Below, piece by piece: positions 1-64,000 of a stretch of 64,000 nucleotides of DNA (positions within the stretch are counted from its first letter, which is position 1; every line of letters starts with the position of its first letter). Source of the stretch: Moorena sp. SIO3A5 (lineage in GTDB: Bacteria > Cyanobacteriota > Cyanobacteriia > Cyanobacteriales > Coleofasciculaceae); the NCBI RefSeq assembly GCF_010672205.1, contig NZ_JAAHHD010000019.1, positions 31,963 through 95,962 on the forward strand. The letters are read 5' to 3'. A program made the position numbers and the translations under genes. The notes beneath the pieces were generated by a model. The model was not told the origin of the DNA, made no database searches, and saw only the letters and a program-made list of their open reading frames with translations.

Positions 1-480
1 CCGCAATTGATTGACCATAAAGTAGTAATGCTCGGAGGGTAGGGAATCTCCTCCTTAAAAACCCAATCATCAATTAACAGTTGGTGTGTGAACCCAGAAA
101 AATCACTATGCACGAGAAAACGGTACGGTGGGGTTAGAAGTTACCGTAATCAGAGGGTCGCCTTTATAGTTAGTCGGCTATGAGTAAAAAGTTTTAACCT
201 TTGTGATTAAGGCGACCCTCTGATAAGGTTTCGTTTCCGGCACACCGGAACCAAGTGAAAAGGAAGAGAAACGGACTTTTTAAGGCACTTCCTATTAAGT
301 AGCTAAACGCTTAAGGAGAATCGCCCTCTGGGTCTGTCGTGAATTGACTAGGAACTTGGTTTTGACGGGTTTTTGGTTAAGTATTGTCCTATTTTTGGCG
401 GCGTCATAGATAGGAACACGGCGGTTTAAGGCGGCTCGTTGATCTAGGAATCCCCGCGCCTTTAGATCGGGGAGTGTCAA
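1..480 (+). repeat. Copy A of a ~450-bp structured non-coding repeat element (paralogous to 1423-1900); its left end is cut by the window edge. It carries an extra hairpin insertion (cagagggtcgcc...ggcgaccctctg, ~130-235)
   Basis: Blocks align with 1470-1900: gtagtaatgcYcggagggtagggaa, ggtgtgtgaacccag, cggtacggYgggg, ...aaccaNgtgaaaNgNgaagNaacggactt...taagtaRctaaacgc..., and the terminal hairpin aatccccg..ctttaga.cggggagtgtcaa. There is no ORF. Confidence 0.55.
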
Positions 481-1025
481 CGCCACTGAATAGGACTACC
501 AGTTACTTTAGTTGATTGTGTTGAAATCTCTTCCCCTGCTAAAAGAGACGCGATCGCACTGTTTAAGTAATGGGCTTGTACTGCGTCACCATCTTCGGGA
601 TTATCATCAACCGATCCATTATAGCATACAATTCCCTTATGGTCAATTAAAAATGCCTCAGTGGTTTTCTGGGCACCAAAGCTGTGAGCTACATCTTGAG
701 TTGGATCCCAAAGGTAAGGAAAATTCAATTGCTGATCTTGGCAGAACTGCTTCATCTCCTCAAAACTCTCTGCGGGGTACTGATAAACATCATTGGCATT
801 AATGCCCACTAGGGTAAAACCTTGATCTTCAAACTGGTCTTGAATGTGTTTGAGTCTTGGGATGTAGGACTTGACATAGGGGCAGTTGTTGCCTAAGAAA
901 ATAACTCCCACTCCTGAAAAACGTTCTAAGTAACGGCAGAGATGGTGAACCTGCTCATCAGTTCCCGGCAATTCAAAATCCGGAGCATAACTGCCAATGG
1001 TGATGATGATTTTTTCTATAGTCAT
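477..1025 (-). CDS. thioredoxin-fold thiol-disulfide oxidoreductase (redoxin/TlpA-AhpC family)
   Basis: 182-aa ORF with the APDFELPG...VIFLGNNCPYV redoxin signature. The 3' end overlaps the end of repeat copy A. Confidence 0.7.
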   Translation of the reverse strand: MTIEKIIITIGSYAPDFELPGTDEQVHHLCRYLERFSGVGVIFLGNNCPYVKSYIPRLKHIQDQFEDQGFTLVGINANDVYQYPAESFEEMKQFCQDQQLNFPYLWDPTQDVAHSFGAQKTTEAFLIDHKGIVCYNGSVDDNPEDGDAVQAHYLNSAIASLLAGEEISTQSTKVTGSPIQWR

Positions 1026-1387
1026 GGGTGATGGGTGATGGGTGATGGATCATGGGTCAACCCCCTTTACAATGCAAGCTTTGGTTAAGGGGAGATGATG
1101 CGATCGCTAATTAGCTCATAGACGAATTTAGCATCAAGGGTAAATTTCCCGACCCAATTCTTAATCGAGCCTATTCCACCTGCTCAGAATCTAAAAGAGC
1201 TTCTGGAGCATTTTGCCAACCTTCACCATAGGTTGTCGCGGCTCAATAGGCAATCCGTAAAATCACCACTCCTGCAGCTGACTATTTACTAGAAAACTAA
1301 ACACTGAAAGCCCGGCATCTTTAGATTAGATCGGGGATGAAAGTGACCAGCGAGTTTAGTCGCCGTAAAAAAACTTCTATCAAGAGG

Positions 1388-1416
1388 TTGTCGCTACATT
1401 AGCGCCATAGTATAAT
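1388..1416 (+). promoter_or_regulatory. consensus sigma70-like promoter (TTGTCG-N17-TATAAT) heading repeat copy B
   Basis: -35 box at 1388-1393, 17-nt spacer, TATAAT at 1411-1416. A ~60-bp module including this promoter is shared with the promoter upstream of the tnpB-like gene at 2511-2560. Confidence 0.5.
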
Positions 1417-1422
1417 TGAAGT

Positions 1423-1900
1423 ATAGGGTACAGGCTGAAAAACCGCAGGCTGAGCCGGGAGAGAGACCCGTAACTTACCGACCTGAAAGTAGTAATGCCC
1501 GGAGGGTAGGGAAAATCCTCCTTTCTTGATGCAGTCGCTCATGGGGGAAACCCCCAAGACCGCGCTGCATCGCTAAAAACCCAACCATCGACTACCAATC
1601 GGTGTGTGAACCCAGCAAGACAAAACTTGAGAAAACAACGGTACGGCGGGGCACGCCGAAACCAGGTGAAACAGGGAAGCAACGGACTTGATAAGGCACT
1701 TCTCAATAAGTAACTAAACGCCCAAGGAGATTAGCCCGCTGGGTCTTTTGTGAGCTAAACTCAAACCTTGGTTTTGACGGGGCTTTGGTTTAGATATTGC
1801 TTAGTTTTTGGCAGCTTCAAAGATTAAGACACAAAGGTTTAAGGCCGATCGTAGATCTGGGAATCCCCGTCTCTTTAGAGCGGGGAGTGTCAAAAAATGT
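1423..1900 (+). ncRNA. Copy B of the ~450-bp structured repeat element, probably transcribed from the promoter at 1388-1416. It contains an inserted small hairpin repeat (gatgcagtcgctcatgggggaaacccccaagaccgcgctgcatc, ~1520-1565)
   Basis: No ORF; about 75% identity to copy A in conserved blocks; ends in the hairpin ccccgtctctttagagcgggg; sits directly downstream of a consensus promoter. Confidence 0.4.
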
Positions 1901-2510
1901 AAAGGTAACGCTATGGCATAACTTGGGATTTTTTGATCATGTCCTCCTCTTTCACAGCCCCAATCAGGGATCAGATTGAAACAAAAACCTGGATTTGGCA
2001 GGGCTTTTCTATTGGGTATAAAGCTTACGGTCATTCTGGACCAGCTGTGGTTATGGTCCATGGCTTTGGGGCATCTTCCGGACATTGGCGCAAGACCTTG
2101 CCAGTGTTGGGGGAAACCTGCCGATGTTATGCCATTGATTTGATTGGCTTTGGGGCTTCAGCTAAACCGACTCCTGGTATAGAAATAGACTACACCTTTG
2201 AAACCTGGGGGCAACAAATTGCCGATTTCTGTCGGGAGGTGGTTGGTGGTCCGGCGTTTTTAGTCGGAAACTCTATTGGTTGTATTGCGCTGATGCAAAC
2301 CGCTGTAGATAATCCAGAGCTAGCCAAAGGAGTCGCCCTGCTCAACTTTTCTCTACGACTACTCCATGAGCGTAAACGGGCTGAACTGCCTTGGTATCAG
2401 CGTCTTGGCGCACCACTACTTCAACGATTCTTAAAGATTAAGTGGGTTGGCCTCGCATTTAGACCCCTAAAAATAGGGATAAATCGGTATTTAATACCAC
2501 AATTCGGACA

Positions 2511-2539
2511 TTGACATTTTACTAGCGCTAGAGTATAAT
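2511..2539 (+). promoter_or_regulatory. consensus sigma70 promoter TTGACA-N17-TATAAT driving the tnpB-like gene
   Basis: TTGACA at 2511-2516, 17-nt spacer, TATAAT at 2534-2539. The -35, spacer, -10 and ~20 nt downstream are homologous to 1388-1440. Confidence 0.55.
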
Positions 2540-2564
2540 TGAAGTGTAGGATTCAGACCTAACT

Positions 2565-4022
2565 ATGCCCAAGAAAGTAGACACAGCAAAAAAGAGATCA
2601 ACTCAAATCGTTCCTGTCATAGGGATGAGTGAGTTGGTTCAGGCTGAGTTGCTGTCTACCATGAAAAAACTGGGCATCGTCAGGTCTGAATCCTACAACA
2701 AGCTAGGTAGTATTAGTCATTGGGGTCTTGATTGGAAAAAAGCCTATCCAGAGGTCAGAAGTTTTAGGACTCCTGATACCCTGGGACTGCCAGCGAAATT
2801 GATGGAATGGACGGTCAGTGATGTAGCAAAAGCTATCACAGCTCAGCAGGCAGCTTGCACTGATGCGGTAATTAAGAAGATTTACAAAAAATTTCCAGGG
2901 AGGGACGGCCAAAGGAGAAGAAAGGAACTTTGTAAACAGCTTAAGACTTTAGCTTTTATAGATGATCCATTGCTGCATAGACTTGTTAGGAAGGAATTTC
3001 AGCGAGGGCATTCCTGGGTCAAGAATCAGATAGTCTATCAACAAGTAGGATATAAGTGCAAAAGGCTCTCTCGTAATACTTACCAACTAGAGTTGGCTGG
3101 ATTGAGGAGAGGAAAGAGAAACAAAATAACCGTTAGGTCTAATCGGAAAATAAAAGGCCAGATTAGACTGGTATACAAGCAACTCTTGGGAAAGTTTGAG
3201 ATTCACTTTTTAGTAGACTATGGCACCGTAGAAATCCCTGCCAACCGTCGAGCTATTGGGGTAGACAAGGGGTACACAGAGGCTTTTTATGATTCAGATG
3301 GTCAGGCACACGGAAAAAACTTAGGAAAAGTAGCAACCAATAAATCGGATCGCATCTGTGCAAAAAACCGCAACAGAGGGAAGCTTTGGGCGCTTCATAG
3401 AAAACTAGAAAAAATCGACCCAGCCAAGTCGGCTCGAATACTCAAAAATAACCTAAGTAGAAAAACTGAAAATCGCCGATACAGAAAAAATCAATCAGAG
3501 ATTACGGCCATAATAGGAGCCGCATCTAAGTCCCTTTTTAATGGGGAATCATTAAAAGTATTTGCCGAAAATTTAACACAGCCGATTAGAAATAAACGCC
3601 AGTCTAAGGCCATGTCCCGTAAACTTAATAGTTGGATGAAAGGAGTAATGCGGGAATCCTTGCAGAAATGGGCTAATTGGACTGGCTCGGTTGTAACAGA
3701 AGTCCAGCCTAGCTACACGTCGCAAGTTGACTCCGTAACTGGAACCCTATTAGGGAAAAGGAGCGGGGACAATTTTACCAGATTCAATGGGGTCGTGTTG
3801 CAGGCTGACCACAATGCTGCCAAAAATGTCCTTAGCAGAGGTACGGACAAGGATATCACCCGGTATATGAGTAAAACTGAGGTGCAGGCAGTATTGTTGC
3901 GCCGTACCGCGCGTTTCTTGGAAGGTATGGGACTGAGTCTGCTAGATGCAGTTGAGCTTGGATGGCTTGACTGCAAGCATAGTAAAACTCGGGCTTTCAA
4001 GCAACTCCTCAACGGGATTTGA
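2565..4022 (+). CDS. tnpB: TnpB-family (OrfB, RuvC-like) protein of 485 aa with a degenerate zinc finger
   Basis: RuvC-I IGVDKG, RuvC-II VFAENL and RuvC-III ADHNAAKNV motifs are present. The segment between RuvC-II and RuvC-III (SYTSQVDSVTG...FTRFNG) has the spacing of the TnpB CxxC...CxxC zinc finger but no cysteines. Confidence 0.6.
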   Translation: MPKKVDTAKKRSTQIVPVIGMSELVQAELLSTMKKLGIVRSESYNKLGSISHWGLDWKKAYPEVRSFRTPDTLGLPAKLMEWTVSDVAKAITAQQAACTDAVIKKIYKKFPGRDGQRRRKELCKQLKTLAFIDDPLLHRLVRKEFQRGHSWVKNQIVYQQVGYKCKRLSRNTYQLELAGLRRGKRNKITVRSNRKIKGQIRLVYKQLLGKFEIHFLVDYGTVEIPANRRAIGVDKGYTEAFYDSDGQAHGKNLGKVATNKSDRICAKNRNRGKLWALHRKLEKIDPAKSARILKNNLSRKTENRRYRKNQSEITAIIGAASKSLFNGESLKVFAENLTQPIRNKRQSKAMSRKLNSWMKGVMRESLQKWANWTGSVVTEVQPSYTSQVDSVTGTLLGKRSGDNFTRFNGVVLQADHNAAKNVLSRGTDKDITRYMSKTEVQAVLLRRTARFLEGMGLSLLDAVELGWLDCKHSKTRAFKQLLNGI

Positions 4023-4549
4023 GGAACGTCCAGAAAGATAAGTGGCAGGCTTGACTCCAATTGCTGAATGACCACTTCTCACTCGGACCACAATAGATTG
4101 AACCTTGACCGTTTTGTACCGGATTATCACGATTTATTACGGTTTAAGAGTATCCCAGTATTTTTTTAGTCAGCTGGCTAAGCCTAAAGTAGTGCGTAAT
4201 ATTCTGTTGCAAGCCTACTGTCGTCCAGAAGCCGTCACTGATGAACTGGTTGATCTAATCATGGCACCAGCAGCTGATCCCGGTGCAGCTGATGTTTTTA
4301 TTGCCTTTACTAGCTATTCTCAAGGACCACTACCAGAAGACCTGATCCCAATTTTGCCTTGTCCTGCGATCATACTATGGGGCAGCAAAGACCCCTGGGA
4401 ACCCATTGACTTGGGACGAGAATTAGCGAAATTCCCCACTGTAGAAAAGTTTATTCCTTTAGAAGGTTTGGGTCATTGTCCCCAAGATGAAGCACCAGAG
4501 ATAGTCAACCCGATTTTGCTCAATTGGATTGGGGAAAATCCGGTTTAAG

Positions 4550-5075
4550 GTTAGCTGGTTGAAGGTTATTAAAGGGTTGAAAGTTAGCTGGTTGAAGGTT
4601 GAAGGTTAGCTGGTTGAAGGTTGAAGGTTAGCTAGTTGAAGGTTTAAGGTTTAGTAAGCATTCAGCTATCAGCTCTCAGCTATCAGCTCTCAGCTATCAG
4701 CTCTCAGCTCACAGCTATCAGCTATCAGCTCTCAGCTCTCAGCTATCAGCTATCAGCTCTCAGCTCTCAGCTTTTGAATAAAATAAGCTGACGGCTGACT
4801 GCTGACTGCTGACAGGTAGTAGGGTGGGCAAATACCAAGCCAATGACCATTTAATCTGGAATTCTGTCATTTGCCCACCCTACAATAACTATAGCTTTTG
4901 AATAAAATAAGCTGACGGCTGACCGCTGACGGCTGACCGCTGACGGCTGAATGCTTACAAGGTTTAATGTTGAAGGTTACCCAGTTGAAGGTTTAAGGTT
5001 TAATGTTGAAGGTTACCCAGTTGAAGGTTTAAGGTTTAATGTTGAAGGTTACCCAGTTGAAGGTTGAGTTAACAA
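4550..5075. repeat. STRR-type repeat island. It holds gttgaaggtt-type repeats, a CAGCTAT/CAGCTCT heptamer array, a CTGACGG heptamer array, a central 15-bp-stem hairpin (tagggtgggcaaat...atttgcccacccta), and a 32-bp unit x3 (ggtttaatgttgaaggttacccagttgaaggtttaa)
   Basis: Direct reading of the sequence. The whole is bracketed by the inverted GTAAGCATTCAGC (4656) and GCTGAATGCTTAC (4948). Confidence 0.85.
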
Positions 5076-5196
5076 CAATCGCGATCGCAAATCCGCCAAC
5101 ACCCCCCCAACTAACCTAACATTCAACCTTGGCCTTTCGGCCACGCTACGCGAACAACCCTTTAACAACCTTCAACCCTTTAACAACCTTCAACCT

Positions 5197-6024
5197 TCAA
5201 CTATCCTTAACTGGTACCAGCTCTAATTGATAGCGATAGAGAGCCACAGGTTTTTCCAATGCTTTAAAGTAATCGGGGTCTTGTGGTGAAAGGTAAACCG
5301 CTGTGACTTGGTCAGCTTTAATGATCGGAGTAGGTGATTTATGGAACTGATATGCTGTTGTGGTTTCTACTTCGTTGAAAAAAGGTCGGCGAGTACCGCG
5401 AAAGACTTGGTTGACAACTTCTGTAGCATTGAACTGATCCGGAGCTGGTATTTCAGAAGCACGTCCAGTAATCACCGAAACTAGTTGGCTCCCGGTGCGC
5501 AGAATGGTAATCTGACGATTAGGGGAATTGGGGTCTACTTTGACGGCTCTAATTATGCGATCGCCTAAGTAAGCCCTAGCAATATTCAACCCATTGAACG
5601 CTCGGTCAGCAACCACCTCTTCAGCAACCACCTCTGAGGTAGGTTTTAATACTGATCGATTTTTTCTAGAACGTCGAGTTCTAAACGGAATAAACCAATC
5701 CCCAAGCCCTGAGCTTGATTTCCCAACTTGTTGAAACCGCACCAGAAAACTAATTGGTTCTTTTAGATGACTGCGATTACCTTCAAATCCTGGTGTCACT
5801 ATTTCTGGTGCTAGAGGTGCTATCTGCTCGATCAGGGTGCTGGTAACTTTCCAAGTTCCCTTCATCCAAGTGGGATATACCAAATCCCCGGTCGCCGCTG
5901 TGACTGGTGGTTTGCTTTTCCAATCGGGAAACTGACCTAAACGCTCAGCTAACTCTCCTGCCTGAGCCTCACCACCAGCCAGAAGCAAGGTTAAAACCAG
6001 ACATAATCCCAGAATTCTTCTCAA
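5197..6024 (-). CDS. hypothetical secreted protein (N-terminal signal peptide)
   Basis: 275-aa ORF with the hydrophobic N-terminus MRRILGLCLVLTLLLAGGEAQA. Confidence 0.5.
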   Translation of the reverse strand: MRRILGLCLVLTLLLAGGEAQAGELAERLGQFPDWKSKPPVTAATGDLVYPTWMKGTWKVTSTLIEQIAPLAPEIVTPGFEGNRSHLKEPISFLVRFQQVGKSSSGLGDWFIPFRTRRSRKNRSVLKPTSEVVAEEVVADRAFNGLNIARAYLGDRIIRAVKVDPNSPNRQITILRTGSQLVSVITGRASEIPAPDQFNATEVVNQVFRGTRRPFFNEVETTTAYQFHKSPTPIIKADQVTAVYLSPQDPDYFKALEKPVALYRYQLELVPVKDS

Positions 6025-6538
6025 ACCAAAATTCCTCTCACCTTAGACTGTTCAGCTATCTTGCCCGTAAGGCAGGTCGCCCCATCTAATCAAGAATCAA
6101 AGCAAGAGGGGAGTGCTGACCATTACCATTTTAACTTTGGGTGTCTGCGCTATCGGTGTTTCCACTGAGATATCCTTTTAGATATTCTTTAGCCTAATCT
6201 AGGGCTAACTGTCAAGTATAGTTCACTCTCGCGAGAACTGTCCAAAATTTGTAGAGTTCTTCCTAATCAATAGATTTTACTTAATTTTATTTCAATTCCT
6301 GGTAATTAAAAATTATTCTAATCGGCTTACCATAAGATAGCTTTAAACTATGTGGCTATATCAAAAATATTTAGTGAAGTTAATATAAATTAACGGGAAC
6401 AAAGTTAATCAGTAATGTTCATAATAAAAGAGTATATATAATACTAGTGTATATACTTAGATCTTCATAAAGGCTTCAAAATTTCAGTTAAGCTCACCAG
6501 CCTGATGTTTACCAAACCCTGACTCAGAGTAGTATTCC

Positions 6539-6598
6539 CCTCAGTAGTGTCATTCAGTGTCATTCAGTGTCATTCAGTGTCATTCAGTGTCATTCACT
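6539..6598. repeat. 10-bp tandem repeat (agtgtcattc) x5
   Basis: Perfect tandem copies read directly. Confidence 0.9.
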
Positions 6599-6780
6599 CC
6601 TAAGCAGCTTATACCCCACAGTGCATCTGACCCCAGCTAAAAATAAAGACGTATTAGGAAATAGCTGATCTAAACCTGTAGTTGACTAATGCCTTTTGTA
6701 ATTCAGGTGCCCTTGACCTTGGCGAATTAAATTCGCCAAGGGTCGCACCTCAGGATAGCCGATTAAAAACGATATTACCC

Positions 6781-9700
6781 ATGAGCCAAATCAAATTAGC
6801 TGTGAGTCGCATCAGCCAGTCTCTGGCAGCCGTGTCTTTGTTGGTAGCCCATATTGGTGTCATGCCAACTCAAGCACAGCCTATTCCAGCCAATGATGGC
6901 ACTCAGACCCAAGTCACCTCCGATGGCAATCAATTTGACATTGATGGTGGAACCCCCTCTGGAGATAATCTCTTTCACAGCTTTGAGGAGTTTGGTCTAG
7001 ACCAAGACCAAATTGCTAACTTCCTATCTCAACCGGGTATAAAAAACATTCTGAGTCGGGTCACCAGTCGTAATGCTTCTGTGATCAACGGTCTGATAAA
7101 AATCACAGGGGAGGGCAACCCTAACCTGTTTTTAATGAACCCAGCAGGCATAATTTTTGGTGCTAATAGCCAGCTGGATGTCCCCGGTTCATTCACCGCA
7201 ACTACGGCCACCAGCATTGGCTTTGGTGATGAGAATTGGTTTAATGCCTTTGGTGACAATGACTACTCTACCTTAGACGGTACACCCAGTGCCTTTGCGT
7301 TTGGAACATCCGAGACACCAGGACTAATTTTTAATGAGGGTATAGAAATCCTAGCAGGAAATAACCTGACTTTAATCGGTGGTACTGTCATTAATACCAA
7401 TCAACTGGAGCTTCCAGAAGGAACAATTACTATAGCTGCTGTGCCTGGGGAAAGTTTGGTAAAAATTAGCCAGCAAGGACTGTTGCTGAATTTGGAAGTT
7501 GAAGCCCTAACCTCAGATCCTTCCACAGCAGAACAATCTTTTACACCGCTCTCTTTAGCGGAGCTATTAACCGGGGATGGTGTCAGTCATGCCACAGAAT
7601 TTACGGATAATGGTGATGACACCGTGACCTTGACTGGTTCTGGCATCACTATAGCGCCTGGGGATGTAACTGCTAAGGACATAACAGCACAAAGGGCAAT
7701 CCTGTCTGCCAACAATAACCTGACTGTTTCTGCCAACAATGACCTGACTCTGAGCGCAAGCCAGCTATCTAGCAAGAACACCACCCTGTCTGCCAACAAT
7801 GACCTGACTCTGAGTGCAAGCCAGATATCTAGCGATAACATTACCCTGTCTGCCAACAACAACCTGAATTTGAGCGAAAGCCAGCTATCCAGCACTAAGG
7901 ACTTAACCTTATTAGCAAAAGAGACGGTGCTGATCAGGGACACAACAGATAATTCCTTCCAAGCGGTAGCAGAAGGAAACCTCAAGATTCAGGGGGATGG
8001 GGGCATTGATATCCAAGCACTGAACAATCCCGACACCCGCTTCCAGAGTGGTGGCGACCTGACGTTAGTCAGTGCCACCAATGGCAAGATCTCTACAGAT
8101 GCTCACTTTGCCAGTGGCGGTAATTTCTCAATTGAAAATTTAGCTGGTCAACCACGTGACTTTGTTAGCCTCCAAGACCCAATTATCACTGCTGACGGGG
8201 ATGTTACGTTTGGGGATTACACAGGGTCTTCTCTTAAAGTAGAGTCCACAGGAAATATTGAAGCTGGAAATATCAAAATCACCGCACCAGATACTGGGCT
8301 AGCTGATTTAGACCCAGATTCAGCTTCAGATATTGGCCAATCAGATATTAACACTTTAAAAACTAGTCGTGCTGTGATTTTGAGGGCGGGCTTGAGTAAA
8401 GATGAATTGACCAATCCAGTTACGGACAATTCTGGAGATGCTTCATCTCAAGTTACGGACAATTCTGGAGATGCTTCATCAGGCAGTATCACCATTGGTA
8501 ATATCGACACCAGTGTTAATCCTGTTAATTCTACTAATGATGGTCCTGTAATTGAGGGTAATGCTGGTCCTGTAATCTTATCGGCTCAAGGTGACATTAT
8601 TTTTCGCAGCAATAGTGATGGTACAAATAATGATTTTACCCAAATAAGAACGACAGAAAGAAATGGTAATAATTCTGGTAATGTATTTTTGGAAACCAAA
8701 GAAGGCAGTATTAGGATAGAGGGAGTAGGACTCGATATCAATACTGAGGTTTCAGGCGGTGATAAGGGTGGTAAAGTAACGTTTCAGGTTCCAAATTTAA
8801 ATAATATCGTAGATATTATCGACTCTGGTAAGTTGCAACTCAGGACAAGAGCTCGGGGTAGTGGTGATGCTGGTGATGTAGAGTTTGTTAGTCAGCAAGA
8901 GATCAGCCCAGAGCAGGAACAACAAATAAGAGATCAAATCCAGGAAGATGTGCGGGCTTTCGGTGAAGGGGATATAGGTGATTTGATTTTTAGCCGTTTT
9001 CCCACAGATACTAATACAGAAGAGGAAACAAACCAACAAAACGACACAAACCAACAAGAAGAAACAGACCTTATAGAAGAAACCGACCTTATAGACACTG
9101 GTGAAACCGACCTTATAGACACTGGTGAAACCGACCTTATAGACACTGGTGAAACCGACCTTATAGACACTGGTGAAACCGACCTTATAGACACTGGTGA
9201 AACCGACCCTAAACTTAACCCTGAGCCTAGCTTGGGCGAAGGTAATGAAATTGTTAATGAAACATCCCCTGACACAAGTAAGCCCAACGATGGAGACGGT
9301 GGTAGCCAGCCTCCCGTTTCCCCCTCTGACAAGACTATAAGTGACACGCCAGAACCCTCTAGTTCAGACCCTGGTAGTTCAGACCCTGGTAGTTCAGACC
9401 CTGGTAGTTCAGACCCTGGTAGTTCAGACCCTGGTAGTTCAGACCCTGGTAGTTCAGACCCTGGTAGTTCAGACCCTGGTAGTTCAGACCCTGGTAGTTC
9501 AGAACCTGGAACCCCTACTGCGTCATCTCAATCAAATTCCCCAACTGAGGAGGTCTCACCTGAAAGTGACCCAGTTTATTTAATTGAAGAAGCCTTCACC
9601 AAAGAATATGAATCACACTTTCAGCGACCGTTCAAGACCAAAATCAACACTCAGAATGATGTCCGCAATCGGACTCGGGAGCTTGAGAGGGAGACAGGGC

Positions 9701-10893
9701 TAAAGACTGCAGTGATTTACGTCAGTTTTGTCGAAAACTCAAATACATTACCAGGCACTCGATGTCAAACTCCCTCAATCCCTGTTCCCAAAATCGACCG
9801 ACGGTTTGGTTACCGACTCTCTGAGGTGCCTCAAGCACCAGAGCGTTGCTTACCACAAGCAAACGACCAGCTGGAACTGTTGGTGATCACCGCTGAAGGT
9901 AATCCAATTGTCCGGCGAATCAATGGTGCCAGTCGTGATCAAGTCCTAGCTGTGACCAATAGATTTCAGCGATCGCTTAGCAATCCCCACAGCTTGGATG
10001 CCAAAGCCCACCATTACCCAGCTGAGCAACTTTATCGATGGATCATAGGGCCATTAGAGAAGGAATTAAACGCCCGCAAGATTAAGAGCCTAATATTTGC
10101 TATGGATCAGGGTTTGCGTTCCCTACCTATAGCAGCTATCTACGATGGGCAAAAATATCTGGTTGAGAAGTATGGTGTTAACTTGGTGCCTAGTCTGAGC
10201 TTAACCTATTCTCGTCACACAGATGTTAGACCATTCCGGGTGCTGGCAATGGGAGCATCGAAATTTCCTTATCAACAGCCTTTGCCTGGGGTAGAAGTGG
10301 AGTTAACCACCATCACTGAAACACTGTGGAAAGGTCGCTCTTTTCTCAACGAAGCCTTTACTCTGGAAAATTTAATGGCTCAACGACAACAGAGGCAATA
10401 TGGCATCATTCACCTAGCCACCCATGCAGAGTTCAACTCGGGAACTCCTAACAATTCCTACATTCAGATGTGGAACCGCAAACTAAGGCTGTATGAAATG
10501 AAAAATCTACTTTATGAGCCATCGGTAGAGTTGTTGGTACTCAGCGCTTGCCGAACCGCTTTGGGCAATCGAGAAGCGGAGTTGGGTTTTGCTGGGTCAG
10601 CCTTTCAGGCAGGAGTTGACTCGACTTTGGCAACCCTTTGGTATGTTAGTGATCAAGGTGCTCTGGGGCTGACTACTGAGTTTTACCGTCAGTTGAGAAA
10701 GACATCGAGTAAAAGCGAAGCTTTACGACAGGCACAGTTAGCAATGATTCAAGGCAATGTGCGTATCGAGAATAATCAGTTATATGGCTCGGGCAAGAAC
10801 ATCTCGTTACCGCCAGAATTGTCAGGACCAGGAAAACAAAGCTTTTCTCATCCCTACTATTGGGCTGCTTTCACTCTGGTTGGGGATCCCTAG
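6781..10893 (+). CDS. large secreted protein with an N-terminal filamentous-haemagglutinin/TPS (haemagg_act) domain and a C-terminal CHAT protease domain
   Basis: TPS-domain signature NPNLFLMNPAGIIFGANSQLDVPGSFTATTA. Parallel-beta-helix style repeats (LSANNNLTLSASQLSS). C-terminal CHAT His/Cys dyad context (IIHLATHAEF ... LVLSACRTALG). The ORF starts at 6682, but the probable signal peptide begins at Met34 (6781). Confidence 0.7.
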   Translation: MSQIKLAVSRISQSLAAVSLLVAHIGVMPTQAQPIPANDGTQTQVTSDGNQFDIDGGTPSGDNLFHSFEEFGLDQDQIANFLSQPGIKNILSRVTSRNASVINGLIKITGEGNPNLFLMNPAGIIFGANSQLDVPGSFTATTATSIGFGDENWFNAFGDNDYSTLDGTPSAFAFGTSETPGLIFNEGIEILAGNNLTLIGGTVINTNQLELPEGTITIAAVPGESLVKISQQGLLLNLEVEALTSDPSTAEQSFTPLSLAELLTGDGVSHATEFTDNGDDTVTLTGSGITIAPGDVTAKDITAQRAILSANNNLTVSANNDLTLSASQLSSKNTTLSANNDLTLSASQISSDNITLSANNNLNLSESQLSSTKDLTLLAKETVLIRDTTDNSFQAVAEGNLKIQGDGGIDIQALNNPDTRFQSGGDLTLVSATNGKISTDAHFASGGNFSIENLAGQPRDFVSLQDPIITADGDVTFGDYTGSSLKVESTGNIEAGNIKITAPDTGLADLDPDSASDIGQSDINTLKTSRAVILRAGLSKDELTNPVTDNSGDASSQVTDNSGDASSGSITIGNIDTSVNPVNSTNDGPVIEGNAGPVILSAQGDIIFRSNSDGTNNDFTQIRTTERNGNNSGNVFLETKEGSIRIEGVGLDINTEVSGGDKGGKVTFQVPNLNNIVDIIDSGKLQLRTRARGSGDAGDVEFVSQQEISPEQEQQIRDQIQEDVRAFGEGDIGDLIFSRFPTDTNTEEETNQQNDTNQQEETDLIEETDLIDTGETDLIDTGETDLIDTGETDLIDTGETDLIDTGETDPKLNPEPSLGEGNEIVNETSPDTSKPNDGDGGSQPPVSPSDKTISDTPEPSSSDPGSSDPGSSDPGSSDPGSSDPGSSDPGSSDPGSSDPGSSDPGSSEPGTPTASSQSNSPTEEVSPESDPVYLIEEAFTKEYESHFQRPFKTKINTQNDVRNRTRELERETGLKTAVIYVSFVENSNTLPGTRCQTPSIPVPKIDRRFGYRLSEVPQAPERCLPQANDQLELLVITAEGNPIVRRINGASRDQVLAVTNRFQRSLSNPHSLDAKAHHYPAEQLYRWIIGPLEKELNARKIKSLIFAMDQGLRSLPIAAIYDGQKYLVEKYGVNLVPSLSLTYSRHTDVRPFRVLAMGASKFPYQQPLPGVEVELTTITETLWKGRSFLNEAFTLENLMAQRQQRQYGIIHLATHAEFNSGTPNNSYIQMWNRKLRLYEMKNLLYEPSVELLVLSACRTALGNREAELGFAGSAFQAGVDSTLATLWYVSDQGALGLTTEFYRQLRKTSSKSEALRQAQLAMIQGNVRIENNQLYGSGKNISLPPELSGPGKQSFSHPYYWAAFTLVGDP

Positions 10894-10907
10894 TTAATAG
10901 CAATTCT

Positions 10908-11864
10908 TCACTGTTCATAATTTTGATAAGCAGTAACAATCCTCTGAACGAGGGGATTACGGACAACATCCTTATTAGTTAGTTCGCAGAAAGCAATGCC
11001 TTCTACAGATTTTAATATTTTTAGGGTGATCGCTAATCCTGAGGGTTGGTTGCTAGATAAATCGGTCTGGGTGAGATCACCAGTCACTACCATCCGAGAA
11101 CGTGAACCCAAACGAGTCAGAACCATCTTCATCTGGGCTGGTGTGGTATTCTGAGCTTCATCAATAATCACGAAGGCATTATTGAGGGTGCGACCTCGCA
11201 TATAGGCTAGGGGAGCCACTTCAATAATGCCCCGTTCCATTAAATTGGCAGTCTTCTCTGTATCAATCAGTTCATGGAGAGCATCATAAAGGGGGCGCAA
11301 ATAGGGATTAATTTTTTGCTGCAAGTCTCCCGGTAAAAAGCCAAGTTTTTCACCAGCTTCTACCGCTGGTCGTGTCAGAATCAGCCGTTCATATTGATTA
11401 TTTAGTAACGCCTGAGCGGCGATTACCACAGCTAGGAAGGTTTTGCCAGTGCCTGCTGGTCCCACGCAGAAGGTGAGGTCATGGGTTAGTACAGCTTTGA
11501 TATACTGCCGTTGCCGGAAGGTTTTAGCTCGGATTACCTCACCCCGGCGAGTATGAGCCAGCACATCTTGATGTAAATCTTGTAATTCATCCTGTCGCTT
11601 GGTATCTAAGGCATGAATTGCGGTTTGGATGTCTACTCCTGTAATCCTCTTACCTTCGAGCCAATAGATTTTAAGCGATCGCACTAGGGATGATACCCGC
11701 TCGACCTGTTTCTCGGTGCCAGAAATCAATAACTCTTGCCCTCGCAGCACCAGATGCGCACCGGTTTGCCGTGATAGGGTTTTCAGGTTTTCTTCCTGGT
11801 CTCCAACCAAGGCGATTGCACTTTCTGGGCTGGGTAGCTCAATTGTTTTGGATACTTCACTCAA
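10908..11864 (-). CDS. phoH: PhoH-like ATPase
   Basis: 318 aa with the Walker A motif GPAGTGKT and PhoH-family conservation throughout. Confidence 0.85.
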   Translation of the reverse strand: MSEVSKTIELPSPESAIALVGDQEENLKTLSRQTGAHLVLRGQELLISGTEKQVERVSSLVRSLKIYWLEGKRITGVDIQTAIHALDTKRQDELQDLHQDVLAHTRRGEVIRAKTFRQRQYIKAVLTHDLTFCVGPAGTGKTFLAVVIAAQALLNNQYERLILTRPAVEAGEKLGFLPGDLQQKINPYLRPLYDALHELIDTEKTANLMERGIIEVAPLAYMRGRTLNNAFVIIDEAQNTTPAQMKMVLTRLGSRSRMVVTGDLTQTDLSSNQPSGLAITLKILKSVEGIAFCELTNKDVVRNPLVQRIVTAYQNYEQ

Positions 11865-12063
11865 GGTTTATCAACTACAGGCTTCAGTCTCAACTATCGA
11901 AGTTAACTGGTAACTTAAGTAACTTAATATACAACTCAATCTACCTCTCATTACCAATCTTCAAGGTTTCCTGCCATTGGTAATGAGAGGTACAGCAGCC
12001 GGATGTTCTTCACCCCCTTTTCTCCATGGTCCTCTCATTACCGAAACCTTCAAAACTAGAGCA

Positions 12064-12480
12064 CTAGGAGGGAAATCTTGGAATTACTCTAGGTCTGGAC
12101 ACTCGGCGAGGTAAACTTCTTCTGACAATGGATCTACGACTAGGGCCATTGTCTCGACGAGGGCTACTACCTGAGCCTGAGCCTTCATAGATATCCAAAT
12201 AAACAGTTTGACCAGCAGCTTGGGCTGCTGCTTTAATTACTGTCCGAATCGCTTGAATATTGCGACCACCACGACCGAAAACTCGCCCTTTATCTTCTCC
12301 ATTAAAAGCTAGTCGAATCCACACACGCTCTTTCCCATTTGATTTCTCACAGTCTACGCTGAGGGAGTCTGGTGATTCCAAGAACGGCTCGATTAAAAAT
12401 CTCACTAGTGCTGAATAATCTGGGTCATCATCTCGAACAGAAGCAGATAGGATTTCAGGTACTGATTTGTTCAAAAACAT
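12064..12480 (-). CDS. KH-domain RNA-binding protein (conserved partner of rpsP)
   Basis: The ORF 12064-12528 overlaps rpsP, so the true start is probably the internal Met (MFLNK). It has KH-like [11 protein letters not shown] and a basic C-terminus, and lies in ffh-rpsP-KH synteny. Confidence 0.6.
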
Positions 12481-12703
12481 TGGCTTTTTGCAAAATATTA
12501 CGCACGGTTTGTGTTGGCTGAGCTCCATTTTTGAGCCACTTCACTATTGCTGGTACATTCAGCCTCGTTTCATCATTTCTTGGATTATAGAATCCCAGTT
12601 CTTCTAGAGGACGTCCATCACGGCGGGCACTGCTGGGTATGGCCACTATGCGATAGCTGACTTCACGCTTTTTACCGAATCGTTTTAATCTGATTTTGAT
12701 CAT
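12455..12703 (-). CDS. rpsP: 30S ribosomal protein S16
   Basis: [41 protein letters not shown] is a canonical bS16 sequence. Confidence 0.9.
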
Positions 12704-12829
12704 TGTACCTAATTAATTCACCTGTTTGATTTTAAGCGATCTTTGGGGGTTTGAAAGTGAACAGGTTGAATGTTGAAGATTTTAACTGAATCAGCAGGCA
12801 AGCCGCTACCGGTTTACAATCTTCTAAGC

Positions 12830-13150
12830 TACCCTACTCCGCACGCCTCAGGGAACGGGCTAACCTTCAGGCTAACCTTCTACTGGCTAACCTTCTACTG
12901 GCTAACCTTCTACTGGCTAAACTTTAGGCTAACCTTCTACCAGATAACCTACCCTACACCGAACGCCAAAGGCGAACAATAGGCTAACCTTCTACTGGCT
13001 AACCTTCTACTGGCTAAACTACCCTACACCGAACGCCAAAGGCGAACAACAGGCTAACCTTCAGGGTAACCTTCAACTTTCTAACCTTCAACCTTCTAAC
13101 CTTGACCTTTCGGTCACGCTACGCGAACAACCTTCTAACCTTTTACTAGC
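12830..13150. repeat. intergenic tandem/direct repeats: a 15-mer ggctaaccttctact array and a duplicated ~45-bp unit accctacaccgaacgccaaaggcgaacaa
   Basis: Read directly. The spurious ORF 12770-12982 lies inside these repeats. Confidence 0.85.
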
Positions 13151-13160
13151 TGACCTTCTA

Positions 13161-14600
13161 CTATAATTCCCCAAATCCCTTCTTCTTCTTGGCTTTTTTC
13201 TTTTTCTTGCCAGAGCCACTACCACGCCAACCAGGTTGATTACGAGGATTTCCACCACCCATACCACCTAACATACCACCTAACCCCCCCATGGCTGGCA
13301 TCTGACCTTGACCCATTTGCTGCATAAGCGATCGCATTCTGGTAAATTCACTCACCAGACCCCTGACGTCTTTTTCCGTATGACCAGAACCTTGGGCAAT
13401 GCGGCGGCGGCGGCTCGGAGAGCTAGCTAATAAATCTGGGTTACGACGCTCCTCGGAGGTCATGGAACTAATCATAGCTTCGGACTGCTTGAGCTTGGTT
13501 TCCCCTTGTTGAAGTTGAGAAGAACTGAGTTTGCCCATGCCTGGAACCAGTTTCATCAACCCACCAAGGGAGCCCATGTTCTTTAACAGGCGCATCTGCT
13601 TCAAGAAATCGCTGAAGTCAAATTTTGCTTCCAGCATTTTCTGTTGCATCTGTTCAGCATCAGCGATGTCAATCTCTTCCTGGGCTTTCTCAACCAAGGT
13701 GAGTACATCCCCCATACCCAGAATCCGGGATGCCATCCGGTCAGGATAAAATGGTTGTAGTGCCTCGACCTTTTCCCCAACCCCGACAAATTTAATCGGC
13801 TGACCTGAAATTTGCCTGACTGAAAGGGCAGCACCACCACGACTATCCCCATCAAGTTTGGAGAGAATTGCCCCAGTAATGCCAATTTGCTCATGGAAGG
13901 TGCGGGTCAGGGTTGCTGCTTCCTGACCAGTCATGGCATCCACCACTAGTAGAGTATCGTGGGGTTGGACGGTTTCTTTGATGCGGGAGAGTTCTCCCAT
14001 CATCTCTTGGTCAATTTGCAGTCGTCCCGCTGTATCGATAATTACCGTATCGATAGCCATTGCTTTTGCCCGTTCTACCCCTTGACGAGCAATTTCTACT
14101 GGGTCAGCTTCTGTACCTAACTCAAACACCGGTACATCAATTTGTTGACCGAGGGTGACTAATTGATCAATGGCTGCGGGTCGATACACGTCTGTAGCCA
14201 CTAACAGACAGCTACGTTCTTGCTTACGCAGATGTAAAGCGAGTTTGGCACTAGCCGTAGTTTTACCAGTACCTTGTAGACCAGCCATTAGCACAACGGT
14301 TGGTGGGGTGTCTGCTTGGGCTAGGGGAACATTGGTTTCCCCCATCACTTGCACCAGTTCGTCGTAGACTATTTTTATGAACTGCTGGTCAGGGCGAACA
14401 CCTGATGTGACTTCACTGCCTTGTGCTTTCGCTTCTACTTCAGCAACGAAATCTTTGACTACTTGTAGGTTGACGTCTGCCGATAAGAGGGCGCGACGCA
14501 CTTCTTTTAGGGCGTCTTGGATGTTAGAACTAGAGATCTTGTCCTGACCCCGTAGTTTTTTCCAAGCATCTTCTAAGCGTTCGGCGAGAGCATCAAACAT
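13161..14600 (-). CDS. ffh: signal recognition particle protein Ffh (SRP54) with a lysine-rich C-terminal tail
   Basis: GTPase motifs GLQGTGKTT and DTAGR; M-domain with Met/Gly-rich region; polyK tail GSGKKKKKAKKKKGFGEL. Confidence 0.9.
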   Translation of the reverse strand: MFDALAERLEDAWKKLRGQDKISSSNIQDALKEVRRALLSADVNLQVVKDFVAEVEAKAQGSEVTSGVRPDQQFIKIVYDELVQVMGETNVPLAQADTPPTVVLMAGLQGTGKTTASAKLALHLRKQERSCLLVATDVYRPAAIDQLVTLGQQIDVPVFELGTEADPVEIARQGVERAKAMAIDTVIIDTAGRLQIDQEMMGELSRIKETVQPHDTLLVVDAMTGQEAATLTRTFHEQIGITGAILSKLDGDSRGGAALSVRQISGQPIKFVGVGEKVEALQPFYPDRMASRILGMGDVLTLVEKAQEEIDIADAEQMQQKMLEAKFDFSDFLKQMRLLKNMGSLGGLMKLVPGMGKLSSSQLQQGETKLKQSEAMISSMTSEERRNPDLLASSPSRRRRIAQGSGHTEKDVRGLVSEFTRMRSLMQQMGQGQMPAMGGLGGMLGGMGGGNPRNQPGWRGSGSGKKKKKAKKKKGFGEL

Positions 14601-14972
14601 ACGTCAATTGTCAATTGTGATGGTTTTGTTATTATGGTTACTTTACTAGGTCGCCAGAGTTTTGATAGTCTATACATCTTAGCTACACACCTTACTAGGA
14701 TAGCGCTTTTGGGGATTTTAGTTCAATATTTCGGTAAGGTGAGTATTCAGCCCTAGGCTATTCGTAACATTTATTTAAGCGGTTAACTAATGGGGGGTTC
14801 GGGAGGCTATAAGTCCCGCGCTGTACCTGAAAGGTTAGCGTCGGGATACATGGACACCCCGGGTCGATTGAGGGGTTTCTCCTTTGGAGACGCGGGGCGC
14901 GTTCGATGCCCCGAAAATCGACATACTATCTATCGGTTCTAACAGAAGATGTAAATCTGTTAGAATACACGG

Positions 14973-15701
14973 ATGTTGAACTTGACCTACAGCTACCGAA
15001 TCTATCCAGGACTTGACCAGGAAGCTAAAATGCTTGGCTGGTTGGAGCAATGCCGTCGCGTATATAACTATGCTTTGGCAGAGCGTAAGGACTGGATCAA
15101 TTCGCGTAAATGCTTGGTCAATGCTTGCAGCATCAGACTCGAATACATCATCCCTGCTGACACGCCATACCCTGACTACTACAAACAGCAGAACGCTCTT
15201 ACCAAAGCCAAAAAGTTGATTCGACAACTGAAGGCAGTTCACTCCCAAGTTTGGCAAGATGCCTTGAAGCGACTGGATAAGTCGTTCAAGTTCATGCAAC
15301 ACAGAGGGTTTGGATTTCCTCGATTCAAAAAGTCGGGCCAGTATCGTTCGTTTGTGTTTCCGCAGTTCAAGTCGAATCCTGTCAACGGATTTGAGATCAA
15401 ACTGCCGAAAATTGGAACCGTGCCGATCCACTTGCATCGACCTATTCCTGAAGGATTTGAGATCAAGCAAGTTCGGGTCGTGTTGAAATCGTCGGGCTGG
15501 TACGCTCAGCTGATTCTGCAAGCCGATGTTTCTGTTCCTGAACCAATGCCTGATGGTGATCCGATCGGAATTGATTTGGGACTCGAAAAGTTCTTGGCTG
15601 TATCGACAGGTGAACTGGTAGAACGCCCTCGCTTTTTCGTGGATTTGCAAAGCAAGCAACGATTGCTGCAACGCAAATTGAGAAACAAGAAAAAGGGTTA
15701 G
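14973..15701 (+). pseudogene. tnpB: truncated IS200/IS605-family tnpB (N-terminal ~60% only)
   Basis: YRIYPGLDQEAKMLGWLEQCRRVYNYALAERK N-terminal TnpB signature and the RuvC-I motif GIDLGLEKFLAVSTGE. The ORF stops after 242 aa, before RuvC-II, the zinc finger and RuvC-III. No tnpA is nearby. Confidence 0.7.
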
Positions 15702-15990
15702 TAAACAGCTAGATAAAATGTCGCAGAGTCTACCAAAAACTCTTATTATTTGTTACACTTAAATTAGGGTAACACCGACAGTGATTATTATGTAACTTAA
15801 ATTAAAGCCGAAAACCAAGGCTTTAATAGTTGCGGTTAAATCCCGGTGTTAAACTTTTTTGACATTTTTATGGCGCTCGCGGGATATTCCCGAGAGCTTT
15901 GGGAGATACCCCCTGGATGCTATGGCATCTTGCATTGGCGAGCCTTGGTCTATCTTGGTAGACTTTGGTAGCTAAAAAGTATCGGAGCGC

Positions 15991-16932
15991 GTGAATCAAC
16001 TTTATGTGCAACAGATGATGGCTGGTTTTTCTTTATGCCAGCTACCACCACCATTAAAACCGCCAGATGTATTGCGAGTAATTGTGCCAAGTGGAACCTT
16101 GCGTGAGGTTGATGCTTTCAATCGGGGGATTGAGATTTGGCGATCCCGTGGCTACCATGTCCAATTACCACAGAACTGGAACGCTAGGGAAGGTTACCTA
16201 GCTGGGACTGATAGTCAGCGACGCCAACAGTTGCTCGAAGCCTGTCTTGACCCCCAATGTCGGGGCATTCTCTGTGGTCGAGGAGGTTATGGTAGCGCTA
16301 GACTTCTGGAAGACTGGACATGGCCAGAACAATGGCCAGAACAGTTGAAGTGGTTGATTGGTTTTTCTGATATTACTGCTTTACTGTGGAGTCTTGGTCA
16401 GATAGGGGTTTCCGGTGTTCATGGTCCGTTATTGACTACTATTGCTGGTGAACCGGAATGGTCACTCAATCGGTTGTTTGATTGGGTGGAAGGACGACCC
16501 ATAGCTCCCTTGAAAGGGGTTGGTTGGGGAGGTGGTAAAGTTTCTGGTGTGTTGCTACCGGCTAATCTTACGGTTGCTACTCATCTGCTCGGTACACCCC
16601 TACAACCTTCCTTATCAGGGGTGATTCTTGCTCTCGAAGATGTAACTGAGGCTCCCTACCGCATTGACCGGATGTTGACTCAGTGGCGCATGATTGGTGC
16701 AATGGCCGGGGTGAAAGGTATTGCGTTAGGGCGGTTTAGCCGTTGTGCTCCTCCCAAGGATGTTCCTAGCTGGACTGTGGAGGAAGTGTTGCGCGATCGC
16801 ATTTGGGATCTCGGTATACCGGTTGTCTCTGACTTGCCTTTCGGTCACGATGGGGTTAACGCTGCCCTTCCTGTCGGACAGCTGGTTGAACTAGATGCTG
16901 AGGTCGGGACCTTGAGTTGGGTTGGAGGTTAG
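15991..16932 (+). CDS. LD-carboxypeptidase (peptidase S66, MccF/LdcA-like)
   Basis: S66 nucleophile motif LIGFSDITALL and the conserved C-terminal His region. Confidence 0.75.
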   Translation: MNQLYVQQMMAGFSLCQLPPPLKPPDVLRVIVPSGTLREVDAFNRGIEIWRSRGYHVQLPQNWNAREGYLAGTDSQRRQQLLEACLDPQCRGILCGRGGYGSARLLEDWTWPEQWPEQLKWLIGFSDITALLWSLGQIGVSGVHGPLLTTIAGEPEWSLNRLFDWVEGRPIAPLKGVGWGGGKVSGVLLPANLTVATHLLGTPLQPSLSGVILALEDVTEAPYRIDRMLTQWRMIGAMAGVKGIALGRFSRCAPPKDVPSWTVEEVLRDRIWDLGIPVVSDLPFGHDGVNAALPVGQLVELDAEVGTLSWVGG

Positions 16933-16977
16933 CAGGTTAGCAGGTTAGCAGGTTGAAAGTTGGCAGGTTAGCAGTTC

Positions 16978-17098
16978 ATGTAGGGTGGGCAGTGCACCAG
17001 ACAGATAATGAAGCTTGCAAAGCGCGTTGGTAGGCACTGCCCACCCTACTGCCCACCGTACGATTAATGACAATGGTGCAAGATCTCAGTTTAACGAA
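16978..17098. repeat. MITE-like hairpin element: a 16-bp-stem palindrome (gtagggtgggcagtgc ... gcactgcccaccctac) plus the conserved tail acgattaatgacaatggtgcaagatctcagtttaa
   Basis: The same element occurs 3x in tandem at 56760-57125, and a related hairpin lies at 4826-4890. Confidence 0.8.
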
Positions 17099-17225
17099 GG
17101 CACCGTCTTAGAATGTAACTTATTATTAACACTTTTTTAATCTTCTCAAATCAGGAGAGTAAAGGGAATACCACCATGATAAGCTGACAAATACACTTAA
17201 AAAAGTATAATAGGATAGATACCAT

Positions 17226-18287
17226 ATGGCTGGGTCAACCCAGGTTCCTTATTTGTTGAGGGCGGCTCGTGGTGAGGTGTTAGACCGTCCCCCTGTGTGG
17301 ATGATGCGACAGGCAGGTCGTTATATGAAGGTTTATCGCGATTTGCGGGATAAGTATCCGAGTTTTCGCGAGCGCTCCGAAAATCCAGACATCGCGATTG
17401 AGATTTCTCTACAACCCTGGAAAGCGTTTCAACCAGATGGAGTGATTTTGTTCTCTGATATTCTAACTCCATTACCAGGGATTGGTATCGAGTTTGAGAT
17501 TGTCGAAAGTAAAGGGCCAATCATTAACCAACCGATTCGTACCCAGGAACAAATTGACCAGCTACATCTGTTGGATTTAGATAGATTTGGGTTTATCCGG
17601 GAAATTTTGAAGGCGCTACGGCAAGAAGTGGGCAATGAGGCAGCAGTGCTGGGTTTTGTCGGTGCTCCCTGGACTTTGGGCGCTTATGCGATTGAGGGTA
17701 AAAGTTCTAAAAATTACTCCATCATTAAAGGGATGGCCTTCTCACAACCAGCTATGCTACACCAATTCTTGGGTAAGCTAGCGGATGCGATCGCTATCTA
17801 TGTCCGTTATCAAATCAATAGCGGTGCTCAGGTAATACAAATGTTTGACTCTTGGGCAGGTGAACTGAGTCCCCAAGACTACGAAACCTTTGCCTTACCC
17901 TATCAGCAGCGAGTAGTACAGCAGGTTAAAGCCACTCACCCAGATACCCCCTTCATTCTCTATATCAGTGGTAGCGCTGGAGTGCTTGAACGCATGGGAC
18001 AGTCGGGGGTTGATATGGTCAGCGTAGACTGGACCGTAGACATGGCAGAAGCTAGAACAAGATTGGGTGATAAGATGAAAGTCCAGGGCAATATCGACCC
18101 AGGAGTTCTGTTTGGGTCACAAGCTTTTATTCGCGATCGCATTGTCGATACTATTCGCAAAGCTGGCAACAAAGGTCATATCTTAAATCTCGGTCATGGT
18201 GTTTTACCCGGCACTCCAGAAGATAATGTTAGATTCTTCTTTGAAACTGCCAAAAAGGCAAATGAATTAATGGCTGTTCATGCATAA
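17226..18287 (+). CDS. hemE: uroporphyrinogen decarboxylase
   Basis: N-terminal [25 protein letters not shown] and overall HemE conservation. Confidence 0.9.
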
Positions 18288-18714
18288 TAGTCGATAACAC
18301 AAGAGAGAGTAGAGAATCGATAACCAGATTCTGTGCCATTTTCTCCCTCTAGCAGTCATAGGTTCGGGGAGCGCTAGTCCTCCCTAGGGTATCCTTCGGT
18401 CAGAGTTGGACCGGGCTTTCAAGGTGCAGACGTTTACTTGTCCAGGTAGCCCCTCCACTAAATGGAATCCTCGCTTCAGTCTCATCCCCTTCAAGGGGAT
18501 GAGATTAACAACCTTATAGAAATATCTTGAGAGTGCAGATACTTGATTAGACGACTAAGGATAGAATCCTTCAAGATGCATCACCACAACAATCAAGGAA
18601 GTGTTCTTCACTCGATCAAAACCTTCTTGTACCCCTAGAAGTAGTTGACCTAGTTGTTTGTTAGTGTTAGGTCAGGATCGGGAGTACATAATTGAATTGA
18701 AAATCCAAAATCCC

Positions 18715-19710
18715 ATGACCTCCAAGCGGATTTTTATAACTGGTGCTAGTGGCTGCATTGGTCACTACATCACTGAAGCCTTAAGTCTCGAAACTGACCA
18801 TGAGTTGTATTTGTTAGTCAGAAACCCTGACAAATTCAAGTTTGACGACTTGAAGTGTGGCGACAAGAGGCGTGCTGGCATTACCATCCTAGAAGGTGAC
18901 CTGCAGCAGATTGAAGACTTTGGTGACTTGCTCAAGACAATGGATGCGGCAATTCTGGCAGCAACCGCTTGGGGAGGGCAACAGGAAACATTTGATATTA
19001 ACGTTGTCAAAACTATCGAGTTAATGAACTTGCTTGACCCTACTGTTTGTGAGCAAGTGATTTATTTCTCTACTGCTAGCGTACTGGATAGGAATAACCA
19101 ATTACTGACAGAGGCCGGTGAACTTGGAACAGAATATATCTATTCCAAATACACTTGTCTCAAGCGCTTATCCCAATTAGCGTCCGCTCCTAAGATTACT
19201 ACCCTCTTTCCTACCTTGGTACTGGGGGGAGACGAAACTAAACCCTACTCCCATCTGTCATCGGGACTCCCAGATATTGTCAAATGGATTAACTTGATTC
19301 GTTGGTTTAGAGCTGATGGCAGTTTCCACTTCATCCACGCCCAAGATATTGCTCAGGTGGTGCGATACCTGATTGATCATCCTCCTTCTCAAGCATTGAG
19401 TGCAGAACCAGAGTGGATGTCTAGCGGTAGATTGGTTTTGGGTTGTCAGCCGTTGAGTGTTAACCAAGCCGTAGAAGAAGTTTGTAGGTATCTTGGTAAA
19501 CAAATTTATTTTCGCCTACCATTGTTTATCTGGCTTGCCAATATCTTTATTGTGCTGTTCCGGATTCAGATGGATCCTTGGAGTCGGTTTTCCTTGAATT
19601 ACCGACATTTTATTTATCACAACCCCGTTAATCCAACCACCTTTGGTTTACCGACTTACTGTCCTACACTTACTGACGTTCTCAAAGTTAGTGGCATTAG
19701 CAGAGATTAG
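18715..19710 (+). CDS. NAD-dependent epimerase/dehydratase-family (SDR) protein
   Basis: Rossmann motif FITGASGCIGHYI. The ORF starts at 18658, but the likely start is Met20 (MTSKRIF). Confidence 0.65.
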   Translation: MTSKRIFITGASGCIGHYITEALSLETDHELYLLVRNPDKFKFDDLKCGDKRRAGITILEGDLQQIEDFGDLLKTMDAAILAATAWGGQQETFDINVVKTIELMNLLDPTVCEQVIYFSTASVLDRNNQLLTEAGELGTEYIYSKYTCLKRLSQLASAPKITTLFPTLVLGGDETKPYSHLSSGLPDIVKWINLIRWFRADGSFHFIHAQDIAQVVRYLIDHPPSQALSAEPEWMSSGRLVLGCQPLSVNQAVEEVCRYLGKQIYFRLPLFIWLANIFIVLFRIQMDPWSRFSLNYRHFIYHNPVNPTTFGLPTYCPTLTDVLKVSGISRD

Positions 19711-20934
19711 ATTTTTAAAATCGTGACACTTTAAACTAGAAACAGGACTCCTAGTTAAGTTGTCTTTAAGTTTTCCATTGCTGAAATATAAATTATGCTT
19801 AATTTTAACATAACACCATCAAATGATCCATAACTCGGCTCAAGTACCCTAGCTTAATTCGTTGATAGTCTTAGGATAAACGACGGGATTAACCGAGCTT
19901 GATCTAACCCACAAATTTCTCTGAATAAAATAATACTATAGCGTTTGGATCTAGGTTGTAAACACACGTATTGCAGAAAAAGGCAAAAGGCAAGAGGAAT
20001 CCCCCCTAACCCCCCTTAGTAAGGGGGGCAGGCAAGAGGGGCAAGAGATCCGGAGTTTTATTTTCCAATAAAAAAAGACCTTCTAGGTTTACATCTCAAA
20101 TACAAACGCGCTTATCATCTCCGGTTGACTAATTATTATAATCGGTAATTGCTCTGGGGGGGAGACAAGCGTCCCAAAATCATTACCAGCTCTAGGTTTA
20201 AGGTCGCTATGCTCCACAACTATACCTAGACAATCATGAGCATAGTTTTAATTACTGAGAACTAAATTACTGAAAAAGAAATCCCTGATTATTCCCTCCA
20301 AGTTGGATAAAAATCAGGTTAATAAATTGCGTAAACTAATTGGCTAAATCCAGACTATCTCAGGATTATAGCCGACATGTAATCTTTTAATTTAATTGGC
20401 AATTATTAGTTGATTTACGATTACATATTAATTATTATCCATTATGAAACACAAGCTATTCAAAGCTGTTTAAGCATCCAATCAAAGCTTTTGATAAATT
20501 ATTTAACTGCCGTAAATTAAGTTCACAAAATCTTTAAATAATCTATACTTAGAATTACGCTGACTTTATAATTAATAGCGAATTTTAGATTATTCTTAAT
20601 CTATAAATGGAAGTATTTAGCCGTCAGCTAACGCCCTACGCGCATGCTACGCTTACCAGCTATCAGCCATTGCCTGATCTGAATACTTACCTATAAATAG
20701 GGATTTTTTCCGGCTAAAGAATGATATGAAGTAAAAATTTTACCATTCTTTATAATCATTTTCCGGATTTTGTGTTGGCACCAATCAATATCTGTGCTTA
20801 CTGTTGATTACAACAATTACAACACTAGTATCAGAACAATTATTGTGCCTTAAATTTCCCAAATTGAACCGCAAATTTAGGCAGTTAAAAAAAACTTCGC
20901 TGCTTGAAATTTATTCCACAACACCCAGAAAATT

Positions 20935-21774
20935 ATGAAAATGAACAAAACCATTGCTAAAAAATTCTTACTGTTCGCTACAGTAACCGGTTCCGTTCTC
21001 GCTGCTGCACCAAGTTTGGCTGCTACTTTCGCTTTGTCTAAAGGATCCTTTGACTTCAGAAACTTTAGTACTGATCCTCTGGAAGTGGTTACCATGTCTG
21101 AAGCCGACACTTTTGTGATTTCAACTGGGGGTGAGGTGATTGTTGAGGCGAACGCGGAGTCAAATTTTAACCCTGATTCACCCGATCCACTACAACGAGC
21201 TCGTAATAAATCTTTGAGTACCGCTGAGGGTGAAGGAAGCAACTACCGTGGTATTGCGGAAAGTTTTGCTGGACTTATCGGTTACAACTTCTTTGTCGAT
21301 GCAGGGGAAACCTTTTCTTTCGATTTCAATGGTTTTCTCGATCTAATCACCATGATCGACAATCCACCTGCTGAAAGTGCAAGTGCCGAGGGCACCGTAG
21401 TTTTCGAGTTATATGACACCAATGACTTGAGTACTCCCATCGACTTCTTCGCTCTCTCTGGTAATTTAGAGACTCTAGGATATGATGATTTCCTTGTGTC
21501 TGCTCACAGTGACAATGTGTTTGCTTATAACGACTTTACTAAGTTGTTTGGAGGAACAGAGGAATTTGCTCTGGCTGATGTTCAGGGTTATTATGAGCGC
21601 ACTTTCGAAACAGCAACTTATTTGACCTTAGTCGAAGCTAAAACGAATAAGGTAACCGTTAAAGCTCCTGAATCGTCAAACTTGCTAGGCTTACTTTTCT
21701 TCGGTTTACTGAGCATTGGATACCGAGTAAAAACTAAAAGTTTTACCGATAAGTCAAAATTATTAAGGGATTAA
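20935..21774 (+). CDS. secreted protein with a PEP-CTERM-like C-terminal sorting signal (PES variant)
   Basis: Signal peptide MKMNKTIAKKFLLFATVTGSVLAAAPSLA. C-terminal KAPES + hydrophobic LLGLLFFGLLSIGY + basic RVKTK. Preceded by ~1.2 kb of AT-rich non-coding DNA. Confidence 0.45.
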   Translation: MKMNKTIAKKFLLFATVTGSVLAAAPSLAATFALSKGSFDFRNFSTDPLEVVTMSEADTFVISTGGEVIVEANAESNFNPDSPDPLQRARNKSLSTAEGEGSNYRGIAESFAGLIGYNFFVDAGETFSFDFNGFLDLITMIDNPPAESASAEGTVVFELYDTNDLSTPIDFFALSGNLETLGYDDFLVSAHSDNVFAYNDFTKLFGGTEEFALADVQGYYERTFETATYLTLVEAKTNKVTVKAPESSNLLGLLFFGLLSIGYRVKTKSFTDKSKLLRD

Positions 21775-21965
21775 TCATACTAATAATCAAGTCCGGTTAA
21801 TCACTTATCAACTCCTGGATTGTTGGTCATAAGCAATCGGTAATGAGTAATCGTTAACTACCCATTAATACTTACCAAATTACCAATTACTAATTCCCCG
21901 ATCAGGAATATGATAATTAGTCAACCGGATTTGATATAATTAGTCATTAGTTGACAAAAATACCA

Positions 21966-22181
21966 CTAGTGGGAGCATTTTGCTCCCTTATTTTTTCCCG
22001 TAGAAGAAGCAAAGCTAGAGCTGGAACTTCTACTATAACTCCTGCCAGACTCTCTGGTCACAGTAACCTCTTGACTGGTGTTTACTTGATCACCAGATGC
22101 AAATGCCCTACTTTCGGCTTGGACTACTACCTTTCCATCTGGTGAAACTATCCATTTTCTGATTATCCCGGAGCGAATCAT
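21966..22181 (-). CDS. small conserved protein (paralog of 34432-34566) downstream of the parvulin-like gene
   Basis: N-terminal 44 aa, MIRSGIIRKWIVSPDGKVVVQAESRAFASGDQVNTSQEVTVTRE, is about 60% identical to the peptide at 34432-34566. The position relative to the PPIase-like gene is the same in both loci. Confidence 0.5.
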   Translation of the reverse strand: MIRSGIIRKWIVSPDGKVVVQAESRAFASGDQVNTSQEVTVTRESGRSYSRSSSSSFASSTGKNKGAKCSH

Positions 22182-22234
22182 AATTTAATGTCTCCATGGC
22201 TTTGTTGATTGAGGTTTACCTACTTTAAAGGGTA

Positions 22235-22345
22235 AGCTATCAGCTGAGAGCTGAGAGCTGAGAGCTGAGAGCTGAGAGCTGAGAGCTGATAGCTGAGAGC
22301 TGAGAGCTGAGAGCTGACGACTGATAGCTGACGACTGATAGCTGA
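22235..22345. repeat. heptamer tandem array (GCTGAGA/GCTGATA/GCTGACG)
   Basis: Read directly. Confidence 0.9.
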
Positions 22346-22378
22346 CTTACCCATTACCCATTACCCTAAATCATTCCA

Positions 22379-23161
22379 CTACTGACCCAACGCCTCCGCA
22401 GTTTGACTCTCAACCTTATCAACCATAGTGTCACTATGAAGCATATAGTTGAGTTCACGATTGAGCCAATCCTGAAACAGTCTATCCAATATCTCGTCGT
22501 ACCTTTCCGGTGTTAATTCAGCAGGGATAAACCTTTCTACCATCAAGATATGATAACCCTGAGGAGTTTTGACCGGATTGACCACTTGTCCAATAGGTAC
22601 ACCAAAGACAATCGCTGCTATATCTGGACGTAAATTCCAACGGTAAAGCTTCCCTTCAAAACCGCACTTCTGTCGGCGTTGCTCATCAATGTCATAGATA
22701 TGAGCGGCTTGATAAAAGCTAATTTCTTTTTCTTCAATTTGATAGAAGAGTTCTTTGGAAAGTTTCTCGTTAGCTACAATAATTTGATAGAGCAAGATTT
22801 GGTCAAAATCTAGTCGGTTTTGACCAAAAAACTTTTCCACGTCTTTATCAAATAGAGATTTGGATAACTTTTTAGCTAGCAATTGCTGGCGAATTCCGGC
22901 TTCCCAGTCATCGGAAGTAATCATATTATCGGCTAGCCAAGCTAGAGTGTCTGAAGCCTTCTCCAAGCGATTTTGGTGACGGAATTTATCTGCCTCTTCC
23001 TGAATTTCTTCGGCGGTGACGGTTAGGTTTCTTTCGACAGCAGCTCGATTAATGACTTTTTGATACAAAATTTTCTCAGAGACGTCTTTTAGCTGGATTT
23101 CTCGTTTCAGAAACTCAGTAATTTCCTGTGGTTCAAGGGATGCTCTAGAAAGAATAGTCAT
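22379..23161 (-). CDS. parvulin-type peptidyl-prolyl isomerase-like protein (SurA-like N-terminal region plus PpiC domain), no signal peptide
   Basis: PpiC-domain pattern AAHIY...GFEGKLYRW...PVKTPQGYHILMVE. It is 55% identical to the paralog at 34690-35448. Confidence 0.65.
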   Translation of the reverse strand: MTILSRASLEPQEITEFLKREIQLKDVSEKILYQKVINRAAVERNLTVTAEEIQEEADKFRHQNRLEKASDTLAWLADNMITSDDWEAGIRQQLLAKKLSKSLFDKDVEKFFGQNRLDFDQILLYQIIVANEKLSKELFYQIEEKEISFYQAAHIYDIDEQRRQKCGFEGKLYRWNLRPDIAAIVFGVPIGQVVNPVKTPQGYHILMVERFIPAELTPERYDEILDRLFQDWLNRELNYMLHSDTMVDKVESQTAEALGQ

Positions 23162-24150
23162 GCTTAGCTTTTCCTTGTTCAGATTTTAGCTGATCGGGTA
23201 ATGGGGCAATATATGGAGCAACGGATGAGTTAACAAATGTAAGGGATGGGGTGATTCCTAATACTTATCAATTTTATGCTTAAATTGCATCAGATACTGT
23301 GATGAAATTGGCATTAGTTAGGGTGGTTGCACCCTGTCCATCCACGGTTCCTTGGACTACAGCTAGAATATCGTTATTGAATTTCACCAAAGTGGCATCA
23401 GCAATGCCATTACCAGTGCTATCAAATACCTCTAGTTAAGCGATCGCTACTGCTTGAACTCCAGCGATTAGTCCATGAACTGCTATTTGTGCTATTTGTT
23501 CGTGAGTCGTTAGTTACTATCCTACTACGATCGTTACCATTGATAGTGAGGCTATTGTTTCTGATTATACTGGAAAAATTGTTTGAAAAATTGTTTGTAG
23601 TCGCAGTTGAACTAGTAGTTAAACTATGGTTCTGTTCGATGCTGTCTGTGATGGGCTTTGTCAACCTCTGTGTGAGACTCTTTCCGAGACTCTTTCTAAT
23701 CAGACTCACACGAGGAAGAATTGTCAATGTTCTGCTGAAATTAACCATGGCTATTAATCGGCTATCAGCCTTGTGTTACCCTTAAACTGCACCTGTTGAA
23801 CCTGGTTTGTGGAGTGTTAAGTGTTGAGTGTTGACCGTTAACTGTTTTACTGCCGCTCCTACACGCCTTATCTCTACCAAGCATCAAATATTAACTATCA
23901 ACAAAAATCCCTCCATTCCAAAACTATGCCAATGAGTTTAGGAAATTTAGGCTCAACCTAAAAAAGGAATGAAAATCTTTTCCCCTTCATTCCTAATTCA
24001 ATTTACTCCTCATTATCAAGTTAGGGGCTGGGTGGTAAACTATAGAAACTTTAGTTTCCGTCGCCCATCCCCTAGTCTCCCTTACCTATTACCGAAAATT
24101 ACCGAAAACCCTTATTGATTTATAGCCGGATTTACCAAAATCGGTATTAT

Positions 24151-24456
24151 CTATATATATATACCTAAAAACAAAGACAAACTGTCAGACTTAGCCCGGA
24201 AAAGTCCTTGCTTAGTCCTAGCCTCAGCATCAGCACTCGCCTTAGCGATGCTCTTCTTAGAAACCTTGGTATTTATTACTCTTGCATCAGTATCAGCCCC
24301 TGCTGAGGTTTGATCGCCATCAGCGAATGCATCAGCATCGGCTATTGCCAGGTCAGCTGTAGCAATTGTTGTGGTATTTGCCTGAGCAATTGCACCGCCT
24401 ATAATCCAGTTTTATTGAACATGTTCCCGAGCAAAATATAGGTTATTAATAATCAT
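24151..24456 (-). pseudogene. double-glycine-leader precursor pseudogene (in-frame TAA after codon 14)
   Basis: The frame reads MIINNLYFAREHVQ*NWIIGG-AIAQANTTTIATADLAIADADAFADGDQTSAGADTDARVINTKVSK... The core resembles the ATAEATASADGY-type cores of the neighbouring precursors. Confidence 0.45.
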
Positions 24457-24734
24457 TAATCACCCTCTACGTGTATAGCTGTGCCTGTTAAATTGATGAT
24501 AAGGATGGATAAGCCTCACCTTTTTTAATAAAAAGGGGGTTCCTATCCCAAAATCCTTAATTTAAAACTACATTTAAAACTACATGGCCATCACTATTTT
24601 TTGTTAACTGATAATTTTCAGTAAACTAACGTTACGCAAACCATTCATTTTTGTTCCAGGTTCTCCGTTACTTTTTTTATTGTATCCACCCAGTTAATTT
24701 GAAGTGTTTCCAACGAATTACTGCTAAGCCATGA

Positions 24735-24930
24735 GCCTAGACAATCTTCCTTATTTCGTCCTATTTGCCTTAATTAAAGGGGAAGCATTGGTCTCTAAAT
24801 CTAGAGATGAATTTATCCTAGATAGAAAGGCTTCCCCATTTCATCTTTCTATTTGCCTTAATTAAGGGGGAAGCATTGGTCTCTAAATCTAGAGATGAAT
24901 TTATCCTAGATAGAAAAGCTTCCCCCCCAG
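24735..24930. repeat. two tandem ~100-bp repeats, each containing the hairpin ggggaagc...gcttcccc, immediately 3' of precursor gene P1
   Basis: Read directly; a possible duplicated terminator. Confidence 0.7.
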
Positions 24931-24967
24931 CCATCTAATCAGGTACTACAATTAGTCCCTACTAAGA

Positions 24968-25267
24968 TTAGTAGCCGACCGCAGCCACAGACAAAGAAAT
25001 TGAATCAGAGCTGTAATTAGTAGCTTTAGCGTCACTAAAGGTTTCACTAAGACTATTGTAACCATCGGCACTAGCAGTAGCTTCAGCAGTAGCCAGGTTG
25101 CCGCGAAGGCTCACATAAGAGTCAACATACTTGTCAATATCGATATATTCAGTGATATAAATGTCCTTAACATCATAGAAAGTTACACTACGGTATAGGT
25201 CTGAACCACCAACGATATTGGTTTCTTCGTTAACAACTTCGATGTGATTTAGGTCAGAAATATTCAT
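24968..25267 (-). CDS. double-glycine leader precursor protein P1 (leader MNISDLNHIEVVNEETNIVGG plus a 78-aa Tyr/Asp/Ser-rich core)
   Basis: The conserved N-terminal ISDLNH(L/I)E motif is shared with the precursors at 36869-38728, and a GG motif lies ~20 aa from the start. The gene is adjacent to PCAT/HlyD genes on the same strand. Confidence 0.6.
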   Translation of the reverse strand: MNISDLNHIEVVNEETNIVGGSDLYRSVTFYDVKDIYITEYIDIDKYVDSYVSLRGNLATAEATASADGYNSLSETFSDAKATNYSSDSISLSVAAVGY

Positions 25268-25289
25268 GGTTGGTCTGCTCTTTTGTTAG

Positions 25290-25750
25290 TTTTGTTTTAC
25301 TTAACAACTTGGTTGTTGTTAGTTTTATTCTACCGCTTCTTATTCAATTTGTCTCACTTGTCAAGCCAATTTGGCGGAAACTTTAATTAAATTAGTTAGG
25401 TAGCTAAAAACAACTTGGTTGTTGTTATTTTTATCCTACCGCTCTTAATTTAATTTGTCTCACTTGTCAAGCCAATTTGGCGGGAACTTTAGTTCGACCC
25501 TTGATTAAGTTAGGTAGGTAGCTAAGAACAACTTTGGTTTTTGTTGTTGTTATTTTCATCCTACCGCTCTTAGTTGAATTTGTCTCACTTGTCACGCCAA
25601 TTTGGCGGAAACTTTAGCTCGATCCTTGATTAAGTTAGGTAGGTAGCTAACAACAATGGTTTTGTTGTTGTTATTTTTAACCTACCGTTATTAATTTAAT
25701 TTGTCTCACTTGTCAAGCCAATTTGGCGGTAAAGTTTTAGGGAGAGTTTA
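25290..25750. promoter_or_regulatory. five tandem ~118-bp repeats upstream of P1. Each carries a TTGACA-like box and the inverted repeat GCCAATTTGGC preceded by TGTCTCACTTGTCAA
   Basis: Read directly. The same TGTCTC...GCCAATTTGGC motif recurs upstream of P7 (38815-38845) and, with one mismatch, upstream of P4 (37228-37250). Confidence 0.45.
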
Positions 25751-25899
25751 ATGTTACAAATTGTTATGAAAAATGCCCAAGTTATGGAAAAATAACTTGG
25801 GAGTATTAATGCAATTTATGCAGTATCAAAAAATTAATAAAAAACAAAATATAGCAGTCGCCAGGGCAGTTAGGACATCGACATTAGTCTCAAACCTAA

Positions 25900-26450
25900 G
25901 TAAGCGCAAGAGTTTGACTTCTGACTTCTGACTTCTGACTTCTGACTTCTGACTTCTGCTATAAATTCAGCGATTGGGGGACTGTCAGCATTGAGCTATC
26001 AGCCCTGGTGAGGTGTAAGCATTCAGAATTCAGCACTCAGCACTCAGCACTCAGCAGTCAGCCTAATGCTGAAGTAACAGAGATTAAAGCAATGCTTACC
26101 TGTTTTATTCAGATGTAACTCAGCATTATTCCAATGCTTACCTGTTGTCTTGATGCAAAGCGCGAGTGGGGGAAACCACGGCAGTCGCTCATGGGGGAAA
26201 CCACGGCAGTCGCTCATGGGGGAAACCCCCAAGACCGCGCTGCCTCCCCAAGACCGCGCTGCCTCCCCAAGACCGCACTGCCTCCCCAAGACCGTAATGG
26301 TGCGTTTGACCCGTAATTTAATTCGCCACGGGTCGCACCTCTGCATCGCTTATTCAAAAGCATCTCAAGTAGCACCATCTGTAGGGCATTAGCTGATGAC
26401 TGATAGCTGATAGCTGATGGCTGATGGCTGATGGCTGATAGCTGAATACT
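25900..26450. repeat. STRR-like island with GACTTCT x7, CAGCACT x4, a tandem gggggaaaccacggcagtcgctcat / ccccaagaccgcgctgcct repeat block (26150-26300), a partial 41-bp palindromic element (26300-26345), and CTGATGG/CTGATAG heptamers
   Basis: Read directly. Flanked by gtaagcattcag (26020) and gctgaatacttac (26440). Confidence 0.85.
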
Positions 26451-26470
26451 TACGGTGAGATTACCAGTCC

Positions 26471-26878
26471 CTAGAAACACCTTATATTCCTAGTACTTGA
26501 GTATAATTTTGGCAATTTTTTGTTAAACCACTGTTCTTTAGAGCCCCCTTGAACTAGTTGGCTTCTGCTGTCAAGGGGCTTTGCATAGTCGAGATCTTTA
26601 ATGTTCCTTAAGCACTTCTGAGCATCTTCCCTATCCTGCTTAAGGCTGTCGGTTGTAGCTGGATTGAGTGAGTCCATTTTCTCGTTATCCCGTCGCAATC
26701 GGCAGTAGGTTCGCGACGGTATGTATTCTAAGGGGTTAAGACCCAAATAACGCAGCATCAAAACACAAGCCCAGGAATACTTGCGATCGCGAATTGCTTC
26801 TTCAATCAAACTAATCTTTTCAGGATCTAGGGTTTTGCCCAGTGGGCGATTAGAACGACGAAGCATGGAGTAACTCAT
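26471..26878 (-). CDS. HetP-like protein (paralog 1 of 3)
   Basis: The conserved core [34 protein letters not shown] recurs at 39849-40283 and 46524-46838. From memory it resembles the HetP N-terminal domain ([10 protein letters not shown]...[12 protein letters not shown]), and it sits downstream of a HetC-like PCAT as hetP does in Anabaena. Confidence 0.5.
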   Translation of the reverse strand: MSYSMLRRSNRPLGKTLDPEKISLIEEAIRDRKYSWACVLMLRYLGLNPLEYIPSRTYCRLRRDNEKMDSLNPATTDSLKQDREDAQKCLRNIKDLDYAKPLDSRSQLVQGGSKEQWFNKKLPKLYSSTRNIRCF

Positions 26879-27542
26879 GATGATTTCTTTTTGATCTGAA
26901 GGTCAACGAATTGGATTTGCAGGATTTACGCTTGAACTCTACCTCTAGTTTCAATAGTCAGTGATTCTGGTTGGTCAATTAAGCGAAGAGTTAGAGTACT
27001 GATCTAACCATCTGATTTGAGTTGTGAAACCTCCGAAGATGGCGTGATCGGGTGATCGGGTGATCGGGTGATCTCGAATAATCTCTTACCAATCAATAAC
27101 GATTGATAGATCAGGATTCTCTTCTTCTAAATCTCCATCAATCATCCCCATTTTGGACAACACCAGATTCTTCCCCCCTTGCCCCTAGTTGACTGACAAA
27201 CCTCTAAAACTTGGAACACTCTCAGTAAAGACTATTTTGAACAAAGCTTTATGAAAATTCTGATCAGATTTCGTGAACATTTGGATCAGATTTTGTGAAA
27301 AGACTGTGAAATCCTTTATCCATAGGTAATTCAAACCGCTTTTCCCTGACCGTGCTCAATGCTACCTCTGAGCAGAAATTTCCCTAACTGGGCAAAGCCC
27401 ACGACTTGTCAGTCAATCCCTTTTCCTCCCTTGTACTCCTCTTCCCTGACTGGTTGTGCCATCAGGGTTAATCGACCTGGATTTAGTACCACCCCCATTA
27501 CCCTACAGGCAGTATGTCGATGGCTAAATTGCGTTAGTCCTG

Positions 27543-29177
27543 CTATAGATTGACACCACCTTTTTGCAGCTGTCGGATCGGATCTAACAAGAAATCCACA
27601 ATCCGACGGCGGCGGATAATGATGTCAGCTTTGGCTGTCTGACCAGGTTTGAATCGGATCATTTGATCGTCTTCTGTAACGTAGTCACGGTTTAGGGAAA
27701 CTTCCACCTCATAAACCGAACCAAGTTGTTGATCAGTTTTGGCATCGGCAGAAAGGGAAGTGACTTTCCCTTTGATGATGCCGTATTCCTGATAGGGATA
27801 GGCATCAAGCTTGATTTGCACCGGCATTCCTTCTTTGATAAAGCCTGCCTCCTGATTAGGTAAACTAGCTGATAACACCAGGGGCGCATCTTGGGGCGCT
27901 ACTTCGGCAATGGTTTGACCGGGTTGAAAGACTTCACCAATATTGGCAACATTGAGGGAGGAAACTACTCCATCCACCGGTGCATAGAGAAACTTTTGTT
28001 TGAGCCTAGCTTTCGCACTAGTTAGCAGATTGCGGTTTTCAGCAATTTTGGCATTTAGTTGAGTCAGTTCGATCTCCAACTGCTGAAGTTTCTGCTTGGT
28101 CTCTAGCTGAGTCCGATGCACTTCCGCTTGCTTCTGAGTTAGACCTGCCTGAAGTCGTTGGATTTCTGCTAAGGTCTGGTTGAGATCGCTGTGAGTCAGA
28201 GTGATCGCGCTGTTGCGATCGCGTATACTCTGCTGGGCTTGATAAATCTGGTCTTGGTTACTGGCTGCTTCTTGCAGTTGGGTTTGGGTAATCACCCGCT
28301 GACTCGCTCGTAGGCTATGTTCTGCTTGAAATACTTGTTCTTTTGAGATTGCCCCTGATGCTAACAGGGGTTTGAGATTCTCTAGGCGTTCCTTAAGGGC
28401 AAATGCATCATCCTGTCGTTGCTGGAGCAGTGCTTGGGTAGTCGCCTTGAGCCGTTTTAGGCGTTCTAGTCTGTCCTGACTGGCGACGTTTGCCTGCTGA
28501 TGTTGGATCAGTTGTTCTCGTAAGGCGGCTACTTTAGTCTGTGCCTGAGCGATAGCGGCCTGTTGTGCGTCAATGTCCGCTTTGGCAATTTGCTGACGGG
28601 TTTGGGCTTCTTGGTGGATGTTTTCAATCAGCCCTTGCATCTGAATTAATTTGATTTGGTCAGCATTGATCAGTTGCTCCAAACGCTCTACTTCAGTAGC
28701 GCCAAGTTCTTTATCCAGTTCCACCAAGACTTGCCCAGCGGTAACCGATTCCCCTTCTTTGACCGCAATCTTGGCGACCTTGCCGGATTGGATCGGATGA
28801 ATTTTATACACTTCTCCTTTTGGCACTAACTTGCCTGTGGCTTTACCCACTTCGTCAATTTGGCCAAAGGTTGCCCAAACCCCACAGACCATACAGAAGG
28901 CGAATCCTCCCAAAAGCAGTCTCTGGGGCAGTACCGATGGTGGCTGATCCAGTAAATTTTGTAGGGCTGTTGACCAGTTTTCAGTGTTGGTAGCCCCTAG
29001 TGATGATGTTGGTGTGACCGGATTTTGAACATGATTAGCTGATTGGGGGAGTGGTGGTGCTGATACCGCTGTCCCCCCATAGATCGATCTAATCTCAGCT
29101 GAGGTTAGATTAGGGTGAGGGGTTTGTCCCTCAGGGAGTCCCTCTCTAGACGGGATAGATGGTTGTGGTTTGTTCAT
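27543..29177 (-). CDS. HlyD-family membrane-fusion/secretion adaptor protein
   Basis: N-terminal cytoplasmic tail, a single TM segment (LLLGGFAFCMVCGVWATFG), a long coiled-coil region, and the C-terminal beta domain typical of HlyD. Confidence 0.85.
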   Translation of the reverse strand: MNKPQPSIPSREGLPEGQTPHPNLTSAEIRSIYGGTAVSAPPLPQSANHVQNPVTPTSSLGATNTENWSTALQNLLDQPPSVLPQRLLLGGFAFCMVCGVWATFGQIDEVGKATGKLVPKGEVYKIHPIQSGKVAKIAVKEGESVTAGQVLVELDKELGATEVERLEQLINADQIKLIQMQGLIENIHQEAQTRQQIAKADIDAQQAAIAQAQTKVAALREQLIQHQQANVASQDRLERLKRLKATTQALLQQRQDDAFALKERLENLKPLLASGAISKEQVFQAEHSLRASQRVITQTQLQEAASNQDQIYQAQQSIRDRNSAITLTHSDLNQTLAEIQRLQAGLTQKQAEVHRTQLETKQKLQQLEIELTQLNAKIAENRNLLTSAKARLKQKFLYAPVDGVVSSLNVANIGEVFQPGQTIAEVAPQDAPLVLSASLPNQEAGFIKEGMPVQIKLDAYPYQEYGIIKGKVTSLSADAKTDQQLGSVYEVEVSLNRDYVTEDDQMIRFKPGQTAKADIIIRRRRIVDFLLDPIRQLQKGGVNL

Positions 29178-29347
29178 GGTAGTTCACCCATAATCACTGG
29201 TAGTTTTGTGTCTATTGATTTAAACTGAGAACACGAACCTTGGTGAAAGTCAATGTTGAAGACAGTGGGGGATATACTGATCACCCCTGATCACCCCGAG
29301 AGCGATTTTTTACAAAAAACATTTACAAACTTTCATAAATGCCAGGG

Positions 29348-32300
29348 TTAAAGATCCAGCTGCTGCTGGGCTAGGTGGTAGTACAGACCTTTCTCAGCCA
29401 TGAGTTCGGAGTGGGTACCGCGCTCTGCGATCAGACCTTGGTCGAGGACCAGTATAGAGTCGGCATTGCGCACCGTAGAAAGACGGTGGGCAATGATGAA
29501 GGTAGTGCGATCGCGACTAATGCGAGCTAAATTTTGTTGAAAACGTCGCTCGGATTCTGTATCTAGGGAGCTAGTCGCTTCATCGAGAATCAGAATCTTG
29601 GGGTTACCCAGCAAGGCTCGGGCGATCGCAATCCGTTGCCGTTGTCCCCCAGACAGGTTAGACCCTCGCTCCCCAACCTTGGTGTTGTATCCCAGGGGCA
29701 GGTTTTGAATAAACACATGAGCTTCAGCCAATTTGGCAACTTCTACCCCTTGTTCGAGGCTATACTCAGGTTTGTATAAGGTGATGTTCTCTAAAATCGT
29801 CCCTGAAAACAAAAAGCATTCTTGAGGTACCACACCTAATTGAGAGCGCAAAGACTGGGGAGAAACATGTCGGATGTCGTGGCTATCAATCAAAATACGG
29901 CCTGTAGTTGGGTGATAGAGTCCTTGGAGCAGCTTGACCAAGGTACTTTTGCCCGAGCCACTGCGTCCGACAATGGCTATGGTCTTTCCAGGGGCAACCT
30001 CGAAGGAAATGTTTTGAAGGGTGTATTGTTCATCATCCTCACTATAGCGAAAGCTGACATTGTCAAACTGGACATGCCCCGCGATCGCAGGCAATGGCAT
30101 CAGGGGTTTTTGGGTATTCTCTTCTGGCTGGGTGGTCAAGACATCATCGAGCCGTTCCACCGATACCAAGATTTCCTGGAACTCATCCCAAAGTCCCACC
30201 AAAGACAAAATCGGGCTAATCACCCGACCAATGAGCATATTGAATGCCACAAATTGACCAATCGTGAGCTGTTCCTGAATTACCAGACTTGCCCCGAACC
30301 ACAGTAAAGCCGTGCCGCTGAGGTTATTAATCAACCCACTGACTGACCCTAAGCCGTTGGCCAAGTTCTGTCCTTTGAATACCATATTCAACTGACCCGT
30401 GAGGCGGTCTTCCCAGCGCCAGCGCACCTCTTGTTCAGAGGCTGCTGCTTTGACAGTTGCTACTCCCGACATCATTTCTACTAACAGGGAGTTTTGTGCT
30501 GCTGTTTCTTTAAAGATTTCCCTGGACACTTGGCGTAGAAATGGACTGGCAACTATGGTCAAAATCGCAATCGGTACAATCGTTGCCAGGACCAGCAAGG
30601 TTAGGTGCCAGTTGTAGTAGAGCATCAGCCCCACATAGACAAACATCATTACCACATCCAGCCAAGTAGCAATGGCTTGCTGAGTCAGGAACGCCTGAAT
30701 TTTCCCAGTTTCCTGGACTCGGGTCAGGATGTCCCCCACCTGGCGGGATTCAAAAAACTTCAGGGGTAGTGTGAGGGTATGCTTAATAAAACCACTGACA
30801 AAGGTAAGACTGAGTCGATTGGAAAAGTAATCCAGCAGGTAGCGTCTGGTGACACTCAAGCCTATGCTCCAAAGGCCAAAGATGACTAGACCAATTGCAA
30901 ACACATTGAGGGTAACAACACTTTTGTTAACCACCACCCGATCCAAAATGATTTGGGTAAACAGGGGGGTAATCAGACCAAAAACCTGGAGCAGTAGGGA
31001 AGCTAGGATAATTTGCAACAGGACTATGCGATGGGGCCATAGCAATCCCCAAAAGCGATTCAGAGAAATCTTTTGATTGGGAGTCCCTGCTAGCTGGGGA
31101 GTAGGATTCAACAGCAGCGCATATCCTGTCCAACCCTCTAGAAATTGTTGTCGAGAAAGCGTCCGCTTTCCCACAGCTGGATCCGCAACAAGTACCTTCT
31201 CCCCTTTGACCGAATAGACAACTATATAATGATCACCTTGCCAGTGAGCAATCCAGGGGTTACTCCGATCCGCTAGGCGAGCTAAAGACGCTCTAACTGG
31301 AGTAGCTTGAAATCCCAAGGTTTCTGATGCTCTGGCTAACCCTTTCAGGGATGACCCAGAACGCCCCACCCCTGCCAGATTCCGTAGGGAATTCAAGCTA
31401 AATCGTTTGCCCCAGTAGCGTCCAATCATTGCCAAGCAAGCAGCGCCACAATCTGAAGAGGATTGCTGTTCAATGAAGGGATAGCGTTGCCACAACCCCT
31501 GAATAAAAGGTCGCTTCGTCGGTACGGGAAATGGTATCAGTTTAGACTCAGCCTGGGTCGAGTTACTTTGTGTTTCAGCATTTCCATTGGTAGGGAGGTT
31601 GGATGGAATTAGCGGTACTCTGTGACCGGGCTGAGTACGGACTGGGTGGACTATGGCGCTAGTCGCCCCTGATTTCTGGTGTCCATTTTCAGAGGTTTGA
31701 CCCGTCTGTGGACTCAACTTTGCCAGCACCGGTGCCATCATTTGGGCAGTTTCCCAATGTTCCTTTGGTAGATGGGTTACCCATAAATCGCTTTGAGCAA
31801 TCCAATCTTCCGGCACTGGCTGAGGATAGCCCCAACTTTCGCCCCTTGCAATAGTTAGTGGGCAATTCTGTTGAACTCCGCCCCTTTCAATCTGACCACT
31901 ACGTAGCCAGTAACGACCAACTTGGCCAGACTTAACTAAGGACTCCCCAGCGGAAATCCGTGTGTCTACCAGGTAGGGCAACAATTGCTGTAGAGTGATG
32001 CTGTCAAGCGATCGCAATGCTGTTAAGGTCTTGAAGAAAATCAAGCGTTGCCGGTGCTGAGCTTGTTGCTGTAGGTGTTCGAGCCACTCCGGTAGCTGTT
32101 CTAACCAAGGTTGCAGTTCAGCTAAGGACATCCGAGCAATCTGTCCTGAACTCGCTGCGATCGCTTGGTAAGGATAAGATAGGTTGCACAACAGTTCCTC
32201 AGCCCCAAAGGTTGCCCCCTCTTCAAGAACCTGTACGGATACGTCCCGCTGTTTTTCACCATCAAAGCTTAGCAGCCGCACCCGCCCGCAACAGACCACG

Positions 32301-32560
32301 TAAAAATACTTATTTGGTTCATTTTGAACATAATTTTGGCTTAACTCCCGTCTAGGATAGGGTATAATTTCATCACCTAGATCAAAGTTATGAATTTGGA
32401 AGGATTGACTAAATTCTGGTAATAGTGTATTTGATAGGGTCTTATCCAACCAGTTCGCGATTAGGTGTTCAATAACCTCGGAAGATTTCTGGGTCGGGTA
32501 TTGGCCAAGGGAATCTGGTGGTTGCCCTGATTTTTCTAAACCGACCGTTTTCTGATGCAT
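29348..32560 (-). CDS. HetC-like peptidase-containing ABC transporter (PCAT) with two N-terminal cyclic-nucleotide-binding-like domains, a C39 peptidase, ABC TMD and NBD
   Basis: C39 catalytic-Cys context SSDCGAACLAMIGRYWGKRF. The Walker A motif GRSGSGKST, the ABC signature LSGGQRQR and the Walker B motif ILILDEATS are present. N-terminal cNMP-binding-like repeats are present. Confidence 0.85.
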   Translation of the reverse strand: MHQKTVGLEKSGQPPDSLGQYPTQKSSEVIEHLIANWLDKTLSNTLLPEFSQSFQIHNFDLGDEIIPYPRRELSQNYVQNEPNKYFYVVCCGRVRLLSFDGEKQRDVSVQVLEEGATFGAEELLCNLSYPYQAIAASSGQIARMSLAELQPWLEQLPEWLEHLQQQAQHRQRLIFFKTLTALRSLDSITLQQLLPYLVDTRISAGESLVKSGQVGRYWLRSGQIERGGVQQNCPLTIARGESWGYPQPVPEDWIAQSDLWVTHLPKEHWETAQMMAPVLAKLSPQTGQTSENGHQKSGATSAIVHPVRTQPGHRVPLIPSNLPTNGNAETQSNSTQAESKLIPFPVPTKRPFIQGLWQRYPFIEQQSSSDCGAACLAMIGRYWGKRFSLNSLRNLAGVGRSGSSLKGLARASETLGFQATPVRASLARLADRSNPWIAHWQGDHYIVVYSVKGEKVLVADPAVGKRTLSRQQFLEGWTGYALLLNPTPQLAGTPNQKISLNRFWGLLWPHRIVLLQIILASLLLQVFGLITPLFTQIILDRVVVNKSVVTLNVFAIGLVIFGLWSIGLSVTRRYLLDYFSNRLSLTFVSGFIKHTLTLPLKFFESRQVGDILTRVQETGKIQAFLTQQAIATWLDVVMMFVYVGLMLYYNWHLTLLVLATIVPIAILTIVASPFLRQVSREIFKETAAQNSLLVEMMSGVATVKAAASEQEVRWRWEDRLTGQLNMVFKGQNLANGLGSVSGLINNLSGTALLWFGASLVIQEQLTIGQFVAFNMLIGRVISPILSLVGLWDEFQEILVSVERLDDVLTTQPEENTQKPLMPLPAIAGHVQFDNVSFRYSEDDEQYTLQNISFEVAPGKTIAIVGRSGSGKSTLVKLLQGLYHPTTGRILIDSHDIRHVSPQSLRSQLGVVPQECFLFSGTILENITLYKPEYSLEQGVEVAKLAEAHVFIQNLPLGYNTKVGERGSNLSGGQRQRIAIARALLGNPKILILDEATSSLDTESERRFQQNLARISRDRTTFIIAHRLSTVRNADSILVLDQGLIAERGTHSELMAEKGLYYHLAQQQLDL

Positions 32561-34204
32561 TAGGTAGAACCCCTTCTTTAGTTAGTTTTACCTTGTATTG
32601 ACTAGCGCCATGGTTAGGTGGAGTCTTCGGATCCATTTGATTGGCACCAGTATTGATTGTTCAAACAGTACTCTGGGTAGTCACATAGACTCTGGTCTCC
32701 CTTTTTCCCTAGTGATAGTCCCAGTAGTGTTCCCTGGGGTTGAATTAGGATTTGACTTAGGAGTACTGTGGCATTCAACAACTGTTTGCCGTTTGATGCC
32801 ACCTAAGCAATCCCAGCTAATCGAGGTAATAAGTAATAATTTGATGTTCACCCTTGCTCCGGGAGGCTGATCGCCCTTTTTTAGGTAACTTCATGAAAAG
32901 CTTGTGAAATTAATTATGAGTTTTTTCCCCTGAAAACTCAATATACTTACATATTTCTTAAAACTTCAAATCTTTTCTACATATTCCTTACCAGTAACCC
33001 CAAGGACAATCTCCGGAATCATCCTATGTGAAGTTAATCGGCGCTGTCAAGTTGTTTTCACGATCAATTCACGGTTTTGACAATAGCTTAAATAAAAGTT
33101 TATCAAATCTTATTGAAGTTAAGTGGCCAGATTGAAGTTAACCAGCTAGATAGAGTTGTCAAGTTTTCATAACATTTTCACTAAACTAACTATTCATATA
33201 ATCAGTTTAGTAGTTATCAATAGTTTCACAATTACTTTACTTTCTCTTGATAAAATCTTGTTATAAACTTTAAACAAAATTCACAAGTACAGCAATGTCT
33301 CAGCTCCTAGAGAAGCTTTGTGATCCCTGATAGTGTGATCCGGTTTGTCAATTACCCTAGGGGTTATACCCCTCAATAATTCGCCAACTTAAATTCGCCA
33401 GCTTACAGACCACCATACTCCCTATCTGGTCGTCATATCATCGACCCTTAAATACTAATGATTAAAACTGATCGGGAGATGGGGAGAAGTAAGGGGAAGC
33501 AAAAACGCGGATATTGTTAATCATCACTCATCCTCAGGACTTGAGATCAATTAATCAACAGTTAACTTACCTATTTTTATGGCTCTTCCGTACTTGTTAT
33601 GCTAAATTAACACTTTGCCAAAGGGACTGAGGCCGTAGGCCACGCGGGGCGCGTTCGGAGCAGGGACTTCGGAGCAGGAGGAAGAGGCAGCTATATGGGA
33701 AAAATTTATGGTTAAATAGCCTCATAACCCTTACACAGTAAGCTTTTCGGGGGGGGGTAAACTATAAATTTAGCATAGTAGGTACTGAAGAACCGAAACT
33801 ATTGAGTTAATATCTCTTTTAAAGAAAAAACAAGCAACTAATTTTTGTAACTATCTAGAAAGTCATCGAACTCGAATTATTAATTATAGTTACTATAAAC
33901 TTCAGGAAATTTGCTCCATTGCCTGGGATCGTGTATGAATCTACAGTAAAGCAAATTGATCGAAGACTAAAAATTTCTGGGCGAGAGTGGAACTCGGAAA
34001 ATGTTCCTCAAGTTCTTAAACATAGATGTGCTGATCTAAACAACTGTCTTTAGTGGCAGTCAAAAAGTGGCAGTCAAAAAGTAATTAAAATTCCTACCGC
34101 CTGTTTATTTTGAGGCTGGCTATTTGGGTCGCTCTCCCCTGTTTTTTGGGTTGCTCCCCCATGTTTATTTTGAGACTGGAGTTGTACTATTATATGCATT
34201 AGAT

Positions 34205-34315
34205 TTTGGTAAGCATTCAGCAGTCAGCCGTCAGCCGTTGGCCACAGACCCAAAGCTGATAGCACCTCAAGTAGCGTGGTCACAGGCCCAAACCTGATAG
34301 CTAAATGCTTACTCA
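34205..34315. repeat. STRR-island remnant (gtaagcattcagcagtcagccgtcagccgttggcc ... tagcacctcaagtagcgtg ... ctaaatgcttac)
   Basis: Homologous to the 59023-59395 element (shared tagcacctcaagtagcgtg core and terminal inverted repeats). Confidence 0.7.
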
Positions 34316-34431
34316 AGACAAGGTCAAAAACGGTAATTATTTTGTATAATTGATTTAGAAATGCTATAGGTAAACTACTTACTATAAGAAGCATAGCAAG
34401 AGGATGAACTTCTGCTATAAATTCTGCCACT

Positions 34432-34566
34432 CTAGTCTCTTTTGACAGTAACCTCTTGAATAATGGTTGCTTCATCCCCAGAGGCAGTTGCTGTACTTTC
34501 GGCTTGGACTACAACCGTACCATCTGCTGAAACTATCCATTTTCTGATTGTCTGGGAACGTCTCAT
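34432..34566 (-). CDS. small conserved peptide (44 aa), paralog of 21966-22181
   Basis: MRRSQTIRKWIVSADGTVVVQAESTATASGDEATIIQEVTVKRD. It is not in the >=60-aa ORF track and was found by aligning the two loci. Confidence 0.45.
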   Translation of the reverse strand: MRRSQTIRKWIVSADGTVVVQAESTATASGDEATIIQEVTVKRD

Positions 34567-34689
34567 GGTTACATCACTCTAGTTAGTAATTTTCGTTAGT
34601 TATTTTAGTTATGAGGTAAATTAAATTTACTTACCCCTGCTCTCTGCTCCGAAGCTCCCTGCTCTCTAAAACCATTAATAGCATTGGGA

Positions 34690-35448
34690 TTATTCCCCAG
34701 TATTGATGGTACTAATTTCACTATGGATCATATAGTTAACTTCACTATTGAGCCACTCTTGAAACATACTCTGTAAAATTTCTTTAGACTTTTCTTCGGT
34801 TAATTCAGCTGGAATAAATTCTTCAACTAAGAAAAGATGATATCCTTGTTCGGTTTGCAGGGGATGAGTCACTTCTCCTGGCTGAACACTAAAGATAAGG
34901 GCAGCTATCTCAGGCTTAAAACTCCAACGAGGCAACTTTCCTTCATAGCCACACCGTCGCTGCCTTTCTGGGTCTATATCATAGAAATGAGCAGCTTCAT
35001 AAAAACTGATTTCTCCTTCCTCAATCTGATAGAAAAGCTCCTGAGCAATTTCCTCAGAATCCACCAGAATTTGATAAACCAAAACTTGCTCAAAGTCCAG
35101 TCGATTTTGAGCAAAGCTTTTTTCCACATCTTTATAAAATAAGGACTCAGCAAGCTTTTGGGCAAGCAAGCGATCGCTAATTCCCGCTTCCCAATCCTCT
35201 GCTGTCACCATCTGATCTGCCAGCCAGGCCAATGTTTCTGCTGCCTTTTCCAAACGATTGGCATAACGGATCTCATCCGCCTGAGCTTGCACGTCTTCTG
35301 GTGTGACTGTTATCCCTCTTTCTTGAGCCGCTTTATTGATAACTCGTTGATACAAAACTTTTTGACAGATGCCCTTCAGATGCATCTCCTTTTTCAAGGA
35401 GTACATAATTTCCTCTGGAGTCACCGATGCTTTGGAAAGGTCAACCAT
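34690..35448 (-). CDS. parvulin-type PPIase-like protein (paralog 2)
   Basis: Same architecture as 22379-23161; GYHLFLVEEF parvulin motif. Confidence 0.65.
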   Translation of the reverse strand: MVDLSKASVTPEEIMYSLKKEMHLKGICQKVLYQRVINKAAQERGITVTPEDVQAQADEIRYANRLEKAAETLAWLADQMVTAEDWEAGISDRLLAQKLAESLFYKDVEKSFAQNRLDFEQVLVYQILVDSEEIAQELFYQIEEGEISFYEAAHFYDIDPERQRRCGYEGKLPRWSFKPEIAALIFSVQPGEVTHPLQTEQGYHLFLVEEFIPAELTEEKSKEILQSMFQEWLNSEVNYMIHSEISTINTGE

Positions 35449-35694
35449 TACACCCGATTATGAACTATAACTGGAACTACTTACAGTCTTGGTCAGAGTC
35501 AGCTGAGTTAACTGTCTGACTCTTATCATCATACAAAAAGCAATTCCTAAATTTTGCCAATTTGCCAAATTGAGGGCGGAGTATTTGCCAGCAAAAATCA
35601 AAGTTGAGACTTATCCCTCAATCAAAACACCTCGCCCCTCAATCCCCGTTTTGAAGCCAGCACACAGAAACTAGATTTTATTAAGCTGATAGCT

Positions 35695-35991
35695 TTAGAA
35701 GTATCTGCTAAAAAAGTTAGTCCTCGTGAAAAAAGCTTCCTGAATATCAGGTACTGAGAAGTTATCAGTACCAGCCCTAGCTTCAACAATACCCGCAGTG
35801 TTTGTGGCTTTATTAGCAGATGCTTGCACTGCACTCGTAGCCATGTTTCCCTTAGGATCCATGCTCATGGCATTACTCATAGTACTTGCTGCCTCAGAAT
35901 TTACTTCCGATACAGATATAATTGCAGAATGACTACCGTTCATGGTTGTAAATGAGCCAGGTAACTCCCATAACCGAAAGTGATCAAACAT
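35695..35991 (-). CDS. hypothetical small protein (Ala/Ser/Thr/Asn-rich). It may be a divergent member of the exported-protein array; no clear GG leader
   Basis: The ORF sits in the precursor array on the same strand. The composition (ATSAVQASANKATNTAGIVEARAGTDN) resembles the cores of the neighbours, but the leader motif is absent. Confidence 0.25.
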   Translation of the reverse strand: MFDHFRLWELPGSFTTMNGSHSAIISVSEVNSEAASTMSNAMSMDPKGNMATSAVQASANKATNTAGIVEARAGTDNFSVPDIQEAFFTRTNFFSRYF

Positions 35992-36275
35992 AATCGTTAA
36001 ACTCCTTTGTTACTAATGGAACGAGTTAAAAACATTTTAATTATTGAAAAATTCACTAATTTTTTTGCATAAATCGGGAACTTCGGATCAGGAATATTCG
36101 GATCGGGTAACTTGGAATCAGTGGACGATAATTGACAAAAACATTATCAGAAAAGCGATGGAGCCCTTAAAACCCTTGTTACTATTGCTAGCTTACCTAT
36201 TGCTAGCTTGCCTATTGCCTTAAAAGGATAAGCAAAGTACCTCACCGAATTGATAACTGCTATATATTTGTTGAG

Positions 36276-36563
36276 TTATCCAATCAAACGATAAATCCCA
36301 AAGGGATCATGGACAGAATAACCCCAGTAATGACGATCCCTAGCCCTAGCCTCAGCTTTTGCCCTAGCTTCAGAAAAGAACTCGTCTACATGGATAAAGC
36401 TTTCTACGGAAGTATCGGTATGCTGAGCTAACGCATCGGCCTGAGCATTAGTGGCACCAATGCCAGGACCAGCGAAGGCTTCAGCAGTAGTAAAAACAAA
36501 ACCACCTAAAATAGGGTGGTCTGTTGCCTGTAGCTCAAAATATTCTAATTGAGCAATTTTCAT
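36276..36563 (-). CDS. double-glycine leader precursor protein P3 (leader MKIAQLEYFELQATDHPILGG)
   Basis: GG at residues 20-21 with Leu/Glu/Ile spacing approximating the class-II leader consensus. The core has the GATNAQADALAQHTDTS segment similar to the other cores. Confidence 0.45.
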   Translation of the reverse strand: MKIAQLEYFELQATDHPILGGFVFTTAEAFAGPGIGATNAQADALAQHTDTSVESFIHVDEFFSEARAKAEARARDRHYWGYSVHDPFGIYRLIG

Positions 36564-36780
36564 GAATGATTCTCCTGGTCAAATTAGGTAATAGTTAATT
36601 GTGATCGGGAGCATCTAAAAGCAACTAAATATAAAAGCAACTAAAAATGATAAATTGGGAGCACCGTTTTCTGTAAGTACCGAGCAAGATGCTCCCACTA
36701 CCAATTACGTCCTTATTTTACTAACCACAAGCAAAATGCTTCCACTACCAATTCACAAAAATGGGATGCTCCCATTGTGA

Positions 36781-36835
36781 TTAATGCTGCGGAAAGATGT
36801 TACTGATTTTTGCTTCATCTTTCCGCAGCATTGAT
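36781..36835 (-). terminator. 17-bp-stem hairpin immediately 3' of P4 (aatgctgcggaaagatg...catctttccgcagcatt)
   Basis: A perfect inverted repeat read directly. No clear U-tract, so its function as a terminator is uncertain. Confidence 0.3.
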
Positions 36836-36868
36836 AGCCTTAAGTCTCAAGGATTACTCTAAGCCGTT

Positions 36869-37156
36869 TTAGTAATAATGCTTCTTATTCTTAGAAGAAC
36901 TAACAGATATTGTACTTAGGGTAGATTGAGAACCATGCTCAGTAGTGGTAGTACTGCCAGTGACGTTAGTGAAGGTCTTCTCACCAAAGGCTTGTGCGCG
37001 GCCATCAATCGTAGCTACGTTCTCTTCAATGTCAATACCGACGTTGATAAATTTGTTAAATCCGAAAGGGAAGTAAGGTTGGTAGTAGCCATATCCACCC
37101 ACAACTTTGGGGTCTTCAGCAATAGTTTCTAAATGATTTAGATCAGAAATAATCAT
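36869..37156 (-). CDS. double-glycine leader precursor protein P4 (leader MIISDLNHLETIAEDPKVVGG)
   Basis: Conserved ISDLNHLE leader and GG at positions 20-21; 74-aa core rich in Tyr/Phe/Gly then Ser/Thr. Confidence 0.6.
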   Translation of the reverse strand: MIISDLNHLETIAEDPKVVGGYGYYQPYFPFGFNKFINVGIDIEENVATIDGRAQAFGEKTFTNVTGSTTTTEHGSQSTLSTISVSSSKNKKHYY

Positions 37157-37444
37157 TATTTATTTCTCTCCTTTTTGTTTTTTAATAAAACTGCTTGTTT
37201 GACACTTCAATTAAACTATCAAAGTTCAAAATGTTTGTCTCGCTAATTTGGCAATTAACCTATTGAGTTCCGGTTTGATATAACTACTGATACTTTAGTA
37301 TTTTGAAGTCATCAAAATGAATGAATTACACCTAAAAATGAGTGCAATAATCTTGATATAGAATTGAATTTAATGCATTATATTAGGATATGAATACACC
37401 CAGGTTTACAAATTACTTAATCACAAAAAGTTCCTGATTAAGTA

Positions 37445-37777
37445 CTAACGGCTGATAGCAGAGAAGCCAATACCTACAGACTTGGAACCAGTTACTCCAC
37501 CTTGCTCAATAGTGATGAAGACGCTTTCTTGCTTAGTAGCAACGTTATTACCTTTATCGCTAGAAGCTTCAGATGTAACACCACCTGAAGCGGTAATACC
37601 ATTAATGTCTACACGAGAGATAATGCTGGTATTGAAAACTTCAGTTTCGGTGATGGTGCTGGTGGTGTTGAAAACGCTGGTGACATTGTTGTTGAATGTG
37701 ATTCCAGCAATAGTAGTACCACCTTGAACTTGGCTAGCGTCAACGGATTCTAGATGGTTTAGATCAGAAATAAGCAT
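37445..37777 (-). CDS. double-glycine leader precursor protein P5 (leader MLISDLNHLESVDASQVQGG; Thr/Ser/Asn/Gly/Ile-rich 90-aa core)
   Basis: First of three tandem paralogs about 90% identical (P5/P6/P7). The leader fits the class-II double-glycine consensus (L-15, L-12, E/D-8, V-4, GG). Confidence 0.65.
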   Translation of the reverse strand: MLISDLNHLESVDASQVQGGTTIAGITFNNNVTSVFNTTSTITETEVFNTSIISRVDINGITASGGVTSEASSDKGNNVATKQESVFITIEQGGVTGSKSVGIGFSAISR

Positions 37778-37981
37778 TGATTTTCTCCTTTTTTATTGTT
37801 AATAATGGGCAAACCCATCTAAATTATAGAAACGTTACTCAGAAAAGATTTCAAACTTAATAAGTTAAAATACTTATCATATGAATCTCATATCCAGTAG
37901 GCATTTCAAAATAAGATGCGTTTACCCTGAATAATGAATCGAGGTTTACAAATTACTTAATTAGTAACTTGTCCTGATTAA

Positions 37982-38317
37982 TTAATGACGGCTGATTCCA
38001 GAGAAGCCAATACCTACGGACTTGGAACCAGTTACTCCACCTTGCTCAATAGTGATGAAGACGCTTTCTTGCTTAGTAGCAACGTTATTACCTGCATCGC
38101 TAGAACCTTCAGATGTAGTACCACCTGAAGCGGTAATACCATTAATGTCTACGCTAGAGGTAATGCTGGTATCGAAAACTTCAGTTTCGGTGATGGTGCT
38201 GGTGGTGTTGAAAACGCTGGTGACATTGTTGTTGAATGTGATTCCAGCAATAGTAGTACCACCTTGAACTTGGCTAGCCTCAACGGATTCTAGATGATTT
38301 AAGTCAGAAATAAGCAT
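37982..38317 (-). CDS. double-glycine leader precursor protein P6
   Basis: MLISDLNHLESVEASQVQGG leader; paralog of P5 and P7. Confidence 0.65.
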   Translation of the reverse strand: MLISDLNHLESVEASQVQGGTTIAGITFNNNVTSVFNTTSTITETEVFDTSITSSVDINGITASGGTTSEGSSDAGNNVATKQESVFITIEQGGVTGSKSVGIGFSGISRH

Positions 38318-38395
38318 TGATTTTCTCCTTGTTGGTTGTTGATGATGAATCGAGGTTTAGAAACTAATTAATCAGAAACTTTTCGTGATTAATTA

Positions 38396-38728
38396 CTAAC
38401 GGCTGATTCCAGAGAAGCCAAGACCTACAGACTTGGAACCAGTTACGCCACCTTGCTCAATAGTGATGAAGACGCTTTCTTGCTTAGTAGCAACGTTATT
38501 ACCTTGATCGCTAGAACCTTCAGATGTAGTACCACCTGAAGCGGTAATACCATTAATGTCTACGCTAGAAGTAATGCTGGTATTGAAAACTTCAGTTTCG
38601 GTGATGGTGCTGGTGGTGTTGAAAACGCTGGTGACATTGTTGTCGAATTGGATTCCAGCAATAGTAGTACCACCTTGAACTTGGCTAGCCTCAACGGATT
38701 CTAGATGGTTTAAGTCAGAAATAAGCAT
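38396..38728 (-). CDS. double-glycine leader precursor protein P7
   Basis: MLISDLNHLESVEASQVQGG leader; paralog of P5 and P6. Confidence 0.65.
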   Translation of the reverse strand: MLISDLNHLESVEASQVQGGTTIAGIQFDNNVTSVFNTTSTITETEVFNTSITSSVDINGITASGGTTSEGSSDQGNNVATKQESVFITIEQGGVTGSKSVGLGFSGISR

Positions 38729-38854
38729 TGATTTTCTCCTTCTTTGTTGTTGATTTTATTTCTGTGGAGCAGCTTTGTTTTAGCTGTTGATATAACTATA
38801 TCCATATTCCCCTAGGCATGTCTCGCCAATTTGGCTTCAAGCTTTTATTTTTTG

Positions 38855-39215
38855 AAAATCACTGGATTTACTAAAAGGATGTAGTCAGCAGTAACCAATT
38901 CTGGATTAGTTCAAATAGATTGGTAATATTTCTGGGGTTTTAGTCAAGTAAATTCTTAGGAATAAACTGGTCATTATATCTAATATAAAAAAAAATGAAC
39001 GCCACTTTGGCTTGAGATTGATGCTTGACTCCTCCCACAACTAAAGAGTGACTAGTAACCGATTCTGAATTAGTTCAAAGAGATGGGTAAGGTTGATGGG
39101 GTTTTAGTGAAGTAAATTATTAGTAATGAACCGGTTATTATATCAAATCTAATTAAAAATATGAACGCCACTTTGGCTTGAGATTGATGGTTGAATCCTC
39201 CCACAACTAAAGTAA
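38855..39215. repeat. two tandem ~180-bp repeats upstream of P7, each containing gaacgccactttggcttgagattgatg. The GCCAATTTGGC inverted repeat lies just downstream at 38815-38845
   Basis: Read directly. Confidence 0.75.
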
Positions 39216-39687
39216 GTGCTAAAGTCCGTGCTATGTCCAGTCATTAGTTAATAGCAAAGGGAACAGCGGATCACCGGAACAGGGAGCAGGGAGCAGGGAG
39301 TGTGGGAAGTGTGAGGAGAGGGGGCGTGTGGGGAGATCGGGAGATGGGGAGATGGGGAGATGGGGAGATGAAATTAATAATGTGTAGCCGTGTGAGCGCT
39401 AAGAATTGGTATAACCTGAGTTCGATATAAGCGATCGCTTGAGGAAAGACTAAGGAATACAAGGGTTGGGCAACTAGGCTAGATTAAGGCTTTCAGGGTT
39501 ACGTCGAACTTAGGTTAACTAGGGATTAGCCACGCTTAAACCCTTAGATTAGGCCCGCTTAACCATTAACCGTGCCACCTAGCCCTCACCCTCAAAACTA
39601 AATTGACAGAGTACTAGGGCTGTTTTTACTAGGGCTGTTTCATTCCGGTCTGTGATCAGATAAAAAAACGCCTCGTCCATCAACAGG

Positions 39688-39735
39688 TGCGACCCGTGGC
39701 GAATTTAATTCGCCAACGAAAAGCGCACCTAATGG
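39688..39735. repeat. 41-bp palindromic dispersed element (ggtgcgacccgtggcgaatttaattcgcca...gcgcacc)
   Basis: Related copies or half-copies at 6718-6752, 26300-26345 and 60418-60460. Confidence 0.7.
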
Positions 39736-39848
39736 ACAAGGCGGTTATTAATGAATTACTTTGACCACAGGCTTAGTCTGATCTGGTGTGGTGGTAAGCA
39801 GTGGCTGGTAATGACAAGGAGGATGGGTAGGAAAATGATTATACCTGC

Positions 39849-40283
39849 TCACCACAGGGAAACCAAACAGTCTTGCCGTAAATAATCGGTTAACTTCTTG
39901 AGGATGGATTCCTCTTCTTCCAGTTCAGTGATTAAGCACTGTTCTTGATCGCCACCGTGGACCTGTGAAGTTTTCTTGCCAAGGGTCTCTACATAAGCCA
40001 GATCTTTGATCTGGCTCAAACGCTGCCGTGCATTCAAGACTTTATTGCTATTGGTCATCATACTAGCTTGCTTCTGTAAGATCATGTCCCGGTTTTGTTT
40101 GAGCAAGCGGCTGTAGGTTCTAGAAGGCATGTAGTCTAGGGGGTTATGGCCTGCCAAGCGTAGCATTAACACACAAGCCCAAGAATATTTGCCATCAAGG
40201 ATGGCTTCCTCGATCTCGCTAAACTTATCAATATCCATCATTTTGTCGAGCTTGGTATTGGCAGAAGGAATACGATAGGTCAT
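39849..40283 (-). CDS. HetP-like protein (paralog 2)
   Basis: [34 protein letters not shown] core. Same position downstream of HlyD/PCAT as paralog 1. Confidence 0.5.
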
Positions 40284-40455
40284 GGTTATTTCTTATCCTG
40301 TAAGTCTAAAGGTCAATAGTTTATAAGCTGGGGTGCAGTTAACTTGCAGATTTCAAGGAATTACTAGCAAGTTGACTACTAAAAATTAACGGTCAACTGT
40401 TAACCGTCAACGGAAAACGATCAGTCAGTGATGAAAGTGATTTGAGAACAGAGCA

Positions 40456-42057
40456 CTATAGATCGATGCCGCTTTTTTGCAGTTGTCGCATCGGATCCAA
40501 TAAGAAATCGATAATCCGACGGCGGCGGATGATGATGTCAGCATTGGCGGTTTGACCAGCCTTAAACCGGATGATTTCATCCTCTTCAATCACATAGTCA
40601 CGGTCGAGGGACACTTTCACCTTATAGACTGAACCCATTACTTGATCGGCTTTAGCATCGGAAGAGATGGAAATCACCGTGCCTTTGATGATGCCGTAAT
40701 CCTGATAGGGATAGGCATCAAATTTCACTTGCACCGCCATTCCTTCGTTAATAAACCCTGCCTCGCGAGTAGGCAAACTTGCGGATAGCACTAAGGGGGC
40801 ACCTTGAGGAGCGATTTCGGCGATGCTACGTCCCGGTTGCACGACTTCACCAGCATTACCAATGTTGAGGGAAGATATTATCCCATCCACTGGCGCTTTG
40901 AGAAACTTCTGTTTGAGCCTGGTTTTAGCAGTAGTAACCAGGGTTTCATTTTCAGAAATTCTAGCTTTGATTTGGGTCAGTTCCACTTCCAACTGTTGAA
41001 TTTTCTGCTGTGCTTCCAGGCGAGTGGTGCGTCCCGTTGCTTGCCGATGCTCTAATTCTGCCTCTAGTCGCTTAATTTCTGCTAAAGTTTGTTGTAGCTC
41101 ACCTCGGCTTTGGCTAGTCGCCGCTTCGCGATCGCGTATACTTTGCTGAGCTTGAAAGATCTGTTCGCGAGTACTCAAACCCTCTTGCAGTTTGCTTTCG
41201 GTAACAGCACTTTGGCTAGCACGAAAGCTTTGTTCTGCTTGAAATACCTGTTCTTTCGAGATTGCTCCTTCTGCCAACAGAGGCTTAAGGTTATCGAGTC
41301 GTTCCTTGAGAGCCACTACATTAGCCCGCCGTTGCTGGAGCAGTTCTTGGGCTGTCGCCTGCACCAGCTTCATCCGTTGTAATCGTTCGCGATTAGCAGC
41401 TTTAGCTAACTGATGTTGAATGATTTGTTGTCTAATTGCCGATGCACTAGCTTGTGCTCGTGCGATCGAAGCTTGTTGTGCTTGAACTTCTGCTTGGGTA
41501 ATCTGCTCACGAGTTTCTACTTCTAGACGGGTTCTTTCAAGCAGTCCTTGCATCTGAACTAACCTAATCCGGTCTGCATTAAGAACTTTCTCTAAACGTT
41601 CTACTTCCTGAGTGGCAAGCTCTGTATCCAGTTCCACCAAGACTTCCCCAGCTTTAACCGCTTGCCCTTCTTTGACCTTAATACTAGCAATCTTGCCTGG
41701 CTCAATCGGGTCAACTTTATAAACGTCGCCTTTTGGCACTAAGCTTCCATGAGCTTTACCGACTTCATCAATCTGCCCAAACGTTGCCCAAGCCACAAAT
41801 ATCGTACAGAAGCTTAATCCACCCAACATCAAGAGCCGGGGAAGGTTCGCCGGAGGCTGGTCGAGGGTAGTTTGTATCGAGGTTGACCATTTGGACGTAC
41901 TAGGAGCATTGGCAGTATTGCTTCCTACCTCTGTGCTGGGTGAGCCTGGCTCTTGGTCATAATCAGGTCTCAGGCGACCTGATGGCATTAAAACGACGTT
42001 ACCCTGACGACTCGTAGCCGCCTCAGGTGGGGAGTTGATTGGTTTTGCTTGTGTCAT
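40456..42057 (-). CDS. HlyD-family secretion adaptor protein (paralog 2)
   Basis: About 70% identical to 27543-29177 over the TM, coiled-coil and beta domains. Confidence 0.85.
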   Translation of the reverse strand: MTQAKPINSPPEAATSRQGNVVLMPSGRLRPDYDQEPGSPSTEVGSNTANAPSTSKWSTSIQTTLDQPPANLPRLLMLGGLSFCTIFVAWATFGQIDEVGKAHGSLVPKGDVYKVDPIEPGKIASIKVKEGQAVKAGEVLVELDTELATQEVERLEKVLNADRIRLVQMQGLLERTRLEVETREQITQAEVQAQQASIARAQASASAIRQQIIQHQLAKAANRERLQRMKLVQATAQELLQQRRANVVALKERLDNLKPLLAEGAISKEQVFQAEQSFRASQSAVTESKLQEGLSTREQIFQAQQSIRDREAATSQSRGELQQTLAEIKRLEAELEHRQATGRTTRLEAQQKIQQLEVELTQIKARISENETLVTTAKTRLKQKFLKAPVDGIISSLNIGNAGEVVQPGRSIAEIAPQGAPLVLSASLPTREAGFINEGMAVQVKFDAYPYQDYGIIKGTVISISSDAKADQVMGSVYKVKVSLDRDYVIEEDEIIRFKAGQTANADIIIRRRRIIDFLLDPMRQLQKSGIDL

Positions 42058-42559
42058 GGTGGTAGATCACGCTAAATTAACATTTTAGGGAAATGACCAA
42101 TGTTTTGGGAAAGAAAGCGACCAATTCTCGTGCTGCCCTTAGCTTCCCGGGGTGAGTTTGGTATTGTTGGGCAGGCCGAAATCTTTGGCATTACCTGACT
42201 CTACTTGCCCCTTTTTCAGATAGCTTCAATGCACCCCGAGATCAGAACTTAAACCCTTCCCCTTTAAGTAGCCGTCGGTCGGTCAAACCTATTGCCTGAG
42301 CACGCTGTGAGGTGTGGACTTGAGCAGGACTGACCCTAGGGTTAGGCTCTCCAAGTTACCTGCGTCTCACCTTTAGTGGGGTGCATGGGAATGAATTAAA
42401 CAAAGGAATTGGAATTAAACTCTCCGGTGAGTGTGCGTCATGGAGAATTCTCAGGGGATTCTAAACGGTGGTTACGAAATGGGTGTGGAGCCATATCTGA
42501 ACACGTTTTCATCCCCTTATATTCACACAGGGCTTTTCCACTTTTCTGATAAAAGATCA

Positions 42560-42860
42560 ATTTCATCTGAGTATGTTGCTAAATTGGCAGATTTTTGGCA
42601 GCTTTTTACAAAGCTTGACATAGTGATAGCTAGCTTCAAATTTCATTAATTATTAGTCATTAGTCATTAGTCCTTTTCACATGACTGTGTTGCCAAATTG
42701 GCAAATTTTTACATAGTTTGATATAGTCATAGGTAGCTTCAAATTTTCTTAGTCATTAGTCCTTTGTGACTAACCAGGGTCTATGGGGATTTACAAATGA
42801 CTAATGACTAAATAACTAATAACTAATAACTAATGACTAATGAGCACTTGTTAACGATCT
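42560..42860. repeat. two ~100-bp tandem repeats plus ttagtcattagtcatt / aactaat heptamer arrays in an ~800-bp spacer between HlyD-2 and PCAT-2
   Basis: Read directly. The equivalent spacer in locus 1 is only ~170 bp. Confidence 0.75.
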
Positions 42861-42861
42861 A

Positions 42862-45800
42862 TTAAAGATCTAGCTGCTGCTGTGCTAGATGATAGTAAAG
42901 ACCTTGACGATCCATGAGTTCCTGATGGTTGCCTTTCTCGACCAGAACACCTCGGTCTAGGACAAGGATGCAGTCAGCATTGCGCACTGTAGAGAGGCGG
43001 TGGGCGATGATGAAGGTAGTGCGATCGCGACTAATGCGAGCTAAGTTTTGTTGAAAGCGGCGCTCGGATTCTGTATCTAGGGAGCTAGTCGCTTCATCCA
43101 GAATCAGAATCTTGGGGTTGCCCAATAGGGCTCGGGCTATGGCAATCCTTTGTCGCTGTCCACCAGAAAGGGTAGAGCCTCGCTCTCCTACTTTTGTATT
43201 ATATCCCAAAGTCATACCTTGAATAAAAGCATGAGCTTCTGCTAGTTTGGCTACCTCTACGGCTTCATCCAGGCTGAAATCCGGTCGGTAGAGAGTGATA
43301 TTTTCGACAATTGTCCCCGAGAACAAGAAACATTCTTGGGGTACCACACCCATTTGAGAACGCAAAGATTGGGGGGAAATATGGCGGATATCGTGTCCAT
43401 CTATCAAAATACGACCATTAGTCGGATGATAGAGACCTTGCAGTAGCTTCACCAAGGTACTCTTGCCAGAGCCACTGCGCCCCACTAGAGCAATGGTTTC
43501 TCCAGCCCTAATCTGTAGGGAAATATTCTGTAGGATATTGCGATCCTCATCCTCGGAGTATCGGAAGGTAACATCTTCCAATATTACATCACCCTTAATC
43601 TCAGGTAGAACCAACATTGGTTCTTGAGGATTCTCCTCTGGCTTAGCAGATAAGACATCATTAAGCCGTTCTACAGACACCAAGATTTCTTGAAACTCAT
43701 CCCAAAGATTCACTAGAGCCAAAATCGGACCAGTGACTCGGCCAATGAGCATATTAAACGCGACATACTGACCGATAGTAAGCTGCTCATTAATTACTAA
43801 GCTAGCGCCAAACCAAAGCAAAGCGGTGCTGCTGAGAGTATTAATTAGAGAACTAATTGACCCTAACCCGTTAGCCAGGTTTCTACCTTTAAATTGTACA
43901 TTCAACTGATTGGTGAGGCGATCTTCCCAGCGCCAGCGCACTTCTTGTTCCGAAGCCGCCGTTTTCACAGTAGCAACCCCTGACATCATTTCCACTAACA
44001 TAGAATTTTGTTGGGCTGCTTCTTTAAAGATTTCCCTGGACACCTGGCGTAGAAAGGGACTGGCAATCACAGTCAAGATGGCGATGGGGAAAATCGTTGC
44101 CAGCACCAGCAAGGTTAAGCGCCAATTGTAGTAGAGCATTAGTCCAATATAGACAAACACCATCACCACATCTAGCCAAGTCGCAATCGCTTGCTGAGTT
44201 ATAAAACCCTGAATTTTTCCAGTTTCCTGAATTCGGGTCAGGATATCCCCCACCTGGCGGGATTCAAAAAACTTCAGGGGTAAGGTCAGGGTATGGTTAA
44301 TGAAGCCACTGACGAAGGTGAGACTAAGCCGATTGGAAAAGTAGTCCAGCAAGTAGCGTCTGGTGAGACTAACCCCAATCGTCCAAAGGCCAAAGATGAT
44401 TAGACCAATGGAGAAGACATTGAGAGTGACAAGGCTTCTGTTAATAATCACCCGGTCAAGAATGATCTGGGTAAATAAGGGAGTAATCAGACCAAAAACC
44501 TGAAGGATGAGGGTAGCCAAGATAATTTGCAGCAGGACTGAGCGATGGGGCCATAGCAATCCCCAAAACGGCCCTAAAGAACGTTTGTCGCTGGGAGTAA
44601 TTGCTAGTTGGGGAGTTGGATCCAATAGCATGGCATACCCAGTCCAACTTTGGAGAAAGTCTTTGCGAGCAAGCGATCGCTTCCCCACTGCTGGATCGGC
44701 AACGAGTACCTTATTACCCTTTACCTGGTAGACAACAATATAGTGATCTCCTTGCCAGTGAGCAATCCAAGGATTACTCCGATCCGCTAAGCGACCTAAA
44801 GAAGCCCTGACTGGACTAGCTTGAAACCCTAAACTTTCCGCTGCTTTAGCTAAACCTTTGAGGGATGAACCAGAACGACCCACTCCCGCCAGTTCCCGCA
44901 GGGAGTTGAGAGCAAAGCGTTTGCCCCAATACTGCCCAATCATGGCTAAGCAGGCAGCACCACAATCAGAAGAAGCTTGCTGCTCAATAAAAGGATAGCG
45001 CTGCCAAAACCTTAGGAATCTCCCACCCGGCTTTGCTGGTTTGGGAAAATCAAAGCTTTCTGACTGACTGGGTTCAAGGGGCGTTTGTTGCTTAGGAGTT
45101 TCTAAAACTCGCCGAGTCGGTCGTGCTCTAGTCTGGTTTGCATGTGGTGACGGAGTATGGGTCTTGTTAACTACGCCTTGATCCGATGGAGATTTACCGT
45201 CACCATTTTTAGCACTTTGCCTGTTCTCCTGATCCGGTGACTCGGTGGAGTTAGCCAAAACTGGTGCGATCGCGCAAGCCGCTTGCCAATGCTCTTGAGG
45301 CAGCTGGTAAAGCAATACATCAGTTTGGGCAATCCAATCTGTGGGTACTGGCATCGGATATCCCCAACTTTCTCCGATGCTAGGAAATGGAGCAGAGGAA
45401 TTTGCCTCTGTTCCTTCTGGCGTTCCCATTTGACCACTACGTAGCCAGCAATGACCAGCTTGGGAAGAGGACACCAGAGACTCCCCAGCCTCAATGCGTG
45501 TTTCTACGATGTAGGGCAACAGTTGATTTATGGTAACACCGTTAAGCGATCGCAAATTGGTCAAAGTCTTGAAGAAAATTAGGCATTGCCGGTGCTGGGC
45601 TTGTTTCCCCAGGATTTCCGACCACTTTGGCAACCGTTCCAACCAAGGCAAGAGTTGATTTAGGGAAATACGAGCAACTTGTCCTGAACTCGCTGCGATC
45701 GCTCTGTAAGGATAGGATAGACTACCTAAGAGATCATAGGCACCAAAAGTTTCCCCTTCTTCGAGTACCTGTATGGAAACCTCCCGCTGTTTTTCAGCAT

Positions 45801-46089
45801 CAAAGCCTAGTAGTCGTACCCGACCCTGACAAACTAGGTAAAGATATTGGTGATCTTGTTCAATCTCAACAGAATCTTGGGATAGCTCTGGTTTAGTATA
45901 GGCAAGGATTTTATCCCCTAGCTGGAAGTGATCAAGGTCAAATGATTGACTAAATTCGTAGTTGAGCTTTGGATCGACTGAGTCTAGGGTCAAGCTTTGA
46001 AGCACCACTGATAAATTGCTAGCAGGGTCTGGGTTGATAGAAGACGGTGGTTTACTAGGCTCTGCTGAATCCCTGATTATATTCTTCAT
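42862..46089 (-). CDS. HetC-like PCAT with N-terminal cNMP-binding-like domains (paralog 2)
   Basis: C39 motif SSDCGAACLAMIGQYWGKRF; GRSGSGKST / LSGGQRQR ABC motifs; about 75% identical to 29348-32560 over the C39-TMD-NBD region. Confidence 0.85.
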   Translation of the reverse strand: MKNIIRDSAEPSKPPSSINPDPASNLSVVLQSLTLDSVDPKLNYEFSQSFDLDHFQLGDKILAYTKPELSQDSVEIEQDHQYLYLVCQGRVRLLGFDAEKQREVSIQVLEEGETFGAYDLLGSLSYPYRAIAASSGQVARISLNQLLPWLERLPKWSEILGKQAQHRQCLIFFKTLTNLRSLNGVTINQLLPYIVETRIEAGESLVSSSQAGHCWLRSGQMGTPEGTEANSSAPFPSIGESWGYPMPVPTDWIAQTDVLLYQLPQEHWQAACAIAPVLANSTESPDQENRQSAKNGDGKSPSDQGVVNKTHTPSPHANQTRARPTRRVLETPKQQTPLEPSQSESFDFPKPAKPGGRFLRFWQRYPFIEQQASSDCGAACLAMIGQYWGKRFALNSLRELAGVGRSGSSLKGLAKAAESLGFQASPVRASLGRLADRSNPWIAHWQGDHYIVVYQVKGNKVLVADPAVGKRSLARKDFLQSWTGYAMLLDPTPQLAITPSDKRSLGPFWGLLWPHRSVLLQIILATLILQVFGLITPLFTQIILDRVIINRSLVTLNVFSIGLIIFGLWTIGVSLTRRYLLDYFSNRLSLTFVSGFINHTLTLPLKFFESRQVGDILTRIQETGKIQGFITQQAIATWLDVVMVFVYIGLMLYYNWRLTLLVLATIFPIAILTVIASPFLRQVSREIFKEAAQQNSMLVEMMSGVATVKTAASEQEVRWRWEDRLTNQLNVQFKGRNLANGLGSISSLINTLSSTALLWFGASLVINEQLTIGQYVAFNMLIGRVTGPILALVNLWDEFQEILVSVERLNDVLSAKPEENPQEPMLVLPEIKGDVILEDVTFRYSEDEDRNILQNISLQIRAGETIALVGRSGSGKSTLVKLLQGLYHPTNGRILIDGHDIRHISPQSLRSQMGVVPQECFLFSGTIVENITLYRPDFSLDEAVEVAKLAEAHAFIQGMTLGYNTKVGERGSTLSGGQRQRIAIARALLGNPKILILDEATSSLDTESERRFQQNLARISRDRTTFIIAHRLSTVRNADCILVLDRGVLVEKGNHQELMDRQGLYYHLAQQQLDL

Positions 46090-46523
46090 ATGTTAAACAT
46101 TGAAAATTGATTTTTAACAATTAACCATTTACAATTAACCATTTATAATGAACTACATTTATTTATCTAATAACTTAGTTTTTGTCAAGTCATTAACCGG
46201 CTAGTTACCAATAATTCACAAAAAATTCACAAATACTTTAAGTAAACTTCATCGAAACTTTAAATTCCCCCTAGAGCATCTGGTGTAAAGTAAACCCATA
46301 AGGGTTGGGGAAAGGGAGATAGGAGGTCAAGTCATCAGCCAGCTCATCAAGCCAATAGATGTCAGCTAGATCTAAGCAGATAGTGCGGTTGATGCGAGTG
46401 CAGTTCAACAGATTAAACGGGAAGACGTTGAAAACTAGGCTCTGCATCAATAATCAATCAAACTGACCTAGGCAGGTGGTTAACTTCAGACTTGATGAAT
46501 CTCCCAACTTTCCCTAACCCTGA

Positions 46524-46838
46524 CTAGACCTTACTAACAACCTGTGATTGTGAGACAGGGGTTTTGCCAACTGGATGCTTACCAGATTGACTATTTTCTT
46601 TGATTAAGCGATTGTAGGTTCGGTAAGGGATGTAATGGAGGGGGTTGTAACCAGAAAAACGCAGAACTAACACACAAGCCCAAGAATACTTGCCCGCGAT
46701 GATAGCTTCTACGACCTGGTTAAGCTGCTCATTATTCATGACTTGTTCAGAGCTCGTAGAGGTTGACGTTGGTTGAGATGTTCTACTAGTTGATGGTCTA
46801 CTAGTTATTGAGAGTAATTTTTTGGCCATGGTAGTCAC
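46524..46838 (-). CDS. HetP-like protein (paralog 3) with an N-terminal Ser/Thr-rich extension
   Basis: [41 protein letters not shown] is a match to my recollection of the HetP N-terminal domain. It is located just upstream of PCAT-2. Confidence 0.55.
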
Positions 46839-47106
46839 CCAGAATTAACGACATCATGTAATGGTCTATACCCAACTGGCAAAGGGAAGTTGCCAGTTCA
46901 CCGGGGTAATAATTAAGCCTTGGAACAGGTTTTGGATTATTGCAATTGAACCACGTAGCTGACTATGGGCTTTTAGCTCATAGTTGTTTGTCTAAACTTT
47001 GTATAAACACGCTTTGTATAAACACTTAAGCTACTACAAACTAGCGTGGGGGACAATAACAAACTCTCAACCCAAGGATTAATCGGTGGAATATGTTGAG
47101 GCTCAC

Positions 47107-47658
47107 TCACTCAACATATTCCACCATGATCATTGGCCACAATCGATTTAACAACTGCTGGAGTAGAACCGACTTGAGTTTGAGATCGATTACCAATCTA
47201 AATACTTGCCAGTGGGGTTGAGTTTTCCCAATCAGCCCCATATGAGTCCCTTGTAATGTGGGCAGCTCAGTGATTGCAGTTATGTCACAAAATACTTTCA
47301 GGAGATTGAACATCCCTTGCAGTAAGCTGATTGCCCCCTTTTTTGCTCCCACCGAGACTGATACGTTTGACGATAGCACATCATTCCGGAAGCTGCTATC
47401 GTGTTCAATGCCTTCAGTGCCAACACCAGTGTCGGAGGTGTCAGATGTAAGAACCCTCAGCAATCGGTTCGAGATAGTTAACCCACAGCACTGCCAGCTA
47501 TGGCTAGGGTCGTCAGTGGGATTTAAACCTACTGCTTTTAGGTTCAATTTGCTAAGCACCCCTGAAAACCTCTTAGTAAAAAGCTGGATTAGAGAACGCG
47601 GCGATGGCTTCCGCTTTCCTAATGGTATGTTCATGAGTCTGTCGGATGATTTTTTCAA
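47107..47658 (-). CDS. hypothetical protein. It overlaps an antisense ORF (47258-47731 +) and it is uncertain which strand, if either, is the real gene. A perfect 15-bp-stem palindrome (47085-47127) sits at its 3' end
   Basis: ORFs only; no recognisable motifs. The palindrome was read directly. Confidence 0.2.
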   Translation of the reverse strand: MKKSSDRLMNIPLGKRKPSPRSLIQLFTKRFSGVLSKLNLKAVGLNPTDDPSHSWQCCGLTISNRLLRVLTSDTSDTGVGTEGIEHDSSFRNDVLSSNVSVSVGAKKGAISLLQGMFNLLKVFCDITAITELPTLQGTHMGLIGKTQPHWQVFRLVIDLKLKSVLLQQLLNRLWPMIMVEYVE

Positions 47659-48969
47659 AGTTGATGCTGTTGTGACACCTAATGTTACACCTAATTTTTC
47701 ACAATACCAGAGGCTTGCCTACATAGAGTAAGCGCAGATGAGCGTGAAATATTGATCCTATTTCAGGCCAGTTACAACAACAAAAAATACAAACCCTCTT
47801 TAAATTCCTCTGTCTTTAGACAGAAAAATTTTATGTTGTCTGGAGTAAATCCCCAAACACCTAGACACCGAAACAGATGAGCACCTGAATTTACCAATAT
47901 TATAGAGTTTTTATCTAGAGTTTCTGTGTGGCTAACTGCTGAGCTGAACGATTTGAGTATATCTACTCAGCCTTAGCTCCATAACGGCGATGGCGTCTAA
48001 CCTGAAGTAGTTACAAGTTCTATTCAAAAAGCTGGCCGAGTGAGCTGAAACAATAAAATCAAGCTTCTTGAGCATAGTTACCCTCTTTGATTCTTTCAAA
48101 AAAGACAAATCCAAAATTGGATTGGTTTGGCTGTCAGGTTGATGAAGTTATATTTCACGCCGATGATCTTGAACCTGAAACTTTGTTCATCTACAAAAGG
48201 AAATCTAGTAAATTCAAGGGGTAATTGTCAAGCGAAAACTCACATTTCTTTTCTACATTCACATTTTGTTCATATTTTCTTCACAAAATTACCAAATTTA
48301 CGCAAATTTCACACAATCTTCACGTAATCTTGAGTAAGCTGAGAAGGAAATCTAGGACCTATATGTCACCCTGCTCAACTTAAAGATAACTTTAATCAAA
48401 TCTTTACTATATGTTTACTAAATCTTGCTCCACCCCCAATGTAAATTTTTGTGACAAATATCATGGTCAATCTGCCCCCTCTGTCCCCTCTTCGGGTCTA
48501 TTCTCCCTCTAGGGTTACTGAACTAAGGAACTCCGTCAAGTGTAGTCGGGTCAGTGACCAATTCCCAATTCCCAATTCCCAATTACCTTCAATCATTGCA
48601 TGAATCAGCAACGCCCTCCCTCTTGCCGATCGTCTTGGCTTTATGACGTCATAGAGATTGTGATAGTTGAACAAGGGGGGTGGCATCAGGGTAAGCGCAA
48701 GAATCAATAAGCTGTAGCTTATTGAGAAAAAACTGGGTTCATTATCAACTATTAAACTCTATTGAGAATCAAGTTCTACGAGATTATAGGGGTTTCGAGC
48801 CACGATCAACCGATATCCAGCCAATGCACATTATGGGCAATTTTTTCTGGCGCTTACCCTGGGGGTGGCATCAGGGAAAGGCAACCACAACATTGACTCA
48901 TCTGTTCCGTTTATACCCCGTCGAAGTGTTAAAATCAACCATCATCTGTATTTTTACTAACCTATTCCT

Positions 48970-49437
48970 ATGAGGCGGTTAAGACAACTCTTCCAAAAAC
49001 TTAGAAATGCAGGCAAAGATGAGAATTTTTTATACGGGCTAAATCTGTTCGAGGGTTTTGTTTCCAAAGTTCTCTCTTTGGTGATGGTGGTGGTAATATT
49101 GGTTGCACTTAGAAGCCTAGTTATCTCACTAGTTAAAGAAATAACCAATCCAGAAGCAATAGTTTTGAGCAAAACACTTTTCAAAATATTTGGACTGTTT
49201 CTAAATATTCTCATTGCACTAGAAATTTTAGAGAATATAACCGCTTATCTGCGAAAACATGTTATTCAACTTGAGTTAGTTGTTGTTACGTCTTTAATTG
49301 CCGTTGCCCGTAAAATCATTATTCTTGACCTGGAAAAAACTTCTGGAAGCCAGGTAATTGGATTAGCAATTGCCATTATATCTCTATCAATTAGTTACTG
49401 GATTATCCGCAGTACTAGCACAAGAAAACTTCATTAA
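48970..49437 (+). CDS. PsiE-family (phosphate-starvation-inducible E-like) membrane protein
   Basis: Four hydrophobic helices with the conserved LEILENITAYLR segment. Confidence 0.5.
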   Translation: MRRLRQLFQKLRNAGKDENFLYGLNLFEGFVSKVLSLVMVVVILVALRSLVISLVKEITNPEAIVLSKTLFKIFGLFLNILIALEILENITAYLRKHVIQLELVVVTSLIAVARKIIILDLEKTSGSQVIGLAIAIISLSISYWIIRSTSTRKLH

Positions 49438-49922
49438 TGAATAAGATTGAGAAGACTATGACTAATTTTTTCCAATTTGAAACGGATTTTGTGGATTCTT
49501 TACGGTGCATTCCTATGCAAGTGCGGATGAAATTAGATACTTGCGGCATCAAACTTAACCTGAGCCACTGGCATCAGTTTAATCAACACGAGCGTCAACA
49601 ACTGGTAGAGATACCCTGCACTACGACTGAGTCAATCCAAAAGTATGGAGACTATGTTCAACACCTAGTTATAAACTATACAGGAAAACCGGCTTCTAAT
49701 TTACCTGTTGACCCCCAAGCTCCCTGGATGAATTCTCAGGTAATTCCATCTACCGTGGCGGAAAAAGCTATGGAATTTGGAGTTGTAGTAACTACTCAAC
49801 AGTGGGCAGCACTAACTCCTATCCAACGTTTTGCCCTGATTAAACTGACGCGCCCTAGTCATGAAAACAAAAACTTTTTACCAGCACTAAAGGAATTCCA
49901 ATTAGTTTTTGTTAACCGTTAA
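49437..49922 (+). CDS. nitrate-reductase-associated-family protein (small conserved cyanobacterial protein)
   Basis: FQFETDFVDSLRCIPMQVRMKLDTCGIKLNLSHWHQFNQHERQQL is my recollection of the family signature. The start overlaps the psiE-like stop (TAATG), suggesting translational coupling. Confidence 0.45.
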   Translation: MNKIEKTMTNFFQFETDFVDSLRCIPMQVRMKLDTCGIKLNLSHWHQFNQHERQQLVEIPCTTTESIQKYGDYVQHLVINYTGKPASNLPVDPQAPWMNSQVIPSTVAEKAMEFGVVVTTQQWAALTPIQRFALIKLTRPSHENKNFLPALKEFQLVFVNR

Positions 49923-50005
49923 CCTACCCAACAAGGGACGCCTACGGCGAACACCCTTCAACAAATTCAGACCAAGTCAAATATGCCCCTTAAATCTGGA
50001 TTAGC

Positions 50006-51445
50006 TTAACTGCTAGAAGTACCTAGCTGATCTACCAAGACCTGATCCTGACAAGACTGGTTTTGGGCTTTCTGTATTAGCTCTCGCATTTTATCAAGAT
50101 TATCTAAGGCTGACTTAAGCTGGCTTTGACGTAATTCTGATGATAGGGTAGAGTGGTCAGCTAGGTTTTCTAGAATAGCTTGAATAGTGTTGAGCAGGAT
50201 ACACAGTTGATAATCTTGAGTGGTACCCAATTTACTTTTGGGGTATTTGAAAGCCTCACACTGTTGGGAAGTATTTAATGCTTGACCCTCTATGGGTTGT
50301 GACAAAATCACTGTTAGTTCTCTGTTTTGGTCTGTGTTTTGGTCTGTGTTGGGTGGCTCTGATTTATGATTAAACCTATCTCCTGATAAAGCGATCGCAT
50401 TTTCTGCCACCTCCCCAGATTCTTCACCAGGGGGAATGGCTTTGTGGGATTTGTTCACGGATTCTTTGGCTGGGTCTAATTGCTCAACTGTTTGCTGCAA
50501 TGTCTCCACAATCCCATACATTTCCATTGGGTCAAACACTCGCAGCAGGGTTGTTTGGGTGACAATACCAATTTCTTTACCCCAATTCCAAGAGACCACC
50601 AATCGCCGCACACGACGCTTTTGCATTTCCTGATGAGCTGTCCATAGAGAATCCTCCGGACTCAGCAGAAATAGAGGTGTACTCATCACATCCTGAGCCT
50701 GGACTTTAGACAAATTCAGCTTGAGAGACTGAAATTGGACAATATCCCGCTCTGTGACAATCCCCACTGGCAGACAGTTATCCTGTCCATGGTCAGATGT
50801 AATCACCACACAACTAACTCGGTGCTTATTCATGAGTCGGGCTAAACTCAATACTGAGACAGTTGGAAGGGCATTAACCACCTGGGGGGTCATCACTTCT
50901 GATACCCGCCGTAACTTGAGCAGATTGGCTGGTCGCAATACCTGGCGAATTCGCTCTGGTGAGACAACACCCACTAGCTGACCATGATCATCCACAATTG
51001 GTAAGTGGCGAATCCGAAACCGACGAAATATAAATAAGGCGGCAAAGATATCCCGACAAGCAGTTTGAGGAAAGGTAATCACAGGCTGTGCCATGACCTC
51101 AGCTACTGTTACCTCTTCAAAGTTAATTCCATTAGCCGTTAGCCGGACAATATCGCGCTCAGTAAAGATTCCCAGCAACTTGTCTGATTCCATTACCAAA
51201 ACGCAGCTAGACCGTGGTTCACGAATGGTGAGCTGGTCTGATGGTGAGTGGAAATTGGGCAATGAACAACTTTTGCCTCCCTCCTGACTCATCAAAGCAA
51301 TTATGTCTATTAGGAGGGTCTCAGGAGCAACGATTAAAGGCTGATCGTCAATTGCTTCTTCTAGGGTTGGGGCGCAGATAAGTCGGTCGTTGAGTTGCAT
51401 AATTAATTTGATGGGTGAAATTCCGTGACCTACGACCGCCGCCAA
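50006..51445 (-). CDS. CBS-domain-pair-containing protein
   Basis: Multiple CBS-type segments (e.g. IRHLPIVDDHGQLVGVVS, VRRLVVSWNWGKEIGIVT). Confidence 0.6.
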   Translation of the reverse strand: MAAVVGHGISPIKLIMQLNDRLICAPTLEEAIDDQPLIVAPETLLIDIIALMSQEGGKSCSLPNFHSPSDQLTIREPRSSCVLVMESDKLLGIFTERDIVRLTANGINFEEVTVAEVMAQPVITFPQTACRDIFAALFIFRRFRIRHLPIVDDHGQLVGVVSPERIRQVLRPANLLKLRRVSEVMTPQVVNALPTVSVLSLARLMNKHRVSCVVITSDHGQDNCLPVGIVTERDIVQFQSLKLNLSKVQAQDVMSTPLFLLSPEDSLWTAHQEMQKRRVRRLVVSWNWGKEIGIVTQTTLLRVFDPMEMYGIVETLQQTVEQLDPAKESVNKSHKAIPPGEESGEVAENAIALSGDRFNHKSEPPNTDQNTDQNRELTVILSQPIEGQALNTSQQCEAFKYPKSKLGTTQDYQLCILLNTIQAILENLADHSTLSSELRQSQLKSALDNLDKMRELIQKAQNQSCQDQVLVDQLGTSSS

Positions 51446-51826
51446 CCGCTTAAAACTATGGCGCTGGTGTATTTACTGAGCCTGGGTTTTTTTAGAGGGA
51501 TGTTACGGACAAATCCCGTAAACCCATAAATAATATGCACATAACTTGTATAAAGGTATATAATAAATAGATGTTACAGCAAAATAACCTTTAACCCTTA
51601 TATGACCTAGCTTTTGGCTTTTAGAGGTTGCCAGGGAGCCTGGGACTTTAACCATGTGGGCTTAGGGGCAAATAATTAGGCATTGCTGACCTAGCTTGGC
51701 AATTGTCCGATGGCATTGTCCAATGGCATTGTCCGATGGAATTGTCCGATGGAATTGTCCGATCAGGTTCTCTGGCTTATCTAACTTTGTGTTGAAGGTG
51801 TTCTAACTACTTTACCAGCTTGGAGC

Positions 51827-52192
51827 TTACTCTTTTAAGTTCCCTTGACTGGGGTTTTGAGGCAAAGTAGACAACCTAGGGGTTCTACCGTATAGCCGGT
51901 CTAAAACCCGTTTAACCGAGATCCGTTTCCACTGCTGACCACGCTTGGTTGTATAGCCATGGTGATTGAGCCAGTTAGCGATTTGTTGTAATGACTTGCC
52001 CGATTTATGGTGACGGCGAATTAACTCAATTACATGCTGTTCTTGGGGATCATCCACCAACTCACCATTTAGGGCCCGTTGACCGAAGGCCGGTGAACCA
52101 TAACCTGCATAGCCACCCATAGTTGCCTTCGCTTGTCTACCTTGGTTTAGCCTTTCGATCAGGCTATCCCTTTCTAATTCCTCAGCAGCCAT
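51827..52192 (-). pseudogene. fragment of a large serine recombinase (central 'recombinase' domain only)
   Basis: GGYAGYGSPAFGQ...LIRRHHKSGKSLQQIANWLNHHGYTTKRGQQWKRISVKRVLDRLYGR matches the recombinase-domain consensus. The N-terminal resolvase catalytic domain and C-terminal domains are absent. Confidence 0.55.
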
Positions 52193-52390
52193 AACTTAAT
52201 GCATCAAGCAACTTCATACAACTATGGTAAACCAAACTATAGCCTTAGCCATCCTGGTTATTACAGCTATTCAAACCGATTAACCGCCCCTCTTTTTAAG
52301 GGAAGATAAAAGTGGTAACTATGTTGATCATTGACCGTTGATCCTTGACTATAAGTTTGTGGTAGTTTTCAAAAATTTAAGGAGTATATC

Positions 52391-52717
52391 ATGAGTACAG
52401 TGCCTTACATCAAAGACAGTGAATTTGATTCAATTTTAACCTATGAAGGGCCAGTAGTCGTGGATTTTACAGCCCCTTGGTGTGGTCCATGTCGTAAGAT
52501 TAGTCCTTTCATGGAACAACTTGCTGAAGACTACAAAGATCGCGTTCAGGTCGTAAAAATCGATATTGATGCCGACAAAGCTACTGCCAAAAAATACAGG
52601 ATACGCAGTATTCCTGCTGTGCTGATTTTTAAGGGCGGTGAGGTGGTAGAAAATATTGTAGGAGTTGTTCCCTATGAAAAATTTACTGCCGCCCTTGAAA
52701 AGCAACTTCAGGGTTAA
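52391..52717 (+). CDS. trxA: thioredoxin
   Basis: WCGPCR active site, 108 aa. Confidence 0.9.
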   Translation: MSTVPYIKDSEFDSILTYEGPVVVDFTAPWCGPCRKISPFMEQLAEDYKDRVQVVKIDIDADKATAKKYRIRSIPAVLIFKGGEVVENIVGVVPYEKFTAALEKQLQG

Positions 52718-52812
52718 TTAAAAACAGAAAAATTTAAAAAACTTTCTGAATTATGAGTTAAATTCTGACTTATTTCCTTCAAGCAATGACATGTAAATGA
52801 GGAGAATCGGCA

Positions 52813-53139
52813 ATGGAGACTACTCAATCAGTCCGATGTCCCAACTGTGGGAATATGGCTCAACGTCACTACTTAATCGGTTCTCAAGCATCACATTATG
52901 CTTGTGCTGGAGATCAGGTCACCAAAACTGAATGCCCAGTTTGTGACTATTTAATGGTGATGTGTGCTGTGAGCGGTAATGTGATTGAAGCTTACGCACC
53001 AGGTAGACAAGTTATGGCTAATTCCGGCAAATTTACCGAAGTAGTGAACAGAGAAAGGCCTGCTATGATAGAAGTAGGAATGAATCGCCGCAACAGGTTA
53101 GTGGCTAGTAGAAAATATCAATTAACTACTGTAGGGTAA
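52813..53139 (+). CDS. hypothetical protein with two CxxC pairs (zinc-ribbon-like)
   Basis: CPNCG ... CPVCD. Confidence 0.4.
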   Translation: METTQSVRCPNCGNMAQRHYLIGSQASHYACAGDQVTKTECPVCDYLMVMCAVSGNVIEAYAPGRQVMANSGKFTEVVNRERPAMIEVGMNRRNRLVASRKYQLTTVG

Positions 53140-53244
53140 AACAGGTAAGCTATCAGCTATTAGCTGATAGCTTAAGGCAAAAGGACACTGGGATATATCT
53201 TCTTTATTTGATTTCAATAATAGACAGTTGAAAGGCACAACAGC

Positions 53245-55128
53245 TTATCGAGTATATTGCTGAATTTTGGCTTGAGCTCTGGCATAGGCGGAGGTACCTT
53301 CAGGAATTTGTCTCAAATAATCCAAAGCCTTAGTGTAGTTGTTCAAAACAGCTTGATTATCAGCCATCTTTAATAGATAGTTAGCCCTAATTTCTTGCTT
53401 AGCGGTATAGTCAACAATTTTTGACTGAGCCTTAGCATAGGCATCGGTATGTTTAGGAATTTTTTTCAAATATACCAATGCACCGGTAAAGTCTTGCTGA
53501 GCGGCTCGATTGTAAGCCTGCTGAAGAAGAAAGTTCGCTTTGATGTTTCGCTTTTGAGTGTACTCAGGAACTTTTTCTTGAATTGTAGCGTAGGCTTTTG
53601 TTCCCTTTGGGATTTGTTTAAATGTGTTGAGTGCACCAGTAAAGTCTCTCTCGATAGCCTGGTTGTAAGCTTGCTCTAGTAACTGGTAAGCTTCCTTCTC
53701 AAGATTGGCTTGAGCTTGGCTGACCATAGGTTCTATTTGCTGTTGCCAGAAGACAATATTAGGAATCTGACTAGCCTGCTCAACTACCTCTAGCCACTTC
53801 TGTTGGTCAAAGGCGGTTTTGATGAGGGGGAATAGGGCTTTGGCATCTTTCCAATCCTTTTGCCACTGAGCGATCGCATTTTGAGCATCCTGATAGTCTT
53901 CACTATCTTCCGGAATCGATTTTACCAGGTTCAGTGCTGCTTCTAAATCTCCTTCCTGGTACTTTTGCTCAGCCTGTGCTAGCTTAGTTTCTGCCTGGTT
54001 GGGAGTCTTGAGTAAAAAGTAGCCTCCAGCTACGACTAATAAGGCTAGATATGTGGAAACTCCGATTGCGGTGAGATTAAGTCCACTAGCCCTTCTTTTA
54101 GGAATAGTAGGCACAGAGGGAAAATAAGTTTCCTCTGTTTCCTCTGTTTCCTCTGTTTCCTCTGTTTCCTCGGTTTGAAGAGTCTCTGGTTCAATTGGCT
54201 CAAGCAGAGTATCGTCAGTTTTTTCTTTGTAGGGGTTTGGGGATGTTGGTGGTGCTGGGGACATTGGTAAGTTTATAGATGGTTTAGAACTAGTTAAGGA
54301 ATGGAGTGCCTCCAAAACCTGATCAGCAGACTGGTAACGGTCTTTGAAGTAATAGCGCACCATCTGCTGAATAATGGCAGCGAAATCTTTAGTGACTGTG
54401 GCGTAGTCCTGCCAAAGGGCTTCTCCGGTTAATGGGTCTTCTTCTAGCTGTATGGGTTTGAGTCCTGTGAGTGCCTCAATGCCAATCATCCCTACAGCAT
54501 ATAGGTCACTACAGGGACGAGGTTTACCCAGAACCTGCTCTGTTGGTATATACCCGAATGCGCCCAAAGCCGCTATGGCACTAAATTGAACACCAACTAA
54601 TGGTGTCCGCACCTGCTTAATACCGCTAAAGTCAGTTAAAACTAACTTGCTATCGTCTGATCGTCGGATCAGATTGTCTGGCTTGATATCACCATGAATC
54701 ACCCCTTGGCGATGGACAAATGCCAAAATTTCTAAAACCTCTTGTAGCAGAGTAATCAATCTGCTTTCACTCCAAGGTTGATTGAGTTCCTCACTCAGGG
54801 GTCGTCCAGGGATGAAATCTTGAACTATGTAGAAGCTATGGTCAATTTCTAGGCAATCTAAAATTTGGGCAACTTGGTCATGCTGACAGATAATCTCCAA
54901 AATTTTAGTTTCACGACGAAATATATCTTTTGCAGCTTGCCAGCAGTCAGGGTCATCACTAACAGGACGGAATTGTCTAACAATACATTGGGGATTTCCC
55001 GGTCGGTAAGTGTCTACCGCAATATAAGTTTGACCCCAGCTCACACGGTTAAGGATGTCAATAACTTGATAACGTCCATTGATTAACTGTTCTGGTCCTG
55101 CCCCTGGGCTAAACGCTAGTCTAGACAT
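53245..55128 (-). CDS. serine/threonine protein kinase with an (EET)n acidic repeat, a TM segment and a C-terminal helical repeat region
   Basis: Kinase motifs HGDIKPDNL, DFG and APE (IPTEQ). ETEETEETEETEETY repeat encoded by 9-bp tandem copies. Confidence 0.8.
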   Translation of the reverse strand: MSRLAFSPGAGPEQLINGRYQVIDILNRVSWGQTYIAVDTYRPGNPQCIVRQFRPVSDDPDCWQAAKDIFRRETKILEIICQHDQVAQILDCLEIDHSFYIVQDFIPGRPLSEELNQPWSESRLITLLQEVLEILAFVHRQGVIHGDIKPDNLIRRSDDSKLVLTDFSGIKQVRTPLVGVQFSAIAALGAFGYIPTEQVLGKPRPCSDLYAVGMIGIEALTGLKPIQLEEDPLTGEALWQDYATVTKDFAAIIQQMVRYYFKDRYQSADQVLEALHSLTSSKPSINLPMSPAPPTSPNPYKEKTDDTLLEPIEPETLQTEETEETEETEETEETYFPSVPTIPKRRASGLNLTAIGVSTYLALLVVAGGYFLLKTPNQAETKLAQAEQKYQEGDLEAALNLVKSIPEDSEDYQDAQNAIAQWQKDWKDAKALFPLIKTAFDQQKWLEVVEQASQIPNIVFWQQQIEPMVSQAQANLEKEAYQLLEQAYNQAIERDFTGALNTFKQIPKGTKAYATIQEKVPEYTQKRNIKANFLLQQAYNRAAQQDFTGALVYLKKIPKHTDAYAKAQSKIVDYTAKQEIRANYLLKMADNQAVLNNYTKALDYLRQIPEGTSAYARAQAKIQQYTR

Positions 55129-55619
55129 ACGCTTCTTACTAACCGCTTACGTTGATGTTTCCTGTGAAAGTGTTATTCATGGTGCTTCACAGCAAGGAGA
55201 GGAATAGGCCGAAGGTGGCGAAGAATGGAACAATGGAAGAATAAAGTATTTCTGATCTCCGTGATCTGAGCTATTTCCCCTATCTGCCCATTAGACTAGA
55301 TACTATTGAGCAGATTAAACAGCCCTAAGGGGGGACAGAGAGTAGAGACGGTAGAATTTGCCAATAGTTTCAGATCAGCCATCACGAATACCTCAGTACC
55401 GTTAGACACTCCTCAAGGAAAGTTACACTTAATCTATTCTTCAGCCATCAGCTGCTCGATCCGGATGCTCATAAACAAGCTCTGTGCAAAGGGGTGATGG
55501 AATAATGGAATAATGGGATAATGGGATAATAGGGTGATATGTAGTATTCTTTTTTGGATTTCATATTACTGTTGGCCCTTTTGCCTTTATGCTGGAAAAG
55601 GGGCGATAGTAAGACAAGT

Positions 55620-56537
55620 ATGACCATTCATCAAAAACAATCAATCCAAATTTCTGTTGTTGGAGACATTCATCAACTGTGGGAAGCGGAAGATGCTATA
55701 GCTCTTGAGCAGTTGGGTGTGGATCTGGTCTTATTTGTCGGGGATTTCGGCAATGAGGCGGTGGATATAGTCCAGATGATTGCTGCTATTGACCTACCCA
55801 AGGCAGTGATTATGGGAAACCATGATGCTTGGTATACTGCCTCGGAATGGGGAAGGAAAAAGTGTCCTTATGACCATGAAGTAGAAGATAGGGTACAGCA
55901 ACAGTTGAACCTACTGGGGTCAACCCATGTGGGTTATGGTTACCTTGACTTCCCAGATTTAAATCTCTCTGTAGTTGGTGCTCGCCCTTACAGTTGGGGC
56001 GGGCAGAGTTGGCGGAATAAGAAGTTTTACAGGGAACAGTATGGGATTAATAGCTTTTCTGAATCAGTGGAGCGCATTTTAGCAGCAGTGCGTAGTGCGG
56101 CTTACGAAACGGTAATCTTGATCGGTCATAATGGTCCGACGGGACTAGGTGATCAAGCAGAAGCTCCCTGTGGGAAAGACTGGTATCCTGCTGGTGGTGA
56201 TCATGGGGACCCGGATTTGGAAGATGCGATCGCAAAAACCTATTCCTTGGGTAAAAACATTCCCTTAGTCACCTTTGGTCATATGCACCACATCCTAAAG
56301 CACACCAAAGACCGACTACGAACAATGATTGTTACTAGTCCGGAAGGGACTGTATACTTAAATGCAGCCAGTGTGCCTCGAATTATCGAAACTGATACAG
56401 ACCGATTGCGGAATTTTTCGATAGTGTCTCTCAAAGGCGGTATAGTGGATCAAGTCTCCCTGGTCTGGGTGGGTAAGGATTACTCAGTAGTATCTAAAGA
56501 ATTGCTTTACGAGACTTCTGAAGCGTTGGTGGTATAA
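55620..56537 (+). CDS. calcineurin-like metallophosphoesterase
   Basis: GDIHQ, GDFGNE and GNHD motifs. The ORF begins at 55554, but Met23 is the likely start. Confidence 0.65.
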   Translation: MTIHQKQSIQISVVGDIHQLWEAEDAIALEQLGVDLVLFVGDFGNEAVDIVQMIAAIDLPKAVIMGNHDAWYTASEWGRKKCPYDHEVEDRVQQQLNLLGSTHVGYGYLDFPDLNLSVVGARPYSWGGQSWRNKKFYREQYGINSFSESVERILAAVRSAAYETVILIGHNGPTGLGDQAEAPCGKDWYPAGGDHGDPDLEDAIAKTYSLGKNIPLVTFGHMHHILKHTKDRLRTMIVTSPEGTVYLNAASVPRIIETDTDRLRNFSIVSLKGGIVDQVSLVWVGKDYSVVSKELLYETSEALVV

Positions 56538-56585
56538 AACTTTGTATAGATGGTCGCCATCCGAGCCCACGGATTGTTAATATAG

Positions 56586-56670
56586 ATTTGCCAGGAGAGG
56601 TGGCAGAGTGGTCGATTGCACTCGACTTGAAATCGAGCGAGCCGAAAGGCTCCGGGAGTTCGAATCTCCC
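56586..56670 (+). tRNA. tRNA-Ser (anticodon UGA), type II with a long variable arm
   Basis: 85-nt cloverleaf: acceptor GGAGAGG/CCTCTCC, anticodon stem CTCGA/TCGAG with loop CTTGAAA, variable arm CGAGCCGAAAGGCTCCG, T-loop TTCGAAT. CCA is not encoded. Confidence 0.85.
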
Positions 56671-56759
56671 CCTCTCCGTTTTATAGATTATATTTGTTCA
56701 AAGTTGAGACTTGAGGGTTGAGGGTCAACCCTCAAATTTTTTCTTTCTTGATGCAAAGG

Positions 56760-57125
56760 GCGAGTCAGAAAGTAGGTTTAAGTTGATGTAGGGTGGGCAG
56801 TGCATCAGACAGATAATGAAGCTTGCCAAGGGGGTTGGTAGGCACTGCCCACCCTAGGATTCTTGATGCAGTAGCCAATGGGGAAGGTAGGTTTAAGTTG
56901 ATGTAGGGTGGGCAGTGCATCAGACAGATAATGAAGCTTGCCAAGGGGGTTGGTAGGCACTGCCCACCCTAGGATTCTTGATGCAGTAGCCAATGGGGAA
57001 AGTAGGTTTAAGTTGATGTAGGGTGGGCAGTGCATCAGACAGATAATGAAGCTTGCCAAGGGGGTTGGTAGGCACTGCCCACCCTAGGATTCTACGATTC
57101 ATGACAATGGTGCAAGATCTCAGTT
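56760..57125. repeat. three tandem ~117-bp copies of the GGGTGGGCA-hairpin MITE-like element plus the conserved tail, immediately 3' of tRNA-Ser
   Basis: Read directly. The spurious ORFs 56805-57059 and 56920-57102 lie inside it. Confidence 0.85.
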
Positions 57126-57134
57126 TAAGTAGGT

Positions 57135-57689
57135 TTAGTTTGCTCCATTGCCAATAAATCCCATTACTAGGCTGTCCGGAGCCAGGAAATGACTCAAGTG
57201 ATAAGCTCGCTCTTCAGTCTTGAGCAAGATTTTCTCATAGAGATAGCGGGTGGCTCGATCGCCCAGGCTTTCTGCTTGAGCGGCTTGACTGCGTACTAAC
57301 TGAATGATTGACTGCTCAGCTGCTAAGTCATGCTCTACCATCTGGCGAGAGTTGTAAACTCCATCAGATTCAGGAGTGAAGCAGCACAATTCAGCTAATT
57401 TGGCAAAACTAGTAGCTGGAATTCCTCCTAGTCCATTCAAACGCTCTCCTAAGTCATGGACATGGTCTTGAGCATCCTCGTAGCTTTCTTCAAAGAACTT
57501 ATGCAAGGAGTAAAATTCTGATCCTTCCACAACAAAGTGGTGTTTTTGATATTGCAGATACAACCCTTGGAAGCTGGCTAAAGCTATGTTTAATCCTTCA
57601 CAAACTGGGGTAGTAACGTTTTTTTCCAGCAAAATTGGATTGTCAGCAATTTCACCAAAGGAGCGTAGTAGACCCTGAGTTGTAGACAT
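57135..57689 (-). CDS. dps: Dps-family DNA-protection/ferritin-like protein
   Basis: [24 protein letters not shown]...[10 protein letters not shown] ferroxidase-site region. Confidence 0.8.
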
Positions 57690-58003
57690 AATAGTGTTCT
57701 CCTATCGTTTTCATTAAGTGTGGCTTATTGCCATGCTTTTAAGTAGGCTAACACATATCATTTTATTTAACCTAGACTCTGAAATGTCCCTAATAACACA
57801 ATTTTTAACTTTTTCAGAACCTCTATTGAGGATAATTTGTGATAGATTAGTTGAGATAGATTTTCTATTAGTCACGACTCCGTGAACGGGATTTGTCTTG
57901 GTTAAATCGGCTTAAACCCAGCAAATTATAAAGATTCAGTCCACAAAAATGGCCATTTTTAAGGTTGATTAAAGAAAAACAGTGTTCCTAGAGGTAAATA
58001 ACT

Positions 58004-58561
58004 ATGTCTAAGTTTAAAGAGCCAGTCTCAGAGTTTAGTGTAGTAGGACAGTTATTAGACTTTGTCATTAAGGATGGCTATAAAATCAAGTACTTAAGAA
58101 TTACTGTTTCAAATATCGAATATTGGATTAAGTTATCTAAACCTCTCAGAAAGAGCTTGGATCCAGCCATTATCCCTGGGGCGTGGATTGAGGTGAGTGG
58201 CACCAGCAAACTAAAGCTCAAAACTGGGAAACTGAAACTGAAAGCCTATGAGGTGAGCCTTGCTGCTCCCCCCCACCAGCAGCCAACAACTGTTTTGGTT
58301 CCCAAAACTCCCACCCGGAAAGCGAGCATTTTAGTTTGTCAGAAATCCAGTTGCCGGAAACGGGGGGGTCAAGCGGTCTGTAATGCGATCGCATCGAGTT
58401 TAAAGGACCATGGTTTAGAAGACCAAGTCAAAATTAAAGAAACTGGCTGCCTCAAACAGTGCAAACATGGCCCCAACCTGGTGATGATGCCAGACAAAGC
58501 TCGCTACAGCGAAGTGGCTCCCCAGCAAATTCCCACCCTGATCGAACGACACTTTGTCTGA
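58004..58561 (+). CDS. protein with a C-terminal thioredoxin-like [2Fe-2S] ferredoxin domain
   Basis: Four Cys in C-x4-C ... C-x3-C spacing (LVCQKSSCRKRGG ... TGCLKQCKHGPNLVMMPD). Confidence 0.6.
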   Translation: MSKFKEPVSEFSVVGQLLDFVIKDGYKIKYLRITVSNIEYWIKLSKPLRKSLDPAIIPGAWIEVSGTSKLKLKTGKLKLKAYEVSLAAPPHQQPTTVLVPKTPTRKASILVCQKSSCRKRGGQAVCNAIASSLKDHGLEDQVKIKETGCLKQCKHGPNLVMMPDKARYSEVAPQQIPTLIERHFV

Positions 58562-58563
58562 AG

Positions 58564-58953
58564 TTAGCCCATCAGTGGACTCCCGTGATGATGCACCAAA
58601 TACCAAGAGCCAGCCATAAGCTCAAACGTATTGGTTGCTATGGATTCTGCCTGAATCCTTCTACCCTTGCTAACTTGCAACACTTTTTCTAGCACAACAA
58701 CGTAGGCAAGAGTGTCCCTGACCTCAGTAGCAATAATCTCTGGTTCAATTTCCAGGTATTGGGTATTCTTGAATATCGCTTCCCAAGATGAGCTAATGTC
58801 CCGCCAACCTTTGATTACATCACGTCCAGGGTGAATACAAAGACTACCAGTGCCTTGAGACCAGACCTTACTCATGGCTTCAATGTCCTTTTTCTCAAAA
58901 GCTCGATAGAATGCTGTGTTGGCAGCTAAAACCTCTGTGCGATCGCTACTCAT
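58564..58953 (-). CDS. NTF2-like/SnoaL-like small protein
   Basis: 129 aa; fold-family guess from the pattern AFEKKDIEAMSKVWSQ...W..HHH. Confidence 0.4.
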   Translation of the reverse strand: MSSDRTEVLAANTAFYRAFEKKDIEAMSKVWSQGTGSLCIHPGRDVIKGWRDISSSWEAIFKNTQYLEIEPEIIATEVRDTLAYVVVLEKVLQVSKGRRIQAESIATNTFELMAGSWYLVHHHGSPLMG

Positions 58954-59022
58954 AATTTTTTGTTAAGTTTCACAATTGTGAATAGATTTAATTATATATA
59001 GTTCAATAGGATTAATCACATC

Positions 59023-59395
59023 TAAGCATTCAGCAGTCAGTGGTCAGCATTCAGCAGTCAGCAGTCAGCAGTCAGCAGTCAGTGGTCAGTGGTCAGTGGT
59101 CAGCCGTTGGCCAATAGACATCTCCAGAAACTCGGTTTTGACCCAGGCAGTGCAAGGGTTTGAGGTTAATTTTTGGAGATGTCTATTGGCCACTCAAGTA
59201 TCGTGGCACAGGCTTCTAGCCTGTGAGGTAACCCATAGGGCATAAGCTGTTCAAGTACCGTGCGCTATGGGCATAAACTCATAGCTAATAGCACCTCAAG
59301 TAGCGTGCCCGTAGGGCATTAGCTGATAACTGATAGCTGACCGCTGATAGCTGACCGCTGATAGCTGACCGCTGACCGCTGAATGCTTACGGATT
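59023..59395. repeat. STRR-type palindromic island: CAGCAGT/CAGTGGT heptamers, a central structured segment, then CTGATAG/CTGACCG heptamers, bracketed by inverted ctaagcattcagc ... gctgaatgcttac
   Basis: Read directly. Confidence 0.85.
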
Positions 59396-59446
59396 GCGCT
59401 CTTGGAGCCGTATCATAAATATGGGTGAGATTATCTTAATGGTGGC

Positions 59447-60310
59447 ATGGAAACAATTTGGGAACTCGATTTTTACTCCCGCCCAATTTTGGACGAAAAT
59501 CAGAAGAAACTTTGGGAAGTCTTAATTTGCGAGAGTCCTTTGGACATCAATCTCTCACCTGAGACACTGTTTCAATACGCCAGTTGGTGTCCCAACCAGC
59601 AGGTGAATTCAATTTGGTTGGGGCAGGCTTTGGCAGATGCGATCGCAAAAGCTCAACAGCCACCAAGCAAGATTCGCTTCTTTCGGCGTCAGATGAACAA
59701 TATGATTACCAAAGCCTGTAATGAGCTGAATATTCCAGCTCAACCCAGCCGTCGCACCTATGCTTTGGAGCGATGGTTAAAACAAAGGATAGAAGACTTT
59801 TATCCCAATCAACCAGGCTATGACCCCGCAGCCGCTGCTTCCTCATTTGTCCGTTATCAATCCCCCATCCCTAAACCATTACCCGATGCTTTGCAGGGAC
59901 AAAAGTGGGCAGTTGTAAGTCTACAAGCCGCTGCCTTTGAGGAAATGAACGAGTGGGAGATTGACTTTGGTGAAGCCTTCCCAGTCTCGATCATGGACAT
60001 TGCCCCAGAAACGCCCATTCCCGGTGTGATTATATTTTCCCAACGAGCCAAACCCCTAGCAGCATGGATGTCAGGTTTGGAGCTATCCTTTGTCAGACTT
60101 GACACTACTGATGATAAGCCAAAGTTGTTACTGGAAACTGGTGCCAATGATAGCTGGATTCTCGCTAACTTGACCAAATCCCAAATTCTGGCAGAGGCAA
60201 AAAGCTTTGAAGAAGCAAAGCAGAACGCTAATCTTGTCCATTTTCTGGCCGTACAATCGAGTCCAACTTCAGAACAGTTTGCTGGATTTTGGCTATGCCG
60301 GGAGTTATAA
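59447..60310 (+). CDS. Tab2-family (DUF1092) RNA-binding protein homolog
   Basis: N-terminal WELDFYSRPILDENQKKLWEVLIC matches my recollection of cyanobacterial Tab2/Atab2 homologs. Confidence 0.55.
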   Translation: METIWELDFYSRPILDENQKKLWEVLICESPLDINLSPETLFQYASWCPNQQVNSIWLGQALADAIAKAQQPPSKIRFFRRQMNNMITKACNELNIPAQPSRRTYALERWLKQRIEDFYPNQPGYDPAAAASSFVRYQSPIPKPLPDALQGQKWAVVSLQAAAFEEMNEWEIDFGEAFPVSIMDIAPETPIPGVIIFSQRAKPLAAWMSGLELSFVRLDTTDDKPKLLLETGANDSWILANLTKSQILAEAKSFEEAKQNANLVHFLAVQSSPTSEQFAGFWLCREL

Positions 60311-60618
60311 CACAAGGCAACAGGCAACAGGCAACAGGCAACAGGCAACAGCCAGAAGGTAAAAATAAATTGTGAGAATTTTTGTTACCTGCTCCCGACT
60401 CCCGACTCCCTCGGTGCGCTTTCCGTAGGCGAATTAAATTCGCCACGGGTCGCACCGCTCCCGACTCCCTTTGCTATAGAGAATATGGGATACAAAAGAA
60501 CCCGTAGAACAGGTGATTGTTCTACGGGTTCTGAAAGTCCTGGCGCAGCCTCAGGGGTAGTCAAGGCTATTAGCAGCATTACTCATATCACACTAGGCTG
60601 CCCCGAGCAGGAGTGTTA

Positions 60619-61035
60619 TTAACCCAATGGGATCACGCACTGACCAAATAACTGATTGTATTCGCTAATACCCGGGCACAGGCATTTGCTGGGATAACCA
60701 AGGGCATTGGTATCCCTTGTACATGTAGCCGGAAGAGGCTGTACTTGGATTGAACATGAGCTTTTAACTGAGATAGAGTCCAATCCCCGGCTAGTTGCAT
60801 TATTAATGTCCTCGATCAAGCACAACCCGACACTTGAATCATATTCATATCCATCCGGGCACACGCAGATACTAGCATTGCCGCAGGGGTTGTAATCCCT
60901 AGTACAAATACCATCAGCACTTAGGACGGCTGGCATATCACCTTGGGCCATTGCTGCAGGGGAGACCATCAAAAACAGCTGCACTGCCATCAAGAATGCG
61001 AAAATCGCTTTTAAGGGTCTCGAAAATCTTTTCAT
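60619..61035 (-). CDS. secreted cysteine-rich protein with two internal C-x-CP-x-G-x-EY-x-G-x-C repeats
   Basis: Signal peptide MKRFSRPLKAIFAFLMAVQLFLMVSPAAMA; 12 Cys. Confidence 0.5.
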   Translation of the reverse strand: MKRFSRPLKAIFAFLMAVQLFLMVSPAAMAQGDMPAVLSADGICTRDYNPCGNASICVCPDGYEYDSSVGLCLIEDINNATSRGLDSISVKSSCSIQVQPLPATCTRDTNALGYPSKCLCPGISEYNQLFGQCVIPLG

Positions 61036-61251
61036 TTTTTTTCGTTTGTTAACTCAACTATATATAAATAAATTATATATCTATCTATAGATTCTTCGAC
61101 GTTTTGGAGGGGTGCAAATTAATGCAATATTGGTAGATGAGCACCTACCTAACCTGTTGCGCATTTAAGTTAGATATTATTCAGTTAGAAAAAACTCCCT
61201 GTACTCCCTACTCCCTACTCCCTACTCCCTACTCCCTATTCCCTTTGCTAT

Positions 61252-62586
61252 ATGAGTGCTGAAACTATACCCCAAGAGCTGCAAGCCGAACAACTGTTAG
61301 ACTTAGCAGCTAAATCAGGAGCGACTAGTGCAGAGGTTTATCAGTCGCGATCGCTTTCTCGTCCTGTGTTTTTTGAAGCTAATCGACTCAAACAAATCGA
61401 AAGTAGTCAATCGGAAGGGACAGCGCTACGGTTATGGCGAGACGGACGTCCAGGACTAGCAGTTGGCTATGGAGCAGTGGCAGCACAAGATTTAGTAGAC
61501 CGGGCAATGGCCATGACTGCACTCAATGAACCGGAATCTATAGAACTGGCTGATGGCCCTAGCGCTAACTATTCCGACTCACCAGAAACTATACCGATAG
61601 AAGAACTAGTAGCAATCGGCTCGGATGCGATCGCATTAATTCGCGATGCCTACCCAGAAGTATTGTGTAGCGCTGAGTCGGAATGGGAGTTAGAAACCAC
61701 TAGCTTAATTAACTCTGAAGGATTACATTGCTCTTACACTGACACAACCCTCAGTTATTTCCTTGGGGTAGAGTGGGTTAGGGGTGAAGACTTTTTAAGT
61801 GTTGGTGATGGTACACAAATTCGATTAAGCCCATCTGAGCCTAAAGAAAGCCTAAACACTAACAAAGTCCTAGACCAAATCTTACAACGCCTCAACTGGG
61901 CAACGGAAAATGTCTCTACTCCCAGTGGTCGTGTGCCAATTTTGTTGACCTCTAAAGCAGCGGATTTGCTATGGGGCACTGTGGAAGCAGCCTTAAATGG
62001 AAAACAGGTACTTGAAAAAGCCACCCCCTGGAGTGATAGTCTAGGTCAGGTGGTTACCTCAAAAAACCTGACCCTGTTTCAACAACCAAATCCTGAATTT
62101 CCTTACAGTTGCCCCTTTGATGATGAAGGCACCCCTACCCAATCCCTCGTATTTATCAGTGAAGGGCAATTGCAACAGTTTTTTTGCGATCGCACTACCG
62201 GTCGCTTACTGGGAACTGGCACAACTGGCAATGGATTTCGCCCTAGCCTAGGCAGCTACCCAACCCCTGATCTCGTCAACTTACTGATTAAACCAGGCCA
62301 AGGGTCACTCAATGACTTAATTGGAAAATTAGACGAAGGATTAGTCATAGACCAGATTCTCGGCGGTAGTGCTGGCATCTCCGGTGACTTTTCCGTCAAT
62401 GTTGAGTTAGGGTATCGAGTCCAACAAGGCAATATTATTGGTCGAGTCAAAGACACCATGGTAGCTGGGAATGTTTACAACACCCTTAAGCAGTTAGTAA
62501 TACTGGGTGATGATGCTGAGTGGCAGGATAGCATCTACACACCCTCTCTAATTGTGGAAGGACTATCGGTAACCTCTAGTGATTAG
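61252..62586 (+). CDS. pmbA: TldD/PmbA-family metalloprotease
   Basis: 444 aa; family-typical C-terminal GxGxSxDFS / GNVY region (GGSAGISGDFSVNVELG). Confidence 0.7.
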   Translation: MSAETIPQELQAEQLLDLAAKSGATSAEVYQSRSLSRPVFFEANRLKQIESSQSEGTALRLWRDGRPGLAVGYGAVAAQDLVDRAMAMTALNEPESIELADGPSANYSDSPETIPIEELVAIGSDAIALIRDAYPEVLCSAESEWELETTSLINSEGLHCSYTDTTLSYFLGVEWVRGEDFLSVGDGTQIRLSPSEPKESLNTNKVLDQILQRLNWATENVSTPSGRVPILLTSKAADLLWGTVEAALNGKQVLEKATPWSDSLGQVVTSKNLTLFQQPNPEFPYSCPFDDEGTPTQSLVFISEGQLQQFFCDRTTGRLLGTGTTGNGFRPSLGSYPTPDLVNLLIKPGQGSLNDLIGKLDEGLVIDQILGGSAGISGDFSVNVELGYRVQQGNIIGRVKDTMVAGNVYNTLKQLVILGDDAEWQDSIYTPSLIVEGLSVTSSD

Positions 62587-62688
62587 TGGGTCAGTGCTCG
62601 GTGCTTGGTGCTTATTTCTTTGTAACTACAGAAATTCTCCTGGTATTTACAAAGCACCCACGAATAATCACTAATGGAAATTAACCCA

Positions 62689-64000
62689 TGATCAATCAAT
62701 GATCAATCCCATTACCCAATGGCTGATCCCCAAAAGAAGTCTTGCCCTTGCCGAAGCCTGTCTGATTGGATTCGTCTCAGGACTCTCAGCAGTATTACTC
62801 AAACACAGTATTGGCTGGTTAGGGAGGTGGCGGCTTCAAGCAGCTCTAATCCTACCCCCTAGCTTTGCCCTACCCGCTTTTGGACTCTGCTTAGGATTAC
62901 TGTGCGGATTCCTGATTGAGTTTGTAGCATCAGAGGCAACAGGTAGTGGCGTACCTCAGATCAAAGGTGCCCTTGCCCGGTTTCCTATCGCGATGAATTT
63001 ACGGGTGGCTGTAGTCAAGTTAGTTAGTACTATCCTATCTCTGGCGGCGGGAATGACTATGGGACGGCAAGGCCCAACGGTTCATATTGGGGCAGCTTTG
63101 GCAGCTCAATTGACTCGCTGGGTACCCACCTCTCCTGATCACCGACGTCAAATGATTGCTGCTGGGGCTGGGGCTGGATTAGCCGCTGGGTTTAATGCTC
63201 CCCTGGCTAGTGTAGCCTTTATCTTTGAGGAACTGTTACCAGATTTATCTAGTATAACTCTGGGTAGTGCTATTCTAGCATCCTTTATTGGTGCGGTGGT
63301 TTCCCGGCTCTTGGGTGGAGGTACCCTAGATCTGAATCGGGAACTAAGCAATTTTTCCAGCACCTTTTCCGCTCTTGAGATTCCCTTCTATTTGTTGTTA
63401 GGGGTGTTGGCTGGATTGCTAGCAGCTTTGTTTAATCAGGGAATTCTGTCCAGTCTGAACTTTTACGACCGTCTCAAGCTCAGCTTACCATTGCGGATTG
63501 GTATAGCTGGGATGCTGGGTGGGTGTATTGTAGCACTGCTACCGGATCAGTTCCATAACAACAGTGGTTTGCGGGAGTTGTTGCTCACTGGTGATATCGG
63601 CTGGGAATTTACTTGCCTCGCTTTTGTGGTCTACTTCTTACTGACCATAATTGCCTATGGTTCGGGAGCACCAGGGGGGTTGTTTCATCCCTCCCTAGTA
63701 TTGGGTTCCGCATTAGGCTATTTAGTTGGCATCGGTGAGTATCACCTGCTCGGATTAGGTTATCCGATTACCTACGCCTTGGCAGGGATGGGAGCATTTT
63801 TTAGTGCCGTTTCCAAGGTACCGATCACAGCGATTGTGATCGTGTTTGAGATGACAACGGACTTTAATCTAGTCCTACCTTTAATGATCACCTGTGTGGT
63901 TTCCTACCTAGTTGCCGATCAATTAGCCAAAGGGTCTCTCTATCAACGTTTGTTGGAGAGGAAAGGCTACAGCTTGCCTAAAGTAAAGGTGGACAAAAGA
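62689..64000 (+). CDS. ClC-family voltage-gated chloride channel/transporter (3' end beyond the window)
   Basis: GSGVPQIK, GRQGPTVHIG and GAPGGLFHPSL selectivity-filter motifs. The ORF is open to the window end. Confidence 0.8.

Follow-up and report, generated by a model that had tools for sequence, protein, structure and literature searches.

Gene-less IS200/IS605-type elements with a large conserved RNA fold in Moorena

Results

Two copies of a repeat beside a tnpB-like element

The window analysed here, a 64,000-nucleotide stretch of Moorena sp. SIO3A5 with a G+C content of 44%, begins with two forward-strand copies of an RNA element, copy A (1-480, truncated by the window start and delimited by alignment with copy B) and copy B (1290-1893), which are followed on the same strand by an IS607-type element with a zinc-finger-less TnpB-like protein (2453-4156). 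Copies A and B are about 78% identical; the long blocks that align between 1-480 and about 1423-1893 show 75-82% identity, the RNA core shows 77.7%, and homology stops sharply in both copies after ...GGGGAGTGTCAA (position 480 in copy A, 1893 in copy B). The two-copy repeat with long conserved blocks described in the initial annotation is therefore real, but the unit of about 450 bp given there was too small, as the element measures about 600-650 bp and starts about 130 nt 5' of its promoter, which in copy B is position 1290, right behind a TTAC. The 5' part of copy A lies beyond window position 1 and was seen in sequences L002 (whole element at 7241-7892) and L003, where it comprises the left end, the promoter and the first ~60 nt of the RNA. 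The copy A promoter, upstream of window position 1, is TGTATAAT with an extended -10, and is followed in L002 and L003 by ATAGAGTACAGGC, the counterpart of TATAAT...ATAGGGTACAGGC in copy B.

Ends and insertion sites

The general layout of the element is a TTAC or TTAT target, a left end with AAAG and a hairpin, and a right end of GAAT, hairpin, AGTG and TCAA, behind which the flank begins. In copy B the TTAC target (1286-1289, forward strand, as are all features below) is followed by the left end (1290-1387, delimited by family alignment), which starts TAGAAAAC... and contains AAAG (1307-1310), a degenerate hairpin (1311-1336) and a second hairpin, GCGAGTTTAGTCGC (1350-1363). Its right end (1861-1893) consists of GAAT (1861-1864), the right guide sequence of IS608, the hairpin CCCCGTCTCTTTAGAGCGGGG (1865-1885), AGTG and TCAA (1890-1893), and that of copy A (448-480) of GAAT (448-451), the hairpin CCCCGCGCCTTTAGATCGGGG (452-472), AGTG and TCAA (477-480), so that the terminal hairpin reported earlier is indeed present in both copies. 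With a caret marking each junction, the left side reads TTAC (or TTAT)^TAGAAATCCCAACACTG-AAAG-CCCCG...CGGGG-ATGAAAG across the family, then the second hairpin, and most copies in the family alignment have TTAC or TTAT ahead of the left end; the right side, from the alignment and a regular-expression scan, reads GAAT-CCCCG...CGGGG-AGTG-TCAA^flank. Variant left ends carry the AAAG-CCCCGTCC...GGACGG hairpin that a canonical TnpB element also has on its left, and AAAG-CCCCGTCCTTCTAGGACGG in some copies is the left-end hairpin of the canonical element of L003 that encodes a 416-aa zinc-finger TnpB. In some copies the left hairpin is degenerate, or GAAA replaces AAAG.

Both RNA-element sites are empty in scaffold L039, whose flanking genes are 93-96% identical to those of the window and in which pyrH and the peroxiredoxin gene are just 55 nt apart and 338 nt separate the latter from the hydrolase gene. 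Collinearity between the window and L039 breaks at 480/481 and 1289/1290, the latter exactly behind the TTAC of copy B. The occupied site A reads GGATTAT^TAGAGG...GTGTCAA^CGCCACTG and the empty one GGATTAT^CGCCACTG, which is an exact excision, and the empty junction in L039, GGATTAT^CGCCACTGAATAGG, carries no duplication. Site B is exact only in its right junction, TCAA^AAAATGTAAAGG, and in the TTAC; between these, L039 has 22 extra nt that include two more TTACs. Both window copies and the copy of L012, from a Nostocaceae metagenome-assembled genome (MAG), are intergenic, and copy A merely clips the end of the convergent peroxiredoxin gene, whose stop codon is provided by the TCAA.

These ends match those of IS608, in which the TTAC target and left cleavage site lies ~19 nt 5' of the left palindrome, the guide tetranucleotide AAAG sits at the foot of that palindrome, and the right cleavage site TCAA lies 3' of the right palindrome and within the element (PMC3201880). 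Like IS608 of Helicobacter pylori, the RNA element has TTAC to its left, AAAG at the left end, GAAT at the right end and a terminal TCAA, and inserts without target duplication; the distance from the AAAG hairpin to the left cleavage site is ~21 nt against 19 nt in IS608, and the TCAA ends 8 nt past the right hairpin against 10. Unlike IS608, it has neither tnpA nor tnpB, some copies use TTAT, and its interior is an RNA gene. With IS608-type ends, no protein gene and empty sites in L039, the non-autonomous insertion sequence considered in the initial annotation is borne out, and we conclude with high confidence that each repeat is a complete gene-less IS200/IS605 (IS608-type) mobile element with a conserved RNA fold.

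A predicted internal promoter shared with the tnpB-like gene

The promoter of copy B (1388-1416) has a -35 box TTGTCG, a 17-nt spacer with TAGCGCC at 1400-1406, and a -10 box TATAAT at 1411-1416, and agrees with the consensus at 10 of 12 positions; that of the tnpB-like gene (2511-2539, TTGACA-N17-TATAAT) agrees at all 12. The family promoter is of the TTGACA-N17-TATAAT type, lies inside the element and is directed to the right end, and its hexamers and 17-nt spacing are kept in nearly all copies (at least 20). The homology noted earlier between the copy B and tnpB-like promoter modules was recovered, with 34 nt in common at 85% identity, and the whole-family profile matches the tnpB-like promoter with E = 5.8e-5. 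The motif TTGACA-N-(C)TAGCGC(T/C)A(G/T)AGTATAAT stands ahead of the RNA copies and of the tnpB-only paralogs (window, L030, L031 and L032); in these paralogs it reads TTGACA-N-(C)TAGCGCTAGAGTATAAT, with the spacer motif as in the RNA family. The spacer motif (C)TAGCGC(TAG) was looked for in 296 kb of fetched DNA and across the 64-kb window, and every occurrence precedes a member of the RNA family or of the tnpB-like family; since it is confined to these two families the promoter is not a generic cassette, a reading against which the initial annotation had wanted it checked. The palindromic spacer CTAGCGCTAG looks like an operator, and its presence also in an unrelated TnpB family, of IS607 type, suggests that two transposon families of one host are jointly regulated.

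The family beyond the window

A copy census had been proposed earlier, and when species-representative genomes were scanned for the most conserved block, in a pattern match that needed strict 20-nt identity, 20 further loci came up: 6 in M. bouillonii PNG, 5 in M. producens 3L, 8 in Moorena MAGs and 1 in the Nostocaceae MAG. All 20 are full-length relatives with 68-86% identity to copy B and sit at unrelated loci in their genomes, and pairwise identity of the RNA core in the family is 65-98% (median 80%). Every family copy has the same ...GGGGAGTGTCAA terminus and unrelated sequence beyond it. L016 and L017 come from two Moorena species and are orthologs. The Nostocaceae copy, L012, is 68% identical, keeps the complete fold and has an unrecognisable left end, which hints at a function independent of mobility. 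A metagenome scan with GGAGGGTAGGGAANNNCCTCCTT gave 2 chance matches (pattern-only) and no family member, and a scan of viral contigs with the helix-9 block gave no match; the family currently appears limited to Moorena and one Nostocaceae genome. Its presence explains long 'intergenic' stretches of Moorena genomes.

A conserved RNA fold without coding capacity

The structured RNA of copy B occupies 1423-1893, with a predicted start ~7 nt past the -10 box and the TCAA as the end of the scaffold, and the predicted RNA length is ~420-470 nt. From an alignment of 19 distinct sequences, RNAalifold returned a consensus of 14 helices with 87 pairs, 26 of which show compensatory double changes, spread across 10 of the 14 helices. 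Pairing is standard in 96.9% of cells and drops to 33-45% when partners are slid by 1-3 columns, a control that keeps relatedness; double-sided changes were observed in 132 cells against 4-13 in the slid controls. None of 500 shuffles matched the observed pairing, double changes or covariation score, although shuffle controls may be inflated by phylogeny. We found long-range helices AAACC / GGUUU (columns 104-108 / 365-369) and ACCCAGC / GCUGGGU (137-143 / 266-272). Further elements came from the covariation screen: a helix (193-195 / 241-243), a hairpin that is optional (335-341 / 345-351) and, immediately 5' of the right-end GAAU, a pseudoknot-like pairing (249-252 / 387-390). Helix 14 is the stem of the right-end hairpin and covaries. 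Helix 1 begins 3-4 nt past the predicted start, with G-C to A-U compensation of its own, and this fits transcription from the conserved promoter.

No conserved ORF was found in the family copies, in which frame, strand and length of ORFs differ; an ORF between promoter and right end is absent from all 20 loci, and neither TnpB type had a tblastn match at E < 1 in any copy, and on these grounds a protein pseudogene was ruled out. The structured non-coding RNA of the initial annotation, together with the compensatory changes for which it had proposed covariation analysis, is therefore well founded: the repeat encodes a folded RNA with a conserved 14-helix structure. At the gathering threshold, Rfam 15 has one match in the entire window, a tRNA at 56594-56678; at E <= 10 over 1-4300 it gave four chance-level matches, none relevant, and on L003, L009, L012 and L024 it gave Yfr1 in L012 only. 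RNase P RNA and tmRNA had already been rejected from their missing motifs and have no Rfam 15 match here, nor do group I and II introns, HEARO, OLE, GOLLD or ROOL.

The neighbouring IS607-type element

The 2453-4156 element, which interrupts an alpha/beta-hydrolase gene, is defined by empty sites in L035 and L039 (GTTGGCC^AGTATTT, crossover CC) and consists of the promoter (2511-2539), a coding sequence (2565-4022) and a conserved 3' RNA-like region (4023-4156). The 485-aa TnpB-like protein scores above the cut-off for Pfam Cas12f1-like_TNB and below that for NCBIfam guided_TnpB, has no cysteines at the zinc-finger position, and gave no match in a PDB sequence search. Dozens of Moorena paralogs are 70-89% identical to it, and Symploca and Calothrix also carry the family. 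Some paralogs, among them those in L025 and L027, stand directly behind a serine-recombinase tnpA (HTH_17 + Resolvase), an arrangement typical of IS607. The family ends are ...GCC^TCGCA(T/A)TTA(G/A)ACCCC...GGTTTAAGAGTATCCC^, and in 7 copies a conserved 3' region of ~135 nt reaches the right end GGTTTAAGAGTATCCC and looks like a cis guide RNA. With its TnpB-like gene, this 3' region, the serine-recombinase tnpA of its paralogs and the dinucleotide crossover CC (GG on the other strand), the element matches IS607-type TnpB elements with a cis reRNA (PMC10711439; PMC11061315), whereas the RNA repeat differs from such elements in its ends and its 3' region and has the promoter module only in common with them.

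Comparison with canonical TnpB elements

Genomes with the RNA element also have canonical TnpB elements of this end type (L003 and L009) and a canonical gene-less PATE (L024). The contig of L003 (GCA_010671945.1) has copies A and B and, ~3 kb off, the gene of the 416-aa zinc-finger TnpB; the element of this TnpB has a TTAC and, at its left end, an AAAG hairpin, and its right end is GAAT-hairpin-AGGATG-TCAA. Right ends of the canonical elements in L003, L009 and L024 are GAAT-hairpin-AGGATG-TCAA or AGGT-TCAA. The right end of copy B matches canonical TnpB right ends with E = 5e-6 and E = 2e-5, and with E = 0.006 in the covariance model. Homology to the canonical omega-RNA of L003, L009 and L024 was searched with a full nhmmer profile, a 'minimal' one from which the central 240 nt had been removed and a 3'-domain covariance model, and was limited to the right-end hairpin; RNAalifold on the excised 3' domain gave a structure unlike the full-length fold, and a model from the excised domain was not used. 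Since the transposase needs the right-end hairpin as DNA, this likeness is no independent evidence for an omega-RNA. By eye, AAACC...GGTTT adjoining GGAAT is common to the RNA element and the canonical elements, a likeness that is not significant. None of the 20 loci has a tnpB ORF together with the 5' domain, and hence there is no autonomous parent among them.

Discussion

A possible stand-alone omega-RNA

Stand-alone omega-RNAs and PATEs that act in trans with TnpB have been described (PMC10691335, PMC10055086). The function that we favour here, as somewhat more probable than all the others together, is that of a promoter-equipped gene-less IS608-type element whose RNA would be a stand-alone omega-RNA for a TnpB encoded elsewhere, and for the assignment of the RNA to a TnpB in trans our confidence is moderate. 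A Y1 transposase supplied in trans would mobilise the element, which inserts 3' of TTAC or TTAT without target duplication, as the ends and the insertion sites show. The internal sigma-70-type promoter would drive an RNA of ~420-470 nt towards the right end, and this RNA folds into the 14 helices, several of them long-range, shown by covariation. The 3' end of the transcript would span the right-end hairpin, and transcription probably runs into the flanking DNA, since no terminator-like site was seen between RNA and flank. A TnpB of a canonical IS605-type element elsewhere may then bind the scaffold, with the flank-derived 3' tail as guide; for copy B the candidate guide would be 1894-1913, a flank that is unconserved between the copies. 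Flanks after the TCAA are unrelated in all copies, and neither the copy A nor the copy B flank has a second match within the window. After excision, TnpB might cut the vacated site of TTAC plus flank, with TTAC as its TAM, and recombination would restore the element. Several points speak against this function: the promoter is of the type seen in the IS607-type family of zinc-finger-less TnpB and not of that seen with the canonical TnpB of L003, the scaffold by far exceeds known TnpB guides in size, an autonomous parent is lacking among the loci found, and the L012 copy has the fold behind an unrecognisable left end.

The closest known systems are PATE-like elements and stand-alone omega-RNAs (Altae-Tran 2021, cited in PMC10691335; Meers 2023, PMC10055086). 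Like a PATE, the RNA element has no protein gene, has IS605-type ends with subterminal hairpins, occurs as dispersed copies in genomes that also hold TnpB elements of the same end type, and has an RNA predicted to run to the right end, with a variable flank beyond. It differs in a scaffold of ~420-470 nt against roughly 100-250 nt, in its own near-consensus promoter, in 14 helices with long-range closures, in omega-RNA-region homology limited to the right-end hairpin, and in the lack of an autonomous parent among the loci found. At that length the scaffold is two to three times as large as TnpB omega-RNAs described so far, and nothing comparable to its large 5' and central domains occurs in those guides; an expanded RNA-element scaffold of this kind is reminiscent of the large Cas12k guide RNA. 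The general kind, gene-less IS200/IS605 elements carrying RNA, is known, and here it is unusually large, promoter-equipped and absent from Rfam. Stand-alone guide RNAs on gene-less IS605-family elements are known and few are characterised, and the present family would be an extreme case, with a fold kept by compensatory evolution across paralogs that are 15-35% different. If the RNA works with TnpB, it would show how far omega-RNA scaffolds expand, bear on the origins of tracrRNA-like RNAs, and present engineers with a natural guide architecture that is transcribed separately.

Other readings of the RNA

An unlikely alternative, yet one of some weight, is that the IS608-type ends are a vehicle for a cargo RNA unrelated to canonical TnpB guiding, such as a regulatory RNA, a ribozyme or a scaffold of the zinc-finger-less IS607-type TnpB, which in the last case would be co-regulated through the shared promoter with the palindromic CTAGCGCTAG spacer. 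The spacer motif in many diverged copies of both families and nowhere else in the 296 kb is in keeping with this, as are the expansion of both families in Moorena, the 5' and central domains without homolog in canonical elements, and the L012 copy, which retains the fold behind an unrecognisable left end. However, the tnpB-like family owns the conserved RNA-like region at its right end, so that a trans-supplied RNA is not obviously needed, and Symploca and Calothrix have the protein, yet no RNA copy was found there by the strict 20-nt pattern scan. Moreover, Rfam returned no ribozyme or intron family, and the orientation of the RNA and the read-through into the flank suit the needs of an omega-RNA. 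A functional tie between the RNA and the zinc-finger-less TnpB is possible, the shared promoter being the one feature that suggests it; a search for RNA-RNA duplexes between copy B and the tnpB-like transcript did no better than shuffles and is uninformative at such lengths. If the RNA has no TnpB role, it would be a new and large bacterial RNA, spread as the cargo of a transposon. A little more doubtful is an undescribed class of large RNA, ~420 nt with 14 helices, long-range closures and a pseudoknot by the transposon end, that would be more than an outsized TnpB guide and would serve as the scaffold of another effector or as a catalytic or regulatory RNA; one candidate effector would be the zinc-finger-less IS607-type TnpB-like family with its operator-like promoter, and such an effector would cross-wire two transposon families.

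Descent from the neighbouring tnpB-like insertion sequence by internal deletion, as the initial annotation had suggested, now looks highly improbable. The promoter module is common to both, and the left-end layout is superficially alike (hairpin, GAT(A/G)AA, second hairpin, promoter), though aligned at low posterior probability, but the ends belong to different types: the RNA element has TTAC^TAGA...TCAA^ without duplication, against ...GCC^TCGCA...TATCCC^ and a crossover at CC in the IS607-type element, whose paralogs have a serine-recombinase tnpA. Body and right end lack significant similarity and no protein remnant is present; the weak right-end similarity reported earlier between the 3' part of the repeat and the tnpB-like element was not recovered, as nhmmer reports nothing even at E <= 10.

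Just as improbable is that the copies are decaying remnants or pseudogenes of an insertion sequence with no function at the RNA level, in which structure would follow from relatedness alone. Copies do bear MITE or mini-repeat insertions, some within helices, and phylogeny can inflate shuffle controls; against this, the slid controls, which preserve relatedness, fall to 33-45% pairing with at most 13 double changes (96.9% and 132 in the real alignment), 26 compensatory pairs extend across 10 of 14 helices, and L012, from a different family of cyanobacteria and 68% identical, has kept the fold.

Least probable of all is a self-splicing intron between IS605-type ends: IStrons (10.1101/2023.11.20.567912), which are chimeras of group I intron and IS605/IS607, likewise have a large structured RNA within IS605-family ends that overlaps the right end, and the present RNA is also large with long-range helices inside IS200/IS605-type ends, but it has no group I or group II intron match in Rfam even at E <= 10, has its own conserved internal promoter with helix 1 beginning past it and not at the left-end boundary, and lies between genes in the window and L012.

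Small hairpin insertions in the copies

Each copy was said to have acquired a different small hairpin, and this was confirmed. Copy A carries a MITE-like inverted repeat of 107 nt (132-238) within helix 9 of the RNA, which in the alignment is found neither in copy B nor in most family members; a related hairpin is present in copy B of strain L003, at another position. Copy B carries a dispersed mini-repeat hairpin of 51 nt (1524-1574) between helices 5 and 6, with a second occurrence at 26206-26246 of the window (97.6% identity) and a nested form at 26160-26290. It is also found on Nostoc plasmids, and a distant blastn search of copy B against PLSDB plasmids matched this mini-repeat only. In the family members L005, L022 and L024 the 51-nt mini-repeat occupies the identical insertion position.

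Insertion of the tnpB-like element and pairing within its mRNA

The IS607-type tnpB-like element (2453-4156), which encodes a 485-aa zinc-finger-less TnpB-like protein, was found to be an insertion polymorphism: the site is occupied in the window and in the comparison loci L002, L003, L036 and L037, and it is empty in L035 (about 5421-5470, reverse complement) and L039 (9345-9373), a related scaffold that lacks copies A and B. Comparison of the occupied and empty sites placed the crossover at CC. The 28 nt to the left of the target (2425-2452) are similar to the right end of the element itself (4129-4156), which is expected of a serine-recombinase (IS607-type) element. The 1707-bp contig L004, about the size of the element, appears to be a collapsed repeat.

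Within the tnpB-like mRNA, the 5' UTR and start codon (2545-2571) are complementary to codons ~36-44 of the same CDS (2671-2697) over 27 nt at 93%, and the core of this pairing, AGACCTAAC-ATGCC with TTGGGATTGTTAGGTCT, is retained in the paralog at locus L025. Such pairing probably controls translation of the tnpB-like family.

Copy A and the peroxiredoxin gene

Copy A (1-480), a gene-less IS608-type element carrying the structured RNA, was inserted at a TTAT overlapping the convergent peroxiredoxin gene's stop codon (477-480 in the window compared with ~10741-10750 in L039). The terminal TCAA of copy A provides the new stop (CGA TAA to CGT TGA), and the peroxiredoxin C-terminus, ...QWR, is therefore unchanged. 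Transcription continuing beyond copy A would produce RNA antisense to the peroxiredoxin gene. Copies A and B flank the peroxiredoxin gene in direct orientation (1-1893); a composite element bounded by A's left end and B's right end could in principle carry this gene along.

RNA-family copies and gene-less elements at other loci

The Nostocaceae MAG locus L012 has a single RNA copy (4284-5071, minus strand) between trxA and the Yfr1 sRNA gene (Rfam match, 60.8 bits). Its promoter is TTGCCA-N17-TATAAT, and the copy has neither the TAGCGC spacer motif common to the RNA and tnpB-like families nor a recognisable left-end hairpin. In L024, a second gene-less element of ~360 nt (5672-6040, minus strand), unrelated to the RNA family, lies 50 nt downstream of an RNA-family copy and has ends of the canonical type, with the left hairpin CCCCGTCCTTATAGGACGG and a right end of GAAT-hairpin-AGGATGTCAA.

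Other repeats and TnpB remnants

Short palindromic dispersed mini-repeats with GGCCACGCTACGCGAAC-type units were observed at 26160-26290, at 1524-1574 and in several RNA-family copies. These are nested, being inserted in one another, in RNA copies and in a tnpB ORF of L003, and are presumably similar to the small dispersed repeats of Nostoc. Dense tandem repeats occupy 4535-5000, downstream of the hydrolase gene. Here the heptamers AGCTATC and AGCTCTC are arranged with a 14-nt period, their inverted counterpart (GCTGACGGCTGACC...) gives rise to an inverted repeat of 49 nt, and there are 22-nt GGTTGAAGGTT units as well. At 14973-15701 lies the N-terminal part of a canonical TnpB, truncated to 242 aa (HTH_OrfB_IS605 and partial OrfB_IS605); in L002, a comparable 256-aa fragment is found upstream of frr.

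Follow-up and report, generated by a model that had tools for sequence, protein, structure and literature searches.

The insertion sequences of the IS607 family, such as IS607 of H. pylori and ISXfa1, insert by recombination at matching dinucleotides via a double-stranded circle, and no longer duplication is made at the target (PMC10711439). A C4 zinc finger, situated between RuvC-II and RuvC-III, is typical of TnpB though not universal: its loss from large TnpB branches is known from Altae-Tran et al. (2023), who called its role unclear (PMC10691335). A further described group, the "pro-Fanzor" TnpBs (Yoon et al. 2023), is IS607-associated and mostly cyanobacterial (PMC10711439). The locus considered here lies in a window of 64 kb, i.e. 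the whole stretch of Moorena DNA that was analyzed, to which all coordinates below refer; all features are on the + strand. It shares with the IS607 family the insertion at matching dinucleotides, a serine TnpA located 5' of tnpB in its autonomous relatives and a TnpB with a predicted right-end guide RNA, whereas it differs in that its own tnpA is wholly lost and its TnpB has no zinc finger. Taken together, the observations are in all likelihood best explained by a tnpA-deleted IS607 element that was mobilised in trans and carries a TnpB of a zinc-finger-free clade along with its guide scaffold. This kind of element has already been described in outline and does not constitute a new system; the locus is of value as a well-delimited natural example, with exact ends, a core dinucleotide, a predicted promoter and a covariation-supported guide scaffold, and as a case in which the empty-site target is known for a serine-recombinase-associated TnpB clade that lacks the zinc finger and keeps the canonical triad.

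According to the initial annotation, the ORFs 1933–2514 and 4105–4548 are collinear and separated by an inserted element. They are indeed the two halves of a single alpha/beta-hydrolase gene (Pfam Abhydrolase_1/6), as is borne out by uninterrupted orthologues from four Moorena species (L004–L007; 95–97% identity over residues 1–302), a comparison that the same annotation had suggested. The 5' part of the gene (1933–2452; Abhydrolase_1, E 1.6e-15) is collinear with these orthologues up to 2452, its final 2 nt being the left CC core, and the 3' part (4155–4548) is collinear with them from 4155. Alignment at the DNA level places the left break between 2452 and 2453 and the right break at 4154/4156, with a 2-bp CC ambiguity. 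In silico deletion of nucleotides 2453–4156 gives an intact hydrolase ORF of 303 aa, 297 of which are identical to L004. The empty site, GGTTGGCC/AGTA, contains one CC and the occupied site CC at both sides. Thus, the insert stands as proposed and its coordinates, originally put at 2463–4165, move to 2453–4154. Concerning its age, the insertion is specific to this lineage, the element being missing from the orthologous hydrolase site of the four species, and postdates the split from species about 3% different in the flanks; it can be called recent, as had been claimed, only in this relative sense. A near-identical second copy was searched for and not found, the closest paralogue, L087, being a mosaic (99–100% identity to the element at the ends, 68–80% in its middle). 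The locus represents a clean, datable inactivation of a gene by a non-autonomous insertion sequence in Moorena.

Other copies define the ends and the target motif, as the initial annotation had anticipated. Homology to six further Moorena copies (L084, L087 and L171–L174) begins and ends exactly at 2453 and 4154, which delimits an element of 1702 bp (TCGCA...GAGTATC). It is flanked by a left core, or crossover, dinucleotide CC at 2451–2452, with a G at position -3, and by a right core dinucleotide CC at 4155–4156, probably the final nucleotides of the RNA scaffold described below. In 15/15 independent copies the dinucleotide of the left flank equals that of the right end (12 CC, 2 TC and 1 AC; of the variants, L172 and L173 have TC/TC and L168 has AC/AC), and the G at -3 is present in 14 of them. 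The left end (2453–2564) contains the repeats AAATCGGTA (2481–2489) and AATTCGGACA (2501–2510); judging from the recurrence of the motif, which in the autonomous relatives L089, L090, L091 and L169 takes the form AAAAyGG(T/A)ACA and lies at the left end, just 5' of tnpA, these are putative TnpA binding sites. They are followed by a predicted sigma-70-type promoter (TTGACA-N17-TATAAT, 2511–2539; 12/12 match to the consensus in a promoter scan), located 25 nt 5' of the tnpB ATG. The right-end tail (4089–4154) harbors the repeats ACCGTTTT (4108–4115), ACCGGATT (4118–4125) and ACGGTTTA (4139–4146), oriented inversely to the left-end motifs, and the terminus GAGTATC (4148–4154), which is kept as GAGT[AC]TC followed by NC in 14 copies, after which the flanks are unrelated. 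Searches of the 64-kb window with blastn, tblastn and the end motifs revealed no further copy; an expansion of the family within Moorena has brought the number of distinct tnpB variants there to well over a hundred.

The description of the element as tnpB-only holds: just 112 nt separate the left end from the tnpB ATG, leaving no tnpA in this copy, and no tnpA lies in the 64-kb window, where tblastn yielded no match. We analyzed the neighborhood of tnpB in related sequences from metagenomes, which were recovered with an alignment of 28 Moorena/Symploca paralogues (A1) as query, a single TnpB protein having retrieved nothing. In 30 of the 80 metagenomic relatives, tnpB is immediately preceded by an ORF of about 200 aa on the same strand, which scores 180–208 bits against the NCBIfam IS607 family transposase model (cutoff 110; L090, L091 and L100 are among the carriers). 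The TnpA of these relatives combines a MerR-type HTH with a resolvase-type serine transposase. In Moorena the autonomous elements L168, L169 and L170 consist of tnpA and tnpB, and the autonomous relatives have the same right end as the tnpA-less element and a left end of the same kind; L170 and L003, the latter with a TnpB identical to that of the element, occur in one assembly (GCA_010672485.1). Since tnpA is absent here and present directly 5' of tnpB in relatives, we regard this copy as a non-autonomous IS607 derivative. The kind of element is hence known: an insertion sequence of the IS607 family, from which tnpA has been deleted and which retains both transposon ends, a strong predicted promoter, tnpB and a predicted 3' omegaRNA/reRNA scaffold.

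The tnpB gene (2565–4022) is an intact ORF encoding 485 aa, and its product was aligned to TnpB/Cas12 profiles, the check proposed at the outset. NCBIfam NF040570 (guided_TnpB) matches residues 69–425 (E 1e-21) with 77.8 bits, which is under its curated cutoff of 100, and the 32.3 bits obtained with Pfam PF07282 (Cas12f1-like_TNB) exceed the cutoff of that model (26.3). The RuvC triad, also noted in the initial annotation, comprises D234 of RuvC-I (IGVDKGYTE, 3264–3266), E335 of RuvC-II (VFAENL, 3567–3569), in the canonical position about 50 residues N-terminal to the former zinc finger, and D415 of RuvC-III (QADHNAAKN, 3807–3809). All three are invariant in A1 and in a deeper alignment, A4, of 52 sequences down to 32% identity. 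Values of dN/dS between 0.075 and 0.164 against 8 paralogues indicate that TnpB is under strong purifying selection. The AF2 model built from A4 (pLDDT 85.6, pTM 0.62) was retained, and the one built from the shallow A1 (pLDDT 56.8, with less than 50 in the RuvC/TNB region) was set aside. The retained model displays the WED/REC/RuvC/TNB fold of the solved TnpB and Cas12f structures. Foldseek returned AsCas12f, ISFba1 TnpB, ISDra2 TnpB and Fanzor2 at probability 1.00, and the best 50 PDB matches were all Cas12f, TnpB, Fanzor2 or other Cas12 proteins, with E down to 1e-11. Compared with the solved structures of ISDra2 TnpB, ISFba1 TnpB and Cas12f (8h1j, 8iaz, 8j12), the model matches over the full length of the fold (target-normalised TM 0.52–0.60) and has in common with them the D-E-D triad at canonical positions and the YTSQ and ADxNAA motifs. 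Sequence identity is limited to 10–16%, all four zinc-finger Cys are replaced, and the element's TnpB is extended at its C terminus by a tail of some 60 aa (425–485), the coding sequence of which overlaps the predicted RNA scaffold. Moreover, ISDra2 is paired with a Y1 transposase, whereas the relatives of the element have a serine transposase.

The segment that takes the place of the C4 zinc finger (residues 384–409, 3714–3791, YTSQVDSVTGTLLGKRSGDNFTRFNG; YTSQVDSVTG...FTRFNG) contains no Cys, nor does the stretch 384–412 as a whole. In the alignment to AsCas12f the first CxxC falls on D389/T392 and the last Cys on N408; the four Cys are replaced by D389, by T392, by T405 (or a deletion) and by N408. 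The claim that the zinc-finger Cys are missing was thus correct and extends to 28/28 Moorena/Symploca paralogues; describing the protein as an unusual variant overstated the case, as the loss marks an entire clade occurring in many cyanobacteria and metagenomes. Relatives of this TnpB form a gradient, with 4–5, 1 or 0 Cys, and D389 is conserved to at least 90% in A4. Taken at the level of sequence, the loss is old, clade-wide and ancestral to the IS607-associated TnpB clade, and not damage to one copy. The region is modelled at a pLDDT of about 90, with beta strands at 398–400, 403–405 and 411–413, and the fold is predicted to be kept despite the replacement of the Cys. The zinc-finger-lacking branches of Altae-Tran et al. 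have likewise lost the C4 finger between RuvC-II and RuvC-III (PMC10691335). The RIIIr-4 branch is defined by a rearranged RuvC-III, whereas the Asp of RuvC-III is canonical here (QADHNAA). In the pro-Fanzors, for their part, RuvC-I reads DPG, the Glu is relocated to a position six residues ahead of the first CxxC, and the zinc finger is intact; the element's TnpB differs from them and from RIIr by GVDKG, by the canonical Glu in VFAENL and by having no CxxC.

An omegaRNA had been expected at the 3' end (about 3950–4165), with covariance analysis as the means to check it, and this expectation is supported. RNAalifold applied to 13 copies predicts a structured omegaRNA/reRNA scaffold at 3915–4088 with seven helices: 3915–3930/3989–4004, 3946–3949/3977–3980, 3951–3958/3964–3971, 4006–4012/4019–4025, which spans the tnpB stop codon, 4028–4038/4079–4088, 4040–4045/4072–4077 and 4048–4050/4063–4065. 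The consensus has 49 pairs, with 95.3% of the cells paired and compensatory changes in 19 pairs, a value reached by 0/500 shuffles; slid controls gave at most 6 pairs. Covariation thus lends strong support to this predicted scaffold, which overlaps the 3' end of tnpB and continues as a conserved tail to the end of the element at 4156. On the model of the reRNAs characterised for TnpB and for IS607 elements (PMC10711439), the guide would be the 20 nt of flank at 4157–4176, AGTATTTTTTTAGTCAGCTG. A hairpin next to the guide was considered as an additional RNA structure; it is found in L092–L095 and L117 and is replaced by direct repeats in the Moorena copies, for which reason the region is treated as DNA-level repeats. 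Rfam gave no match in 1000–4700, neither with gathering thresholds nor when E values up to 1 were allowed, which argues against a group I intron or any known RNA family in this region.

These features suggest the following course of events. TnpA supplied in trans would have excised a double-stranded circle carrying the element, the CC core of which would have recombined with a G-CC target in the hydrolase gene, thereby inactivating the latter. TnpB, loaded with a transcript ending in the right end plus about 16–20 nt of flank, would then cut the empty site restored upon excision, beside the sequence beginning with AGTATTTTT, and repair from a sister copy would keep the element. The TAM would be approximately GYC, a proposal that corresponds to the flank consensus of just 15 sites. 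In ISXfa1 the core is GG and the TAM GGG, whereas the core of the element, read on the tnpB sense strand, is CC (also TC or AC), with G at -3. The initial annotation had viewed TnpB as apparently still mobile. TnpB is not the transposase, and the insertion is ascribed to TnpA acting in trans; it hence provides no evidence for activity of the zinc-free TnpB.

Affiliation with IS200/IS605 elements of the IS1341 type, in which a Y1 HUH transposase acts on single-stranded DNA and inserts 3' of GCC without duplication, is suggested by the tnpB-only organization, by left flanks ending in G-N-C and by the name under which NCBI lists a paralogue ([quoted passage not shown]). We consider it very improbable, for the 80 related loci have no recurrent Y1 neighbor, the IS607 serine transposase being the sole recurrent one, and the flank dinucleotide covaries with the right end (TC/TC, AC/AC), contrary to what a fixed target motif predicts. 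The ends, moreover, carry subterminal repeats in inverse orientation and not conserved one-strand hairpins; the small hairpins at the left end of the element are not conserved in L084, and the idea of IS200/IS605-type end hairpins was rejected on that account. An IStron-like chimera would splice itself out of the hydrolase mRNA and leave the host gene functional. IStrons of the IS607 and IS605 types that encode TnpB exist, and the element and the hydrolase gene point in the same direction. Such an orientation has a prior of 50%, no group I intron or other Rfam family was detected in 1000–4700 at E up to 1, and the left end of 112 nt is taken up by repeats and the predicted promoter, which makes a chimera of this sort the least credible of the explanations considered.

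With the IS607 reading retained, there is the question of what the zinc-free TnpB does. It could be a nuclease no longer, persisting as a passenger in the element in the form of an RNA-guided DNA binder, either decaying or domesticated, akin to TldR or Cas12k. The missing zinc finger is in line with this, and the insertion itself is uninformative about TnpB activity. On the other hand, RuvC residues are missing from TldR and Cas12k, whereas D234, E335 and D415 are kept here and throughout the 52 sequences of A4; dN/dS is as low as 0.08–0.16, tnpB remains between transposon ends together with a covarying guide scaffold, and the residues that replace the Cys are themselves conserved (D389 at least 90%), so that we judge this loss of function unlikely. 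The opposite possibility, that the zinc-free TNB domain is a functional innovation yielding an active, zinc-independent RNA-guided nuclease with its own TAM (about GYC), is slightly less unlikely and still doubtful. The Cys ligands would have been exchanged stepwise (4–5, then 1, then 0) for the conserved D389, S390, T/N392, D402 and N/D408, polar or acidic residues that might stabilise the fold through hydrogen bonding or coordinate another ion. Support for it consists of conservation, the predicted fold and purifying selection. If true, a zinc-independent nuclease would perhaps be advantageous in zinc-poor marine cyanobacteria. The relatives with 1 or 4–5 Cys represent a natural series for probing the role of the zinc finger.

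Two minor observations concern the 5' side of tnpB and the nomenclature of its relatives. A 27-nt inverted repeat (2545–2571 with 2671–2697) masks the tnpB start codon; its complementarity in paralogues amounts to 69.5%, compared with about 33% in slid controls, and its covariation is matched by 93/500 shuffles. Cyanobacterial relatives are named "ISTko1 family" by NCBI.

Scanning one genome per species, we found an intact α/β-hydrolase gene in four Moorena species (L004–L007; 95–97% protein identity over residues 1–302), the same gene that is present in the window in two parts, an N-terminal ORF (1933–2514) and a C-terminal ORF (4105–4548). DNA alignment with these empty sites places the break after position 2452 and shows collinearity again from 4155. 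The empty site (GGTTGGCC|AGTATTTTT) has a single copy of the dinucleotide CC, which in the window stands on either side of the insert, and deletion of 2453–4156 restores a 303-aa hydrolase ORF, 297/303 residues of which are identical to the L004 orthologue. This confirms that a 1.7-kb insertion has split the gene, as proposed in the initial annotation, which had also suggested the comparison with uninterrupted orthologues; the limits given there for the insert (2463–4165) are about 10 nt off at both ends. The window is DNA of a Moorena cyanobacterium, and the locus is identical in GCA_010672265.1 and two sister assemblies. This insertion polymorphism is confined to one lineage, in which the flanks are undamaged and about 3% divergent from those of the empty-site species.

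The window element is a non-autonomous IS607 element carrying a TnpB of a zinc-finger-lacking branch, a kind of element that is already known. Its ends were defined, as had been recommended, from other copies: homology of independent copies with the window runs exactly from 2450/2453 to 4154/4156, and all copies share, 3' of the stop codon, GTGG...CCAC, CTCACTCRGACMACAAT and the terminus GAGT[AC]TC-NC, followed by unrelated flanks. Directly upstream of tnpB, 30 of 80 related metagenomic loci contain a same-strand ORF of about 200 aa with HTH and resolvase domains, scoring 180–208 bits on the NCBIfam model "IS607 family transposase" (cutoff 110); this TnpA ORF adjoins TnpBs of all three cysteine classes described below. 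IS607-type TnpAs are also encoded in Moorena genomes, where L168, L169 and L170 are complete tnpA–tnpB elements. Their right ends match that of the window (...GGTTTAAGAGTATC + NC), and their left ends contain a subterminal repeat, AAAAyGG(T/A)ACA, of the same kind as in the window, which the right end also holds in inverse orientation. What decides the matter is the matching core: in 15 independent insertions the left-flank dinucleotide equals that of the right terminus (CC/CC in twelve copies, TC/TC in L172 and L173, AC/AC in L168), with G preceding the left dinucleotide in 14 of them. It is the signature of IS607 transposition, in which matching dinucleotides are recombined through a double-stranded circle (PMC10711439). 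Given the TnpA-bearing relatives, the like ends and the matching dinucleotides, the window element is a tnpA-deleted IS607 derivative. Since the autonomous L170 and L003, a locus with an identical TnpB, come from one assembly (GCA_010672485.1), TnpA is plausibly available in trans. In a related lineage with 68–71% TnpB identity, comparison of L089 (929–1202) with L090 (515–787 and 1201 onwards) shows that most of tnpA has been lost independently, through an internal deletion of about 413 bp; as tnpA is also 5'-truncated in L088, its loss is recurrent in this IS607 group. Directly downstream of one right end (L171, about 2600–2620, M. producens PAL-8-15-08-1) lies a second right-end-like terminus, GGTTTAAGAGT, an arrangement that points to remnants of this IS family in tandem or nested within one another.

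ORF 2565–4022 (485 aa) encodes a TnpB that is conserved and under selection, with a canonical catalytic triad and no zinc-finger cysteines; the intact triad and the missing cysteines had been read in the initial annotation. The proposed profile alignments gave a match to NCBIfam guided_TnpB over residues 69–425 (E 1e-21; 77.8 bits, below the cutoff of 100), an above-threshold match to the Pfam Cas12f1-like TNB domain and, using the profile of 28 Moorena/Symploca paralogues, AsCas12f in the PDB. In the alignment with AsCas12f, YTSQ-R-C-S-E-C-G corresponds to YTSQ-V-D-S-V-T-G of the window TnpB, and the last Cys lies opposite N408. An AlphaFold model built on 52 sequences (identity down to 32%) has a pLDDT of 85.6 overall and about 90 for residues 380–420; an earlier model, based on a shallow alignment, could not be used and was discarded. 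The best PDB matches to the retained model are all Cas12f, TnpB (ISFba1, ISDra2), Fanzor2 and other Cas12 (Foldseek probability 1.00). The RuvC residues D234, E335 and D415 are invariant in both TnpB alignments, and dN/dS is 0.075–0.164 against eight paralogues. Two otherwise different Moorena paralogues, P0057 and P0117, share an in-frame insertion, VRVAWPFG, C-terminal to RuvC-I (columns ~272–279 of the 28-paralogue alignment), possibly a small mobile insert or one derived from a repeat.

The zinc-finger cysteines are missing in 28/28 Moorena/Symploca paralogues, and metagenomic relatives at 34–71% identity fall into classes with 4–5 Cys (YTSQxCSxCGC...FHCxxGCG), 1 Cys (YTSQMDSRxG...FHCFDG) and 0 Cys, the last including the window TnpB. 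The same mix of classes recurs among representatives of 1233 clusters (E up to 1e-3). D389 occupies the first Cys position and is conserved to at least 90%, and among the hosts named for close relatives are Moorena, Symploca, Calothrix, Scytonema, Brasilonema and Iningainema. Judged from these sequences, the loss is clade-wide and graded. The trait is real, yet no new category, because zinc-finger loss is known from large TnpB branches (Altae-Tran et al. 2023; PMC10691335); the absence first noticed stands, but its description as an unusual variant is overstated. The element is valuable chiefly for the cysteine classes, a clean natural series in which the role of the zinc finger can be tested.

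The omegaRNA had been expected at the 3' end, essentially rightly. Covariance analysis there (RNAalifold, 13 copies) predicts seven helices at 3915–4088, one hairpin spanning the tnpB stop codon with a stem that changes from TCCTC/GAGGA to TGGCT/AGCCA or TGGTA/TACCA across copies. The scaffold comprises 49 pairs, with 95.3% of cells paired and compensatory changes in 19 of the pairs, values reached by 0/500 shuffles; slid controls gave at most 6 such pairs. The region matched no Rfam family. If ISXfa1 is taken as the model, the scaffold probably includes the repeated CC, and the guide would begin at 4157.

As to mechanism, TnpA in trans would mobilise the element, the TAM would be approximately GYC, and TnpB–omegaRNA would cut the vacated site, favouring retention of the element (homing). 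The initial annotation, whose observation holds but whose interpretation is only partly supported, took TnpB to be apparently still mobile; TnpB not being the transposase, the insertion is no evidence of activity of a zinc-free TnpB. The nearest paralogue found, L087 (1382–3086), is a mosaic, 99–100% identical to the window over 2453–2800 and 3850–4156 and 68–80% in the central tnpB region, a pattern that points to an exchange among IS copies by recombination or gene conversion rather than to simple recent duplication.

At the 5' end of tnpB, a promoter scan predicts a perfect TTGACA-N17-TATAAT at 2511–2539. A 27-nt inverted repeat (25/27 complementary) joins 2545–2571, comprising 5' UTR, ribosome-binding site and ATG, with 2671–2697 (codons 36–44), and could occlude translation initiation; 8 paralogues show about 70% complementarity here vs. 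about 33% in slid controls, and covariation among paralogues is not significant.

The hydrolase start is closely preceded by another lineage-specific insert, about 594 bp long (1294–1887), in place of which the four other Moorena species have only 12–16 unrelated bp. A diverged paralogue of this insert (13–480; 75–88% identical) is located 1.3 kb upstream of it. The insert has a sigma-70 match (10/12) at 1388–1416 and, at 1400–1433, a 34-nt promoter-like motif (TAGCGCyAkAGTATAATTGAAGTrTAGG) also found at 2523–2556 of the tnpB element. It contains no long ORF and no Rfam match, and its fold z-score is -0.73. A further mobile element of non-coding type, or a gene for a small RNA, is conceivable. 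Right 3' of the hydrolase stop codon, 4542–5201 holds dense short tandem-repeat arrays with 7-nt units (GGTTGAA, TCAGCTC, GCTGACG) and higher-order repeats of 22, 28 and 36 nt. Further downstream, a very large ORF (6682–10893, 1403 aa) contains haemagglutinin-like N-terminal repeats and low-complexity GETDLID and PGSSD repeats.

What the first reader, a model, noticed from the sequence alone, without database searches (positions are those of the whole stretch)
21966..46838. Two paralogous, same-strand export loci (HetC-like cNMP-PCAT + HlyD + HetP-like + GG-leader cargo proteins + parvulin-like protein + conserved 44-aa peptide) forming a candidate undescribed secretion/signalling system
All genes from 46838 down to 34432 and from 32560 down to 21966 are on the minus strand, and both stretches repeat the same gene order. 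That order is a PCAT (two cNMP-binding-like domains, C39 peptidase with catalytic Cys, ABC TMD and NBD), then HlyD, then a HetP-like small protein. Next come one or more small proteins carrying a 20-aa double-glycine leader, a cytoplasmic parvulin-type PPIase-like protein, and a conserved ~44-aa peptide. The hetC-hetP linkage is known from Anabaena heterocyst development, but there the cargo of HetC is not established. Here the exporter is physically linked to a family of obvious C39 substrates. It is also linked to two extra conserved components (the PPIase-like protein and the small peptide) that are not part of canonical bacteriocin/PCAT loci. Duplication of the whole module, not just the precursors, argues that the components function together.
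Basis: partly seen in the sequence, partly recalled or inferred. Interest (0 to 1): 0.88.

Follow-up and report, generated by a model that had tools for sequence, protein, structure and literature searches.

The report
Duplicated HetC/HetP-type peptide export locus
Two neighbouring copies of a cyanobacterial protein-export gene cluster are really there and are conserved across many cyanobacteria, but this type of cluster was described from genome mining in 2011, so it is a well-populated example of a known kind and not a new system.

Summary
The window is Moorena producens 3L. It holds two minus-strand paralogous modules, 47-73% identical at protein level. Each encodes a cNMP-C39-ABC exporter (PCAT), HlyD, a HetP-family protein, double-glycine (GG) leader proteins, a cytoplasmic parvulin-like protein and a small conserved protein.

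The gene order recurs across cyanobacteria, with and without heterocysts. Of 38 related loci with enough flank, 29 hold PCAT, HlyD and HetP. So the components do form one system.

'Undescribed' is not supported. Wang et al. 2011 and Micallef et al. 2015 define these as group I/II 'bacteriocin' clusters: a long CAP_ED-C39 transporter, HlyD, a SurA/rotamase protein and HetP-type precursors carrying KIxDLxYLEx10GG. HetC and PteB/EbfG are studied relatives.

- HetP_A and HetP_B themselves carry an internal GG site nearly identical to that of Anabaena HetP.
- The parvulin-like family lacks a catalytic histidine, and four of the six cargo cores have no proline, which suggests a chaperone.
- The '44-aa peptide' is a truncated member of a 60-80 aa all-beta family found only in these clusters.
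- An 11-nt palindrome, GCCAAATTGGC, marks the cluster promoters in many genera. I found no report of it.

Verdict: new member of a known kind, moderate interest.

The parts
46524..46838 (-). HetP_U: HetP-family protein upstream of PCAT_A, with no GG tail
   Evidence: NF037966 at 118.7 bits against a cutoff of 45. No internal GG motif is present.
42862..46089 (-). PCAT_A: cNMP-like domain(s) + C39 peptidase + ABC TMD + NBD, a HetC homologue
   Evidence: Pfam domains. TIGR01193 at 528 bits against a cutoff of 523.85. 51% identical over full length to Trichormus/Anabaena HetC.
42578..42702 (.). Palindrome copies in the 805-nt PCAT_A-HlyD_A spacer: exact at 42692-42702, one mismatch at 42578-42588. 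Candidate hlyD promoter/operator.
40456..42057 (-). HlyD_A: type I secretion membrane-fusion protein
   Evidence: TIGR01843 at 249.9 bits against a cutoff of 208.65.
39849..40283 (-). HetP_A: HetP domain + linker + internal [20 protein letters not shown] site + 33-aa tail
   Evidence: NF037966 at 93 bits. The motif matches alr2818 SKIKDLAYLEVVGKQTTEIHGG. AF2 gives residues about 20-70 of the HetP domain pLDDT about 90 or more.
38825..38835 (-). GCCAAATTGGC palindrome, 107 nt from its first base to the cargo A1 ATG, followed by GAGACA-N18-TATAGT
37445..38728 (-). Cargo A1-A3 (38396-38728, 37982-38317, 37445-37777): three 110/111-aa GG-leader proteins, with A2 and A3 91-95% identical to A1
   Evidence: Cores are 90-91 aa, pI 4.1-4.8, with 0 Pro and 0 Cys.
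36869..37156 (-). Cargo A4, GG leader MIISDLNHLETIAEDPKVVGG. A one-mismatch palindrome lies at 37242-37252.
36276..36563 (-). Cargo A5, GG leader MKIAQLEYFELQATDHPILGG
35695..35991 (-). 98-aa ORF of unknown role, seen only in Moorena loci, with no GG leader
34690..35448 (-). PPIase_A: cytoplasmic PrsA/NifM-like parvulin-fold protein with a degenerate catalytic site. A one-mismatch palindrome lies at 35556-35566.
   Evidence: Pfam Rotamase at 44 bits. PDB sequence matches to HP0175, PrsA and Par10. The Par10 H8 equivalent is Gln. Palindrome.
34375..34566 (-). small_A: all-beta small protein, truncated to 44 aa by a stop at 34432-34434. The Ser-rich tail is still readable after the stop.
29348..32560 (-). 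PCAT_B. An exact palindrome lies inside its 3' part at 29727-29737.
27543..29177 (-). HlyD_B
   Evidence: TIGR01843 at 256.9 bits.
26471..26878 (-). HetP_B: HetP domain + internal IKDLDYAKPLDSRSQLVQGG site + 23-aa basic tail
25303..25737 (-). About four tandem ~120-nt promoter-like units, each with GCCAAATTGGC immediately followed by TTGACA or GTGACA, upstream of cargo B1
24968..25267 (-). Cargo B1, GG leader MNISDLNHIEVVNEETNIVGG
23422..23748 (-). 108-aa low-complexity ORF of uncertain reality, conserved only in Moorena B loci
22379..23161 (-). PPIase_B
21966..22181 (-). small_B: full-length (71 aa) member of the small all-beta, Ser-tailed family
   Evidence: AF2 pLDDT 84.

Best explanation
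Each locus is a cyanobacterial 'group I-type' type-1 secretion module of the HetC/PteB kind.

Export (inferred from family knowledge). The PCAT recognises N-terminal MxISDLNHLE...GG leaders with its cytoplasmic C39 domain and cuts after GG. It then exports the 74-91 aa acidic, Thr/Ser/Gly-rich cores through a HlyD adaptor and an outer-membrane channel encoded elsewhere.

Gating (inferred). The N-terminal cNMP-like domain(s) gate export in response to a small nucleotide. For HetC this ligand is ppGpp in vitro.

Chaperone (inferred). The cytoplasmic PrsA/NifM-like parvulin-fold protein lacks the first catalytic histidine, and most of its clients have no proline. It most likely acts as a dedicated holdase or adaptor that keeps cargo export-competent, not as an isomerase.

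HetP-type protein (inferred). It is itself a substrate. Cleavage at its internal GG site would release the conserved N-terminal HetP domain in the cell and export a short tail.

Regulation (inferred). Transcription of the cargo, hlyD and PPIase genes runs from promoters that share the palindrome GCCAAATTGGC centred near -41, which implies one dedicated regulator.

Cargo function (inferred). The cargo more likely builds extracellular matrix or sheath, as EbfG does, than kills competitors.

Shown here: domain content, paralogy, conserved synteny, the motifs, and the cis-element. Everything about cleavage, export, chaperoning and regulation is inferred.
For: - Domains pass curated cut-offs.
- Synteny PCAT-HlyD-HetP-(GG ORFs)-PPIase holds in 29 of 38 loci with at least 8 kb of flank. 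GG ORFs occur in 45 of 63 loci.
- The literature defines this cluster class (PMC3140520; PMC4558948).
- HetC has C39 protease activity, needs its ATPase and cNMP domain, and binds ppGpp. Its substrate is unknown (PMC10986499).
- PteB-dependent secretion of the GG proteins EbfG1-4 is needed for biofilm (PMC4997328).
- PCAT_A and PCAT_B are 51-52% identical to HetC over full length.
- The internal GG motif is present in at least 27 of 46 HetP-like ORF fragments by regex, and more carry variant forms. D94/L95 and the GG are conserved among database homologues. Canonical HetP has the motif.
- Calothrix anomala locus L014 holds PCAT-HlyD-HetP(GG)-PPIase with no other GG ORF. The regex also finds no separate cargo in L020, L025 and L040.
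- PPIase family: none of the 46 aligned N-termini looks like a signal peptide (no hydrophobic stretch, judged by eye). The Par10 H8 equivalent is Q/R/K in all 46. The H84 equivalent is His in only 32 of 46.
- Cargo cores have 0-2 Pro and 0 Cys, with pI 4.1-6.9, four of the six at 4.1-4.8.
- Palindrome: 88 exact copies in 1.11 Mb against about 0.5 expected. 27 copies start 96-109 nt upstream of cargo ATGs. A TAnnnT hexamer is enriched 22-24 nt downstream.
Against: - No experiment on this organism exists, and no outer-membrane factor is encoded in the window.
- A profile built from cargo leaders scores the HetP internal motif only weakly. The best independent E-value is 3e-3 and most are above 0.1. 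The similarity therefore rests on the pattern and its position.
- Some HetP-like genes lack the motif: Oscillatoria princeps-type loci, Nostoc spongiaeforme and HetP_U.
- Dual-histidine substitutions do not always abolish parvulin activity. This is general knowledge of Pin1 mutants, so isomerase activity is not excluded.
- Cargo function is a guess. Cargo A1 has almost no relatives.
- Consensus promoter and terminator scans were not above chance.
Confidence: 0.72

Rival explanations
1. Classical bacteriocin/microcin production. The GG-leader proteins are unmodified class II-like antimicrobials used against competitors, and the small conserved protein serves as immunity.
For: - The clusters were originally filed as bacteriocin clusters (PMC3140520).
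- GG leaders plus PCAT plus HlyD is the colicin V/microcin layout (family knowledge).
- Cargo cores are hypervariable between genera behind a conserved leader. Cargo A1 has almost no relatives. Both fit arms-race evolution.
Against: - The small protein has no hydrophobic segment. It is predicted to be a soluble four-strand beta meander, unlike membrane immunity proteins.
- Cores are 74-91 aa, acidic, Cys-free and Thr/Ser-rich.
- The only tested cyanobacterial relatives act in biofilm formation or development, not in killing.
- Calothrix-type loci have no cargo other than HetP.
Confidence: 0.15
2. A RiPP-like pathway. The small Ser/Cys-rich-tailed protein is the precursor, with a conserved N-terminal 'leader' and a Ser-rich core. 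The parvulin-like protein is its recognition or maturation partner.
For: - The best NCBIfam hit of both PPIase-like proteins is TIGR04500, 'putative peptide maturation system protein', although far below its cutoff (45-57 bits against 180).
- The small protein sits just downstream of the PPIase-like gene in 19 of 62 loci, and somewhere in the locus in 25 of 62.
- In some Nostocales the cluster lies next to M16 peptidases, radical SAM/SPASM genes and Nif11-like genes.
Against: - No modifying enzyme lies in either Moorena locus or elsewhere in the window.
- The small protein has no GG leader.
- Its Ser-rich tail is lost through a stop codon in locus A of this strain.
- AF2 predicts the whole chain, tail included, as one folded beta sheet.
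Confidence: 0.06
3. A developmental signalling system homologous in function to HetC-HetP. It would export a peptide that controls differentiation of specialised cells (hormogonia, necridia) in a non-heterocystous filament.
For: - HetC and HetP are required for heterocyst commitment.
- PCAT_A and PCAT_B are 51-52% identical to HetC, and HetP_A shares HetP's GG site.
- All 63 related loci come from cyanobacteria, most of them filamentous.
Against: - Clusters also occur in Xenococcaceae, Pleurocapsales and Chroococcidiopsis. Wang et al. list group I clusters in unicellular Synechococcus and Prochlorococcus.
- The canonical hetC-hetP locus has lost HlyD, the PPIase, the cargo and the palindrome, and carries HetR-type control instead. 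The developmental role therefore looks derived.
Confidence: 0.07

Closest known systems
Group I/II cyanobacterial 'bacteriocin' gene clusters (Wang, Fewer & Sivonen 2011; Micallef et al. 2015)
   Same: A long-type transporter with a CAP_ED (cNMP) domain, C39 and ABC, plus HlyD, a SurA/rotamase protein, GG-leader precursors, and a HetP-type precursor with KIxDLxYLEx10GG.
   Different: - No M16 peptidase is present, which is the group II hallmark. The loci are therefore group I-like, yet they carry many precursors (five in locus A).
- Two complete modules sit in tandem.
- The small all-beta protein and the GCCAAATTGGC element did not turn up in targeted term searches of those papers or in the sections read.
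HetC-HetP(-PatC) of Anabaena/Nostoc PCC 7120
   Same: The PCAT has the same architecture and is 51-52% identical. The HetP domain matches, and the internal GG site is nearly identical (IKDLAY.E..GK.T...HGG).
   Different: - The canonical locus has no HlyD, no rotamase, no N-terminal GG cargo called and no palindrome within 10 kb.
- It is under HetR/heterocyst control.
- Moorena forms no heterocysts (general knowledge).
PteB-EbfG1-4 of Synechococcus elongatus PCC 7942
   Same: A C39 PCAT with adjacent HlyD and an array of small GG-motif proteins. Their secretion needs the catalytic Cys. The cargo builds biofilm matrix rather than acting as an antibiotic.
   Different: - No HetP-type or parvulin-like partner is reported in the passages read.
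- The cargo sequences are unrelated.
- I did not check whether PteB carries the cNMP domain.
CvaAB/colicin V, ComAB and PCAT1-type double-glycine exporters
   Same: A C39 Cys/His peptidase fused to an ABC exporter. The leader is cut after GG and export is coupled to the cut. In Gram-negatives a HlyD-type adaptor is present.
   Different: These lack the N-terminal cNMP-like regulatory domain(s), a dedicated cytoplasmic parvulin-like partner and a HetP-type internal-site substrate.
PrsA / NifM / SurA parvulin foldases
   Same: An N-terminal helical chaperone-like region followed by a parvulin fold. Sequence matches include HP0175, PrsA, Par10 and weakly NifM.
   Different: - The protein is cytoplasmic (no signal-peptide-like N-terminus).
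- The first catalytic His is replaced in every member.
- It is tied to a PCAT cluster.

Membership tests
PCAT (peptide cleavage/export ABC transporter, TIGR01193) | C39 peptidase domain with catalytic Cys and His | tested here: met
   PF03412 E 4.5e-41 and 6.5e-41. SSDCGAAC and DHYIVV...ADP motifs are present in both proteins.
PCAT (peptide cleavage/export ABC transporter, TIGR01193) | ABC transmembrane domain plus ATP-binding cassette, and a whole-protein score above the curated cutoff | tested here: met
   PF00664 and PF00005 pass in both. TIGR01193 gives PCAT_A 528.4 bits against a cutoff of 523.85. PCAT_B scores 506.1, just below the cutoff.
PCAT (peptide cleavage/export ABC transporter, TIGR01193) | Cleaves GG leaders and exports the cargo | not testable with these tools
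   Needs biochemistry or secretome data.
HetC-type long PCAT | N-terminal cyclic-nucleotide-binding-like domain ahead of C39 | tested here: met
   PF00027 E 1e-10 at residues about 79-150 in both. Full-length 51-52% identity to HetC.
   Pfam E 0.08 and 0.2 over profile positions 3-86. hhalign of domain 1 against domain 2 gives probability 68%, E 4.7e-5.
HetC-type long PCAT | Required for heterocyst differentiation | not testable with these tools
The organism forms no heterocysts (general knowledge).
HetP family (NF037966 / PF28069) | Conserved ~60-aa HetP domain (GKYSWACVL...NPL.Y.P.RTY.RL) above the curated cutoff | tested here: met
   118.7, 93.3 and 74.0 bits against a cutoff of 45.
HetP-type precursor (Wang et al. 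2011) | Internal KIxDLxYLEx10GG motif after the HetP domain | tested here: met
   HetP_A has [20 protein letters not shown] and HetP_B has IKDLDYAKPLDSRSQLVQGG. HetP_U lacks the motif.
Type I secretion HlyD adaptor (TIGR01843) | Score above the curated cutoff | tested here: met
   249.9 and 256.9 bits against a cutoff of 208.65.
Type I secretion system | TolC-like outer-membrane factor | not tested
   None is encoded in the 64-kb window. The rest of the genome was not available.
Parvulin-type PPIase | Rotamase fold by profile | tested here: met
   PF00639 at 44.3 and 41.4 bits against a cutoff of 21.7.
Parvulin-type PPIase | Catalytic dual-histidine motif (Par10 H8 and H84) | tested here: not met
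   The H8 equivalent is Gln126 here and Q/R/K in all 46 family members. The H84 equivalent is His in 32 of 46.
Wang group II cluster | M16 peptidase genes in the cluster | tested here: not met
   No M16 domain was found among the 20 flanking ORFs of at least 100 aa that were scanned. Relatives in Scytonema, Nostoc carneum and Calothrix CCY0018 do have them.
Wang group I cluster | Long CAP_ED-C39 transporter + HlyD + SurA/rotamase | tested here: met
TIGR04500 PpiC-related peptide maturation protein | Score above the curated cutoff | tested here: not met
   44.6 and 57.0 bits against a cutoff of 180.

The most novel reading that the evidence does not exclude
The HetP-type protein is both the physiological substrate and the feedback regulator of the exporter. 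C39 cleavage at its internal GG site frees the DNA-binding HetP domain. That domain then acts, directly or with a sigma factor, on the cluster-specific GCCAAATTGGC operator at about -41 of the cargo, hlyD and PPIase promoters, so secretion activity is coupled to transcription.

On this reading the heterocyst commitment pair HetC-HetP is a stripped-down, HetR-rewired descendant of this ancestral module. That would identify HetP as the long-sought HetC substrate.
Probability: 0.15. Interest if true: 0.8.

Novelty: new member of a known kind. Interest (0 to 1): 0.42.

Why it matters
The substrate of HetC, which is needed for heterocyst commitment, is still reported as unknown (Rachedi et al. 2024). 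These loci and their relatives show the full ancestral context of the HetC-HetP pair: exporter, adaptor, a HetP protein with an internal GG site, ordinary GG cargo, a dedicated non-catalytic parvulin-like partner and a shared operator.

The minimal four-gene form in Calothrix, where HetP is the only GG protein, makes 'HetP is cut by HetC' directly testable.

The conserved palindrome gives a handle on how these widespread clusters are switched on. The clusters occur in most cyanobacteria and their function is almost entirely unknown.

As a finding, though, the cluster type is already in the literature.

Tried and rejected
- Sigma-70 promoter and terminator consensus scans over 33.5-47.5 kb gave 21 promoter-like sites against 25 expected and 21 terminator-like sites against 12 expected. 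This was not informative.
- Rfam and tRNA scans found nothing in the loci. The only hit is a tRNA-Ser at 56594.
- Pfam and NCBIfam found no family for any cargo, for the small protein, or for the 98-aa and 108-aa ORFs.
- A profile of 89 cargo leaders against the HetP internal motifs gave individually weak scores. I therefore claim pattern and position, not homology.
- The RiPP reading was rejected for lack of modifying enzymes.
- Recent duplication was rejected. DNA identity is only 68-79% in the coding cores, and the A and B copies do not group as sisters in a PPIase tree.
- I looked for the palindrome in the canonical hetC-hetP locus and it is absent.
- A literature search for the palindrome returned only unrelated papers.
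That point rests on its citation in PMC13342950.

Full report
**What is there**

Exact protein look-ups place the window in Moorena producens 3L. Every gene in the region is already annotated in NCBI, as peptide cleavage/export ABC transporter, HetP family protein, peptidylprolyl isomerase or hypothetical protein.

Locus A, in gene order:

| Feature | Coordinates |
|---|---|
| HetP_U | 46524-46838 |
| PCAT_A | 42862-46089 |
| HlyD_A | 40456-42057 |
| HetP_A | 39849-40283 |
| Cargo A1 | 38396-38728 |
| Cargo A2 | 37982-38317 |
| Cargo A3 | 37445-37777 |
| Cargo A4 | 36869-37156 |
| Cargo A5 | 36276-36563 |
| 98-aa ORF | 35695-35991 |
| PPIase_A | 34690-35448 |
| small_A | 34432-34566 |

Locus B, in gene order:

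| Feature | Coordinates |
|---|---|
| PCAT_B | 29348-32560 |
| HlyD_B | 27543-29177 |
| HetP_B | 26471-26878 |
| Cargo B1 | 24968-25267 |
| 108-aa ORF | 23422-23748 |
| PPIase_B | 22379-23161 |
| small_B | 21966-22181 |

Curated profiles confirm cNMP_binding, Peptidase_C39, ABC_membrane and ABC_tran in both exporters. They also confirm TIGR01843 HlyD, NF037966 HetP family in three proteins, and Pfam Rotamase.

Protein identity between locus A and locus B is 73% for the PCAT, 62% for HlyD, 47% for HetP, 60% for the PPIase-like protein and 68% for the small protein. The two PPIase copies do not group as sisters in a neighbour-joining tree of 46 relatives. The duplication is therefore old. A scan of the whole window found no further GG-leader ORFs or gene remnants.

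**Corrections to the observation**

- *The second cNMP domain is uncertain.* Only one cNMP domain passes Pfam. The second region reaches E 0.08-0.2 but covers the whole profile. It matches the first-domain profile at 68% probability, E 4.7e-5. A degenerate second domain is plausible but not proven.
- *The 44-aa peptide is a truncation.* In this strain the reading frame continues after a stop codon as SGRIYSRSSSSCYASYSK. Relatives are 60-80 aa with a Ser-rich tail.
- *The HetP-like proteins carry a GG site.* After the HetP domain, HetP_A has [20 protein letters not shown] and HetP_B has IKDLDYAKPLDSRSQLVQGG. A tail of 33 or 23 residues follows.

**Is it a system?**

A scan of one genome per species with the PPIase-like protein returned 63 loci. 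They come from Moorena, Oscillatoria, Planktothrix, Lyngbya, Leptolyngbyaceae, Phormidesmis, Xenococcaceae, Pleurocapsales, Chroococcidiopsis, Calothrix, Tolypothrix, Fortiea and Nostoc.

Among 38 loci with at least 8 kb upstream of the PPIase gene:
- 29 hold PCAT, HlyD and HetP;
- 2 hold part of the set;
- 7 hold none of the three within reach;
- 30 have at least one GG-leader ORF.

The cargo leader is strongly conserved (MIISDLNYLE...GG), while the cores differ between genera. The components belong together, and they do not track heterocyst formation.

**It is already described**

Wang, Fewer and Sivonen (2011) sorted 145 cyanobacterial clusters into seven groups. Groups I, II and VI have the long transporter with an extra N-terminal CAP_ED domain, HlyD and a rotamase ('SurA') protein. 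HetP-like proteins were reported next to these clusters with the motif KIxDLxYLEx10GG. M16 peptidases mark group II (PMC3140520).

Micallef et al. (2015) repeated the scheme and found one HetP-type precursor in a group I cluster in every Subsection V genome (PMC4558948).

The window has no M16 peptidase among the flanking ORFs scanned. Both loci are therefore group I-type clusters with a HetP-type precursor.

Experimental relatives exist:
- HetC has C39 protease activity. It needs its ATPase and its cNMP domain, and it binds ppGpp in vitro. Its substrate is unknown (PMC10986499).
- PteB-dependent secretion of the GG proteins EbfG1-4 is required for biofilm formation in Synechococcus elongatus (PMC4997328).

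**Link to HetC-HetP**

Wang's Figure S1 shows that Anabaena HetP (alr2818) itself carries SKIKDLAYLEVVGKQTTEIHGG.

I retrieved the canonical hetC-hetP locus from a Trichormus/Anabaena-type genome. Findings from that locus:
- HetC is 51-52% identical to PCAT_A and PCAT_B over the full length.
- HetP has the same internal site as HetP_A.
- No HlyD, rotamase or N-terminal GG cargo lies within 10 kb.

In Calothrix anomala (L014) the cluster is PCAT-HlyD-HetP(GG)-PPIase with no other GG ORF. The regex likewise finds no separate cargo in L020, L025 and L040. In such loci the HetP-type protein is the only candidate substrate.

Rachedi et al. state that no GG-leader gene lies near hetC, and they ask whether HetP-derived peptides are exported. 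The idea that HetP is the substrate is therefore old in silico but untested.

A caveat applies. A profile of 89 cargo leaders scores the HetP motif only weakly. The case rests on pattern, fixed position and conservation.

**The parvulin-like protein**

None of the 46 aligned N-termini looks like a signal peptide. This was judged by eye from the absence of a hydrophobic stretch. Sequence matches to solved structures are HP0175, PrsA and Par10.

The residue aligned with Par10 His8 is Gln here and Q/R/K in all 46 members. The His84 equivalent is His in only 32 of 46. Cargo A1-A3 and B1 cores contain no proline, and A4 and A5 contain two each.

A dedicated cytoplasmic holdase or adaptor, in the manner of NifM or PrsA, fits better than an isomerase. 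This is inference.

**The small protein**

- A profile search found 147 relatives. All are cyanobacterial where a source names the organism, all named ones are 'hypothetical', and none has a Pfam domain.
- All six neighbourhoods I examined hold a rotamase gene, and five of them also hold a PCAT and HlyD. The five are in Scytonema, Planktothrix, Phormidium ETS-05, Calothrix CCY0018 and Microcoleus (a degraded copy there). The Nostoc carneum locus shows only the rotamase gene. Three of the six also have an M16 peptidase pair.
- Among the 62 PPIase loci with downstream flank, 25 contain it and 19 have it directly downstream.
- AlphaFold with 60 sequences gives pLDDT 84 and four long antiparallel strands.

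Its role is unknown. It is not universal, and it is truncated in locus A of this strain.

**The cargo**

Cores are 74-91 aa and Cys-free, and most are Thr/Ser/Gly-rich. Core pI is 4.1-4.8 for A1-A3 and B1, 5.4 for A5 and 6.9 for A4.

Cargo A1 has only four representatives at E of 1e-3 or better among 1.84 billion proteins. Two of them are about 1000-aa Big_9/cadherin-like repeat proteins that match weakly.

This favours extracellular structural or adhesive proteins over antibiotics. It remains a guess.

**A shared cis-element (new here)**

Tandem repeats upstream of cargo B1 led to the 11-nt near-palindrome GCCAAATTGGC. The window has 21 matches at up to one mismatch against 1.5 expected, and all but one lie inside the two loci.

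Across the window and 66 loci there are 88 exact GCCAA[AT]TTGGC copies in 1.11 Mb against about 0.5 expected, spread over 40 of 67 sources. Their positions are:
- 27 start 96-109 nt upstream of a cargo ATG, in six genera;
- 14 precede hlyD;
- 2 precede hetP-like genes;
- 2 precede the PCAT.

A TAnnnT hexamer is enriched 22-24 nt downstream of the element. This puts the centre of the palindrome near -41, overlapping a weak -35. That is the geometry of an activator-dependent promoter.

In eight of the thirteen cargo promoters inspected, an ACAAC...GTTGT-type inverted repeat follows the -10.

The element is absent from the canonical hetC-hetP locus. There, hetP has a HetR-type site instead. I found no paper with this motif in the searchable library.

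The binder is unknown. HetP is cited as a non-specific DNA-binding protein that aids sigma-HetZ (PMC13342950). The HetP_A model gave no significant fold match.

**Verdict**

The claim that these genes form a functional system is supported. The claim that the system is undescribed is not.

The loci are good, complete examples of a known cluster class whose function remains largely unknown. The value added here is:
- the tie to the open question of the HetC substrate;
- the evidence that the parvulin-like partner is non-catalytic;
- the definition of the small protein family;
- the cluster-specific operator.

Noticed in passing
window 25303-25737, 38825-38835, 42692-42702, 29727-29737; one-mismatch copies at 35556, 37242, 39001, 39167, 42578; also L004, L006, L014, L023, L028, L029, L039, L046, L049 and others: The near-palindrome GCCAA[AT]TTGGC is confined to these clusters. 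There are 88 exact copies in 1.11 Mb against about 0.5 expected. It typically starts 96-109 nt upstream of cargo ATGs, with a TAnnnT hexamer 22-24 nt downstream of its end. It was not found in the literature library, and its binding protein is unknown.
   Followed up: yes
window about 38760-38790 and 25300-25330; L006, L023, L028, L039 cargo 5' regions: An ACAAC...GTTGT-type inverted repeat starts about 6-8 nt after the putative -10 of cargo promoters in several genera. The stem is conserved in sequence and does not covary. It could be a 5'-terminal mRNA hairpin or a second operator.
   Followed up: partly
window 22242-22345, 26390-26445, 25915-25958, 26018-26062, 42796-42843, 39329-39370: Short tandem heptamer and octamer repeats (AGCTGAG, TAGCTGA, TGACTTC, AGCACTC, AATGACT, TGGGGAGA) fill several intergenic spacers of both loci. 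They create spurious ORFs such as 22220-22354.
   Followed up: no
window 24761-24925: Two copies of an 88-nt unit lie just downstream of cargo B1, each with a GGGGAAGC...GCTTCCCC inverted repeat. They may be a terminator or a small mobile element.
   Followed up: no
window 38883-39212: Two ~164-nt direct repeats upstream of cargo A1 each carry a degenerate palindrome (GCCAAAGTGGC) and a TTCATA-N17-TATAAT promoter-like site. They look like duplicated promoter units without a coding part.
   Followed up: partly
window 6682-10893 (+): A 1403-aa protein has an N-terminal TPS (two-partner secretion) domain and a C-terminal CHAT protease domain.
   Followed up: no
window 2565-4022 (+): A 485-aa ORF has a Cas12f1-like TNB domain and is probably a TnpB-type transposon-associated nuclease. 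A recombinase fragment lies at 51827-52192.
   Followed up: no
L006 and L036 (Oscillatoria sp. PCC 10802, contig NZ_KB235950.1): A second genus also has two such modules side by side, about 17 kb apart. Tandem pairs are therefore not unique to Moorena.
   Followed up: partly
L073/L074 (canonical hetC-hetP locus): The 1030-nt hetC-hetP spacer holds a HetR-type site (GCGAGGGGTCTAACCCCTCAT) and TCCGGA but no palindrome. No HlyD or rotamase gene lies within 10 kb.
   Followed up: yes
L064 (Nostoc carneum NIES-2107), L066 (Scytonema HK-05), L072 (Calothrix CCY0018): In Nostocales the small protein lies in clusters that also hold a pair of M16 peptidases and a TetR regulator. In L064 a radical SAM/SPASM gene and Nif11-like genes are also present.
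   Followed up: no

Follow-up and report, generated by a model that had tools for sequence, protein, structure and literature searches.

Putative tandem promoter modules with a widespread cyanobacterial palindrome upstream of a double-glycine precursor gene in Moorena

The tandem array upstream of the precursor gene P1 in Moorena sp. SIO3A5 is probably the product of tandem amplification of a complete, regulator-dependent promoter module, in which a palindrome would be the binding site of a dimeric factor dedicated to the surrounding gene cluster. Comparison across the phylum indicates that this palindrome is the local form of a cyanobacteria-wide 13-bp element, TGCCAA-W-TTGGCA. Properly contextualized copies in the window (the whole 64-kb stretch of DNA analyzed) are confined to two loci.

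Two peptide-export loci and the array upstream of P1

The ORF listing places two paralogous loci, A and B, in the window, both on the minus strand. Locus A has the order ABC exporter, HlyD, HetP-like gene, repeat array, P1, PPIase, and small ORF:

29348-32560, minus strand: ABC exporter gene (cNMP-binding, C39 peptidase, and ABC domains)
27543-29177, minus strand: HlyD-family gene
26471-26878, minus strand: HetP-family gene, with an internal leader-like IKDLDY...GG; candidate regulator
25776-25801, minus strand: terminator-like hairpin and T-run separating the HetP-like gene from the array (terminator scan)
25303-25737, minus strand: tandem array of four predicted promoter modules upstream of P1 (TRF and unit alignment across Moorena strains)
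25717-25727, minus strand: palindrome of distal unit 4; -10 box TAGGTT at 25679-25684
25596-25606, minus strand: palindrome of unit 3, then GTGACA; -10 box TAGGAT at 25558-25563
25471-25481, minus strand: palindrome of unit 2; -10 box TAGGAT at 25433-25438
25365-25375, minus strand: palindrome GCCAAATTGGC of the proximal unit, then TTGACAAGT, GAGACA at 25350-25355, 17 nt, and TAGAAT at 25327-25332
25268-25326, minus strand: predicted P1 5' leader, with an AACAAC-CAA-GTTGTT hairpin near a start inferred from the -10 box
24968-25267, minus strand: precursor P1 (99 aa; double-glycine leader, MNISDLNHIEVVNEETNIVGG...)
22379-23161, minus strand: PPIase gene
21966-22181, minus strand: small ORF

Locus B has the order ABC, HlyD, HetP-like gene, two tandem units, P7-P5, P4, a GG-leader ORF, PPIase, and small ORF:

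42862-46089, minus strand: ABC gene
42561-42772, minus strand: duplicated unit of about 103-114 bp upstream of the HlyD gene, with no clear -10 box
40456-42057, minus strand: HlyD gene
39849-40283, minus strand: HetP-family gene
38883-39212, minus strand: two tandem 164-166 bp units, each with the palindrome variant GCCAAAGTGGC
38825-38835, minus strand: single canonical palindrome GCCAAATTGGC upstream of P7, then GAGACA, with TATAGT (38795-38800) at 24 nt
37242-37252, minus strand: one-mismatch palindrome GCCAAATTAGC upstream of P4, then GAGACA, with TAGTTT at 23 nt
36276-36563, minus strand: further GG-leader ORF, beyond P4
35556-35566, minus strand: degenerate site GGCAAATTGGC upstream of the PPIase gene, then 22 nt and TATGAT (35528-35533)
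34690-35448, minus strand: PPIase gene
34432-34566, minus strand: small ORF

Both loci are group I/II double-glycine "bacteriocin-like" clusters in the sense of Wang et al. (2011; PMC3140520), an assignment based on an exporter with cNMP-binding and C39 domains, HlyD, a SurA-like PPIase, GG precursors, and an adjacent HetP-like gene; the match extends to the long type of C39 ABC exporter with its N-terminal cNMP-binding domain. HetP-like genes adjoin such clusters, and their products carry an internal KIxDLxYLE-x10-GG motif (Wang et al. 2011; PMC3140520). The HetP-like protein of locus A (26471-26878) shares 100% identity with a protein named [quoted passage not shown], and the two HetP-like proteins of the window match HetP_family (NF037966) with E = 5e-21 and 5e-27. 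The PPIase proteins match PPIase families. The Moorena loci L002-L005 encode proteins identical to those of the window; there Pfam assigns the HetP domain to the HetP-like protein and gives the exporter cNMP_binding, Peptidase_C39, ABC_membrane, and ABC_tran domains. The precursors have no family match in NCBIfam or Pfam.

The preliminary description reported five tandem repeats of about 118 bp upstream of P1. The array is real (TRF: consensus period 125, 3.7 copies, 83-86% matches), and it contains four palindrome units; the exact 11-mer GCCAATTTGGC occurs at 25365, 25471, 25596, and 25717, at spacings of 106, 125, and 121 bp. What was counted as a fifth unit amounts to a brief stretch of partial similarity within the 5' leader beside the P1 start codon (25268-25302). 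A 28-mer quoted for every unit is exact in three; the unit at 25596 has ...GTCACGCC... instead. Allowing up to one mismatch, GCCAATTTGGC occurs 21 times in the window against 1.5 expected, a count reached by none of 100 shuffles. Beyond the array, exact copies are at 38825, 42692, and 29727, and copies with one mismatch are at 37242, 39001, 39167, 42578, and several further positions. The spacings of 106, 121, and 125 bp were also considered for helical phasing, and they give no constant helix face. Short tandem repeats are abundant throughout the window (TRF). The terminator-like hairpin at 25776-25801 suggests that the array is probably shielded from transcription of the upstream HetP-like gene.

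The related sites in locus B had been noticed in part. The 11-mer is present upstream of P7 (38825-38835) as reported, in a flanking context that differs from the array: GTCTC abuts the palindrome at 38825 and 37242, and in the array 9 bp (ACTTGTCAA/C) lie in between. The TATAGT at 38795-38800 is 66 nt before P7. The one-mismatch copy upstream of P4 (GCTAATTTGGC, 37242-37252) is as described, and so are the two tandem repeats with the variant GCCACTTTGGC, except that their period is 164-166 bp and not 180. In these two units the variant GCCAAAGTGGC lies at 39001-39011 and 39167-39177, with a perfect TATAAT 22-24 nt further on (38973-38978 and 39137-39142); we interpret them as putative orphan promoter modules. 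Copies at 42692, 42578, 35556-35566, and 29727 had been missed in the earlier reading. The unit at 42561-42772 contains GCCAATTTGGC (42692-42702, minus strand) and GCCAATTTAGC (42578-42588); HlyD-upstream sites in other genera, unlike this one, have a clear -10 box. Homologs of the site at 35556 precede PPIase genes in three other loci (L050, L053, and L072). Two matches within conserved coding sequence are treated as coding coincidences and were rejected as regulatory sites: 29727, inside the ABC gene (encoding A-K-L-A), and 18249, inside a hemE-like gene (A-K-K-A).

Anatomy of the module and the cyanobacteria-wide element

Read in gene direction, a unit has the form ...AAAGTTTCC GCCAAATTGGC [T/G]TGACAAGT GAGACA N17 TAGGAT AAAAATAACAACAACCAAGTTGTT..., with the parts in the order palindrome, 9-bp insert, -35-like GAGACA, 17 nt, -10 box, and start of a leader hairpin. 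Its own predicted promoter (palindrome, GAGACA-N17, -10 box) is present in every array unit. A promoter scan found, within the array, a single promoter of consensus type on the transcribed strand, GAGACA-17-TAGAAT in the proximal unit; GAGACA itself matches the -35 hexamer at four of six positions. The distal boxes (TAGGAT, TAGGTT) are weaker than the proximal TAGAAT, and in the Moorena strains, where distal units have TAGGAT, the best -10 box (TAGAAT or TATAAT) is always in the proximal unit. A TTGACA that abuts the palindrome had earlier been pointed out; it was rejected as the -35 element, because it has no usable -10 box at 16-18 nt, where only TAAGAG, lacking the final T, is found. The scan selects GAGACA-17-TAGAAT, and the geometry common to other lineages likewise favors GAGACA-N17-TAGGAT/TAGAAT.

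For comparison beyond Moorena, we assembled 68 loci encoding HetP relatives, with one genome per species, from taxa including Symploca, Aliterella, Stenomitos, Pseudanabaena, Coleofasciculus, Dactylococcopsis, Thermosynechococcaceae, Leptolyngbya, and a Gloeobacterales genome; removal of the four Moorena locus-A copies leaves a set of 64. In the 573 kb of these 64 HetP-linked loci, GCCA-N3-TGGC occurs 115 times, against 8.8 +/- 3.1 in dinucleotide shuffles. The distance from the motif to a downstream TAnnnT is 23 nt in 69 sites, 24 nt in 24, and 22 nt in 16, against a background of about 6 per position, so that 109 of 230 oriented sites have TAnnnT at 22-24 nt. Alignment of the sites yields the consensus cTGCCAAWTTGGCAAcay, in which 85% of sites have T at -1 and 74% have A at +11; the sequence upstream of the element is A/T-rich, and the -10 box is TATAnT. 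No -35-like hexamer is present in about 65 aligned promoters from other genera, in which the palindrome is followed by AACAY, which does not resemble TTGACA. With the -10 hexamer placed at -12 to -7, the center of the palindrome falls at about -41, the start being deduced from the -10 box alone.

The first ORF downstream is in most cases a peptide beginning M-[IL]-I-S-D-L-N-[HY]-L-E, with GG at about residue 20 and, in the HetP-linked loci, a start codon 50-77 nt past the -10 box; the remaining sites precede HlyD (eight loci), PPIase (three loci), or HetP-like genes. Viewed from the genes, the exact core precedes 48 of 70 distinct GG-leader ORFs, at -160 to -30 from the start codon, those lacking it being mostly second or third genes of tandem sets, and 42 of the 64 HetP-selected loci have at least one motif promoter. 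An independent scan of metagenomes by DNA pattern alone (TGCCAAWWTGGCAAC-N20-TATANT) gave 109 matches on 96 contigs. Of these, 104 could be evaluated, and 67 have a GG-leader ORF no more than 350 nt away, the median distance from the -10 box being 62 nt. The scan selected 18 metagenome loci of 9 kb or more; nine of these have a HetP-like gene, as do, by hand count, nine of the 11 that also have a GG-leader or cluster gene.

The fixed phase relative to the -10 box and the presence before genes of the export clusters suggest that the palindrome is the site of a dimeric, cluster-dedicated factor. A palindrome held in fixed phase and shared by all regulated transcription units of a cluster, at promoters lacking a -35 box, is the classic signature of such a factor in contact with RNA polymerase, and this part of the reading is well supported. 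The original proposal that the palindrome is a putative regulatory protein-binding site tied to precursor genes is thus supported by its conservation across orders, its -10 spacing, and its position before cluster genes. The factor would most likely be an activator in a class-II-like position, which is favored by the lack of a -35 box at these promoters. Cyanobacterial promoters often have no recognizable -35 box, however, so this lack is weak evidence for activation over repression.

In class II promoters the sites of CRP, FNR, and NtcA are centered at -41.5 and LuxR/TraR boxes at about -42.5. The canonical sites described here resemble them in that the palindrome lies at a fixed distance upstream of a good -10 box, near -41, and replaces a -35 element that is weak or absent. 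The sequence is of another kind: TGCCAA-W-TTGGCA fits none of the consensus sites GTA-N8-TAC, TGTGA-N6-TCACA, and TTGAT-N4-ATCAA, its half-site centers are only about 8 bp apart, and the clusters share no conserved gene of the CRP or LuxR family. The P1 array departs further, with the palindrome 9 bp upstream of the class II position. Its palindromes are separated from the -10 box by 32 nt instead of 23, a shift explained by the 9-bp insert, and the array units (25303-25737) therefore fall outside the class II geometry of a site at about -41. A center near -50 is awkward for class II activation, and the array units may work unlike the canonical sites.

A second conserved feature helps to fix this geometry. 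Among 266 distinct promoters, 27 have a CAAC-loop-GTTG hairpin starting 5-12 nt past the -10 box, where 0.75 would be expected, and the Moorena AACAAC-CAA-GTTGTT, 7-10 nt after TAGGAT, is the same element. Its position is evidence that TAGGAT/TAGAAT serves as the -10 box in the array units, which in turn places the array palindrome 9 bp upstream of the canonical position, with its center near -50. The variable loop length favors a hairpin at the 5' end of the RNA over a protein-binding site; the hairpin is weak.

Copy number and recurrent multiplication

We compared contigs encoding the identical HetP-like protein together with loci of other Moorena genomes. Variation in copy number among related strains, a comparison proposed in the preliminary description, was found: the array has four units in the window, L002, and M. 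bouillonii PNG (L009), five in L003, L004, L005, L008, and L011, and at least five in L007. Draft contigs L001, L007, and L010 break inside the array or carry an N-run within it. A multi-copy array is retained in every Moorena genome sampled, and strains with identical flanking genes have strongly differing sets of precursors. When 35 distinct units are aligned, the palindrome, KTGACAAGTGAGACAAAT, CGGTAGGAT, and TAACAACAAC hardly change, and the upstream flank, spacer, and loop are variable; in the Moorena strains the functional boxes are kept in nearly all of about 45 units amid variable neighboring positions. Gene conversion among units is a possible mimic of purifying selection. Palindromes are damaged in three units (GCCCAATTTGC in L003; GCCAAATTGTC in L004/L005), which indicates that the constraint does not extend to every copy. 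A single copy of the module, with its 9-bp insert, also stands before a second precursor gene (at 8235 in L003 and at 5154 in L005).

Multiplied modules are found elsewhere as well. Units of the locus-B type (164-166 bp) number two in the window, four in L012, and three in L051, and comparison of these copies identifies conserved blocks in the transcribed part of the unit. A 97-bp unit occurs three times in L120, and a 91-bp unit two or three times in L109. In nine metagenome contigs (L080, L087, L090, L134, L138, L142, L143, L147, and L158), three motif promoters follow one another at spacings of 90 and 79 bp, and in L142 the triplet directly precedes a GG-leader gene. Outside the core boxes, unit sequences differ by eye between lineages; such lineage-specific sequences suggest that the duplications are independent, and multiplication of the promoter module looks to have arisen separately in several lineages. 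In all of these lineages the duplication begins upstream of the palindrome, takes in the -10 box, and reaches as far as a short hairpin. An operator iterated in front of one cargo gene, as proposed earlier, describes the repetition of the palindrome correctly and understates the repeated segment, which is the whole predicted promoter module and not an operator alone. Such multiplication would place several start points and factor sites before the first cargo gene; extra modules may raise its expression, sharpen the response, or titrate the factor, and unit number would drift by unequal recombination. Cooperative or titratable control, as suggested earlier, is thus one possibility among several.

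Rival readings, candidate regulator, and significance

Amplification of an activator-dependent module was weighed against four other readings. The palindrome could be a repressor operator over the -35 position, in which case the array would add operators and so tighten repression or titrate the repressor. The site does lie immediately upstream of or overlapping the -35 position, the Moorena GAGACA is fair, correctly spaced, and could fire without an activator, and the 9-bp displacement in the array suits repression or looping better than class II activation. The roughly 65 promoters of other genera that lack any -35-like hexamer argue against an operator, and so does a -10 distance held to within 1 bp, which is the mark of contact between factor and polymerase rather than of simple occlusion; we regard repression as unlikely, although a serious competitor. 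Rather less probable is that the proximal unit alone matters and that replication slippage or unequal crossing-over in a repeat-rich genome generated the others, which would then be neutral. The strain-variable copy number, the decayed palindromes, the many short tandem repeats in the window, and the restriction of the best -10 box (TAGAAT/TATAAT) to the proximal unit are all consistent with neutrality, which accounts poorly for the preservation of the boxes in nearly all units amid variable neighbors, for the multi-copy state of every sampled Moorena genome, and for arrays of unrelated unit sequence in at least four other contexts.

Cyanobacterial direct repeats in which each copy has a promoter are known from the NsiR1 array of heterocyst-forming cyanobacteria (Nostocales); in Nostoc PCC 7120 the gene is repeated in 12 tandem copies, every one of which has its own DIF1 promoter and encodes an RNA of about 60 nt (PMC9045159). 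Each Moorena unit, whose promoter is predicted, might by analogy be a small-RNA gene, the array then yielding a regulatory RNA instead of driving P1. The interior array units have a full predicted promoter and no ORF, and the conserved blocks in the transcribed part of the locus-B units point the same way. NsiR1 encodes a defined RNA, however, and the Moorena units have neither a terminator nor a stable RNA and end directly at a protein-coding gene. The scan found no terminator-like site on the minus strand inside the array units, the repeat units have no match among Rfam families, and their transcripts fold weakly (z = -1.1 to -2.6, with A/U-rich stems); on these grounds an RNA-level role was rejected, and with the module also present in single copy directly before precursor genes in L003 and L005, a small-RNA array is very improbable. 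Least credible of all is a site-specific recombination site that shuffles precursor cassettes between strains. It would suit the strong variation in precursor content between Moorena strains with identical flanking genes and the position of a palindrome before each cassette; the fixed phasing to the -10 box, the presence of the element before HlyD, PPIase, and HetP-like genes, and the lack of a conserved recombinase in the neighborhood (ORF clustering) speak against it so strongly that we give it almost no weight.

Clustering of all ORFs from the 64 loci identified HetP-like (60), HlyD (50), ABC (46), and PPIase (33) proteins as the conserved families, and no gene for a classical transcription factor is conserved among these loci. 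The HetP-like protein is the only conserved candidate regulator, a reasonable but unproven one to which we assign a rather low probability. The motif co-occurs with HetP-like genes and also with HlyD and ABC genes, so the association does not discriminate among them. AlphaFold2 predicts the N-domain of the HetP-like protein (about residues 15-71) as a confident three-helix bundle with pLDDT above 90, the remainder being disordered. Comparison of this domain with PDB folds by Foldseek gave E values of at least 5 and no relevant match, and its resemblance to helix-turn-helix folds is weak; by sequence, nothing relevant to a helix-turn-helix was found in HetP with Pfam (E <= 5) or a PDB profile search (E <= 10). 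Among 73 homologs, the invariant N-domain residues fall in helices 2 and 3 (K-Y-S-W-A-C-V-L...P-x-R-T-Y-x-R-L), and in the leader-like motif the GG and I-x-D-L-x-Y-x-E show little or no variation.

Fusions of HetC and HetP both localize near the heterocyst poles, loss of HetC alters transcription of several genes, and HetP might be a substrate of HetC (PMC10986499). We found no biochemical function for HetP in the accessible literature. It is conceivable, although we think it doubtful, that the HetP N-domain binds TGCCAA-W-TTGGCA and drives the cluster promoters, with its activity coupled to the exporter through the I-K-D-L-x-Y...GG motif and the C39 domain; the C39 peptidase domain would bind or cleave the internal leader-like motif of the HetP-like protein.

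In Gram-positive class II bacteriocin operons, ComE/PlnC-type direct repeats are bound by LytTR response regulators in a peptide-pheromone circuit. Those promoters likewise have a dedicated cis-element common to precursor and transport operons; here the element is an inverted repeat, in contrast, and the clusters encode no kinase or response regulator. For the cyanobacterial clusters, the word "promoter" is absent from Wang et al. (2011), who describe neither a shared palindrome nor promoter arrays (PMC3140520). A full-text literature search found no cyanobacterial paper with the motif strings and nothing relevant on palindromic promoters of double-glycine genes. The predicted regulon motif thus appears to be undescribed, and the recurrent amplification of what look to be whole promoter modules is likewise new.

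Cyanobacterial peptide-export clusters are widespread and experimentally neglected, and they now have a shared, sharply positioned cis-element, which can be used for finding precursor genes and for delimiting the regulon. Repeated, apparently independent amplification of the module, with copy number varying at the level of strains, may act as a natural rheostat of expression. Binding of the HetP N-domain to the 13-mer has become a concrete question that is cheap to address experimentally. If it does bind, the arrangement would constitute a transporter-coupled transcription switch, and the heterocyst-commitment protein HetP would gain a concrete molecular activity.

Palindromes and hairpins beyond the array

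A copy of the palindrome (the GCCAA-W-TTGGC-type promoter element) lies at 29727-29737, within the coding sequence of the ABC exporter in the window. There it codes for the conserved A-K-L-A of ...VEVAKLAEAH..., and the equivalent position of the ABC gene also has a palindrome in nine comparison loci (L008-L010, L015, L016, L023, L024, L027, and L059); this internal copy is probably a side effect of conserved codons. Antisense to the ABC gene, a TAnnnT hexamer stands exactly 23 nt past the palindrome in several genera. An internal antisense promoter is possible, though codon conservation is the preferred reading.

Some Nostocales (Richelia, Anabaena, and Trichormus) carry GCCAA(T/A/C)TTGGC followed after 22 nt by TATCCT or TATTCT. 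These sites are located approximately 410-580 nt upstream of where hetP itself is matched, and the site is missing from several Nostoc loci.

Sites upstream of hetP in Nostocales comparison loci
L038, position 4594
L042, position 4545
L045, position 4423
L048, position 4545

A short hairpin with a CAAC...GTTG stem and a variable loop begins 5-12 nt past the -10 box in 27 of 266 promoters (approximately 10%; 0.75 promoters expected), and it may represent a 5'-terminal mRNA hairpin.

25268-25326, CAAC...GTTG hairpin in the window (also present at many other loci)

Repeats and turnover of precursor genes

Just 3' of the stop codon of P1, the double-glycine (GG)-leader precursor gene downstream of the array of four promoter modules, an 88-bp unit is repeated 1.9 times (24761-24925; 97% matches). 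Each copy contains GGGGAAGC...GCTTCCCC plus an inner inverted repeat (TCTCTA..TAGAGA), and the units may be duplicated terminators. Short tandem repeats are densely packed at 25915-26445, in the stretch that separates the array from the HetP-like gene: the heptamers TGACTTC (x6), AGCACTC (x6), and TAGCTGA (x8), together with 2.4 copies of a 25-mer and 3.6 copies of a 19-mer. Runs of similar heptamers are found all over the window. Two near-perfect tandem repeats occur at 9079-9208 (24-mer x5.4, 100%) and 9360-9509 (15-mer x10, 99%). A further repeat follows a tRNA gene, with a 115-bp unit present 2.8 times at 99% identity and containing a long inverted repeat, GGGTGGGCAGTGC...GCACTGCCCACCC.

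56594-56678, tRNA gene, ahead of the tandem repeat (whole feature 56594-57093)

At 37934-38754, a 411-bp unit is present twice (94% identity), so that an entire precursor gene is duplicated (P6/P7); P5 is a third paralog. Because neither P6 nor P5 has a palindrome of its own, the promoter at 38825 probably drives their co-transcription. Despite identical ABC, HlyD, and HetP-like proteins, the window and other Moorena loci (L002-L005) differ in the number (one to four) and kind of precursor genes that lie from the array to the PPIase gene, which marks the Moorena cargo region, as judged from these comparisons, as one of fast turnover.

HetP-like proteins and a conserved small protein

The HetP-like proteins (26471-26878 and 39849-40283) contain an internal leader-like motif, I-K-D-L-x-Y...GG, as already pointed out by Wang (2011; PMC3140520). 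Its GG is invariant in an alignment of 73 homologs, and the motif resembles the leader of the precursors themselves; together these features suggest that the HetP-like protein is recognized by the C39 peptidase domain.

Directly after the PPIase gene, each of the two paralogous export clusters encodes a small protein.

21966-22181, minus strand, small-protein gene of locus A
34432-34566, minus strand, small-protein gene of locus B

The protein, for which no family match was obtained, has a basic N-terminus and a KKRIISPDGK..A.A.S...S.D-like motif; ..Q.VTV comes next, and the tail is rich in serine. It is kept across genera (L023, L027, L041, L044, L050, L053, L069, L071, and L072; phmmer, E down to 3e-8) and is an additional conserved member of these export clusters.
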